From Pseudovirgaria hyperparasitica (lineage: Eukaryota): 64,000 nucleotides of DNA. Of the stretch, positions 1 to 64,000 are shown piece after piece; the stretch's first letter is position 1, and each line of letters starts with the position of its first letter. The notes beneath the pieces are model-generated. The model did not search any database, was not told the DNA's origin, and worked only from the letters and a program-made list of their open reading frames with translations. The stretch lies in NCBI GenBank assembly GCA_010093815.1, contig ML996596.1, one strand, 5' to 3'. Position numbers and translations under genes: made by a program.

Positions 1-2466
1 AATCGAAACGATAAATTAACTCGAAATAATAATGTCTTCTATAACGATACTAAAGTCCGTTACTCTAGTAGGCTTACTTTAATTAGATACTCGTATAGAT
101 ACTACGCGATATTACTTTCTAAGTATTAGTAGAAGTATTAATAGTATTATTATAATATAGCTCTACGTTTCTCCGGTTCTTATATAAGGATAGCTTCTAT
201 TATCTTTAGATTTATAGTAACTATCTAAAGTCTATTATAAACCTTAAGGAAAGCTTTAAATTAGTTATTAGGGTATTCGAATATATAATTTAGTACTATT
301 CTTATTACTCTTATTTCTTTTATATTTATTTAATCTATTTATAGTATTAGTATAGCTATAGGGATCTAAGACCATTCGTACGTATCGTCGTCTTTTCTTA
401 GCTAATTTAAGTAAGTAGATTTAGCGGGAGTAGAAACTATAGATATTAGAGTAATAATAGTTTCTATATTTATAGTTATAGCGGCGCTTATAACGACGGT
501 AGCGGCCGTAGTACTTATAATAACGTTAATCTCTACGTTAGCTATAGTACTTATAATAACGTTAATATCTACGTCGGTTACGGCATTAGTTTCTACTAGT
601 AGTATAGTTTTAGTAGCGGCTTCTTCTATTTAGGAGTCTTCTATATTATAGAATTCGTTTACTAACTCTAAGTTATTAGTATTTATAAGCTTCGTAAATT
701 ACTACCTTTATTTCTTAAACTTATCTAAGACTACTTCTTCGTGTATAACTTTTATTAGATTATTATTTATATTAGTATCTAATTCTCTAACTTTAAGTAG
801 CTTAATATCTAAGCTCGATCTCTTATCGTCTAAGAGCTTCTAGACGTTTTATTCTAGAAGTTCCTTAAACTAATACTCTAGCGTAGGAATTCTAGAAACT
901 AGTATCTCTATCTAAATATTATTAAGTTTAGAATAGTAATTATAAGTACTAGCGGCCGCTACTTTATTAAAGAGCGTTTCGAAGGGTATTCTATTAGAAG
1001 CTTTATATAGTTTATCTTCTTTTATAGTAAGTAGATATTTAAAGCTATCTTAGATATATTACTAGTATCTTCTAATAATTTCTTCGATATCTTATATATC
1101 TACTTCTATAGTATACTCTATGGTTTTCGTTACGCTATTAGAATATTATAGGTTTATAATTATCTCTATAAATCTTTGTATCTAGCTAGTGATTCTTAGT
1201 ATTTATCTAATTAATTCTTTTCTAGATAAAGTATCTACTACGGGTGTAGTAGTTACTATAGGTGTAGCTATTACTACGGGCGTAGCTATTTCTACTATCG
1301 TAGCTATCTTCTACGTAGTAATCTTTTATACTTCTACTATAAACCTTTTTAGAGCCTCCCTTATAATATCTTTTATCTAAGCTTCTATCTCTTTCTTATA
1401 GGCTAAGATAAGTATATTTATTTCCGTCTCTTATTAACTAATAGCGTTTATAGTTAACGCGGTAGGAATTAAGGTAGATAAGGTTACGGGAATTAAGGTA
1501 GATTATAGCTCCGTTAGCTCTATTAGAGTAGATAGAAGTTCTAATAATATAGAAGCTACCTTAGATACTATTATTTTAGTAGTAATTAACTTTACCTTCT
1601 TTACTATTTTAGCTTTCTTTATAGTAGTAGCTAGTATAGCTTTTATAATAGAGAGTAGAACCTTAATTACCTCTATTACCTTTGTAACTAGAGTCTATAT
1701 TTCTTCTAGTATTCTTAATTTAATAACGCCTTTCGTTAGGTTTATTAGGACGTCTAAGGTAGATACTCTAGCCTTTAGTCTCTTAGGAATCTCTCTTACT
1801 AAAATAATTAGCTATATCTTATTAGTATTTATAAATCCTTTAATTATAAAAAAGTTATCTATTTTATTAAAACTAGGTAGCGAGCTTATAATAATAGTTT
1901 ATATAGAGATAGTCTACGTAGAGATTTCGGGTAGAGTTAAAGTATATCTACTAAGTAGATATTATAGTAGGAGTTTATTAATTTTTCTATTCTATGTAAT
2001 TCGGTCTTCGTGGGAACCGTCTTAAATAATTATTAGTATAGTTATCTAGTTATTCGTAGTACCGTAATTTAAAGAATCCGTAAACTATAGTATTTTCTTA
2101 TAGACTATAGTAAATTTCTATATAAGGTCTTTAAGAGAGACTATAGAGATTAGCTATATACGCGCTATATCTTCTATATATAGCGCGTGGACTTTCTTAA
2201 GTAGCTTTTCTTCTACTTCTTAACGCTAGTCGGCTATTATACTCTCTATTAGGCTCTATTTTCGAACTAAGTCTTAGAGTATAATCTTATTTAACGGTAT
2301 CTATAAGTGCACTTCACGGATATTTTTTATAATTCTAGTCTTATCTTCTAGAGAACTTAGATGGTAGATTAACTAGAACTAGTATCCGGACGATTATAGT
2401 ACTATTATATAGTTACTATTAAGACCTTTAAGGCGTTACGCGACGTACTAGAATCTTATATATCTA

Positions 2467-5400
2467 TAATAATAATAATAATAATATTATATAACTAGGT
2501 AGAGTAGTACTCTATAGGCCTATGCCTTCTCTAGTCTAAGCCACTATATAAGAAGAAACCCCATAGGGAAAAACTTCCTTATGTCTATAACTACATCTCG
2601 TTAAACCTCTATTTCGTCTTAAGTATATAGCCATAGGGTACGCCTATTAGCCTATAGCCTATATTACTATTATTTTACCCTTAGGTAGCACGTGTAGGTA
2701 CGGAGGTTATTAGTTAAGGGCTACCCTTAACTAATAATTAGGGTTCTCCCGGGGTTCTTCCGGTATATATTAGGTTACTACCAGCGTATACCGGGTCTCT
2801 TCTAGTATATATTTCCGGGTCTACTAGTACTAGAGAAGTAGTAGATATATAAGTATCTATTAGAAGACGTCTTTAGGGTACTTATTAAGCTATTATACGA
2901 CATCTAAAGTCTTTATAATATAGATAAGCTATTACCGTTATATATAGAGGTTAGGGTATATAGCTAGATAGTAGCGTATTATACCTCTCTAGCCGTACAC
3001 CTTATACTATAGGGAGGTGTCGGGAACGCCTCTCTTATAGATATAGTATAGGAGTCCTATAGCTGTTAGGCACGTGCCTACCAGTTGATTATACATGTGT
3101 GCAGTAGTCGTATATAAGTAGTGTACTCCACCCTTAAAGCAGTAGCTTCAAGATTCGGTCCTTTTAGTGTAGTTGGTTGGTGCGTAGAGCCCGCCTCCTT
3201 ATATAATCTTGAAGCTACTACGGGGTCACGGGTTCAACTCTCGGTCTAGTTAACCGTTATTGAATTTCGCACGATTTCGTTTAGCTTGCCACGTTACGTA
3301 TACTTTGTGCACGTGACGGATAACATGGTGGTAACGTTACTACGGTAAGTTAGCGTGTCTAGTACTAGAGGCGGCATTACGAGTATTGATTGGGTGTACA
3401 CATAATTCGTTTATACTAGGCCTATTATAGCTAGTTTATCTTTCGTGAGGTAGATGCCCACGACGTGTAAGGGCACGCGCCTTTAAAAAGGGGAGATATT
3501 GTTAGGCACGTGCCTGCCAGTTGATTATACATGTGTGTAGCAGTCGTATATAAGTAGTGTACTCTACCCTTGAAGCAGTAGCTTCAAGATTCTGTCCTTT
3601 TGGTGTAGTTGGTTAGTGCGTGGAGCCCGCCTCCTTACAATAGCGCCCGTTCGGGCTTGGATAAGTATAGATACTTAGGCTTTCGTTAGCCCTTTATATA
3701 TCTATTTACTTAGTTCCTTCTATGGCCCTCGAATCTACTCTAGGTATCTATTCTACTAGGAGGTCTAGTAGGTATAGAGTACCTCTTTCTACTTATCTTA
3801 AGTCTATAACCGTATATTTTTCACGAGTTCTTAAAGGCTCTATTAGTCTAGGAGAGCGTCCGGGTTATCTCGGACTTCTTATACTACTTAGCTAGAGTCG
3901 GCTTCTATTAAGCACCTATACCGTATTCGATTCCGGCCTATATATAGGAGTGCGTAGTAATATATACTAATTCATGCACGTAGCGCGGCGAAAGTATATT
4001 CTACGTTTCCTATGCGTTCCTATACTTATTATTTAGTAAAGTATACTACCCTCTATATCTAGTAGAAGTTATATATACTTATAACGTCTATCTCGCGTCG
4101 TAGTAGTACCGTGTTAGTAGCTTTATATACGCCTAATATAAGACGGAGTATACGGTTCTATATGGATTCGAGCTTTATTCGCCTAGTCTATATAAGGGCC
4201 GTGTACTAGTACTCGTGTCCGTACGTAAAGGCGGGTCGTGCTATAGATATATATAGCTAGCGTGCCTTATCCCGGGCGGTTCCCTACGTGGAGACTATAA
4301 TCCGTTATATAGTAGCTTCTACCCGGAGGGCCCTAGAGACGGCGTATACTACTTATAGTCCCTATTTAAGCTTACTATCTAGTATAACTCCGAGCGCGCG
4401 TATACTTTATACTAGTAGTTTATTAAATGCGTCGATTCGGGGGCGTTATTTGCCTTCCCTAGTTATCTATTTCCCTTAACGATTAATAAAGTGTATAAGC
4501 TAGTATTTCTCCGGGGCGAACTTTGCTCTATAGCGTTTTATCTACTAGAGGTACCTCTTATAGTTCTATTCTAGTCGTCTATACGTTCCGTTAGTATTAT
4601 TATTAATAGCTAGAAGATATATATTATCGGCGTATCCGACTACCTCTATATACTTTATTTCTTAAAGAAGGTCTACTATAAAGAAGAGGAATAGGATCGG
4701 AGAGATGGTACTCCCTTATAGGATGCCGTATACCGTCTCTTTATATTTACTCTAGTACCTAGGGATATATATCTAAGTTATTCTTTCTATAAGGAATAAC
4801 TATATAAAGCGTATAATCTATTCTAGTATTCGTCTTATCCGGAGGTTATAAATAAGTCTTATATGGTTTACCTTATTAAACGCTCCGGCTATATCGAGGG
4901 AGAGGAGTAATACTACCTATCCCTATTTCTATACGGCCTAGATAACTTTAATAATATATTAGATAGCTATTATTAGGGAGCTATCTATCTTTACCTTCTA
5001 GTTTAGAGGGAGAAGATTATATTCCTATACCGCGGTACTTATCTTCTTCGCTATTATAGCCTCTAGTATCTTACCTAGGTAGGAGAGAAGGGCGATTAGT
5101 CTCTATCCCTTTAGGGAGTTAGGGCTCTTTTCTAGTTTCGGGAGTATAATAGTATAGGCGACTCGGAAGCTCTAGGGGTGGTACCCCTATATAACGCATG
5201 CTTAGAATATACGAGTAATAAGTGGTAGAGTCGCTTTTATAGTACTTTTTAGATATTAATTTAGAATTCCATCTAGTCCGGGTACTTTATTATTTAGGAG
5301 TATCTTAATAATATTAAGTATATTCTCCTCCGTAACTTCTTCGGGGATATCTACCGCGTATAGATATTTAGCGCCGTAAACGTCTAATAGGTCTACTAGT

Positions 5401-8330
5401 TCCGGAAGAGGGAACATGGCCTCCCGTAGGGCCTTAGTTTTCTTAAGGCCCGTAGAGTATGTTCTCCCCTAATATATTAGAGGAGGTATAAGTAGCGGGG
5501 GTGTCGGAGTATCTACGCCCTTAGCCTATTTCGCCATGCGCCATAGCCCTATTATATATTATATCTATTAACTAGTAATTATACGCTACTATTTACGCCT
5601 TTTATTACGGAGGACTTTATTACGTTATTATATCGCTTCCTTCTATTCTTTCTACGACTCGGGTATTCTTATATAGTATACGCGTCTATATAGCCTTCGG
5701 GCGTCTTATCTACTTTCCCGTACTTAAGGAATCCCCTTTACTTCCGGGGGCCGGTATATTCGGTATAGTACGTATTTATTTCTTATATTCTAGTATGTTT
5801 ATAGGAGTATCTATATGGCCTGGTCTATGGCTAGGTCGTTAGATATATTAACTATAGAGGGATCTAGAATTACCGATTCTAGGTCCTTCAGGTACTTTTT
5901 CTAGTCGGTATCCTTCTATATCTATTATCCCTATTATTTATTTGGGGTATACACGTTTATTATGGTTTCCATGTATTTATGGTCGGAATCCGTCTATACC
6001 TAGCCTAGGCGGTAGTATTAGATCCGGTAACTAATATACTCCGTAGCGAAGGTAAGGTTAAGCATAGACCCGTCTTCGTCCTATTTATATTTTTTCTATA
6101 TAACTTATTCTATAGGTATAAGTAGGTATAGGAAGTCGTGGTAGCGGGTGCGTAGTTCTCTTACTCTAAGTTCTTCCCTAACTACGGCTAGGCCTCTCTA
6201 CTATTAGTAGTAGAGGTTAAAGTCTCCTAGAAGGATGTATTACCCTAGTTCCGTAGTACCCTTAAGTATCTCGTCTAGTATAAGTACACGTTATTAGTTA
6301 TATATGTTATATATATATAGGGGGCCTATATCTATTTATAGGTGTAGTATTATTCTAAGGTTATCGCGCTCGGTATACGACTATAATAAGAGTAGTATTA
6401 ACCTATGAATATAGAAGAGGACTCGTCTTTCTAGTCCTAGAGGGTATATAGTATAGTATCCGGGGTGTATGGTTAGTTTACTCGTCTAGTAGTGTTTATA
6501 GGGTTCCTAGATGGCGAGTATTATAGCCCTAGTCTCTTCGAGGAGCGTCGCCTAGTTCTCTCTTTTATATTATATATTTACCTATATAATTTAGAGTATA
6601 TTCTAGTCCCTTATTAGGTACTAGGGAGTATATATATCTATATACTTATTCCTTAGAGGCGCGACTATCCTCGCGCGGTAGCGGCTTTAACTCTATCTTT
6701 TAGTCGTTCTATCGTCTTTAGGATAGTCTACTATCCTACCTAACTATCTTCTAGAGGGGAGGTTAGAGGTATTATAAAGGAAGGGCTCGTAGTAGATATT
6801 ATATTCTATAACTATCTCGCGCCTCTCGCTTTTATCGTATAAATATATTCTATAATCTATTTACGTTTTATATACGTTAACGACTATAACGGGTATTTCC
6901 CGTTGTAGTTTAAATACTATACTATATCCCTATTTCTTAGTCCGTCTCCTCGCGGTTTATAAGGGTACTTCTAGGTAGTATAGTCTCTACGGTACTATCC
7001 GCACTTAGTCTTCTATAAGTACCTTTATATAGTATGTCTATACCCTTAATAGTTAAAGTACTATATTATTATCTATACTCTATTCTATGGCTCGGCTATA
7101 AGGAGCTCTCCTTCTATTAGGAATCCCTTCTATATAATATATTATACGAGGGCGGGGTCTCGGAGCTCTATAATTATAGTAGAGTGTTTTTTCGCCGTCG
7201 TCTTAATCGCCTATAGGTTCTTCTACCACGCTTTCACGATCTTAATCCCTAGGTATTTTCGCGTATTAGATTATTCTATACGCGTAATATTCTCCGCTCC
7301 GATAGCCTATCCCCGCACGGGTACTACATATACTATAATCGGGTATATAGCTACTCTAATAGACGCGCTAGGGAAGATACTACCTATTACGTTCGGATCT
7401 CGCGAGATGTTTTACTATATAGTATTTATTATAGTAGTAAGTACTACCCTATCTAGCGTAACTTTAGTAGCCATAACGCTTAACTATATTTCTTTCTATT
7501 CGTTAATCTTATTTATAATTTCCTTTAGAGATATCTATTAGACCTACGCTAGCGTGTCCTTATCCTAGATCACGATACGTATACTATATACTCTATCTAT
7601 AGTTCTAGTAGTTCTTAGTACGGTAGCTCCGGGTATTACTATAATCTAAGCCTATGTGTTAGGGCGCTTACCTTAGAATAGCTCTTTCTAGATTCTCCGT
7701 AGGCTAGCTTCTATTCGGTTAAGTCTACTACTAGGTTCCTCTTATAGCGACTTCCTTTCTTCCTCTATAATTCCTCTTAGATTCTGGATAAGATCCCGGA
7801 ATATATAAAGGAGGGTCTTCTTTCCCTTCTCGGCGTCCCTCTCTATATATATTACCTAGTATTTAATTTTATCTAGGAGGGTCTCCCCTCTCGGGGTCCC
7901 CTCGGTCTAGGTTATCTATAGCGCTTCGCACCCTTAGTTAGTTCCTATATTTTAGATAGGTGTCTAGCTATCTATATTAATGTCGCTATATAGCCGTTTC
8001 TACCGTACTAGTAGGGGCATATCCGGCGTATACCGGGGTATTATAATACCTAAGGCCGCCATGGTTATTAGTTAAGGGTAGCCCTTAACTAATAAAAGGG
8101 GGTCGGCGTGTTAGTATTTATTAGATGTGGTCTATGCTTATGTTATTAAAGAGTCTTCGAGTATATATATATAGTATCTCTACACGTTAGTATTATCGCG
8201 TATTATACGCTATACGTACGCACGTGTATCGGAGGTTATTATACTCGGTATACTCTATCGTTTAATGTATGTAAATCGCTGTTTTACCCCGAATTAACTA
8301 GTTTGGTCCGTTAGGGTATGAGAAGTTTTT
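2467..8330 (-). mobile_element. Tad1-clade LINE (copy 1), full length, RIP-inactivated, carrying a TRIM insertion
   Basis: (TAA)n tail at ~2467-2486. ORF1 ATG at 8062(-) with CCHC knuckle relics at ~6900-7070. ORF2 has an APE endonuclease (GDFNLH relic ~6205-6240) and RT (VGYADN = YADD at ~4620-4645). The 5' end matches the other LINE copies. Confidence 0.93.
3064..3639 (+). mobile_element. Miniature non-autonomous LTR retrotransposon (TRIM-like), 576 bp
   Basis: 140-bp direct LTRs at 3064-3203 and 3500-3639 (TG...CA, first copy RIP'd to TA). 5-bp TSD ATAGC at 3059-3063 and 3640-3644. PPT AAAAAGGGGAGA at 3485-3496. The empty site is visible in LINE-2 at ~26154. Confidence 0.95.
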
Positions 8331-8671
8331 TAGAGAAGATATATAAGAGATTAGTAGATATTTTTATTGGTAATAGGTCGGTAACCTACTAGGCGATAAT
8401 ATTAGGTAGCGGGATAATAACTAGCTAGTAGACACGATAAAGGTTTAGGCGTAGACTAATATAGTATTTTTATAGACGCGTGATACTTACGCGTTATTAT
8501 TAATAATTTTAAGCGAGCGTATATAGGAATTAAGGGGCTAAGAGCCGGGTAGAAGTCGGGGGTTAGTAGGTATATATCGGGCTTTCGACGGGCTTACACC
8601 TAACTTCTTCTAGTATACGCCTAGAATATCCGCCGTATACCGTATCATTACTATCTACTAATAATTATACT

Positions 8672-11600
8672 ATGGTATTTTTCCTTTATAGTAACTACAC
8701 CTCGAGATACTACGGGCCGTAGTCTCCTACTAATACTATAGTAGAAAGATTAGTAGTATATACCATATAATCCGTAGGTACTATATCTCGGAACCGTGTA
8801 GATAAGCACGGCTTACCGCATCGCTATTATTATTATAACTATTAGGCCCGTGGCTACCACTATCGACCGGGTCACAGCGCGGCTTTAGTACTCGTAGTTA
8901 TATTAGTCGATGGAACTCTTTAGTTCGCTCTATTAGTGTTTAGCCGTCGAGCGTTAATTAGAAGTCCGAGCCTATAGAATTAGGTACTTCTACTACTAAT
9001 ATTACCCTATATAAAGATACTACTATTTTCCCTAATCCTATTTCGGACCTAGAATCTATAGACGGCGTTACTAGTGGCCATGGTACCGATTTAGTATGTT
9101 AGTCTAATATATATAGTAGAAATGCTATGTCCATGGCGACAAGGGCGTCTAGTACTATATATTTAATAAAAACGTTCGAAGAGGAGAGTAGTATATATAT
9201 TATAGTAGACTAGAGTAGACGTGATAATCCGTCCGACGTAAGTATATATAGTCTAGATTTATAGTAGTAACTAATTTAGTAGGCCCGATTCGGTTAATTC
9301 GATAGTAAGTTTATAGAGCGCCTTATAATATAGACGAATCGGTTCGGTATTTCGAATGTAGTATATAATGAATTAACTACTATCCTTAAATAGACTTCCG
9401 CTATACCCCCCGACCTTTTTATACTAAAATCTAATATCGTACGTAAGTAGTTATTATACTACCCTAAAGGGATACCGCACGAAAGTTAGTAGCGTAGCTA
9501 CGATACATTCGGCACTACTATAGTCGAATACTAGTATAGGGATCCGCTTACGTTAGTGGAATTCCTCCTTAGGTACCGACCGTTCACTAGTAAGCTTATG
9601 TTTAAGCCGGTACGATAATTTACTAGTTTAGGCGACCGGGTATATAGTAAAGCCTATATAGTAGATGGTTAGTAGGATATATACGCTGCTATTCCGGATG
9701 GTACCGTCGTCGTCCCTATTGTTTTATCTTTAGATAAGACGAACCTTACTAACCATGGTAGTAATAGAGTAGCATGGCTAGTCTACCTATCTATTTATAA
9801 TCTACCACTAAACGTCCGCTTATCTAGGAGTCTACTATTATTTCTACTACTTACTCTATTACTAGTAGTTAAGCTAGAAACGGTAGCGAATCGCTTTATA
9901 TTCCATTAGATTATAAGTAAAGTTCTAGCCCGTATGTCCGCCCATGATAGAGTCGTTAACTATACTAATTATTATATAGCGTTATAGGCTATATAGAGTA
10001 CTAGAGTATTAGTATTATATACCGATGGTGGCTTACGTAAGTACTATCCGCGTTTAGCTTTATATATTATAGATTTTCCGGAGTAGGTGCTTGTTATAGG
10101 TGTATCCCATCGGTATATATGTCTAATATATATAGTCCCTAGTAATAGACGATAGTATCTACGAGAAGCTATTACTAGTATATAGAAGTTCCGTATATAC
10201 TCGTCGTTATAGGAATAGGTTTACCGTATACGTCGCGAGTTAATAACTAATAGCCATGGTAGCGAGTATACTAGTAGTAAGACAGATAATAGGATAAGTA
10301 TACCTAGTGTCTTATCGTTTTCGTCGACGTCTTTCGCGCTAGTAGCATAGGGCTATTATATTCGCTAATCGGTTAAGAGTCGGTATTCTAGTGGGTGGAT
10401 AGAGCCATTGGATAATTTCGCCTAGTTACTTACTAGAGTTAATATACACCGCGCGGTCGCTCCGGACATTCTACATTAACTATATAAGGGTATATTAGAA
10501 TATATATTTAATTAGATAGTCTCGCATGTTATTAATTAAGAGCGTATAGGACATAAGTTAAAGGGTGTATTTACTAGTATACCCCCTATAGAACGAGTAA
10601 AGAAGGCGATCGATAAGCGATTCGCGTCTATTAGGGCATTTGGTCGTCATAACCTACTTATGTATATAACTTTAGTAATATAATGGACGGGGGCGATATT
10701 TAAGCGTATACTAGTAGTGTTTATAGTCGCGTTTAAACCGCTCCTATGTTATAATCGATACTTTCTAAGCGTAGTGCAGGCGGTTATTAATATATACATG
10801 TTAGCGGCGTACTATACGTATAATACGTAGATACTAGCATACTTAGAAGAGGCTATATTACGCTTAGACGACCTAAAATACTAGTTTATACCATATTATA
10901 GAGATAAATCGGAGGATAATCATTTTAACTTTCCGAAGTTCCATGCATTATCGCACCTAGTTAATACTATTAAACACTATGGTTCGTTATATCTAATATC
11001 GGTAGAGCTACTAGAGCGATCTTATATTATAGTAAAGGAATTATATCGAGGTTTAAATAAGAGGGAGACGTTTCTATAGTAGATGCTAGTAGTAGATATA
11101 CGCACGACGAATACTAAAATCTCTAGTAGTATAGAGGTGGCGGCTAGTACTAGTATATTAGTAGCCCCTAGCCTAGAGTAGCTCGATAATACACGTAAGC
11201 TAGTCGGCTAGCGGCGTATTCTAAAGGAGCCACGCCGGAGTAAATATACACTCTACGTCTTATAGAGCCATAGACTATCTACGTCCTACTAGACTACCGT
11301 TAGCGACCTCCACGATATATATAGTAGTAGTTTTATATTACTCGATACGGTTACACCCTTTATACACAACTATCGTAATCGGCTTATTAGGGATAATATA
11401 TCGAAAGGTACAAATATTAAACGTATTAAAAAGGACCCTTCGTAGGCACGGGTCCTTTCTATCTATATATACGAGACCATGTACATACCGATACGACTAG
11501 ATAGAGATATATCTATAGAGGCCTTCGACCTGATTCGGGTAAGGTATATCTATAACTAGTAAAAGAGTAGTAAGGCTAGGGAGGATTATATAATAGTATA

Positions 11601-12033
11601 GAAGTTTAATGAGGGTAGTAACCACCTTAACGGGAAGCGGGTTAGTAAAGTCTATATATTTCTAGAGATATACGATACGGAGAGCATTAACGTAACTAGT
11701 AGTATAGCGGCGCGATTCCTAGGTGCGTTAGTTAAACTACTTAATAACTCGGGTAGAGGTAATATCAACACTATTAGTAGCCTTATACTATTATATATAG
11801 CGGGTTAAAGGTCTAGTAATAAGACTCGTACGATGGATAGGTTCCGTGTCTACGAGCTAGAGTATATCCTACGCCCTATATAGATTATATTACGTTAGTT
11901 AGTTACGGATGGTTTATTCTAGTTAAATACATATAGTAATTAGGGGATCTATAATAAGGTATATAACCTAGACTTCTAGGCTATAAATAGATAAAACGTG
12001 ACTATAGCGTTAAAACACGGGCGCGTATCGTAA
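8672..12033 (+). pseudogene. Plavaka-family transposase with C-terminal BAH-like region, spliced, RIP-inactivated
   Basis: Motifs in order: RDPL..VEFLL (9538), IPDGTVVVPIVLSLDKTNLT...AWLVYLSIYNL (9691-9806), YPRLA.YI.DFPE(Q) (10045-10086), PDILH(Q)LYKG (10462), HFNFPKFHALSH (10921). Introns GTAAGT..CTAAT..TAG at ~9238-9282 and GTATGT..CTAAT..TAG at ~9932-9979. The start position is approximate. Confidence 0.9.
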
Positions 12034-12099
12034 GTCTATCGCTATCTACCGCCGCCTACCGTAGTATACCGGTATATACTAGTATATAGCGGAAGTTAT

Positions 12100-13300
12100 G
12101 GTTCATACATAGTAGCACTCGATAGTCGTATCCTACACTAGGATATCTCTAAGGAATAATCGTGGTTTATTACGATCGGTTCTATAAAAGGCTTATATTT
12201 AATAACTATCTATAATTTTAGCTAAGGAGTATCTAGGGATGCACCTCCTTATTACCTAATAATTACTAGCTAGTATAAAAACTCCACGCCTCTAAAAGGG
12301 GCATATAGAACTTAAAGGATTCTTATTCACGGGTAGAACTAGACACGGATAGTATTAACCTAATATAGATAGATTATATATATTAATACCCTAAAATCTG
12401 AACTATGTCTCTAGGCCTACTAGACCTAGCTCGCACCCGATCCTAATGTTTTCGTTATTCGCATTTATACCTCGTTAGATACTAGGCATATAACGAGTCT
12501 ATGGTTAAGTAAGTATTAGGTACGTAACGAGTCTATTAATGAATAAGTGCCGGGTATATAACGAGTCTATATAAATAAGTGTGAATAAGTATATGCCGGG
12601 TATATAACGCTCTTACTAGGGAAACGTCTTCCTTAAGTATCTCCCCCTTCTAATATTTCTCCTTCTCTTTCTTTATTCTTTCCCTAGTCTTATAAGTATA
12701 GTTAGACTTACATCGCTATATTATTAATATATACGTTCTTATATAGACCGTTAGAAACTATAGTAACTAGATGTACGTTCTTATAATAGATAAATATACC
12801 ATACTAATACGTCGCATTGTTCGTGTTTAATATAAGGGTTTACTACTACGATTATTCGTCGTTACGCTCGTCTATCTCTTCTTAATAATAGTACTAATTA
12901 ATAACGACCTATTATAGAGATAATAGTTAGCATTACGTACTTCTCTTAAATATTTATATATTAATGTCGCATGAGTACATGCTTCGCGGAGGTCCTCTAT
13001 CCTTCCCTCGAGCTATCTAGACTATCCTCTAATCGCTAAAAACTCTTATATCCAACTATTTCTACTATTTATTCCTTGGTTCTACTTATTAGGCTTCGAA
13101 CAATAGCGAACCACGACGGGTTAGCGGTTATCTATATTTCGCGTACGCCGAGTTAGCATGCCTAAATATAATGGATAATAGTATATTTATAATAGTATAT
13201 ACTAGATCTTATAGTATTTCTCTTTGGCGGTAGATTCATGTGGTCGTAAAGACGGTCTACTATCCTATCGTGCCTATATACTACGCTACTCTTTTATCGT
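12100..13300 (-). pseudogene. Possible RIP-degraded ORF, unknown, perhaps with a Cys cluster
   Basis: Codon-like minus-strand frame (LEGRIEDLREACTHATL...RCKSN[Y/C]T[Y/C]K). Boundaries are uncertain. Confidence 0.3.
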
Positions 13301-13479
13301 ATGTAGATGGTATTACTAGAGTAGGGCTATCGCCCGGTAAACTTGACGTTATATGTAGAGTATTATGTATTTAACGTCGTTATTTCACGTGCTCTATGTT
13401 AGTACGGGATCGGATACCGGCCATATGTTTCCCCGCCTCTATTAAATTAACGAGTTATTACTAATAACTATATAGACTA

Positions 13480-15420
13480 CTCGCGTTAATGTAGCCGTAA
13501 CGTACATATTATACCTACGCCTATTATATAGTATATATGTCTCGTCTCTCTATTACCCTAGTAATATATACTATTCTCTATTCCGTCTATCTATAGCTAC
13601 GTCCGGCCAGCCGCGAATAAATAGCCGAGTAGAAGCGAGTCTCGACCTACTTTATATATTTAGAGCGTCCGATAGGTAGAAACTTCGGGTATATATAGAA
13701 GAGTTAATTTAGGAGGAATTTACTAGCCTATTACTAAACCTACGTAGTAAGGAAGTAAAGGACTACCATATAAAACGAGAGCGTTACCTATAGACAGTCG
13801 CGGATAAATATATATTAATTAACGGTAGTTATACTATTTCACGGGTAGATACTATATATTAACTTAATACTATATTCTTGGTATTTACGCGTAACTAGCG
13901 GCGGTTAGCTAAATACCATCGTATACGTTAAAACGATACCCCGGGCTAGACGAGCCGTCGTAATATTATATATACCCTACGAACCCACCTAATATATCTA
14001 GCTAACCTAGTTATTCGACCGTTAGACTACTAGTATCTATATCTCCTAAGGTAGCCGTGCCGCCGTGTTATATACGTATGCCTATAGTCCTTATCCGCGA
14101 TCGTACTCGGGTTACCCTAGTACTAATAATAGCTATATAGAATGGCACGACGCCGTTAAATATTAAGGGTGTAAAAATACGCGATATAGTAGGTCTTAGT
14201 ATAAATAAACTATTAGAATTTATTAGCTCGTCTATAGATATACTAGGGGACGTAGGCGGTTATAGGTATGGTCGCGTCTACCTAGAGTACCCGATTCTAC
14301 CGAGTGAGTCGAGTAATATAATCCTTCGTAAGGATAGTTTAGACTAGGTATTATAGTAGGCTATTAAATAGGCACTAGGCTTAGGACTAGATCGGGTGGT
14401 TTTCCGCGTGGATAATATAAACGGTATATTTAGAAGCCTACTATAACGTGTTAACTATAATCCAACCATATAGAAACGTCGCGCTATAAGTATAGTAGCG
14501 GGATTTATTCGTCTAGCACGCGTAGATAAGCTCGAGATATATATACGCCGATAGATATCGGCATATATTAACATATTATGACTACTAAGCAGTATATACC
14601 GATATATACTAGTATATCCGGTATATACTAGTATAATACCGTCGCTCTTCCGTGGACATAACACTATTCATATATCTTAGGTTTTCGGTTATCGGTTACG
14701 TATAGTATTATATACATAGCGGATACCTTACTAGATTTAGGTCTTTCGTCGATAGTATATAGGTACGCCCTAGTCTACTTAATATAGGCGTAGTCGACGC
14801 TTCACCTACTTAAACGATAGACGTTAATAATAACGCGACTAGTATATTTACCTATTATATTATTAGCCAGCTAACGTTATATTAGGAGAGTTAAGCGCCG
14901 CTATCCCGCCTACTCTACCCGTTAATATTAACATGCTAGCGATTATAATCTAATCGCCTTACGAATTAATATATAATACTAGTACACTTGAGAGTTCGAG
15001 CGAACGTATAAAAGTCTAATATTATATACTATTTAGGGCCGGGGAGGAAGCGCCTACTAGCGTAGTAGTTATTAAGGCGATGGTGGAAGTCTATATATAA
15101 CTAGATATACTAAGTCCGCCTCCTTCTTATGTAGTCCTATCGCTAGATAATATTACCGGTTTCGACATTATAGGAGAGGAGTTTATAGATACGAACCTAT
15201 GAATATTAGTATAATATCGGCTCGATAGTACGTATTATAGTATAAGGCAAGTTATATTTAAGCGGTAGTTAGATATATACGCTAGTATACTAACGGATAT
15301 ATAGTGTCTCTACTATAAATAGAATAGGCAAGGCATGGCTAGTAATATCTTACTACCTAGAAGAGATAGTTACCGTAGAATTTAGAAGATAGGCTCGGCG
15401 TCTATGGCGTTAGTGTGTCG
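13480..15420 (+). pseudogene. One or two RIP-degraded ORFs of unknown function
   Basis: Long + frames with only TAG/TAA RIP-type stops (VEASLDLLYIF..KLRVYIEELI.EEFTSLLLNLR at ~13630). A second block lies at ~14880-15410. Confidence 0.4.
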
Positions 15421-15870
15421 GACGGTTAAACTTTTATATAATACTATTTACTTATACCTATATTTACCTAAGCCCCGATTCGATAGCCTTCTATAACATA
15501 CTATATACTCGGTCGGCGAGCTACTAGACTTATATAATAGTAGTATACTACCCCACTTTATATACTACTTAAGCTACTATTACTTTAGCCTACGTTAATC
15601 TTAGCTTCCTTTGGTCGTCCCTATATTATAAAAGAAAACTTCTATAAACCTTTCCTCTACTTATCTTGGTTTTTAAACCTAAATCTTACCTTCTATACTT
15701 TATTCCGTGTTAATTACGACTATATACGAACGCTACGTCGAACTCGACTCTATTAACCCTTAAGGTCTATTCTATATAACAGTTAACGAGGTTATATTTA
15801 TAGTTTATAATATGGATCAAGAACTCGTTACATTCGGCGATGTTTAGGACTAGTCTACGCTCGATGTAAT

Positions 15871-16205
15871 TAAGCCTTACGTTCAAGCCGAGTCTCACGT
15901 TTAAGTCGAGCCTTACGTTTAAGTCGAGCCTTATACTTAAGTCGAGCCTTATGTTTAAGCCGAGCCTTACGTTTAAGTCGAGCCTTATACTTAAGCTAAT
16001 CCTTACGTTTAAGCTAAGTCTCACGCTTAAGCCGATCCTTACGTTTAAGCTAAGCCTTACGTTTAAGCCGATCCTTACGTTTAAGTCAAGCCTTACGTTT
16101 AAGCCGATCCTTACGTTTAAGCCGATCCTTATATTTAAGCCGAGCCTTACGTTCAAGCCGAGCCTTATATTTAAGCCGAGTCTTACGCTTAAGTCGAAGC
16201 TTACG
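15871..16205 (+). repeat. 18-bp coding minisatellite (~18 copies), pre-RIP P-H-V-Q-A/V-E/D
   Basis: Unit gccttacgttYaagYcga, in frame with ATG GAT CAA GAA at 15812. Confidence 0.92.
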
Positions 16206-19200
16206 ATACGACTACCGTCTCGACCGATAATAAACCACTTGTCTTTAGTATACTTACCGGTAACTACTATCCTAACGACGAGTATGAACTTAAGAAGATC
16301 TAAAGTAGTAAGACTCCCGTTCCTACTTACGCCACCTATTAGATCTCTCTTATATAGGGCGATCTATAGTTAACCTTTAGGAATGTCTATGGTATTAGTA
16401 GAGAAATAGATGGACTTAAGTAGAAACAAGCGAAAACTCAAGCCGAGCTTAAGCTAGTAGTATTTAAGGCTTATAGTAAAGGTTACGGCTTCGAAGAGTC
16501 GATTAGTTATATATATAGATTCCTTAAATTCCCTAAGTACCGCTCTTAGATTAAGTTACGTACTCGCTTCCGATAGATTAATAAAGGGAAATCGGTATCC
16601 TTAATAAGCTTACTCCGCTTTAATCGTACTAACATCCTTCTATTATCCGACTACCCTATAGTATAGATCTTCAAGGTTAAGTAAGTAGGCGACTTTATCG
16701 AGTATTTTTCTAAACTTCCTAATCTTATTATAAGCGAAGCGGATAAAGCCAATATACTATATATTAACACCGGCCTCTACGAAGACCCTCGCGACTTTTA
16801 GATTATCGAACTTATAGCTAGCGAGCTTCTTAGTATAGGTTTTATTATCCCGTTATATATTAGACCCGATATAATATATAAACGAGTAAAGTAATTCTTC
16901 GAAGATCTAGGTGCTTATACTATAGTTCGTATCTTACTACCGCTACGTGACCCTATGGATCTTACCGGCTTTAATAATAAGCTTAAACTAGAGAGCGATC
17001 CGATTAATTTATAGTATATAGAAGTTACTACTCCCTATATATAATACGGCATAATAAGTAGGCCGGACACTTGGCCCTAGATCTCTATTCCCTACCGCGA
17101 GTCATTCGATAAGAAATTCGACTATCTAATATATATTACTATAAGTACCTTATAAGACGAATAGACCGATCTTCTATTATCCTAATTCTAAGACGTTACG
17201 GTTAGATATATCTAGCTCTTAGGTGTTACTCGGGCGCTCTTAGCCATCGTCTATCCTATTAATATAAAAGGATTCCATCGTATGGAACTAGGTAGTTATA
17301 GGTACCTTAAAGTGGATTTAAAGGATTATAATAACGACGTGTACCGCTTTAAAGTCCTTCGATTTCGCCTAGGCGTCCTTCTATTCGAATGCCTTACTCT
17401 AAAAGTCTTTAATAAGGTTAGGCGTCCTCCTAAAGCACCTAAGGTACCGATTATATTAATAGATGCGGTTACTAATATAACTCGAGCTCGTCCTAAATAT
17501 TTTATTCGGACTAGCAACACTAGTTTAAGTATAATTAGGTTATCTCTTACCACGCTTATAGGGTTCACGGACGTTCCGGCTTTAGTTAGCGTATAAACCT
17601 ATAATAAGCTTACTAAGTAACGCATTAATACGTGCTAGAAACTAATCTACTACGCCGTATAAGCTTCTAGAGACGGCGGCGTAGACGACCACGCTACTTA
17701 GGATGCGTTTAATACGATAGTCCTTAATGTTATTATGGACTCGGTATCTATATCTCTAATATATAGGTTCTCTAACCCTAACGACGAGATTCTAGATTAT
17801 AGTACGGAGCCTTAGAATACCCTCGTTACTCTTTCTAAATTATCTATATCCCTAGATAATAATAAGGATATAAATATAGAACATAGTCACGATATTATTA
17901 GCGACGAAGGTTCTATTACTAGCCCCGTTACCGATATATACATACTCCTAATATCGTCTAAAGTCTACTCTAGTATCCTATCCCCTTTACTACCCTCCGT
18001 ATAGAATCTAATACTTAGTAATAACTACCTAAATCTTTAACCTATCGACTATAACCGCTACGTTAAAGATTATAAAAGATTCTACGATCTCTAGAATATT
18101 ATACGTTTAGAACTATCTCCCTAATAATAGTATACCTATATATAGGCAACGGACGCACTTAGGGCTTAGTTTCTACTTCACGGCTATGGAGGAGCTAGGA
18201 AGAGCCATTTATAGCTTCATCTACTACTAGCTACACTTCTAATTAACGAAATAAACGGTGCTCCTATTATCGCTTATACTACTAAGGTAGTTATTCTATC
18301 TAGCGATGTAATAGCGCACCTCCCTACGCTAGATTCCACCTAAACATATAGAATATATATATATATTATTATCGGCCTAACTAACGAAACCTACGACGAC
18401 GCTATAAGAAAAGCATATGAATATACGAGTAATATATTTACTCGCTATAAGTCTCTAAAGATACCGGTCGTTCTTCGAAGATACCCTAAAGCCGTTAATC
18501 GAGAGGTTTTCTTTACTATAGCTAGACTATCTTATTACGGCGACCCTCTTATCGGGCTAACCTAGAATAATATAATAGACGGTACTATCCTCACGTAAGT
18601 CTAGACCGACTATAGTAAACGACCATTAGAATATAGTACGGATCCCCGTGCTCGTCTATAGGAACTATATACTAGTTATATTATACTCGAGGTTATCGGA
18701 CTCGTTAAATCTCGATACTAATACGAATAGATCCCTAAGAATTTCGAGAAAGAAACGGCTCGGCCATTACGCGCTATCTATAAACGTTACGCTTATAATA
18801 AGGACATGTCTAAGGAGAAGTATAATAGGATGAACGAGCTATACCTCGCTACCTAGGACCTAGTTACTATCCACGCCTAGATTCATGTAGGGACCCCATA
18901 TATTATAAATATCGCCAAGGTAGCCCGTAATATATATCCGATTTTAGTCGTGATAGAAGAGGCTACGTGTATCCTTAAAAGTAATATACTTAGGATTATT
19001 ATTAATTACACTACTATAGAATAGTAACCGACATTTATTTACGTCGGCAACCTACGCTAGCTCGACACCTACTAGCGTAATAGTACTAATATATAGGCCG
19101 CGAACTAGAGGATCTCCTTCATAAAGCGCTAGATATAATATAGTTTCCCGACCACTTGCCTTACCGAGTTAGAACGCTTAGTTCCTAGGATAATAAACGT

Positions 19201-20193
19201 TATATTGCTAATTACTTACTCGGGCGAGCTAACGACCTTACCCTATATAATAAATGATATCGATATACTACTCGCAGAGACCGTTCGATAAATATTTAGA
19301 ATCCGTAGCCATTAATATATCGTATATACTAACGTTAATAGGGATCACGCGTACACGGTAAATAACTTAATATATAACATAGACTTATTGCGTTTTACTT
19401 AGTAGATTATTACCGAGCTCTTCCGTTATAGCGTCGTACTCGATCACGTGCTCTATATTTCTATATACGCCGCCTAACGTGATCTGTTTAAAGGGATAGT
19501 TAGGAACTCGCTTCTAACTATACTTACCGTAGCGGATAAAGCTCGATTTAATATTCTACCTAAGCCGGTATAGAAGCTTATCTAATGGCGTTTATAGGAC
19601 GGTTCTTAGGGTTATAATAATAATATAGTCCTTATCGACCTAGTCTAAACTAATCGCTTCGGCTTCCTCTTGGAAGTAAACCGTAACGTCGTTACTATTA
19701 CGCGCGCTAAATAGATAATAGTTATTATCGCTAACTTCGTATCTCTTAAGAGGTAGAAAGTCCTAGACGGCGTACTCGGCGAGATATAGAATAAGTACTC
19801 TAAGATTTATACGATATACACGTGCACGACCCCCGACCTAGATGGCCTCCCTCTACTCTCTAACATGTCTAATCCCTAATACGGTCGCCCTATACTTAGT
19901 ATTAGAGAGAGGGGAGAACGAAGCGATTAATAAACTACCGATAGTGCTAAGCCCCGTAAGCCGCTAGTCTACCGTAAATATAATATTGAAGGATATAAGT
20001 CTATTAAGTATCTAAGAGGGTCGACGCTTATATATAATAACTATTAGGACATCGGCCATAAAGCTAATATTTACCCTAAACCTAAGACGCTTATGGGTAC
20101 GTTTTACTATAATTATAGGACTACCGGTTATACTTGGCGTTATTATCCTAGCTATACTAAATTACCAGCATGTATAAATGGTAATAATCTAGT

Positions 20194-20280
20194 TAATGCT
20201 ACTAGAGCTAATGCTACTAGAGCTAATGCTACTAGAACTAATACTACTAGAACTAATACTACTAGAGCTAATACTACTAA
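20194..20280 (+). repeat. 15-bp coding repeat (aatgctactagagct, ~6 copies) in the helicase tail
   Basis: Visible tandem units downstream of the zinc knuckles. Confidence 0.85.
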
Positions 20281-20759
20281 CGAAGTAACTACTAGCGGCT
20301 AGGATAATAGAGACTACAAGGATACCGACTAAGACGGCGGTTTTACGATATATAAAGATATAGAAGTTAATTAGTAATAGTATACGATTAGACTCACGTG
20401 TTAGGGCTACTTAGTCACGGCTTCTTAGTAAGTATACCTCTATATCTATTTTAGATATAGTCATGATATCCTACTAGATAGATAGTTTAGCTCTATTAAA
20501 GACCTATTAAGGGTATTTCCATCACGTCTACTCTAGTATAGACGCGCTATTAGATAATACGGCGCCACTAGACACGTTAACTAGTACCTACCGATTAAGA
20601 AATAAATACGATTCTATATCTACCGCGAGCCCCGGCCTAATAACGTAGGCTTCCTTTAGTTATCCCCTTTATACTTTTAAAACTACTTCTAGCCTTTATA
20701 TTAGGAGATATTACTATCTAAAGAGAAAATATAAAAAAACATACGCCCTAATTAAAGCC

Positions 20760-22605
20760 TCCACCTTTAGACTTTAACCATAATATATACGGGATATAGT
20801 AAACCTAAATATCGCGTACTTTAAAAGCATGGAAGGATACGACACTCGAATATAACGAAATATAGGCTTATAATACTCGGAGAGTACCTAGGGATAAGTA
20901 TATGAATATAAAATGGGATAAGACTAACGCGGCACCTCGTACATGCGTGGCCATATACCGTCCTAGACGTAGCCGCCTACGATATAACATTACGAGATAA
21001 GAATCATGGCTATCTAATTCTATTAAGGGTATTAGACGATATAAAGTAAATAACTATACGCCCGACCACGCTACGCTAAGTTACGTACGTGTTATAAACG
21101 CGTGTTTAAGGAATAATAAGGATATAAACGAGGTTCACCTAGTAGGTGCCTCGTTATTCTAGCTTCTACCTCTATCGTCCGATCTATACCTCCGTCTTCC
21201 TTACGTCTACGATATACTACGCGTATACTATATAATTAGTCCGTAAATTATAAATACTATATTAACTACGCACGTTAACTATATACGATTAATATATCGA
21301 ATCCGATTCTATAATAAAGTAACCGTCCAAATATAGTAATTACTATAGTACTACTTCGTATCTTAAGCCTAGATATATAAGTAAAGCGTGAAGCTATGGA
21401 GGCGCGTATAAGGTAGCTATATATAGAAGTATATACGGCTACTCCACTCGTAGACCATGGGCGTTAAACTAAGAACGAGCTCGGCGTAAAAAGAGTACAT
21501 AAGATTATTAATAAGATAATAGGTAAATTCCTAGTAGTATAGGAAAGAGTAGTAGAGTATATAGAGATGAAGGCGCTATACTATATCTACGACCAGGTAC
21601 GCACTATAGTATAGAAAACCGTACATTATAGAAAAACTATCTCTAAGTATAAGAAGAGGCGCGTAATTATAGCCCTACATCCCACGACCTTATAATCCCC
21701 GCCTATTATAATCTTATAACCTCCGCCTATCGCGACCTTATAACCCCCGCCTATTACGACCTTATAGCTCTTATATACCACGACCTCATAGCCTATACTC
21801 GCAGCAGTCCCATAGCCTACTAACGTATATACTACGAGAAAAATCAAATTTATAATTAGGTTTAACGATAACATATTCCTTAAAATACTAGTACCTACGT
21901 CTAACTAGTAGAAAGACTATAGCAATGCTTCGTGTATTAATTTAGTAGTATTTATATAGCGAATTAGGGTCTAATACGTAACGAAGACTAGGAGGGTACT
22001 TAACTAGAGCCGTGCTACCATATATTCTATCGTGCTAGTAGTCGAGTATATAATAAGTAAAACGGAACTAGAGGTAGATATTAGATAGCTCCTATAGTTA
22101 GTAATCGAATATATCCTAGAACATAGTAATAGTATAATACTCCTCGGCCTTAGATAGAATATAGATGGTATACCCGAAGTAAAACGAAATATAAACCAGC
22201 GACTAACATATAATAGTATAGACGGCTATATATAGGTTACGCTCGAATAAATCCGCCCCTCCGTCCCTAATACTATACTCGCTATAATTAGTATAATAAT
22301 AGTAATAGAAAGCTACCGCCTATAACGGTAGAGATACCTACGGAGATAGTATTATAGGTAGTAGATAGCATCACCTAAACGACTTAACCCTTCCTCTAGC
22401 GATACTATATATACTACTATCGGCACCCGGGAAGTCGCGAGACCGACCTATAAGCTCTAAAGATAGTAACTTCGAAAGTCTTAAAAGTACCTTAGATATA
22501 GAGGATATGGATGTCGCTTTTAAAGACTAATAGAATAATAAAAAGAGTGCTAGAGGTAGTAAGAGTAGCGTGCGTACTTGGCTAAGGCGATGCGATCCGA
22601 CGTAA
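20760..22605 (+). pseudogene. RIP-degraded ORF(s) of unknown function with a short 21-bp Pro-rich repeat (~21680-21800)
   Basis: Continuous + frames with RIP-type stops and PPI(A/T)TL(Q) repeats. Confidence 0.45.
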
Positions 22606-23344
22606 GACGGCTTCTATCTACTATATATCGGTATATACCCGATTCTACTAGCTATACAACTATAGTGTACATGTTTAGTTAAGACGTTACAATACCGGTA
22701 TAAGCCGGCGTCTACCTAGTTTACGTTAGGATACGCCCGGTCCTACTAGCTACATTATTACTACAACTATAATTGTATAAGATCCACTCTAATAATTAAA
22801 TATTTACTTATATACTTCACTTCCTCCGCACTTATCGAAATTATATTATAATTACTAAACGCGGTAACTTAACTCCTACCGCCTAAATCTAGTTTTTATA
22901 TCTTATCGCCATTAACGCCGTCTTACTACCTATAGCCTAAGTTATATATAGGAATAGATAGGTATAACGAGAGTTACGACTATCCTAGTTTAACTACCGG
23001 CCATAGAATGGCTAACCGTAACACGTATATACGACGTACAGAGGCCTTAAGTATTAGCGCCCTTCTACCTTATATCTAGTACCTCCGAGGCCTATATCTA
23101 ATATCTAAAATAAGTTATAATATATATAGGGCTACTATTATTAAGATAGTAAGTAAAGAAGTGGTAATAGAGCTTAAAACTAGTAGTATAGACACTACTA
23201 TACTCTATAGAATAGTTAAGGAAACCGTTACTAGAGAATTTAATTGGCACATCGCGGCTATAAATAGTAAGTTAGTACCGACGGTTACGACCATAGATAT
23301 AATAGAGGCTAAACTAGACATAGATACTATAGGCATAGGTACGT

Positions 23345-25245
23345 AGATATAGTTACCGCTAGAATATAAGGAGAAAGATAATATAGAAGATACTAAAATG
23401 GAAGACGACGTAGCTAGTATACTTAGATACATATATATATACACGGTTCTAGATACTAACATTAGAGTAGTATCGAAGATACGTGCGGCTATAACCACCG
23501 ACATAGATAATCTATCTATAAATGTTATCGTGTCTAGCGAAGCTCATCCACGCGTAAACATACTAGCTATAGAGATATAGTTATAGTTGCCGCCGGAATA
23601 TACGGAGAAAGAGAACGTGGAAGATACTAAAATAGAAGATAACGCAGCTAGTATACTTAGATACATATATATATATATAGTCCTAGATGCTAATATTAGA
23701 GTAGTATCGAAGACAGGTACGGCTATAACTACTAATATAGATAATCCACCCACGAATATCGTCGTGCCTAGCGAAGCTTATCTACGCGTAAATACACCAG
23801 CCATAGAGATATAGTTATAGTTACTACTAGAATATACGGAGAAAGAGAACGTGGAAGATACTAAAATGGAAGACGACGCAGCTAGTATACTTAGACATAT
23901 ATATATATATATATAGTCCTAGATACTAACATTAGAGTAGTATTAAAGATAGGTACGGCTATAANNNNNNNNNNNNNNNNNNNNNNNNNNNNNNNNNNNN
24001 NNNNNNNNNNNNNNNNNNNNNNNNNNNNNNNNNNNNNNNNNNNNNNNNNNNNNNNNNNNNNNNNNNNNNNNNNNNNNNNNNNNNNNNNNNNNNNNNNNNN
24101 NNNNNNNNNNNNNNNNNNNNNNNNNNNNNNNNNNNNNNNNNNNNNNNNNNNNNNNNNNNNNNNNNNNNNNNNNNNNNNNNNNNNNNNNNTACTTAGACAT
24201 ATATATATATATATATAGTCCTAGATACTAACATTAGAGTAGTATTAAAGATAGGTACGGCTATAACTACCGATATAGATAATCCATCTACGAATATCGT
24301 CGTGCCTAGCGAAGCTTATCCACGCGTAAACACACTAGCCATAGAGATATAGTTATAGTTACCGCCGGAACATACGGAGAAAGAGAACGTGGAAGATACT
24401 AAAATGGAAGACGACGTAGCTAGTATACTTAGATATATATATATATATATAGTTCTAGATGCTAATATTAGAGTAGTATCGAAGATAGGTACGGCTATAA
24501 CTACTAATATAGATAATCTATCTATGAATATCGTCGTGCCTAGCGAAGCTTATCTACGCGTAAACATACTAGCTATAGAGATATAGTTATAGTTACCACC
24601 GGAATATACGGAGAAAGAGAATATAGAAGATACTAAAATGGAAGACGACGTAGCTAGTATACTTAGACACATATATATATATATGGTCCTAGATACTAAC
24701 ATTAGAGTAGTATCGAAGACAGGTGCGGCTATAACCACCGATATAGATAATCCACCTACGAATATCGTCGTGTCTAGCGAAGCTTATCTACGCGTAAACA
24801 TACTAGCTATAGAGATATAGTTATAGTTACCGCCGGAACATACGGAGAAAGAGAACGTGGAAGATACTAAAATGGAAGACGACGTAGCTAGTATACTTAG
24901 ACACATATATATATACATAGTCCTAGATACTAACATTAGAGTAGTATCGAAGATAGGTGCGGCTATAACCACTAATATAGATAATCCACCTACGAATGTT
25001 ATCGTGTCTAGCGAAGCTTATCTACGCGTAAACATACTAGCTATAGAGATATAGTTATAGTTACTATTAGAATATACGGAGAAAGAGAACGTAGAAGATA
25101 CTAAAATGGAAGACGACGTAGCTAGTATACTTAGATACATATATATATATATGGTCCTAGATGCTAATATTAGAGTAGTATCGAAGATAGATGCGCCTAT
25201 AATTACCGATATAGATAATTCCCCTACGAATGCCGTCGTGCCTCT
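23345..25245 (+). repeat. 234-bp coding tandem repeat, about 7 copies (last one partial)
   Basis: ATGGAAGACGAC recurs at 23398, 24404, 24638, 24872 and 25106 (period 234 after the gap), with variant copies near 23632 and 23866. Confidence 0.95.
23965..24189. other. Assembly gap
   Basis: Run of N. Confidence 1.
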
Positions 25246-25563
25246 AGATACTAGCGAGACTTATCTACGGCTACTAGAAATAAAGAGGACACTCTCGAAT
25301 AACATAGTAAACCTAGTCGATTCTCCGAAACGCCTAAAACTAGAATATATTATACTACTAGATATCGACCGGTAGACATGTAAAAACCAGGAACTATTCG
25401 GGTTAGTAGATAATTTATATAGTAGATATATATCGGATAGTACATTAGCGAACGGCCTTAACTTTAAAATCCTTTCTATAGACGACGACTCTAACGGAGA
25501 TAAAGCAAAGCTAGATATAGAGGACTTAATTCCGGTAGATAACGATGTTAGTACGAAACTATA

Positions 25564-28500
25564 ATAATAATAATAATAATATTATATAACTAGGTAGAGT
25601 AGTACTCTATAGGCCTATACCTCCTCTAGTCTAAGCCACTATATAAGAAGAAACCCCATAGGGAAAAACTTCCTTATATCTATAACTACATCTCGTTAAA
25701 CCTCTATTTTATCTTAAGTATATAGCTATAGGGTACGCCTATTAGCCTATAGCCTATATTACTATTATTTTACCCTTAGGTAGCACGTGTAGGTGCGGAG
25801 GTTATTAGTTAAGGGCTGCCCTTAACTAATAATCGGGGTTCTCCCGGGGTTCTTCCGGTATATATCGGGTTACTACCGGCGTATACCGGGTCTCTTCCGG
25901 CATATATTTCCGGGTCCACTAGTACTAGAGAAGTAGTAGATGTATAAGTATCTATCGGGAGACGTCCTTAGGGTACTTATTAAGCTATTATATAATATCT
26001 AAAGTCTTTATAACGTGGATAAGCCATTACCGTTATATATAGAGGTTAGGGTATATAGCTAGATAGTGGCGTATTATACCTCTCCGGCCGCACGCCTTAT
26101 ACTATAGAGATATATCGGGGACGCCTCTCTTATAGAGGTAGTATAGGAGTTCTATAGCGCCCGTTCGGGCTTAGATAAGTATAGATACTTAGGCTTTCGT
26201 TAGCCCTTTATATATCTATTTACTTAGTTCCTTCTATAGCCCTCGAATCTACTCTAGATACCTATTCTACTAGGAGGTCTAGTGGGCACGGAGTGCCTCT
26301 TTCTACTTATCTTAAGTCTACGACCGTATATTTTTTATAAGTTCTTAAAGGCTCTACCGGTCTAGAAGAGCGTCCGGGTTATCTCGGACTTCTTATACTA
26401 CTTAGCTAGAGTTAGCTTCTATTAAGCACCTATACCGTATTCGATTCCGGCCTATATATAGGAGTACGCGGTAATATATACTAATTCGTACACGTAGCGC
26501 GGCGAAAGTATATTCTACGTTTTCTATGCGTTCCTATACTTATTATTTAGTAAAGTATACCACCCTCTATATCTAGTAGAAGTTATATATACTTATGACG
26601 TCTATCTCGCGTCGTAGTAGTACCGTATTAGTAGCTTTATATACGCCTAATATGAGACGGAGTATACGGTTCTATATAGATTCGAGCTTCATTCGCCTAG
26701 TCTATATAAGGGCCGTATACTAGCACTCGTGTCCGTACGTAAAGGCGGGTCGTGCTATAGATATATATAGCTAGCGTGCCTTATCCTAGGCGGTTCCCTA
26801 CGTGGAGACTATAATCCGTTATATAGCGGCTTCTATCTAGAGGGCCCTAGAGACGGTATATACCACTTATAGTCCCCATTTAAGCTTGCTATCTAGTATA
26901 ACTCCGAGCGCGCGTATGCTTTATACTAGTGGTTTATTAAATACGTCGATTCGGGGGCGTCGTTCGCCTTCCCTAGTTACCTATTTCCCTTAACGATTAA
27001 TAAAGTATATAAGCTAGTATTTCTCCGGGGCGAACTTTACTCCGTAGCGTTTTACCTACTAGAGGCACCTCTCGTGGTTCTATTCTAGTCTTCTATACGT
27101 TCGGTTAGTATTATTATTAATGGCTAGGAGGTATATATTATCGGCGTATCCGACTACCTCTATATACTTTATTCCTTAAAGAAGGTCTACCGTAAAGAAG
27201 AGGAATAGAATCGGAGAGATAGTACTCCCTTATAGGATGCCGCATACCGTCTCTTTATATTCGCTCTAGTACCTAGGGATATATATCTAAGTTATTCTTC
27301 CTATAAGAAATAACTATATAAAGCGTATAATCCATTCTAGTATTCGTCTTATCCGGAGGTTATAAATAAGTCTTATATAGTTTACCTTATTAAACGCTCC
27401 GGCCATATCGAGGGAGAGGAGCGATACTACCCGTCCCTACTTCTATACGGCCTAGACGACTTTAATAATATGTTAGATAGCTATTATTAGGGAGCTATCT
27501 ACCTTTACCTTCTAGTTCGGAGGGAGGAGATTATGTTCCTATACCGCGGTACTTATCTTCTTCGCTATTATAGCCTCTAGTATCTTACCTAGGTAGGAGA
27601 GAAGGGCGATTAGTCTCTATCCCTTTAGGGAGTTAGGGCTCTTTTCTAGTTTCGGGAGTATAATAGTATAGGCGACTCGGAAGCACTAGGGGTGGTATCC
27701 CTACGTGACGCATGCTTAGAATATACGAGTAATAAGCGGTAGGGTCGCCTTTATAGTTCTTTTTAGGTATTAATTTAGAATTCCATCTGGTCCGGGTGCT
27801 TTATCATTTAGGAGTATCTTAATAATATTAAGTATATCCTCCTCCGTAACTTCTTCGGGGATATCTACCGTATATAGGTATTCGGCGTCGTAAACGTCTA
27901 ATAGGTCTACTAGTTCCGGGAGAGGGAACATGGCCTCCCGTAGGGCCTTAGTTTTCTTAAGACTTATAGAGTATGTTCTCCCCTAATATATTAGGGGAGG
28001 CATAAGTGGTGGGGGTGTCGGAGTATCTACGCCCTTAGCCTATTTCGCCATGCGCTATAGCCCTATTACGTGTCGTGTCTATTAACTAGTAATTATACGC
28101 TACTGTTTACGCCTTTCGTTACGGAGGACTTTATCGCGTTATCGTATCGCTTCCTTCTATTCTTCCTACGACTCGGGTATTCTTATATAGTGTACGCGTC
28201 TATATAGCCTTCGGGCGTCTTATCTACTTTCCCGTACTTAAGGAATCCCCTTTACTTCCGGGGGCTAGTATATTTAGTATAGTACGTGTTTATTTCTCGT
28301 ATTCTAGTATGTTTATAGGAGTATCTATACGGCCTAGTCTATGGCTAGGTTATTAGATATATCGACTATAGAGGGATCTAAGATCGCCGATTCTAGGTCC
28401 TTCAGGTACTTTTCCTAGTTAGTATCCTTCTATATCTATCGTCCCCGTTGTTCATTCGGGGTATATACGTTTATTACGGTTTCCATGTATTCGTGGTCGG

Positions 28501-30849
28501 AATCCGTCTATACCTAGCCTAGGCGGTAGTATTAGATCTAGTAACTAATATACTCCGTGGCGAAGGTAAGGTTAAGCGTGGACCCGTCTTCGTCCTATTT
28601 ATATTTTTTTTATATAACTTATTCTATAGGTGTAAGTAGGTATAGAAAGTCGTGGTAGCGGGTGCGTAGTTCCCTTACTCTAAGTTCTTCCCTAACTACG
28701 GCTAGGCCTCTCTACTATTAGTAGTAGAGGTTAAAGTCTCCTAGAAGGATATATTACCCTGGTTCCGTAGTACCCTCGAGCATCTCGTCTAGTGTAAGTA
28801 TACGTTATTAGTTATATATATTATATATATATAGGGGGCCTATATCTATTTATAGGTGTAGTGTTATCCTAAGGTTATCGCGCTCGGTATACGACCATAA
28901 TAAGAGTAGTATTAATCTATAAATATGGAAGAGGACTCGTCTTTCTAGTCCTAGAGGGTGTATAGTATAGTATCCGGGGTGTGTGGTTAGTTTACTCGTC
29001 TAGTAGTGTTTATAGAGTTCCTAGATGGCGAGTATTATGGCCCCGGTCTCTTCGAGGAGCGTCGCCTAGTTCTCTCTTTTATATTATACGTTTACCTATA
29101 TAATTCGGAGTATATTCTAGTCCCTTATTAGGTACTAGAGAGTATATATACCTACATGCTTATTCCTCGGAGGCGCGACTGTCCTCGCGCGGTAGCGGCT
29201 TTAACTATGCCTTTTAGTCGTCCCATCGTCTTTAGAATAATCTACTATCCCGCCTAACTACCTTCCGGAGGGGAGGTTAGGGGTATTATAAAGGAAGGGC
29301 CCGAGGTAGGTGTTATATTCTATAACTATCTCGCGCCTCTCGCTTTTATCGTGCGAATATATTCTATAATCTATTTGCGTTTTATGTACGTTAACGACCA
29401 CGACGGGTGTTTCCCGTTATAGTTTAAACACTATACTATGTCCCTATTTCTTAGCCCTTCTCCTCGCGGTTTATAAGGGCACTCCTAGGTAGCGTGGTCC
29501 CCACGGCACTATCCGCACTTGGTCTTCTATAAGTACCTTTATATAGTATGTCCATACCCTTAGTAGTTAAAGTACTATGTTATTACCTATGCCCTATCCC
29601 ATAGCTCGGCCATAAGAAGCTCTCCTTCTACTAGGAATCCCTCCTATATAATATGTTATACGAGGGCGGGGTCTCGGAGCTCTATAATTATAGTAGAGTG
29701 TTTTTTCGCCGTCGTCTTAATCGCCTATAGGTTCTTCTACCACGCTTTCACGATCTTAATCCCTAGGTATTTTCGCGTGTTAGATTATTCTATACGCGTA
29801 ATATCCTCCGCTCCGATAGCCTATCCCCGTATAGATACTAAGTATACCTATATCGGGTATGTGGCCGCCCTAATAGAGGCGCCTAGAAAGATACTACTAA
29901 TCGCGTTCGGATCGCGCGAGATAGTCTACTACGCGATGTTCGTTATCGTGGTAAGTACTACTCCTCCTAGCGTGAGTTTAGCGACAATAACATTTAACTA
30001 TATTCCCTTTTATTTATTAATCTTACTTACTATATCCTTTGGGGATGCTCGCTAGACCTATACTAGGGTGTCCTTATCCTAGATTATAACGTGTATACTA
30101 TACGCCGCGTCGCTAGTCCGGGGGGCCCGTGGTATAGCTTCTAGTATTACTACTATTTATACCTATATACTAGGGCGCTTACCTTAAGTAAGTTCCTCCT
30201 AGATTCTACGTAGGCTAGCCTCCATTTAGTTAAGCCTACCCTCCGGTCCTCCTAGTTATATCTTCTTCTTCTCCTCTATAATTCCCCTTAGGTTCCGGAT
30301 AAGGTTCTAGAATATATATAGAAGGGTCTTCTAGCCCTCTCCGGCTTCCTTCTCTACACGTGCTACCTAGTAGTTAATGCGATCTAGGAGGGTTTCCCCT
30401 CTCAGGGTCCCCTTTATTCCGCCTATCTATAGTAGCGTGCGCCTTTAGGTGTGTTCTACGTTTTAGATAGGTATATAGCTACCCTTAGTAATATCACTAT
30501 ATGGCCTTTTCTATCGTACTAGTGGGGGTATATCTAGTATATACCGGGGTATGTCGGTGCCTAAGGCCGCCATATTTATTAGTTAAGGGCTACCCTTAAC
30601 TAATAAAAGGGGGTCGGCGTATTAGCGTTCTAGTAGCGTGGTCCGTGCCTCTATCTCCGTGAGGATTTTAAGAGGGTGTGTATATATCTTTATACGGCGA
30701 TAACGTCTTGGTTTCAACGCTGCACGTACGTGCGTATAGTAGTAGTTAGTGTACTCGGTATACTCTATCGATTAAGGTGTGTATCTCGCTATATTACCTC
30801 GAATGGACCAAGTTAGCCTCTTAGGGATGTAAAAGAAGTTTTACTTAAA
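25564..30849 (-). mobile_element. Tad1-clade LINE (copy 2), full length, RIP-inactivated
   Basis: 17-bp TSD GTTAGTACGAAACTATA at 25547-25563 and 30850-30866. (TAA)n tail, ORF1 ATG at 30573(-), near-identity to copy 1 over ORF2. Confidence 0.96.
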
Positions 30850-33529
30850 GTTAGTACGAAACTATAGGAAGCGTAAGTTATACTAAGAAGTAAGTAGGAA
30901 TATATACTACCATACTAATATACCTATAGAATATTCGCCGTTAATAACTCCGATAAAGTAGTCTAAGCTATCTCTTATTATATAGAAGAGATACGGTTAC
31001 TTACTATAAGTATATTTAGGCTTACGCTAGACGACCTAATAAAGGAGTTCGGCTATACACCCACTCTATATCTAGCCTTTAGTATAAGTAGGTTATATAG
31101 GCTATAGGCCGGCTAGTTACTCGCGGTAGTTACTATGTTTAAGTAGCGGGCGGGTCCGTGGAAGTGCTAGATCTTAGTAGATAGTCTAGGGCTAGGGAAG
31201 ATAATCGTGCTTATAACGTTCATCCACCTTACGTTTTATTAGGACTTTCTACGCGATAATATAGAACTTAATCTAGGAAATTACCTATAACCGACTTAAG
31301 ACTCGGGTATAGATAGGAAGTGCCCGATATAATCTCTATATCCGATTAAATGTCCGTGTAGCTAGACCGATAATTTCGTCCATGTGCCCCGCCTTCGAGG
31401 ACCATTTATACTATACTATCTAAGGTCCCTTCTAATAGCGCATTGGCCGTAGCGCTTTAAATAGATATATAATGATACGGATAGTATGTTCACCGATTAA
31501 ATCGATAAACGGAACCCGATAAAGATAATAGTATAGCTAGCGTACTCGAAAACCCTTACCGACGCCCCTAGTATCCGATAATTCTCGCATATAGACCGAT
31601 AATACTTAGCTAAGAGATGCCTATACCCCGAATAGGAACACAGCGTCGATATTAGTAATACTACTAAATTCGAGACCGACGAGGAGTATATTATTAGAGC
31701 ATGGTCGATTCTAGTTAATAGGACCGCTACTACCGAATTTCCGTCGCGATACGCGAAGAACTATATAATCTATAGTACCGTCTAGAGTATAGAACCCTAA
31801 TATCTTAAATCTTTTAAGAGACGTATAGTTATAAGAGTAAAGAGGGCGAAATAATTTAGTACTAAAAACACTTAAACTCGCGAAGTGGCATTCCTCGGTA
31901 TATTAATAGTAAACGAGTTCTATTCCGTAAAGAACCCTAATATAAAACAGTATAAATATACGATATATAATACCCTTATATTTAGTATATAGATTAGTAT
32001 AACGCCCCTCTCGAATAGTCTAGTAGATATTCTAGCGGCTATCGAGGCAGGTACTCCGGATAAGTTACCCGACTACGTCGACGATAATACTACTAAAAGG
32101 GTATTCGAGAGCCTATAGAATAAAACTATAAGGAAGATTATTATAACGTGGTTAAATAAACTCCTTAGTTTAATAAAAGGTAAGCCGGCGGACACGATGG
32201 CCGCGATAGTCCGTAGGGCATTAGAAACTATAGAAGGTAAGCGCACACTACGTATGGTAGCCGATTAGTATTTACTATTTATCCTATAACGGGGACTACT
32301 AACTAAATAGTTTAACGGAGAGGCATGTCTATCCACGATATCAAAGCTAGTAGTAGAGTTTATATCCGTCCCGGCCATAGAACTAGAGAAGATAATTATA
32401 CGGTTATACGAGAATAGAGGTAGATAGTTTAATAATCTATAGTCTAACGGAACGCCGCGGGACTCGTAGATATAATCTACCGCCTAGAGTAAATCGAAAG
32501 GGGGTACCGGGTCCGGGCTTAACGCATACTACTATTAGGCTAGGCTAGCTACTACGTATATACTACTTATATACCTTACTAATAAAAAGATAGAAGATAA
32601 GTAAATTAATATTACGCTTACGCGTTGGAGGGATAGTAATAATAGTATACTAAGTAAGATAATTACTAATCCCGTACGCGAAGCGCTCCTATAGCTAGAT
32701 AAGACTATATAAAAGGAGATAGTATCGCTAGCTAATAAACACGCTTCGAAGGTAAACTAGATCCGTAACTTTATTAATAATAACGTTTATAATAAAAGTA
32801 CTAGACGTGCGCAACGAACATCCGCTAACCACCCGGAGAAAATCGTACTCGCATATACCGTACCGGTAAGCTTAATGTTCCTATACTTAGTAAGTGTTTA
32901 TACTACCTACTAGTAACGTAATTCACTAATATATATAGGTACTACGTCTATATACACAAGCGAAAATGTTAGTATATTTACCAGCCGGCCTAAGTACGTC
33001 CGAATTAAATAAGGTATATAGATTATTTAGGTCGACTAAGTCGGATTCTCCGTGTATTCTACTAGTATTAGCTTCGTAGGTCTACGAAGGATAAGACCTA
33101 ATAGTCGCCGGTTTTATAGTATTAGTAGACTAATGCTTACATAAGGAGACGTGGCCATAGACAAGCATAAGATATTATCACCATAGATAATATCAGCCTA
33201 TAGTATATACGTATACTTTGATTTTAGACTATTTAGAGGTTAAGGCTAGACTCGCCGCGTTAGATAAGGTAATCGAAAGCACGAGGACATAAGCCTTAGA
33301 CCTAGGAAAAGAAGATATAGCTACGGTAGAGATAGCCATACCTAACATACTAGTAATAGGCGTACGCTTTAATTCTATAGAGATATAGTAGTATAGAAGT
33401 AAGTAAGGTAGTTAGTTAATTAGCTTCTAAGAGACTAGATAGCATAGTAGTATAAATACGAACCGCTGTTTACTTATAATTATATATCTATATATATCTA
33501 TACGTGAAGAGAAATAAGATATTTATTCT

Positions 33530-34068
33530 ATACCGTTATATAGTAGGACGTTACTATATATGCTAGCATACAACGGAATATTCCGATATACGCCGGTATA
33601 TTATAGAATATTCCTAGATACTTAAAGTATAGTCGTAGTAAAAAGTAGTATTACTATTATATGCCGGTATATAGTAGAACGTTACTATATATGCCGGTAT
33701 ATAACGGGATCATGTTCCGACATACTATACGCCGCTAGTATATTATAGAATATTTCTAGATACTCGAAGTATAGTCGTAATATAAAGTAGTATCGCTATA
33801 CTATACCGGCATTTAGTAGGACGTTACTATATATACCGGCATATAACGGGATTAAACGTTTTCTTAACGTTCGATAGAATAATTCTAAAAGAACCGGGAC
33901 GGCTCTAGGAGAACTAGGACGACTCCGGGAGGACTAGGACGACTCTAGGAGGATTAGGATAACTCTAGAAGTACCGGGACGACTCTAGGAGGATTGGGAC
34001 AACTCTAGAAGTACCGGGACCCATTTGGGATAACTTTAGAAGTACCGGGAGACCTAGAAGCATTGGGA
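33530..34068. repeat. Subterminal repeat arrays: ~135-bp unit x3, then 20-bp unit (accgggacgactctaggagg) x~8
   Basis: acgttactatatat.c..g.ata.aacgg at ~33548, 33680 and 33820. 20-bp periodicity over 33885-34068. Confidence 0.85.
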
Positions 34069-34088
34069 GCGCCGTATCTTTCCTAATG

Positions 34089-37000
34089 TAGAATTTTAAC
34101 GCTATGTAAGAAACGCCTCTTAGTACTTAAGGCTATGAATTCCTTTTATCTAGGTCCTCTTTTATAGTTTCTTATCTCTATTTTTAAGGTTAGATATATT
34201 ATATTAAATTTCTCTTAAAGTTTACGGGTATTTCTAAGGTCTTCTTTATTATACTATTAGTTATAAATTAGACTATAGCCCTTTTCTTTAACTAGGTACT
34301 ATTTCTTCTTTATATTCTAATTCTAGTATTAGTTAAGAAACCTTTTAATTTTATAAGACGGATATTTATCTAGATTATCTTTAGTAAAAACGCTAGGTAG
34401 TTTATTAGTACTATAGTTACGTCTAAATAGATCCGTACTAGGCGGGTATAGTACTAGCTAGCTAACTAATACTACTAGGTGAATTTTTATACTCTCTAGA
34501 AGGTCGAGTTTATATATATTATTTCTAATATATTATAAAATTTTAAATAGACTAGTTCTCTAAATATCGAACTTTCTATTTACGTGTCTATATATACGGT
34601 AACCGTAGTATAATTATAGATATACTTTAGCTCCGGGTTTTAGACGAAGAGGCTTATACTTCTTATTATATTAGTACTTTATTATAACCGCTACGAAGCT
34701 AGTAGCTTTAGTAGCTATTTCTCTATTCTTTAAACGGAGTAATTTATAATCTTTAGAAGGTAATTCATATAGTATATCCGCGCTATCTTTAACTTTAAAA
34801 CTATATATTTACTTATTTAGAGATATGCTAGTGGTTTTATTCATAGCGTTATTTATAAAGCCTTATAGAAATAGTAAGTAGGTATTCTAATCTTTATTAG
34901 GATTCTTAGTAACTACGAAATAAATTCTAATCTCTATGGATTGGTTTATTCTCTCTACCTAGCCGTCTATTTATAGGCGATATACGGCGGACATTAGAAA
35001 TTTAACTCCTAGTATACTAAAGACCTTTTACTAGAAGGCTAAAAGCTATCTTATATCTCTATCTAAAATAATTTTAGCCGGAATTCCCTAATTATATTTA
35101 ACGAGGTTTAGTAGAATTAGACTAGCCTATTCTTTAGCGCCCTAGTTAGTACGTCCTAGAACGAGTAGTACTTATTTAGTAGCTTTATAGATAATAGACG
35201 CTAGAGTATTATAACTAGTTACTATTTTAGATAGAGTAGTAATAAGATCGAGGTATATAGTTCTAAATAGTATATACTAAGTTATAATAGAAGTAAAACT
35301 TCTATATAGCTATTACTAAGAGGTCCTCGCCTTATTATATTACTTATAATATTTAATATAGGCCTTAACTTCTTTCGAAAGATATTATATATAGAAAGAT
35401 ATAGATACTCTCTTATAGAGTCTATTCTCGCCTTAATAGAAACTATAATTATAAAGTACGTTAAAGATCTCGCTAAGAAGAGTATAGGGAATATATAGCC
35501 TCTTACGATCGTTACCACGATTAATATTATAAATTATACTATCCTTTATAAAGAATTTGAGTCTATTTAAAGGTTATGATTTCTCTTTTAGTAGTAATTC
35601 CCCTTTAGATAAGTTAATATATATTAGTACGTTCTTATCTCCTTATTAGAGAGTATCTTCTTTAATTAGTACTTTATATACTTTATTCTAAGTCTTATCT
35701 TCTTTATAAGCCTTTTATAGATAATTCTTAAATTTATCTACTATTTTAATTAGGACTACGTAATAGATATAGATATATTTAGTAATTGTTCCTTTATTAC
35801 TACTAATCGTAAAAGCCTATATAATCTTATCTAGTATATTACCTTCTACGGCTGGCGCCGTACTTATAAGTCTACTAAGAGCGTCTAGTATAATATAGTT
35901 TCTACTAGAGCGGTATTAAATATCGAGCTTATATTACGAGAGATATTAAGCTACTTAAATAAGATAGATATTCTTATAGTTAGCCGCTATACTAGAGAGC
36001 TTCGTCTAATAAGTAATAGCTGTTATTATAGTATAGTCCGTGAATATAATAAACTATACTAATAATTTAACGAAATATCGAAGCTTAGTTACTAACTAAA
36101 CTAGACCTACTATTTTAAGTTCTATAGGCTAATAGTTTCGTTTAGTTACTATAATAGCTTTACTAAGAAATAAGATTAGCTAAATTACTTCTCTTAGAAA
36201 TAACTCTACCTAGTATAGCTATAATATTCTTAGAGGGTTAAGTAGATTAAGATTAGTCTTATTAGAATCGACTAGATCGTTAACTAGAACTAATAATATT
36301 ACTAGATCTAGGTCCCTATAAACGTAGTATATAAAGACTCTAAAGCTATACTTCTTTAAAGCGTTAACGTCTAGAAATATATATCTTAATAGCTTATAGT
36401 AATAATAGAAGATTAGATTCTCCTATAATCCTTATATTACCTAAAATAATTTAATAAGCGCTTTAGTTTATAGAACTAGTCTTTTTAAGGCCTATACTTT
36501 TTACTAAGTCTTTTTATAAGGGGTATAGCGGAAGAGCTTAGTACTAGCTTTTAGTAGTAGTAAGACTAACTATATATAGTATAGTAACTATCCTCGTAGA
36601 TATCCCGCCATTTCTAGGTATTATTTAAGTACTATAGTATCTTTTAGAAACTATATTTCTTTTAGAGCTATAATTTATTCTATCTTTAAAGATAGTCTAA
36701 AGACGTTAACTCTTTTTCTAAGAATTATAGTACTTAGATACCCGATAAACATCTTAGTTACTATAAGAGATATATTAAAGTTTAATAGTATACTCTATAG
36801 CTACCGTAAATATTAAATATACTCTTCGAATATCTTAGAGAAAACTACTATATTATCTATATAGGCTTTTATCTATAGGAACTCTTATAGAAGATTATCG
36901 AGTTCCCGTTACATATGCTAGACTAAATTAATATAGTCTATAGTAAGAACTTTTAGGTATTCTTAACCCCTATAGATATTTACTATAAATTACTTATAAT

Positions 37001-40000
37001 CTTCTTCTCTTACTAGCTATTAGTAGAATATACTTATCGTATCTATTATTATAATATAGTAGTAATCTTAGCTAGCCTAGAGTATATTATCTATTCTTAT
37101 TAATAGGTAGAAATCTTTAACGGTAATTATATTAAGGCCTCTAATAATAATAACTACGCGTGGTTTCTATATTAGTCTATTTATCTTTAGATTATAGATC
37201 TCTCTCTAGATAATAAAAATAAAGGAGCTAAATTACGTAGGTTTCCAACTCTATACTATCTAATTATTATTATAGAGTACATTAAAGGTTTTATTAATTA
37301 CTTTACGGTTCTAAGGGCCGACGTTATATACTCTAGTATATAACTTCTTAAGTTCTTACTAGTCCTCCATAAGGATAAGCTTTACTTCCCTAGAGTTTAT
37401 AATGGATTTTTTATCTTACTATAACTCTATAAATTCTTTAATAAGCTCTTTATACTTTACTATCTTCTCTTCTCTACTATAGAGTATTATTCTATTTAGA
37501 AGATAAGTCTTAAGCTTTAGATTAATATTCGCGGCTTCTAAGGGAGGTAGTATTATAAGGTCTACGTTAGCTTTAGAGATTTAGTAACATTCTATAATAT
37601 CTAGTTTATAGATTTTACTAAGTACTATATTTCTTAGAATTATAAGTGTCTCGTTTCTATTATTCTTAATTATAATTCCTCTGCTACTAGAGTTAATAAC
37701 TACTATATAAATTACGGCTTATCGTTTCCCGGTAGCGGAGAGATACTCTTTTATAGATTTAAAAAGTATATTATAATTATTTAGAAGATTATATATATCT
37801 ATAAGAACTACGCCTCTTAAATTAGACTTAATAGATACTAAATATTACGCTTATACTATAATATTTAACTACTTCTTATATCTTAGGCGGATACTTATAG
37901 GAGCTACTATATTTTAACCGTATAGAAATATAATTATACGGTTTTAAACCTTAATGTCTATCTCTTCTAGACTAATAGTATCTATATCTATTAGTAGTTT
38001 TAGTACTAGGTTTTTAATAATACGTACTTCGCACTTAATAGTAACTATAATATTAGTTTCTTCTAAGGTAGTAGGTACTATAAGGGTTATTTTAATGGAT
38101 TTATTACTATTATAAACTTTATTACTAATATCTATAACTACTATTAGATGTATAAGCTTCGTGACGTACTTCTTATAATCCGCTAGTACTATAGCTAGCT
38201 AGTTTCTATTAATGAGACTTAGCTTTGCTCTAGTATCTATAATAATTTATTTAGACTCTATAGTACTATTTAGTATAATATTTATTATAATATAGTTCTA
38301 ATAATAAAAGCAATAGCCTTTAGTTTCTATCCGCTTTATAGTACTTTTAATAACTCTTAGTACTAGTAGAGGCGACGGAAACTTATCTACTATATATATA
38401 TAATCCACTAGTTTTTTTAGATACCTTTCTATAATATACTAATAAAGTTTATTATTAGAGGGATACTTCTATCTATAGACGTGATAGTTTCTTACTATAG
38501 TCTTTTTACTCTTCTAGGGTTTCTTAAGCGATAGTACTAGTAGAGTCTTAACTTCCTTAGTTCTTATAAAGAAAACTCTAGCTAACTTCTTATAAGGTTC
38601 CTTATCTAACTAGCTCTTCTTAGCTTACTCTTAAGCTTAGCCGCCTATATTATTATCTAGTAAGTCTTTCTTATTCTATAAACCTTCTTAATTAAGAAAT
38701 TCCGTAGGTACTATATTATAATAGACGCGTTATAGCTTTATATATAGTTACCTCTTAACTTATATAGAAGTTATTATTATCTTTTTAAAGCTCTTTAGCT
38801 AATACTTACTATTCCCTTTATATAGGTAATAGTCTATATTATATAGGCGACGGTCTCTTCCTTAATATTAGTTTTAACTACGCTCTTTACTAGACCTTTA
38901 CTTATTTATCTAGAAAGATATAACTTAGATAGTTTTCTTACTTTCTTTTATTATCTAGTACTTATTAGGGCGGTCCTTTTATCTACCGTTACTAGTATAT
39001 TACATTCTACGGCTATAAAAGTAGTTATTATTTCTAACTTCTTTTTCTTTCTAAGAATAGTAGTTTAACTAATACTATTCTTATAATATTCTACTAGAAG
39101 GGGAGTTAAACTTACTCTACTTATAGAGTTCTCGCTAGGTCTATAACTTCTATTTAAGCTATTTATAAAAGGTATCTAGATCTATATTTAATTCTAGCTT
39201 CTCTATACTTACTCTAAATCTTAGGTTAAGCTTATTCTATGCTTAAGCTATTATAAGTACTTCCGACTTTAAGTTAGCTTCTTTATATACTCTAAGTACC
39301 TTTATAATATAGTCGGTTATACTCTAGCCTCTATATAGATTCTCTAGGCTATAAGTTATACCTTAGAGTCTTTTTAGGGCGGCACTTAGGGGCGTAGAGA
39401 ATCTCTTTTTAAGTTTCTTAATCTAGCGCTTAAGCCTATCTCCGCTAGTTAGACTTAACTTTATAGCGTCGCTTAATTAAGAGCTATACTAAATTTATAC
39501 CGTGCCTCTAAGATACTTATAGAGATTATAATAAATAATTTTCGTAGGGTATATCTACTAATAGTTTCTTATTATATTAATAAACGGCTAAATAGATCTA
39601 TAATAGACTTTTCTATTCTTATTATAAACATCTTCTATCCTTAAAGAATCTATACTTAGATTAAAGAATCTAATATCCTCTATTCTAAACTTCGTGTCTC
39701 TTAGATTTACGCTATTATTATCTTTATAGTCTCTAGTTTCCGTAGTTCTCTAGCGATAATATAGGGGTATATATAATCTATAATAGTAACTACGAGCTCT
39801 ATTATTATCTCTCTATAAATTATTATCTAAGCCTTTACTTAGATTATTATTATTTCTTAAAACTCTTACTATAGACTAAGCTTACCTATAGAAGTCGTTT
39901 CTAGATAGATAGTCTCTAGAAATTTCTTTATCTCTCTCTAGAGGCCTTTCTTAAGAGAGCGCAACTTAGCTAGTTCTATCTTATTCTACTAGTGGATTTA

Positions 40001-41831
40001 CTCTTTTATAATTATTAAGTACTACTATTACTATTATTATAATTTATATAATTATTTCTACGCTTAGTATATTTAGCTAAGCTTACTAAGCTATAATAGA
40101 AACTAGAATTAGAGTCGTTAGGATTAGAGACTTAAGGCTTTAGAGCGTTCTAACCTACTCTCTACTTCTCTTAGCTTCTTAGCTTAAGCTTTCTCTTTAG
40201 TAAGGATTCTCTAGTACTATTATTATCTTATAAGAATTAGAGGTCTCTAATCTTATAGATTTATTATAAAACTTAAAGTCTTATAATCTTATAGATCTTT
40301 TCCTTAGTATAGTAGAAACTTTAATTAATAATAAAGGGGATAAGAAAGGTAAGTTAACTTCTCTTAGCTATATAAAGTTTTAGAAGTTACTAAAATATTT
40401 AGATTAACGGAAGTTTATAGCTAGCCTTTTAACTTTTATAGCTTTAGTAGTTATAAGATATATTCTATAATCTTTATTTATAATATAGTTCTAGTTAGAA
40501 GAGTATTTATCTTTCTAAGGCTATTTACCTCTAGACTATAAATAATTTTAGTTTCTTAAGACTTCTAGGTATATATAGATAATACCTCGAAGTAAGATAA
40601 GGGTATAGAGGTTTAATTTATATAGTATACTATCTTTAAAGTAATAAATAAGTTAATAAGCTATTTTAATAACTTACTCTAATAGCTTAGAAATTAGTTT
40701 CTTCTATAATACTAGTAAGAGAGCTAGTATATCTTATATATTTCTAAGTATACCGAGAATTTCGGCCGTAGAAGGCGCGGACGTAAGCTTCTCTAGTATA
40801 CTTATATAATTAGAAATATTTAGTAGTAACCTACTCTAGTCTTAGTAGCTTATAGAAACTAAGGCTTTATATACTAATTATCTCGTCTATTTAGTACTAA
40901 TCTATTTCTATAAAGTAGGGTTCGACTAGTACTAAGTATAACTAGTTATAGTATAGTATTATATTCCTTACTTAATAAGGACTAGGGAATTATAGAGAGC
41001 TCGATTCTTTTAATATATAACTTATTTAGAAATACTAGTACTTATACTACGTTTCTATAATACTCTAGAATAAGTCTTATAGAAATTAGTATAGTTAGAA
41101 TAAGATAAGTCCTTTAAAGTAGATACTTATTTCTATTTTCCTCTAGTAGTAAATCCTTTATTTACCGTTCCTATAGCTCCTTTCTTAGAACTTCTTTTAT
41201 AATTTAATACTCTTATAAGTCTTAATAATAGTAATAGTAATAAATATTACCTAGTACCTAGTATTCTCTTATCCTTACTAATTATCTTACTATTTTTATA
41301 AACTTCTTTTACTAAATTTTATAGAAGTATCTTTCGTTTACTAAGTTAGAGTATTAATATCTTTTAATTTGGTTTTAGAGAACTAGTACGTTAGAGCGTT
41401 AGTATCTTATATTTAACTAGTACTACCTTTCTTTTAAAATTGGCTAGCTAGTGATATACTTTTAGCTACTAAGATGTTATAGATAGTAATATTATATCTT
41501 AGTTAAGTATTAAATTAATTACTAGCTACTTTATAGAATCTACGGCTATCTATATCGGACCTTTAGTCCGTAGTTCTTACCGTTATTTATCTTCTTATTA
41601 CTTTCCGTAATAGTTAGACTATCTACTATTTAGTTCTTAGTATTTATATATATTAGACTAAGGTAGCCTACGGCCGGTAGACTATAAGTAGCCTTAAATT
41701 CAAGGCTACTTTCCTAGAGTTCTAAAGGTATTAGTATTATAGAGTAGAGTCTTTTAGAGTATAGTATTACGGAGTAGAGTCTTAGAAAGAGACTATATCA
41801 CGTGATATATATACGGTCTTAGGCTATAACT
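34089..41831 (-). mobile_element. Ty3/Gypsy LTR retrotransposon, heavily RIP'd, 3' LTR missing
   Basis: Minus-strand order: protease IDT(R>G)A ~38225-38246, RT AYID(N>D)IVVF ~36841-36866, RNase H, integrase DG(Q)VER ~34952-34970. Candidate 5' LTR at 41475-41831 bounded by TGTTATAG...CTATAAC. Confidence 0.88.
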
Positions 41832-42349
41832 AAACTAGAGTATCGTAAGTTCTTAGTAATATATCTAAAACATTATTCCTTATATATAAGTAGATAGCTA
41901 ATAGATAGTCTTTATCTATTATAGAGAGGGAATAGTAGCTAATAAGAAAATTCTCTACCGTCGGTAGAATACTATATAATATTATTACTAGTAGAATAAT
42001 AGAGTAATAATAGAAATATATTCTATTTACTACGACTAAAGGTAGCGCTAGTATTAATCTAGGGCTTATATTATATAGTATAAAGGTATCTCTCTACAAC
42101 CTTACCTTTAGCTACTACTATTACTACTTTATACTAGGAAGGCCCTTATTATTAAAATAATAAAGTAAGTTACCTCTTCTATTATAACTTTATTTCTATA
42201 CCTTCGATACCCTACTCTACTCTCTTACTATAGCTTAGTATAGTAAAGCTATAGCTTAGTATAGTAAAAATTTTTTACCTCTAATTTTCTTAATCTTAAA
42301 GTAACTTCTCCTCTACTCTTACACGGCTAATATTAAGTTATAGGCCCTT

Positions 42350-45300
42350 ATACTAAGTAATCCCTACTACGATAATAGTAATAGTTAACTATATATCTAG
42401 TAGCTACGTAACTAGTACTTCTAGTTATAGTAGAAGTAGTAGTAGTAGTAGTAGTTATAGCCCTCTAAAGTAGCTACTAAAATTCTATAATAATAATTAC
42501 TATATCTTATCTAAGATAGAGAGCTTCTATAAAGATATTAATAGTAAGTATAATAAAGAGATTCTTTATAAGTTAATCTACCGTTATAGTAAGAAGACTA
42601 TCTAACTCTATATAGCTAATAGCTATAAGAACTTTAAGGCGCGCCTTACTATTAAAAATCTAGAGTATTTCCGCGCCGGGAATAATACTAAGATTAAGAA
42701 GTTTATTCTAATAATAGTATAGCTTAATATTATATCTACTAGGCGTTATAAGGTAGATCTTAGCCGCCCTTACTTTAGACATCTAGCTCTTATCTATATC
42801 TACTCTAAGGTTACTATAAAGGTATATATAATCTATTATAAGAATAAACGCTACTTTACGTTCTACCGTATTTCCCCCTCTAGTCTCTAGATATTATTTA
42901 GTTATAGTAGATATACTAATTATAGTATAGATAGTAAGTAGTTACGCTATTCCTTCGTAGCTAATAAAAGTAAGTTATATCTCTTTTAATTATACTATAA
43001 TAAAGATCTCTAACTAATAATTAGAAAAGCTAGCTAAGACCTCTATCTATACTAGTAAAGCCTTATACTCTTATTAGTCTTCTACTACTTCTATATATAC
43101 TAGTAGACCCTTCTACTTACGCTAGTCGTCTACTATAAAGATAACCTCTAGACTAGTTATACCGTGCTATCTTATAAAGAAGTCTAATCTTTAGACTATT
43201 ACCTAGGCGGTTAACTCTAAGAATACTAAGGCTATACGCCGTCGCGTCCGTGAACTTTACGACCTTATAAAGAAGATAGAGAAATATACTAATAATACTA
43301 AGGCTAATACTAACTTTAAGAGTTTCTCTAAGTAGATAGTACTATCGCTATATAGCTAGTTAGTTAGGGTAGTAGCGGTATAACTATACTTCTATATAGA
43401 TAAATACTAAGCTCTTTCTCTAATATCTATTCTATCTAGATATTTATTATAAGTATTATAAATCTAAAATTCTTAGCTATATAGTTATAAAGTCTAGAAG
43501 ATATAGCGCTAATCTAAAGGAGAATAGTTTAGGGTATTAATCTTACTACTATACGGCGATATATAACACCTAAAATTAAAAGAAACTTTCTTAATCTATA
43601 ATATCCTATAATATAGGTATAGTAATTATTTAGCCCTACTACTAGCGTAAATAATAGTAATCTTAATCTTAGTAGCTCTATATATATCGCCATATCTATA
43701 ACTATTATAGAATATCTAAGCTTATTATAACCCTACTAATTAATATACGACTCGACTACTATAGTAAATATATAAATATACTAGTAAGTATATTTTATGA
43801 TAGGTATAAGAGAGTATTATATAAATAGAAGGTATGGTACCTAGGAAAACGTCTAATTAAAATACTAGAAGCGCGATAGAATTTAAATATAAGTAGAGAT
43901 TAAGATAATTTATATCGCGGATATAGATAATAGTTTCTATAATATCTACGTAAAGAGTAATAGGATAACTAGAATAATATAGTACTAGAAGAAAAGGAAA
44001 TATTTAAGACTATTATAGAGTAGTTTAAGTAAGACTAGTATCGTAGCTAGATAGAAAGGACTTTAGAGTATACGATGTTCCTTAGTATACTATCTAGTAT
44101 ATACTTATTATTATTAGGTAGAATAATATAGATATTCTTAGGGTTAGTAACGCGGCTAATAGTAATATATAGCTAGCTATAGATAAATACCTCTAGGTCT
44201 AGGAGGAGGCCTATATTCTAAAGACTCTAGCCCTACGACTTATTAATTATTATAGTAAATACTAGCTTAACTAGAAATTAGCGTCGCTTAAAGTCTATTC
44301 TATTCTTTAGCTTCTCTATAATAAATAGTATCTATAGAAGTTAGACTATCTCTCTATATTATCGTATACTAAGAATCTATACTATAATAGTTCTAGTATT
44401 AATACTAGATACTCGAAGTTATATACTATTATAGAGATAATTACTTAGATTAATATTTTATAGTAATATCATGATATATCTAATCTTAAGTTATAGCTTA
44501 TATAGTAGGATTCCTAGTATCTTAAATACGTTTATCTACTCGAGTATTATAAAGCTAGTACTATTATTATTCTTTAGTTTATTAACCGAGTATTAGGTTA
44601 TAACTTCTTCTAGTATCTATAATAGTAGATATTTATTTAGTATATCTACTTTCTAGTTATATACGGTAAGAATAGTAGATAATTAGAGGGTCTCTAAGGT
44701 AAGACCCCTAGGCTATTATATAGTAGAAAAGATTTAGCTTACTAATATATCTAGACTATAACTAGGTATAAAGTACTAGGTACTCTAAGTAGTATATCTA
44801 TTATAGCTAGAGTAATTTCTAACGTTAAGAACCTTTACTATAAATCGCTCTATCTTATTATAATAATACTCTATTATTCTAGGCGCCTAAAGACGTATAT
44901 TTATAGTAAGGCGTAGTATATAGACCTAGGGCTAGAGATATAAGTTCTTTAGGTATAATTAGATAATCTATAACTAAGTACTACGTAGAATAATTAGAAG
45001 AGTCTATTAAAAGTCGCTATAGAAGTATATTACTATACTACTAAACGCCTCTATATTCTAATTATAGATGTTATATATTATTTAATCTACTACCTTAATA
45101 GAATATTAATACGATATTATATACTTATTCTAGAAATATATATCTATGGTATAGAGTATACGGCTAAGATAGGTACTAGCGCTAATATTATAGCTAGTAT
45201 TACGCTCTATCTAGAGGGGAATCTTAAAACGGGAATATACTATTATACTACTATATAAAAGAATTATAGTAATACTAGAGAAGGTAGTTACTAGTACGAC

Positions 45301-48300
45301 TTTCCTAGAAAGTTATAGTATATCTAGTACTAGATTCTATACTAGTATCTTCTCTATTCTACTAGGTCTATTAAGAAAGAAGATCCCTCTATAACTAGTC
45401 TCTATAGTATCTAATAGAGTATTATATATATATTATAACTTCTAGTTTAGACTAGAAAGATACTATATAATAAACTACGCTAGGTTATTATAACGCTAGT
45501 TTATCTACTTATAAAGAATATAATTTCTATCTAGTATAGTTATATAGAGCTAATTAAAGGCTAGTATAGAAAGTACGATATAGTTTATATCTATTTCTAT
45601 ATACTAGAGATAGTCGTGAATATAGTAGAGTACTAGCTTATATTACTATATAACTATTAGCTTAGGGACCTAGAAGTACTTATAAAGCTAGTAGATATAG
45701 TTATTACTAAGGGTATCCTTAAACTAGTTCTAGAGATCTTAATTACTACCTTAGTTATTAGCTTATACTATAATAATAAATATCTATTATAGGTCTACTA
45801 TAGACTAAGTACCTATAATCTCTATAAGCGCTAGCTAGTATTTACCGTTATTATAAAGTAGTCCTTATATAGTATATATATTATAGTATATAGAATATAC
45901 TATACTATTATATATTCTTATATTATTAAATAATATCTACCTAGAGATATAGAAAAGTAGAGTTCGTAGATAGAATACCTCTCTAGCTATCTACGGTATC
46001 TAGAGTAGATAACTAATTAAGAACTTACTATATTACTCGCGCTATATCTTATTCTAGATCTAGGTATAATACTAGGGAAACTCTATATAATAGAGTCGTA
46101 GTAGCCCTATAATAGCACGCTACTAGTTTATAATAAAGAACTTAGTTAGTATTATATTCCTAGCCTATACTAGGATAGATATATTCCCTAGTAAGTTATT
46201 ATTACTATATTAGAAGATAACTATTTACTAATTCTTCTTATATATAGTAAGTATCTATATAGAGGGGAACTAGCTATAGGATAGTAGACTTATAATACTA
46301 TAGATAGCCTTATAGCTAGAGAGATAGCGTATATTAATAAAGACCTTTATCTTATTAAGAATCTAATTCTAGGGAGGATACTCTACGCTAGTACTATAAT
46401 AACTCTATTACTACTAATAACTAGCTTAAGTATAACTATTACTATAGCCGCGATACTATATACTACCTATATATATCTACTACTCTAGGTCTAGATATAA
46501 TCTAGAAGGATTCTAGTTATCGCGCTATATAAGGACATTTACTATATCTAGACTCTTATATATATACTTAAATATATACTTAAATATATCTATACTATAG
46601 TATAACTTAATATTAATATATATATTATACCGTTTTAAAAGGTAAGAATTATATAGTATAATATTATAACTTAAGTAGATATACTAATTATTATTTCTCT
46701 AGTAGATATATACGCTAGTATAACGCTAGTAGAATGGCTCTTTTCTAACTAGTAGTAATATCTTATTTATATATAGAAAGGGGAACTAATAGTAAGTTAA
46801 TATACCTACTAATAAGCTAACCTACTAATAAACCACGTGATTTAAGTACGACTCTAAACGCCTATATTAATAACTATATACTTAAAATAGAGGGAATTTA
46901 TATAAATAAGCCTTATATACCTCCTTAGAGGCTATCTATCTAGTCTATAGTAATTAAGTCTCTAATTCCTTAAGCTTTTCCGCACGTTTAATAGCTCGAA
47001 CTACCTCTACTACCGCCTCCTTCTTCTCCTTATCCATGGCCTTCTTTATATATATAATATTCGTAAATTACTTATTAAGGTCTATTTTAACCTTCTTCTA
47101 TTTCCTCTTTTAGACTAGACTATTATTTTAAGTCTTAAGCTTAGCTATACGCGTCTCTAATTATCTAATATTAGCTATTAGCTATTCTACGGACCATACT
47201 AATAAGAATAGTAGATCTTAAGTCTTATTTAATAGCTTACTATTAGATCGGAGTACCTCCGCCCTATAGTATATATCTTAAGGGCTATAAGATATATTAG
47301 CTAGATTCCGTTACTATATAGATAGAGGTAGAGTCCTTAGATACTTACCTAAATTAGGTAATATAAAAGGACTATTTATCCCTTTTAAGTAATTAAAAGG
47401 GTATAGCTCTATAGCCCTCTATCCTTCTATAATCTAAGACGGTTATAGTTATTATTTTTATACCTTGTGGTAGTACTTAATAAATCGAAGCTTCTTTAGT
47501 AAAGCCTTATTATTAAGATATATTAATTTATTAAGAAGGTTACGATATTTCCTCTTTAGACTAGAAAAATAATCTAAGTTAAGTAGCTATAGTATATAGC
47601 TAGTATAAGTAGGTAAATAGACCACGTAGATTCTATTTATCTAGTATATATACGCGAAGTTAATCTCCGTATAGCTTCTATAGCTATTAACTAATAGAAG
47701 TCTCTACTTTCCTTCTAGAACCTTTATCTCTAGTATAAATATACTCTATAGCTACTTTAGAGTAATCTAATTTAACGTCTAACTATATAGAGATATTATA
47801 TATACCTAATTAGAAGGATCGTCCGGGAACTATATAGTCTAAATTATCTTCTTTTTAAATATAATTATAGAACGAAGCTTCCGTTCTATTACGGATATAT
47901 ACTCTATAATTAAGGTCTATTCGCGATTAGTAGGACCCCGAATATATATATTTTTATACTTAGAATTAACTTCTATCTCTCCCACGCGGTACTAATTAGT
48001 TATAACCTCTTAGACTATATCTTATTTATCTATATTCTAATAGTAATCGGGCGGAATATTAAATTCGGAGTAGATCTAATTATATAACGTGTAGAACGCG
48101 TTAATTATATTATAGATAGCGGCCCGTACCCGTTCCTTATTAAGGGCCTTACTAAGGAGTGTTTTAACACGTGTATTCTATATTAGGAACTTTATAACCT
48201 ATCTCTTACCTAATTTAACTATTTCTCTAGATATAGCCGCGATTTTAATTACTATATTACGGATAATCGCGTGGCTTAGGGCTATCTATACCCGATCTAA

Positions 48301-51300
48301 GTAGATTATCTAATTATATAGGTCCTTCTCTTAATTAGGAGATAGTATTTAAAGGTAATAATTAGCTACTTAGCGCGAGCCTTACTATCCGTTAAGGCGT
48401 TTTTAAAGAGTAGAGTATAGAATACTATAGGCGGTAGTAATAGCCTAGATTAATACGTAGGGATAATGACGGCGATAGCGAATAGCTATTAAGAGATTAT
48501 CTTCTAAATAAGACATTATAAGAAGATAGAGAAGGCGTAGTTATTAAGTATTTTAAGATTAAAGATTAAGTACGCGTATAGACACGTACTTAAATCACGT
48601 GGTTTATTAGTAGATTGGCTTATTAGTAGATATATTAACTTAATACTTATAGTAACTAGAATATCTCTTACTTATTATTATATATAGGCTTAATAGATTT
48701 ATATTACCGTAAGGCCTATATAGTATAGTATAATAGATAATTCTAAATAGTACTAGATTAGAGCTTAGGTCTAGAAGCTCTATATATATAGCGGTATTAA
48801 TCTTTTTAATAGAAGTAGCGCGATTATCTAGTATTATAATAATAAGAATATAGGTATATAGTAGTCTACGCTTCTAAAACTTAATAGAGTAGTAGTACGC
48901 GATATACTTTCTAAGGATATAGCTCTTTATTAGGTCGTATAGAAGCTATACTAGCTTTATATAGAAAACGTAATAGTAGAGATTAATTTAGTCTATTACT
49001 AATTCTTCTAGCACTAGCTTATCTATTACCTTATACTAGGCTAGATTATATATTATAGTAATAAAGAACTCTAGCGGCCTACTATTTACCGCTATAGCTA
49101 TTATATTAAAATATAGCTCTTATATAAACCGAGGGCCGCTATAGAAAGTCTTTCTAAGTATAATAGTACTTTCTAGCTTATAACTAGTTATATTAGAGTT
49201 TCTAAGCGCCTCTAGAAGCCTAGTAAAGTATATATAATAGACCTTACTCTAGTTTTACTACTACTAGGTAAGGCGATTTCCCTAGATTAACGTCTATATA
49301 TCTATTATAACCTTATAGAATAGATATCTAGTATAGAGTACTAGGTTAAGAGAATTAGATTAGCGCTATAGAAAGTAATTCTACTATATCTACTAGCTAA
49401 TACGCTCCTACTTATATCTATAATAGCTAAGCCGAGATCTACGCCTAGTAGTAATATTCTAGACTAGAGTCTACTTATCTTTAATAGTATAACTACTATA
49501 ACCACAACTACTACAACTATAATTACTATAACTATAACTATAACCTTAACTATAACCATAACCTCTCTCTAGAATAGCTATAATCTACTTATAGTAGTCT
49601 ACGCCTTAAGAATAATAGAGATTCTAGTATATAGAGTAGTTCTAGTTCTACTCTAGCGATCTATACGGAAAGAGTAGTAGAAAGTATATTAGAAGATATA
49701 TTATATAGAGGTTACTTATCTAGTATAGAGTACTATCTATATATTAGAGTATAATAATATTATACTACTCTATAACTAGCTTACCCTATAGTCTAACTAG
49801 GAGGAGTTCTATAATCTTATTATAGTTTAGTATATTCTATCTCCTTAGGTTATGGTTATAGTCTTTAATAATACTAATACTAAGACTAAGGGTAGGCTAG
49901 TCGCGTAGTATTTATATATTTATACGAAATGTCTAGATAAATAGATTTATTTAGTAGAGAACCTCCTTAATATACTATAGAATATTTTATAGAGATTCTA
50001 GAACGTAGTATAACGTAACCTACCCTACTTAGTCTAGTTATTATAGATATATAGCTATATATACTTTAGGTCGTCGTGGTTTAGTTATAGATTACTTATA
50101 AAATAGAGAAGCTTACTCTTTATAACTAGAGTATATACGTCTTAATAGCTATTCCTTAGAAGAGTATTCTATAGTATACTATTCTTAATATTAATCTTTA
50201 TAGAAATAAATAATACTAACTAGTTATAGTATCGTATACTCTATTAGAACTTCTCTATTATATAGTTCTTAATAGTAGTACTATTCCGGGTCTATTATAT
50301 CTATAAGAGAAGCTAGCGTAAGACTAGAGGATATTTAGATAGTACTAGAATCTATACTTTACTATTACTATAGTAAGGTATCTAAATCTCTCTATTTACT
50401 CTTATTACTAGAATCTCTTTATACTAGAAGGAGATATTATAGAACCTATATAACGTACTTAGACGGTAGAGAATATACTAAAAGTTACTTATAATAGAGT
50501 AGATAATACGGGTATATAGAGTAGCTAGCCTAGGTTTATAGTAGTAGGTACCTATTATATAGTATAGTACTTAATTATTTACTACTTCGCGACGCTAATA
50601 TATAGATATTTAGTATATCTAGAATTAATATTATAGTATCTACTAGAGGGGGTCTAAGGAAGACTTCTAATTATAATATAACTATTAGTATAGGGTACGG
50701 AGTACACGTTACTAAGATAGTAACTCTAGCCTTATAATATACTCTATCTAAGAACGACTTTATAGTATTTACTAGAGAGTATCTAAGGAAGAGTTCTAGT
50801 TATAACGTGACTACTAGTAAGAGATAGACGGTATCTATTATTAAGATAGCGATTTCTATATTATAATAATTTAACTCTCTCTACGTAAATAACTTTATAG
50901 TATCTACTATAGAGAGTCTAGAGAGGAGTCTTCCTCTATAACTAAAGGTAGCTATTATAGAGTAAGTATAAGTTCTAATTATAGTATAGAAGGAGTTCTA
51001 AATATATTATCTAGTAGGTATTTATCTATTATAATACTTACTAATCTATCTATAGAACTATCTATTATCCGGGACTATCGTAGATTAAATTAAATTAGCT
51101 TTTAAATAGATTAAGGTCTAGCTAGCTATATACTAAAGAGCGTACGCCGTAGTATATATAGAAGGCTATTAGTATAGTATAGAGTTATTTAGAGAGTATT
51201 TAGATTACTTACGACGTAGTAGAGTAATAATTAGAAGGTATTATAGAGTTAGTAATAACGTTAGCGGCTCTAGCTCTTAAGATATAACTATTATAGAGGA

Positions 51301-51450
51301 CGGGGTATAAAGAGAATAATAGTTTAATATTATAGAGGACTAGAGGGAAGAAGTTAGTATAAATACAACCGTAATAAAGGGACTTAGAAGGATATAAGTA
51401 GAAATTAGTATAGAGTATTCTAGTCTATTATAGAGCTAGTACTTAGTAAG
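42350..51450 (+). pseudogene. Extremely RIP-degraded host-type gene(s), unidentified, interrupted by a Fot1 element
   Basis: Long + frames with RIP-type stops and intron-like CTAAY..AG signals (~42350-43330, ~43840-46790, ~48650-51400). His/Asp-rich relic at ~49490-49563. No TE motifs recognised. Confidence 0.45.
46795..48640 (-). mobile_element. Fot1/pogo-like (Tc1/mariner superfamily) DNA transposon, 1846 bp
   Basis: ~56-bp TIRs (agttaatatacctactaataagc...cacgtgatttaagtacg) and TA TSD at 46793-46794 and 48641-48642. Transposase ATG at 48516(-) with an HTH, plus DDE relics (W)RLLLV(DGHGSH) at ~47670-47706 and LP(AH)TS(H).L(QPLD) at ~47575-47617. Confidence 0.95.
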
Positions 51451-51860
51451 AAGGCTAGTAGAGATAGTAATATATATTACTATAACTTTTAAATATTTAT
51501 ATTCTTTCTCTTTATTTATAGTAGTATAGTAGATATATAGAGAAAGAGAATAGAGGAAGAGAATAGAAGAGGAAAAAAAAAGGCCTTAGGCATGCTAGAA
51601 GATTAATACTCTATACTAAGATATATAAATTTTTAACTCTCGAACCTACTACTAAACGCGATACTAGAGGCTTATAAACCTATCTCGTCTATAAGTATAG
51701 CCCTATAGAGGGTAAAAAGTATATAAAAATACTTATCGTAGATAGGGCTATAAAACTAGGGACTAGATTTTTAAATTAAGGCCTAGTTAATTTAATATAT
51801 AGTAAAAGGTGGATTTTTCGTCGTAATTCTAGTAAGGGCGCTAGCGGGCGCTAGATAAAA

Positions 51861-53820
51861 TATTATATCTTTTTATAATTCCTTTAGAATATTACTATAT
51901 CTCTAATATAGAGATTATTATACTCTAGATTACCTCTATTCTAGAGTTATCTCTACTTCTACTCTAGAAGAACGTCTATACCTCTAGAGCTAGAGTAGAA
52001 TAAGATATATATCTTTCTTTTAAGAAGTCTAAGGGTATATAAAGAATTATTATATTATTATAAGCTAGTAGCCTTAGCTCTAAGGGCTCTATAAGACTTA
52101 TATATAATTAATATATTCTTTTATATCTTATAATATTAAAAGAAGATTATAAATATATATTAGAGTCTATCTAAGTAGATATAGATAACTCTATTTTTAA
52201 AATCCCTAAACTAAAGGGTAGTTCTAATTATAAACTATAGGCTTTAAGAATAGAATCTATTCTAACTAGAGAGAATTATTAAGACTTTATCTATAATAAT
52301 ATAGAGTCTTATTCTAATATAGAAGACTAGCCTTATATACTAGAGAATATAAGAAAAGCTACTTCTATTATTAGATTATCTCTAGAAGATAGCCCTTTAT
52401 TATAGACTAGTTCTATTAGTAACCCTTATATATTATAGAATACTTTAAAGAACTTATACTAGGCTATAGGTTTTAGCTCTAAATTTATACTTTCTAAAGA
52501 GCTTATAAACCTTAGTATTAATTTCTATAAAGGAAACTTAGAAGACTATCTAAGTAATTTTAAGAGAATAGTAAATAGTCTAGAGTCTAAAGCTATTAAA
52601 CTTCCATCTAAGTTTCTTATAGCTCTATTATTAAATAATCTAAATAAAGATTATAAATATATTATAGCTCTTATTACCCAGAATATAAGAGTTAATAATA
52701 ATAGAGAAATAGACCTAGAACAAATTATTATTTAACTATTAGACGAGTCTAGACGTCTTAAATCTATTAGAGGTAATAAGAATTATAACTCTAATAGTTC
52801 TAAGGAATTAATAGACGTCGAAATGTCTAATAATACGTCTTCTAATAATAATAATAAGAAGAAGACTAAATGTAGTTACTGTAAAAAACTAGGACACCTA
52901 GAAAATACCTATTTTAAAAAGCATTCTAAATTAAAAAAGAATAAGAAGAATAAGACTACTAAGTCTAGTAGTTCTATTAATAATAGTATAGAAGACGAAT
53001 CTTTAGATAAAGAACAAGTCTTAAATACTAAAATTAATACTATTAAAAGTAATAATAGTATTAACTTTATTCTAGACTCAGGTACTACTATCCATACATG
53101 CTATATTAAAGAACTATTTATTAAAAATAGTATTAAACCTACTAATACTAGTATTAGATAGGGAAATACTAATAGTTCTATTATAGCTAAATTTAGAGGA
53201 GATATTAAAGTCTATTTTAATAGTACTAAAGAACACGTAACTATTAAAGATGTATTATATACTCCAGAACTAGGTGTTAACCTTCTTAGTCTAAGTCTAA
53301 TTACTAAGAAAGGTTATACCCTCTCCTTTAATAAGGAAAATTACTTTATTTATACCCCTAGTAGAAAATTACTAGCTAAGGGTATATATAAGCAGGGGGT
53401 ATCTACTTTTAGTACTATAAGCTCTAATAATATACCTCTAGAGTATATAGATAATAAAATATTATCTACTCTAGATATAGAAGAAGAATTAGAAGATATA
53501 GACTTTATTTCTAATAAGTCTAATTCTAAAGAATCTAATTCTATAGAGTCTAATTCTATAGAGTCTAATTCTAGAGACTCTAATATAGAATCTAGCTCTA
53601 GAGACTCTAATTCTATAGACTCTAATTCTAGAGACTCTAATATAGAATCTAGCTCTAGAGACTCTAATTCTATAGACTCTAATTCTAGAGACTCTAATTC
53701 TATAGACTCTAATTCTATAGACTCTAATTCTATAGACTCTAATTCTATAGAAATTACAAAAGATATAGAAGAACCTAGTTCTAATATATCTAAAAATAAA
53801 GAGCTTATAGTCTATAATAA
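51861..53820 (+). mobile_element. Ty1/Copia LTR retrotransposon, 5' part (probable LTR, gag, protease); ends at the gap
   Basis: PKLKGSSNYKL(W)ALRIE at ~52205, knuckle CSYCKKLGHLENT(Y>C) at 52871, protease FILDSGTTIHTC at ~53066. LTR limits are approximate. Confidence 0.88.
53510..53752 (+). repeat. 15-bp coding repeat (tctaattctatagac, S-N-S-I/R-D/E) inside Copia pol
   Basis: About 15 visible tandem units. Confidence 0.85.
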
Positions 53821-54360
53821 NNNNNNNNNNNNNNNNNNNNNNNNNNNNNNNNNNNNNNNNNNNNNNNNNNNNNNNNNNNNNNNNNNNNNNNNNNNNNNNN
53901 NNNNNNNNNNNNNNNNNNNNNNNNNNNNNNNNNNNNNNNNNNNNNNNNNNNNNNNNNNNNNNNNNNNNNNNNNNNNNNNNNNNNNNNNNNNNNNNNNNNN
54001 NNNNNNNNNNNNNNNNNNNNNNNNNNNNNNNNNNNNNNNNNNNNNNNNNNNNNNNNNNNNNNNNNNNNNNNNNNNNNNNNNNNNNNNNNNNNNNNNNNNN
54101 NNNNNNNNNNNNNNNNNNNNNNNNNNNNNNNNNNNNNNNNNNNNNNNNNNNNNNNNNNNNNNNNNNNNNNNNNNNNNNNNNNNNNNNNNNNNNNNNNNNN
54201 NNNNNNNNNNNNNNNNNNNNNNNNNNNNNNNNNNNNNNNNNNNNNNNNNNNNNNNNNNNNNNNNNNNNNNNNNNNNNNNNNNNNNNNNNNNNNNNNNNNN
54301 NNNNNNNNNNNNNNNNNNNNNNNNNNNNNNNNNNNNNNNNNNNNNNNNNNNNNNNNNNNN
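53821..54360. other. Assembly gap
   Basis: Run of N. Confidence 1.
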
Positions 54361-54642
54361 ACTTATAGACTCTATAGTAGAACCTAATAGAACTCTATAG
54401 AAGTTCGTGTTTCTAAAGACCTCTAGAAGTTTCTAGAGGGTTCTAGAAACTTCTATAAGAGTATAGAGTATTTATATATATAAGTAGATAATATTAGTAA
54501 TATCGATTACTAATATTAAGCTATTCCTAATAAGGAAGTACCTTATATAAACTTATTAGATATAGTAGAGGTTAAGTTTATACACCCCCTTAAGTTTTAT
54601 AAGGTATCTATATATATAAATATATATAGAATAATATAGATA

Positions 54643-57600
54643 AATCTATAGAGGCTTATACCCTCACGGACTAAACTAGTTAATTCGGGGTAATATAGCG
54701 ATCTATATACATTAAACGATAGAGTATACCGAGTATAATAACCTCTAATACACGTACGTACGTACAGCGTATAATATACGACGATACTAACGTATAGAGA
54801 CGCTATATATATACGCTCGAAGGCTCTTCGATAACACGAGTAAAGACTATCTCTAATAAACGCTAATACGCTAACCCCCTTTTTATTAGTTACGGATAGC
54901 CCTTTACTAATAATTATAGCGGCCTTAGGCACCGACGTACCTCGGCTTCTACTAGGTATACCCCTAATACTAGTACGGTAGAAACGGCTATATAGCGGTA
55001 TATCCTAGAATAATCAAACCCCCGTCTAATAAACAACGAATAACTAAGGGCGTATAATACTATAGATAATAGAGACGGAGGGGACCCCGCCCGGGGAGAC
55101 CCTCCTAGATAAGATTAACTACTAGGTAGCACGTATAGAGGGGGAAGTTAAGAAGGGAGAAACGGCCCTCCTTAGTATCTTCCGGAACCTTATCTAGAAT
55201 ATTAGGGAGCTTACTATAGGAGTAAAATAGACGCCGGAACTAGACCCGGAATCTAGACTAGATCGTATAGAGGCCAGCCTATAGAGGATCTAGAAGGGCC
55301 TTACCTAGGGAAAACGCCCTAGTACGTGGGCATAGGTCGCCGCACCTATAAGCGGAACAGCCATGTTAGCTAAAACACTAAGGGCACCTACGGACGGGGT
55401 ATATAGTATATAAGTTACTATCTAGGATAAAGAAGTACTCGTATAAGTCTAGTAAGCGTCCCTAAAGGATATTATAAATAAGATTAACGAATAGAAAGGG
55501 ATATAGTTAAATATAGTAGCCGCTAAACTCACTCTAGGAGGTATAGTACTAACTACTACTACTAATATAGTCTAGTAGACCATCTCGCGCAACCCGAACG
55601 CGATTAATAATATCTTCCCTAGCGTGTCTATCCGCGTAACCACGTACCCGATATAGGTATATACCGTCCCTATCCGAGGACACGTTATTAGAGAAGACGA
55701 TATTAAGCGAATAGAGTAATCTAACGAACTAAAGTACCCCGGGATTAAGATCGCGAAGGCGTAGTAGAAGAACGTCTAAGGGATTAAGATAAAATTAAAA
55801 AAGTACTCTACTATAATAGTAGAGCTTAGGGACCCCGCTCTCGCCTATAGAATAATATAGGAGGGCTTCCTAGCCGAAGGAGAGCTACTTACGGCAGAAC
55901 TATAGGATAGGGCATAGGTAATAACGTAATGCTTTAACTATTAAGGATATAGATATACTAGGTAGAGGTACTCTTAGAAGACCGTCTATAGGTAGTATAA
56001 ATAGAGCTATAATACTAAGGAATACCCTTATAAGACGTAGAGCGACGAGACGTGAGACAGGGACACCGCTAAGTACTCTAACTATAATAGGAAACACCTA
56101 TCCTAGTCGGTAACGTATACGAAACGTAAGTAGGTCGTAGAATATATTAACGCGATAAAGATAAGAGAGGCGAGATAGATATACTAAGCTATAAGGCCCT
56201 CGCTACCCTCGCCGCTATCCCTAACTTTACTTATAAATCCGGTAACCACCCCCCGAAGGGGAGAGGATAACGCGTAATAGTATACTATATAGAGAAAGAT
56301 AGGCCGACCCCGGGGTATACTTAAAGCCGCTACCACGCGAGGATAATTACGCCTTAGTACTACTAATATATAGACTTGAACTTTCCCTAGCACCTAATAA
56401 GGGTATAAGATATACTTATTATTATATAGGCGAACGTATAATATAAACGAGAAAACTAAGCGACACTCCTAGAAGAGATAGGAGCCGTAATAATAGCTAT
56501 CTAGAAACTATATAAACACTACTAAACTAATAAGCTAATAATATACCTAGGATACTATACCATCTACCCCACGGGCCCGGATAGGAGAGTTATATTTTAT
56601 ATATATAAGTCGATCCCGCTCTTAGAATGGTCTTATACCGAACGTAATAATCTCCGGATAATACTATATCTCTAGATAAGTATAGGGCCTCTCTATATCT
56701 ATTATATCTATAATTAATAGCGATCGCTTACGCTAGATGATATACTCGAGAGTACTATGACGCCGGGATAACATATCCTCCTAGGCGACTTTAATCTCTA
56801 CTATAGGTAGTAGGGAGGCCTAGCCGTCGCGAGAGAAGAACTTAGAGTAAGGGAACTATATATATAGTACTATGACTTTCTATACCTCCTTATACCTATA
56901 GGGTAGATTACCTAGAGGAAACATAAATAGGATAAGGACGGGTCTACGCTCGACCTTACCCTCGCTACCGAGTACATTAGCCATAGAGTATAGTACTACC
57001 GCCCGAGCCGGATATAGACGGACTCCGACCACGAATATATAGAAACCATAATAGACGTCTCTACTCTTAACGAATAACGTGGGAAATAGCTATAGAAGGA
57101 TACTAATTAGAATAAATACCTAGAGGACCTAGAATCGGCGATTCTAGACCCCTCTATAGTCGACGTATCTAACGGCCTAGCTATAGATAAGGCCGTATAA
57201 GTCCTCCTTTAAGTATACTAAGCTATAAGAGATAAACACGTGCTATACTAAACGTATAGACCCCTAGAAGCAAGGGGTATACCTTAAATGCGAGAGTATA
57301 GAAGAGACGCCCGTAGACTATATATACGTGTATACTATATCCGGATAACCAAGACGTAGGAAGAGTAGAAGAAAGTAGTGTAATATCGTGATAGGGCCCT
57401 CCGTAATAAACGACGAAAATAATAGTATATAATTATCGATAAACACACACGGTAAGCCGTAGGGCTATAGCGTATAGTAAAGTAGGCTAAGGGTATAGAC
57501 GCGCTAACACCGCCGCTACTAATGCCTCCCCTAATATACTAAGAGAGGATATACTCTATAAGCCCGGAGAAGACGGAGATCTTACATAAAGTTATGTTCC

Positions 57601-59925
57601 CCCTCCTAGAGCTAGTAGACCTATTAGATATTAATAATAGTAAATATCTAGACGTAATTAATATCCCTTAAGAGGTTACCGAGGAGGATATACTTAACGC
57701 TGTTAAAGTACTCCCGAATAATAAGGTACCTAGACCAGATAGAATACTAAATAGGTACCTTAAACGTACTATACTAGCTACCCTACCGCTCATTAGTTAT
57801 ATATTTTAAGTATATATTAAGAACGGATACCACCCCTAAAGCTTCCGGGCCGTCTATACTATTATACTCCCGAAACTAGGGAAGAACCCTAGCTCCCCGA
57901 AAGGATAGAGGCTAATTACCCTTCTCTCCTATCTTAGAAAGATACTAGAGGCTACGATCGCGAAGAAGATAAGCGCCGTAGTATAGGAATATAACCTCCT
58001 CCTAGTAAACTAGAAGGCGAAGGCTAGAAGCTCCCTAATTACCGCTATCTAATATATCCTTAAAGTCGTCTAGACCGTATAGAAGTAGGGACGTATAGTA
58101 ACGCTACTCTCCCTCAACATGGCCGGCGCATTTAATAAAGTAAACCACACAAGACTTATCTATAACTTACAGAAGAGGCGTATACCCGCGTAGATTACGC
58201 GGTTTATATAGTCCTTCCTCGCCGAAAGAGTTACCTAGATATATATCCCCGGATATCGAAGTAAGTATAAGAAGACGGCTTACGGTATTCTATAAGGAAG
58301 TACTATCTCTCTAATCCTCTTCCTCTTCTTTACTATAGACCTCCTCTAGGGAATATAATATATAGAGGTAGTAGGATACGTAGATAATATATACCTTCTA
58401 GCTATTAATAATAACACTAGCTAAATATATAGACGACTCGAATAAGACCACGGGAGATATATCTAATGGGTAAAGCGCCATGGAGTAAAGTTCGCCCCCG
58501 AAAAGTACTAACTTATATACTTTATTAACCGCCGTAGGAAATGGGCTACTAGGGAAGGCGAGCGACGCCCTAGAATAGATGCCTTCGACGAACCGCCGAT
58601 ATAAAGTATACACGTACTTAGCGTTATAATTAATAATAAGCTTAAATAGGGACCATAGGTAGTATACGCCGTTTCTAGGGCCCTCTAGGTAGAAGCCGCT
58701 ATATACTAGATTACGGTCTCTACGTGGGAAACCGCCCGGGATAAGGCACGCTAGCTATATATATCTATAGCACGACCCGCCTTCACGTACGGACACGAGT
58801 ACTAGTATATAGCCCTTATATAGACTAGGCGAATAAAGCTCGAATCCATATAGAACCGTATACTCCGTCTTATATTAGGCGTATATAAAGCTACTAACAC
58901 GGTGCTACTACGACGCGAGATAGACGTTATAAATATATATAACTTCTACTAGATATAGAGGGTGGCATACTTTACTAAATAATAAGTATAGAAATATATA
59001 GGAAATATAGAATATACCTTCGCCGTGCTACGCGCGTAAGTTAGCGTATACTACTAAGTACTCTTATATATAGGCCGGACTCGACTATGGTATAAGTACC
59101 CGATAGAAATAGACTCGAACTAAGTAGTATAAGAGATTAAGAATAATCTAGATACCCTTCTAGACTAATAGAGCCTTTAAGAGCTCGGACGAAGTATATA
59201 GTTATAGATCTAAGATAAGTAGAAAGAGATACTCTAGGCCTAGTGGGCCTTCTAGTAGAATAGATACCTAGAGTAGATCTAAGGACCATGGAAGGAGCCG
59301 AGTAAATAGATATATAAAGGGCTTATAAAGGCCTAGGTATCTATACTTCTCTAAGCCTAAACGGGCGCTATAGAACTTCTATACTACCTCTATAAGAGAG
59401 GCGTCCCCGACGTGTCTCTATAGTATAAGGCGTATGGCCGGAGAGGTATAATACGCTACTATCTTATAATGTACCCTAATCTTTACACGTAAAGGTAGAA
59501 GCTTATCTATACGATAAGAACCTCCGATATCGTACGATGGCTTAATAAGTACCCTAAGGACGTCGCCCGGTAGATAATTATATACCTACTACTCCTCTAA
59601 TTCTAGTAGACCCGGAAATATATACTAGAAGAAACCCGGTATATATTAGAGGAAACCCGGTATATACCGGAAGAACCCCTTAACTAATAACCTCTGCATC
59701 TACACGTGCTATCTAAGGGTAAAATAACGGTAATATAGGCTATAGGCTAATAGGTATACCCTATAGCTATATACTTAAGAAGAAATAAAGGTTTAACGAG
59801 ATGTAATTATTAATATAAGGAAGTTTTCCCCTCTTAGGTTTCTTCTTATATAGTAGCCTAGACTAGAGGAGGCATAGGCCTATAGAGTACTACTCTACCT
59901 AGTTATATAATATTATTATTATTAT
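54643..59925 (+). mobile_element. Tad1-clade LINE (copy 3), full length, divergent subfamily
   Basis: 18-bp TSD TATAGAATAATATA(G/A)ATA at 54625-54642 and 59926-59943. ORF1 knuckles at ~55927-56120, LGDFNL at ~56782, VGYVDN (YADD) at ~58371, (TAT)n tail. Confidence 0.94.
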
Positions 59926-60284
59926 TATAGAATAATATAAATAGTCTTAAGAGACGTTTATAAGTCTAATCTTACTAATAAAGTCTTGAAATTTCTCTTT
60001 ATTAGTTTGTTTAGTTAGATTATCACTTAATATAGTACTAGTATTTTCGTAAACTAGTTCTATTTTATTAGAGCTTAGATTTTCTCTAATAAAGTAATAA
60101 GTAATATCTATATACTTAGTCCTAGCATGGTATATAGGGTTTTTAGCTAGTTCTATAGTACTTAAAGAGTCTGTTTTAATAGTATTCATTTTATTAAAGA
60201 TCTTATAATATTCTTTAATATTAGAGTTACTATTAAAGAGTTCTTTAATAAAATTATTTAAGAATAGACTCTCTTTAGTAGCTT

Positions 60285-60869
60285 NNNNNNNNNNNNNNNN
60301 NNNNNNNNNNNNNNNNNNNNNNNNNNNNNNNNNNNNNNNNNNNNNNNNNNNNNNNNNNNNNNNNNNNNNNNNNNNNNNNNNNNNNNNNNNNNNNNNNNNN
60401 NNNNNNNNNNNNNNNNNNNNNNNNNNNNNNNNNNNNNNNNNNNNNNNNNNNNNNNNNNNNNNNNNNNNNNNNNNNNNNNNNNNNNNNNNNNNNNNNNNNN
60501 NNNNNNNNNNNNNNNNNNNNNNNNNNNNNNNNNNNNNNNNNNNNNNNNNNNNNNNNNNNNNNNNNNNNNNNNNNNNNNNNNNNNNNNNNNNNNNNNNNNN
60601 NNNNNNNNNNNNNNNNNNNNNNNNNNNNNNNNNNNNNNNNNNNNNNNNNNNNNNNNNNNNNNNNNNNNNNNNNNNNNNNNNNNNNNNNNNNNNNNNNNNN
60701 NNNNNNNNNNNNNNNNNNNNNNNNNNNNNNNNNNNNNNNNNNNNNNNNNNNNNNNNNNNNNNNNNNNNNNNNNNNNNNNNNNNNNNNNNNNNNNNNNNNN
60801 NNNNNNNNNNNNNNNNNNNNNNNNNNNNNNNNNNNNNNNNNNNNNNNNNNNNNNNNNNNNNNNNNNNNN
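60285..60869. other. Assembly gap
   Basis: Run of N. Confidence 1.
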
Positions 60870-61700
60870 CTTTATTTCTCCTAAATTAGATACTTCTAAT
60901 TTAGAGACTCTAGATATATCCTTATAGAGTATATTAATATCTTCTAAATTCTTAGAGAAGACTAATATATTATCTACATGGGTAGCTAGAATAATATATT
61001 TATATTTATGAATATAAATACTATTATCTAATTTTAGATTAATAAAGTCTAGACCCTCTAATATACTAGCTAGTAGTAATTACCATTATCTACTAGCTTA
61101 CTTTAATCCATATAGGGCTTTATTTAAGAGACATATAACTCTATTATACTCTTTATTCTTTATAATAGACGTTATAGTATCTATAGTCTCTTTATCTTTA
61201 GAAGATTTTAGAGTTTTCTCTAATATATAATCTTCTAATCCTATAGGAAGTTATATATAAGTACTATTATTATCTAGTTTAGCATTAGAAAATGCTTGTT
61301 TTATATCCTATTAGTATATTTCCCAATCTAGGTAATTAAATATAGATAATAGTAGTCTTATAATACTAGGTTTAGAGGTGGAAGCAAAAGTCTCTTTATA
61401 ATTAATATTATATTTTTAAAGAAACCCTTTAGCTATCTATCTAGCTTTATATTTATCTATAGAACCGTCTAGTCTTAGTTTAGTCTTTAATACCCATCGA
61501 CCTTTAATAGGTTTTATATTATTATTAAAGACTAAATCCCAGGTATTATTTTTAATAAGAGTATCTACCTCTACTTTCATAGCTTCTAAGTAGAGGTTCT
61601 TATTAGGGTGTAATAATACCTCTTTATAAGACTTTGGTTCTATAATAGACGTATTTAGAATATTATAATATACTAGACTATTATATATATCTTTATAAGG

Positions 61701-64000
61701 TAGAACTTCTCACACTCTAATGGACTAAACTAGTTAATTCGGGGTAATATAGCGATCTATATACATTAAACGATTCGCCACGGAGTACATTAGTTACCGG
61801 ATCCAATACTACCGCCTAGGCCAGGTATAGACGGATTCCGACCACGAATGCATGGAAACCGTAATAAACGTATATACTCCGAATAAATAACGGGGACGAT
61901 AGATATAGAAGGACACCGACTAGGAAAAGTACCTAAAGGACCTAGAATCGGCGATCCTAGATCCCTCTATAGTTAATATATCTAACGATCTAGCCATAGA
62001 CTAGGCCGTATAGACACTCCTATAAATATACTAGAATACGAGAAATAAACACGTACTATACTAAATATACCGGCCCCCGGAAGTAAAGGGGATTCCTTAA
62101 GTATAGAAAAGTAGATAAGACGCCCGAAGGCTATATAGACGCGTATACTATACGAGAACACCCGAGTCATAGAAAGAATAGAAGGAAGCGATATAATAAC
62201 GCGATAAAGTCCTCCGTAACGAAAGGCGTAAATAGTAGTATATAATTACTAGTTAATAGACATGATATGTAATAGGGCTATAGCGCATAGCGAAATAGAC
62301 TAAGAGCGTAGATACTCTAACACCCCCGCTACTTATGCCTTCTCTAATATATTAGGGGAGAACATACTCTATAGGCCTTAAGAAAACTAAGGCTCTATAG
62401 AAGGCCATGTTCCCTCTCCCGGAACTAGTAGACCTATTAGACGTTTACGGCGCCGAATACCTATATACGGTAGACATCCCTAAAGAAGTTATAGAGAAGA
62501 ATATACTTAATATTATTAAGATACTCCTAAATAATAAAGTACCCGGACTAGATGGAATTCTAAATCGATGCCTAAAAAGTACTATAAAAGCGACCCTACC
62601 ACTTATTACTTATATATTCTAAGTATACGTCACATAGGGGTACTACCCCTAGAGCTTCTAAGTCGCCTATACTATTATACTCCCGAAACTAGGAAAGAGC
62701 CCTAACTTCCTAAAGGGATAGAGACTAATCGCCCTTCTCTTCTACCTAGATAAGATACTAGAGACTATAATAGTAAAGAAGATAAGTACCGCGGTATAGG
62801 AATATAATCTCCTCCCTCCGAACTAGAAGGTAAAGGTAGATAGCTCTCTAATAATAGCTATCTAATATATTATCGAAGTCGTCTAGACCGTATAGAAATA
62901 GGGACGGGTAGTATCGCTCCTCTCCCTCGATATAGCCGGAGCGTTTAATAAGGTAAACTATATAAGACTTATTTATAACCTCCGGATAAGACAAATACTA
63001 GAATAGATTATACGCTTTATATAGTTATTCCTTATAGGAAGAATAACTTAGATATATATCCCTAGATACTAGAGCGAATATAAAGAGACGGCATGCGGTA
63101 TCCTATAAGGGAGCACTATCTCTCCGATCCTATTTCTCTTCTTTATAGTAGACCTTCTTTAAGGAATAAAGTATATAGAGATAGTCAGATACGCCGATAA
63201 TATATACCTCCTAGCCATTAATAATAATACTAACCGAACGTATAGACGACTAGAATAGGACCACGAGAGGTGCCTCTAGTAGGTAAAACGCCACGGAGTA
63301 AAGTTCGCCCCGGAGAAATACTAGCTTATATACTTTATTAATCGTTAAGGGAAATAGGTAACTAGGGAAGGCGAACGACGCCCCCGAATCGACGTATTTA
63401 ACGAACTACTAGTATAAAGCATGCACGCGCTCGGAGTTATACTAGATAGCAAGCTTAAATGGGGACCACAAGTAGCATACGCCGTCTCTAGGGCCCTCTA
63501 GATAGAAGCCGCTATACGACGGATTATAGCCTCCACGTAGGGAACCGCCCGGGATAAGGCACGCTAGCTATATATATCTATAGCACGACCCGCCTTCACG
63601 TACGGACACGAGTACTAGTATACGACCCTTATATAGACTAGGCGAATAAAGCTCGAATCTATATAGAACCGTATACTCCGTCTTATATTAGGCGTATATA
63701 AAGCTACTAACACGGTACTACTACGACGCGAGATAGACGTTATAAGTATATATAACTTCTACTAGACATAGAGGGTAGTATACTTTACTAAATAATAAGT
63801 ATAGAAACGTATAGAAAACGTAGAATATACTTTCGCCGCGCTACGTATATAAATTAGTATATATTACCGCGCACTCCTATATATAGGCCGGAATCGAATA
63901 TAGTATAGGTGCTTAATAGAAGCTAACTCTAGCTAAGTAGTATAAGAAGTCCGAGATAACCCGGACGCTCTTCTAGACTAGTAGAGCCTTTAAGAACTTA
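61701..64000 (+). mobile_element. Tad1-clade LINE (copy 4), internally deleted, runs off the window
   Basis: The 5' UTR to 61774 is joined directly to ORF2 just after the endonuclease core. RT YADN at ~63190. Near-identical to copies 1 and 2. Confidence 0.92.

Follow-up and report, generated by a model that had tools for sequence, protein, structure and literature searches.

A RIP-mutated block with a Plavaka transposase, an SF1 helicase and an SNF2-like reading frame: a possible large PlavakaB-type transposon in Pseudovirgaria hyperparasitica

Described multi-gene elements and the block

Starships are large, cargo-carrying mobile DNAs of Pezizomycotina that depend on a tyrosine-recombinase "captain" (DUF3435) at one of their ends, and they are typically much larger than ~20 kb. 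PlavakaB elements are DNA transposons of the CMCT clade (CACTA/EnSpm-Mirage-Chapaev-Transib) with 5'-CATCA..TGATG-3' termini and target-site duplications of 2-3 bp (Kojima 2025, PMC12730594). The available text of that study describes some PlavakaB families as multi-gene and gives consensus lengths of ~22 kb (ScCi) and 24.8 kb (GyCo), with TET/JBP cargo that is thought to counter silencing; CATCAG begins 12 of 19 PlavakaB 5' ends whose first 11 bases were compared. The same text does not mention SNF2 or ATPase, and its lone mention of a helicase concerns Helitrons (PMC12730594). X3X3R8 from Parastagonospora (Stagonospora) nodorum SN15 is present, in the available account, as nine RIP-affected copies that contain three Rad5/SNF2-like helicase genes, a Rad6-like gene and two unknown genes (Hane & Oliver 2010, PMC3017866). 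Enlarged En/Spm (CACTA) elements of 16-20 kb with 4-5 ORFs have been described in Chondrus crispus (Kojima et al. 2013, cited in Arkhipova & Yushenova 2019, PMC6431247).

Here we analyze a block of evenly RIP-mutated DNA in a 64-kb window, meaning the whole 64,000-nucleotide stretch of contig ML996596.1 (Table 1). We propose tentatively that the block, present as a single copy in the window, is what remains of one large DDE transposon of the PlavakaB type after inactivation by RIP, which is the likeliest of the origins considered. A preliminary description of this DNA did not recognize its architecture as described. As far as the published accounts above go, that view was overstated with respect to size and multi-gene content, given PlavakaB consensus sequences of ~22 and 24.8 kb and the report of X3X3R8 in 2010.

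Table 1. Features of the block and its surroundings (positions within the 64-kb window)
Feature	Position	Strand	Details
LINE-1	2464..8334 (end approximate)	-	Full-length copy; sits on or replaces left edge of block
Block	8335..34088	+	Contiguous, evenly RIP-mutated DNA; delimited by CpA+TpG and GC profile
Plavaka (CACTA-related DDE) transposase reading frame	8701..12102	+	Frame 1, fewest stops; many RIP-made stops
34-bp tandem repeat	12490..12610	+	Carries CCGGGTATATAACG twice; near-identical motif in right-end arrays
18-bp tandem repeat, 18.5 copies	15873..16205	+	(A/V)EPYV-stop hexapeptide repeat in helicase frame
Upf1/Sen1-like SF1B helicase reading frame	16202..20200	+	Frame 2; core ~18254-19762
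Three zinc-knuckle-like motifs, C-X2-C-X3-G-H-X4-C	19970..20146	+	In helicase frame; RIP-tolerant pattern
N-terminal part of repeat-SNF2 frame	22600..25563	+	Frame 2: 10 stops in 457 codons vs 46 and 65 in other frames
234-bp (78-aa) tandem array	23344-25269	+	Broken by N run at 23965-24189
LINE-2 plus one target-site duplication copy	25564..30866	-	Nested later insertion, outside element proper
SNF2-like part of repeat-SNF2 frame	30867..33300	+	RIP-tolerant motifs I-III
Subterminal arrays	33524..34020	+	142-bp unit x1.8 (33524-33852); 20-bp unit x6 (33889-34020)
Candidate 3' terminus CTTTCCTAATG	34078..34088	+	PlavakaB ...TGATG-type end

Extent and right end of the block

The block begins at the 5' end of LINE-1 and spans 25,754 bp, or 20,451 bp once LINE-2 and one copy of its target-site duplication are subtracted. 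Bins within the block contained 17-48 CpA+TpG per kb at a GC content of 0.32-0.40, and the right flank (34.2-52.2 kb) contained 0-15 per kb at 0.24-0.33. Outside the 234-bp array, CpA+TpG in the block was 27-34 per kb, and within the array it was 44.7. The RIP index (CpA+TpG)/(ApC+GpT) was 0.16-0.37 in all ten non-LINE segments of the block and 0.05-0.09 in the flanks on either side. TpA/ApT across the block was 1.44-2.01, which indicates RIP; the usual thresholds are ~0.89 for this ratio and ~1.03 for the index. The old-background RIP signature was absent from every 600-bp bin between ~8335 and 34088, both composition and RIP level shifted abruptly at ~34088, and RIP-saturated repeat DNA borders the block on both sides. 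Because RIP is even over 20 kb, the entire block, including the helicase, was presumably repeated when RIP acted; the 64-kb window holds no further copy of any non-LINE part. The LINEs are clearly separate elements and do not differ from the block in RIP level, and therefore uniform RIP dates the DNA and does not prove a single unit.

Both LINEs of the preliminary description were recovered. Further copies lie at 54655-59928 and 61774-64000, and identity among the copies is 88-93%. LINE-2 itself (25559/25564-30849) is full-length, matches RVT_1 (E = 1.5e-15) and is flanked by two identical 17-bp copies of a target-site duplication, GTTAGTACGAAACTATA (25547-25563, 30850-30866). LINE-1 contains a 576-bp insert without RIP at 3064-3639 and has no recognizable target-site duplication, hence none that ties bases 1-2463 to the block. 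Those bases had been counted as a divergent gene of the element ("orfA"). We rejected them as part of the block, because they are RIP-saturated like the right flank (CpA+TpG 6.9 vs 8.1 per kb, with 27-34 in the block); their GC content is 0.284, and the two frames scanned gave no Pfam match. With bases 1-2463 excluded, the contiguous and similarly RIP-mutated block that had been described persists, but at 20.45 kb rather than ~23 kb.

The subterminal arrays and the sharp boundary behind them were also confirmed. When published PlavakaB 5' ends such as CATCAGGAAAA are reverse-complemented, the candidate 3' terminus agrees with them at nine of 11 positions, and one of the mismatches is RIP-type. 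Its last five bases (34084-34088) read TAATG, which is TGATG with one RIP-type change, TpG to TpA. The sequence CCT[GA]ATG occurs twice on the plus strand of the 64 kb and not at all on the minus strand. Beyond the block, the right flank encodes Gypsy pol on the minus strand (RT_RNaseH, E = 3.1e-5; integrase Zn, 0.024; SH3_Tf2-1, 0.004), and this frame closes ~55-110 bp from 34088. A full LTR would not fit into that distance, and therefore the block has apparently inserted into an older, RIP-saturated Gypsy retrotransposon.

The right end also bears on whether the helicase and SNF2-like frame are host genes in a duplicated, RIP-mutated segment, with Plavaka merely adjacent and the match at 34088 coincidental. 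The plus strand of the 64 kb has 12 matches to a degenerate 3'-end pattern, and X3X3R8 was interpreted in this manner, as an endogenous cluster, in the available account (Hane & Oliver 2010, PMC3017866). We nevertheless regard host genes as unlikely. The terminus match coincides with the RIP and composition boundary right after the subterminal arrays, for which the rough chance estimate is 1-3% (three matches in 34 kb). Moreover, RIP-saturated repeats lie on both sides, the right edge is less than ~110 bp past the Gypsy pol stop, as in an insertion, and the three genes, including the transposase, are on one strand.

Transposase, helicase and SNF2-like frames

The transposase frame was translated with X at RIP-made stops for the Pfam scan and matched PF18759 (E = 5.6e-31; 108.4 bits vs a gathering cut-off of 26.3) over profile positions 39-241 of 325, with the best stretch at nt 9508-10125. 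This match bears out the Plavaka transposase reported earlier. Many Cys and His codons of the transposase have been altered by RIP. No TET/JBP domain was detected in the frames scanned. Between 12.1 and 15.8 kb, where unknown ORFs had been proposed, stop density favors no frame and none of the six frames has a credible Pfam match; the sole match was below cut-off and fell on a low-complexity repeat.

A second CCTAATG is found at 12442-12448, ~350 bp 3' of the transposase frame, and is followed by 3 kb without coding signal, so a transposase-only element could end there. The block would then be a composite of a transposase-only Plavaka ending at ~12.45 kb and one or more mobile units of the same age, adjacent or nested, that contain the helicase and SNF2-like frame; the last unit would be a non-autonomous Plavaka relative supplying the terminus at 34088. 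In line with such a composite, which we consider rather unlikely, a 14/15-mer of the right-end arrays, CCGG(G)YATATAACG (33694, 33836), recurs at 12550 and 12596 and nowhere else in the 64 kb, and the LINEs show that same-age elements did nest here. However, the 80 bp leading up to 12448 show no similarity to the true right end (a score as high or higher arose in 263 of 1000 shuffles and in 61% of control windows), and the supposed units have no old-background DNA between them. Strings resembling a 5' terminus at 12534 and 25443 could mark further unit boundaries, but chance alone should produce the degenerate 5'-terminus pattern ~5 times in 34 kb, and these two sites are its only occurrences there. 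Chance is the likelier source of each: 12534 is a variant of the 34-bp tandem unit whose other copies lack CATCAG, and 25443 falls within the open frame that runs from the repeat array into the SNF2 motifs.

The helicase frame matched AAA_12 at nt 19145-19735 (E = 8.3e-7; 29.2 bits vs a cut-off of 27; profile positions 15-193 of 195), and AAA_11 gave no Pfam match at E ≤ 0.01. An exhaustive phmmer search with the helicase returned 21 matches at E ≤ 1e-3 (best 2.6e-8). All 14 of these relatives that were scanned have both AAA_11 and AAA_12, and alignments to such proteins cover query residues 385-887. A Walker-A-like GYGGARKS was spotted by eye. The nearest relatives are ~25% identical, and the 20 clusters looked up hold one to three members each. 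Named relatives are hypothetical proteins of Aspergillus, Penicillium and Phyllosticta (Pezizomycotina), none of which is marked as a transposon gene; such unremarkable proteins speak for the host-gene origin. A RIP-tolerant knuckle pattern matches only six times across all six frames of the 64 kb, and three of these matches are the zinc-knuckle-like motifs. Their fit to the zf-CCHC spacing C-X2-C-X4-H-X4-C requires that Tyr (TAY) be read as RIP-converted Cys or His, and Y replaces H of the conserved G-H in two of the three tandem knuckles. The Upf1-like SF1 helicase with CCHC knuckles that had been described is thus supported by AAA_12 and phmmer, with candidate knuckles that fit the RIP-tolerant pattern and gave no Pfam zf-CCHC match. 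The helicase is separated from the repeat-SNF2 frame by ~2.4 kb of sequence without assigned content.

SNF2 proteins are defined by motifs I (GxGKT), II (DEAHxxKN) and III (TGTPxQN). We found DSLGLGKI (31180), NEFYSVKN (31912) and TPLSN (32002) as motifs I, II and III in a single frame and in the correct order, with motif III 22 residues past motif II. Across all six frames of the 64 kb, motif I has a single occurrence, as does motif II. The combination appeared in none of 40 shuffles, a significance that is inflated because the patterns were composed after viewing the sequence. The most open frames flanking LINE-2 join in frame after an excision precise to the target-site duplication, and therefore the repeat array and the SNF2 motifs are parts of one frame. 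Neither SNF2_N nor Helicase_C gave an HMM match at E ≤ 0.01 or even at E ≤ 10, and SNF2 had no match in PDB. The repeat-bearing SNF2 ATPase of the preliminary description thus retains its long repeat frame and motifs I-III, an identity at the motif level that points to a possible chromatin-remodeller gene. Among the domains named there for HMMER searches, Plavaka and AAA_12 were found, but AAA_11 (at E ≤ 0.01), SNF2_N and zf-CCHC were without match.

Origin of the block and comparison with known elements

We favor a single transposon because the transposase, helicase and SNF2-like frame all lie on the plus strand in one uninterrupted block, and because the right edge matches a PlavakaB terminus, RIP is uniform and a Gypsy element is interrupted. 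The published PlavakaB consensus lengths place the size of the block within the family range. This reading is weakened because there is one copy only, because a PlavakaB-type 5' end and a target-site duplication of the block were not found in the window, where LINE-1 occupies the left edge, and because the helicase relatives carry no transposon mark and the SNF2-like frame is without HMM match. The window also contains no inverted copy of the right-end arrays.

The proposed transposon would have measured at least 20.4 kb before LINE-2 landed and would have inserted into the older Gypsy. Its plus strand would carry, in order, the Plavaka transposase, ~3.7 kb without a recognizable gene, the SF1B helicase (hexapeptide repeat on the N-terminal side, three CCHC knuckles on the C-terminal side), a further ~2.4 kb, the repeat-SNF2 frame (78-residue tandem repeats, then SNF2-type ATPase motifs), the subterminal arrays and a ...CCTGATG-type terminus. 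The transposase would have cut both ends and moved the whole unit, which probably existed in at least two copies when RIP struck, and the 5' end may have been lost to LINE-1 or displaced by it. Both ATPases would be passenger or accessory genes. Most plausibly, their target would be silencing of the element at the level of chromatin or RNA, by analogy with TET/JBP in Plavaka and other fungal DNA transposons; this counter-silencing role is purely our inference.

The block could instead belong to another giant element, Starship-like or of an unnamed class, whose mobilizing gene is outside the window or too degraded and for which Plavaka is a passenger. The missing left end and the ~6 kb of block without recognizable content would suit such an element, but we consider it very improbable. 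No DUF3435 tyrosine recombinase or other mobilizing domain was found in the frames scanned (a set that excludes the antisense frames of the three genes), a result to be read with the left end missing and sensitivity lowered by RIP. Unlike the end of a Starship, the right end of the block resembles that of a DDE transposon, specifically Plavaka, and at ~20 kb the block is below Starship size.

The proposed transposon resembles the enlarged En/Spm elements of Chondrus crispus in being a CACTA-clade DDE element expanded far past the usual 1-2 ORFs, but as described C. crispus is a red alga and its En/Spm transposase is not Plavaka. With PlavakaB, as far as the available descriptions go, the block shares the transposase family (PF18759), a ...TGATG-type 3' end behind a T-rich run, a size within the range of consensus lengths, which reach ~22-25 kb, and subterminal repeats, which are short repeats at the published 5' ends and arrays at the right end here. 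In contrast to PlavakaB, the block lacks TET/JBP in the frames scanned, it would carry an SF1 helicase together with an SNF2-like ATPase, and its host is a strongly RIP-active fungus, probably of Pezizomycotina. Large multi-gene Plavaka elements with cargo are already published, and a helicase and SNF2-like cargo would be a variant of that organization. That the block represents a PlavakaB-type transposon of a RIP-active ascomycete with its own zinc-knuckle Upf1/Sen1-like helicase and repeat-bearing SNF2-type remodeller is possible but doubtful. If true, it would add a second kind of "anti-silencing" or accessory cargo to fungal DNA transposons, beside TET/JBP. Compared by description, X3X3R8 is likewise a RIP-affected multi-gene unit of an ascomycete; it is multi-copy and holds SNF2-type (Rad5-like) helicase genes and unknown ORFs. 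In the available account it differs from the block in having a Rad6-like E2 gene, no reported transposase, and Rad5/SNF2 rather than SF1 helicases. Old multi-copy helicase clusters of Dothideomycetes such as X3X3R8 may be similar elements that were never recognized as transposons.

RIP landscape and extent of the block

The window is AT-rich (GC 0.19-0.42) and nearly devoid of long open frames, and all segments measured carry the RIP dinucleotide signature, with TpA/ApT of 1.44-2.01 and (CpA+TpG)/(ApC+GpT) of 0.05-0.37; it is therefore fungal repeat DNA. We mapped surviving CpA+TpG sites and found 27-45 per kb in the non-LINE segments of 8336-34088 (GC 0.35-0.38, index 0.16-0.37), with 19 per kb in the 365-bp stretch ahead of the transposase frame. 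None of the 600-bp bins within this block, a candidate remnant of a PlavakaB-type transposon, reached the old-background level. The right flank (~34.2-52.2 kb) retains 0-15 sites per kb, with GC of 0.24-0.33 and segment indices of 0.05-0.09. Bases 1-2463 are saturated like that flank (6.9 CpA+TpG per kb, GC 0.284, index 0.07), which places orfA, a divergent ORF that the preliminary description had included, outside the block; Pfam gave no match in the two frames scanned there. The ~470 bp directly before LINE-1, the LINE copy at the left edge of the block, are slightly richer in sites, but the 7 counted in ~370 bp are too few to decide. In the same outer segment a frame of 195 codons at 1438-2025 (+) is free of stops, and the minus-strand reading looks like a coiled coil.

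With these limits the block measures 25,754 bp, or 20,451 bp once LINE-2, the copy nested in it, is subtracted. The proposed contiguous, gene-dense unit of ~23 kb accordingly keeps its contiguity and loses size, the left 2.4 kb being excluded. For LINE-2 we found an RVT_1 domain (E 1.5e-15), a tail resembling (TAA)n and, at 25547-25563 and 30850-30866, a perfect target-site duplication of 17 bp, so the sequences now parted by this insertion were formerly continuous. LINE-1 is complete at its two ends, where no target-site duplication was recognisable. Two further copies lie to the right in the opposite orientation and share 75-93% identity with LINE-1 and LINE-2; the second of them runs past the window end. 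Self-comparison found no repeats of the non-LINE parts of the block elsewhere in the window, and our conclusions on the block are drawn from one copy.

LINE-1 contains a 576-bp insert (3064-3639) that is missing from LINE-2. The insert is essentially free of RIP (~100 CpA+TpG per kb, GC 0.44) and is bounded by direct repeats of ~140 bp (TGTTAGG...CCTTACA), with ATAGC as a target-site duplication of 5 bp. The insert has the look of a TRIM-like retroelement (miniature, with terminal repeats) that either came in once RIP had acted or escapes the process; ARAGORN found no tRNA that would point to a tRNA or SINE origin.

From its uniform RIP we judge that the block consists of DNA of a single age that used to be repeated. 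The LINEs have indices of 0.19-0.27, the same level as the block, so this uniformity speaks for age and repetition and not for a single element. A composite of same-age elements is rather unlikely in our judgement. The sole observation in favour of a separate, transposase-only element is a second CCTAATG at 12442-12448, ~350 bp past the transposase frame. However, we rejected 12448 as an internal 3' terminus, since the 7-mer alone matches and the 80 bp ahead of it are dissimilar to the real end of the block.

Features of the window
Feature	Position	Strand or frame	Evidence
LINE copies (four, one element)	2464-8329; 25559-30842; 54655-59928; 61774-64000	-; -; +; +	self-comparison
Plavaka transposase	8701-12102	frame 1	PF18759, E 5.6e-31
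Helicase	16202-20200	frame 2	AAA_12, just above cut-off
Ty3/Gypsy element, RIP-saturated	34089-38999	-	RT_RNaseH, E 3.1e-5; Integrase_H2C2, 0.024; SH3_Tf2-1, 0.004

Candidate termini and the adjoining retroelement

In the parts of Kojima (2025, PMC12730594) that treat PlavakaB, the termini are given as 5'-CATCA..TGATG-3' with target-site duplications of 2-3 bp, and 12 of 19 5' ends (first 11 bases) start with CATCAG and continue with a run rich in A, as in CATCAGGAAAA. The last bases of the block, 34078-34088, read CTTTCCTAATG, which is the reverse complement of this 5' consensus with one TpG-to-TpA change. CCT[GA]ATG occurs twice on the + strand of the window and not at all on the - strand. 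This candidate terminus directly follows arrays of 142-bp and 20-bp units, and the RIP level changes there, so the subterminal arrays and sharp right boundary reported earlier both hold. No inverted copies of the arrays were found anywhere in the window. Transition-tolerant alignment among all candidate ends gave no terminal or subterminal similarity above that of shuffles (best z 2.7, equalled or exceeded in 3 of 200).

The block abuts a Ty3/Gypsy element, in which a chromodomain can be recognised by eye near 34200-34350. The pol frame closes ~55-110 bp from 34088. This gap is too short for a full LTR, and therefore the block interrupts the Gypsy element and not the reverse; the 3' LTR appears to have been cut off by the block. 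An LTR pair, sought to place the left half of the interrupted site, was not detected. Farther along, bases 52500-53100 are less RIP-mutated than their surroundings (21-25 vs ~5 CpA+TpG per kb) and encode a well-preserved CCHC knuckle, CSYCKKLGHLENTY, at 52871-52912 (+), perhaps from a retroelement Gag. Tandem arrays of 15-57-bp units (53484-53769) adjoin this stretch, and runs of N occupy 53821-54360 and 60285-60869.

The 5' terminus of the block was not found in the window, and the left edge is occupied by LINE-1. Two internal candidates were rejected: 25443 (CATTAGCGAA) lies inside the open frame that links the repeats to the SNF2-like motifs, and the string at 12534 belongs to a tandem repeat, as a variant of its 34-bp unit. 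The degenerate 5'-terminus pattern is expected by chance ~5 times per 34 kb, and both strings are best read as chance occurrences.

Coding content of the block

Broken frames were translated with X in place of each stop. The Plavaka transposase named in the preliminary description is confirmed by its domain match. Word-indexed protein searches with the transposase and with the helicase returned no match, because RIP destroys shared 5-residue words. Neither a TET/JBP gene, the known Plavaka cargo, nor a tyrosine recombinase was found in the frames scanned, which for the transposase, helicase and SNF2-like genes were on the sense strand. We consider it highly improbable that the block, with its Plavaka transposase and PlavakaB-like terminus, belongs to another class of element.

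The ORFs proposed for the middle of the block are not evident. Across 12.1-16.2 kb no credible domain was present in six frames, the single below-cut-off match falling on a low-complexity repeat, and stop density revealed no coding frame between 12.6 and 15.3 kb. This gene-less stretch contains the 18-mer CCGGTATATACTAGTATA at 12069 and 14618 in direct orientation. The window has four occurrences of CCGG(G)YATATAACG, two of them at 12.55-12.60 kb and two in the right-end arrays; this common motif loosely links the two regions to one sequence family. From 20.3 to 22.9 kb, with all six frames covered at least partly, there was again no credible domain (NHase_beta_N, E 0.66, is far below cut-off).

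Searched exhaustively with phmmer against 1.84 billion representatives, the helicase gave 21 matches at E<=1e-3, led by one at 2.6e-8 with ~25% identity; named relatives are from Aspergillus, Penicillium and Phyllosticta, an indication that the window belongs to Pezizomycotina. Fourteen of the 21 were scanned, and all 14 have AAA_11 and AAA_12, one has a ZNFX1 domain and none has zf-CCHC. The closest solved structure is yeast Sen1, a weak match (E 0.48). We looked for the neighbour genes of one JGI relative by scanning metagenomes for its contig, and no locus was found. An 18-bp tandem repeat upstream in the same frame encodes an EPYV-stop-A hexapeptide array. Downstream are three C-X2-C-X3-G-H-X4-C motifs, provided that TAY is read as RIP-converted Cys or His. 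These are three of the six such matches over six frames of the window, the others lying in LINE-2, in 52.5-53.1 kb and at 33317-33358 (-). The SF1 helicase of the earlier account is thus upheld, and its CCHC knuckles depend on that reading of TAY.

The repeat-SNF2 frame consists of a 234-bp array upstream of LINE-2 and SNF2-like motifs downstream. The most open frame has 10 stops in 457 codons upstream (vs 46 and 65) and 50 in 811 codons downstream (vs 79 and 100), and the two join in frame on excision precise to the target-site duplication, as expected of the one frame originally proposed. Within the array, a run of N (23965-24189) breaks the register, with an offset of 770 = 3 x 234 + 68; the number of N thus misstates the real gap, and this accounts for the seeming frame shift there. 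RIP-tolerant patterns matched at 31180, 31912 and 32002, in a single frame and in the correct order, and we take these to be SNF2 motifs I, II and III. Motifs I and II each occur once in the six-frame window and the I-III combination appeared in 0 of 40 shuffles, a significance inflated by writing the patterns with the sequence in view. Pfam found nothing in this frame, even at E<=10, and a PDB search returned no SNF2. The motifs of the claimed SNF2 ATPase are present and its family match is not; because the patterns are post hoc, we call it SNF2-like.

A proposed cargo-bearing Plavaka and its known counterparts

The best single reading, drawn from one copy and rated at slightly below even, is that the block moved as one Plavaka unit with its cargo. 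By analogy with TET/JBP cargo, a counter-silencing role has been proposed for the added genes. If the block was one mobile unit, the genes open to recruitment by fungal cut-and-paste transposons would include chromatin remodellers and ATP-driven RNA/DNA helicases besides the DNA-demethylating TET/JBP enzymes, and the known set of transposon genes that may manage host silencing would be wider. The RIP-affected multi-copy "helicase clusters" reported since 2010 in plant-pathogenic ascomycetes could then be explained as transposons too. If the block was not such a unit, what lies here is an unremarkable set of nested dead repeats.

One such cluster is X3X3R8 of Parastagonospora nodorum, for which the passages of Hane & Oliver (2010, PMC3017866) describing it give nine RIP-affected copies with three Rad5/SNF2-like helicases, a Rad6-like gene and two genes of unknown kind. 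Its authors interpreted it as a host gene cluster. A duplicated host-gene segment adjoining a Plavaka is the corresponding alternative here, and we regard it as unlikely. Within the searchable library, we found no later mention of X3X3R8 and no literature link of Plavaka to cargo, helicase or SNF2 genes.

Plavaka transposons have been described before, as a lineage in the CACTA-related CMCT clade. The relevant sections of Kojima (2025, PMC12730594) list consensus sequences of 6.5-25 kb, including ~22 kb (ScCi) and 24.8 kb (GyCo), and TET/JBP in some Plavaka. Enlarged CACTA families of a red alga, as outlined in Arkhipova & Yushenova (2019, PMC6431247), reach 16-20 kb with 4-5 ORFs. Given these families and X3X3R8, large size and multi-gene content are not new, and to that extent the architecture, suggested earlier to be undescribed, has precedents. 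The block falls within the published size range of Plavaka, whereas the published cargo is TET/JBP; a helicase and an SNF2-like gene would be new cargo for a Plavaka.
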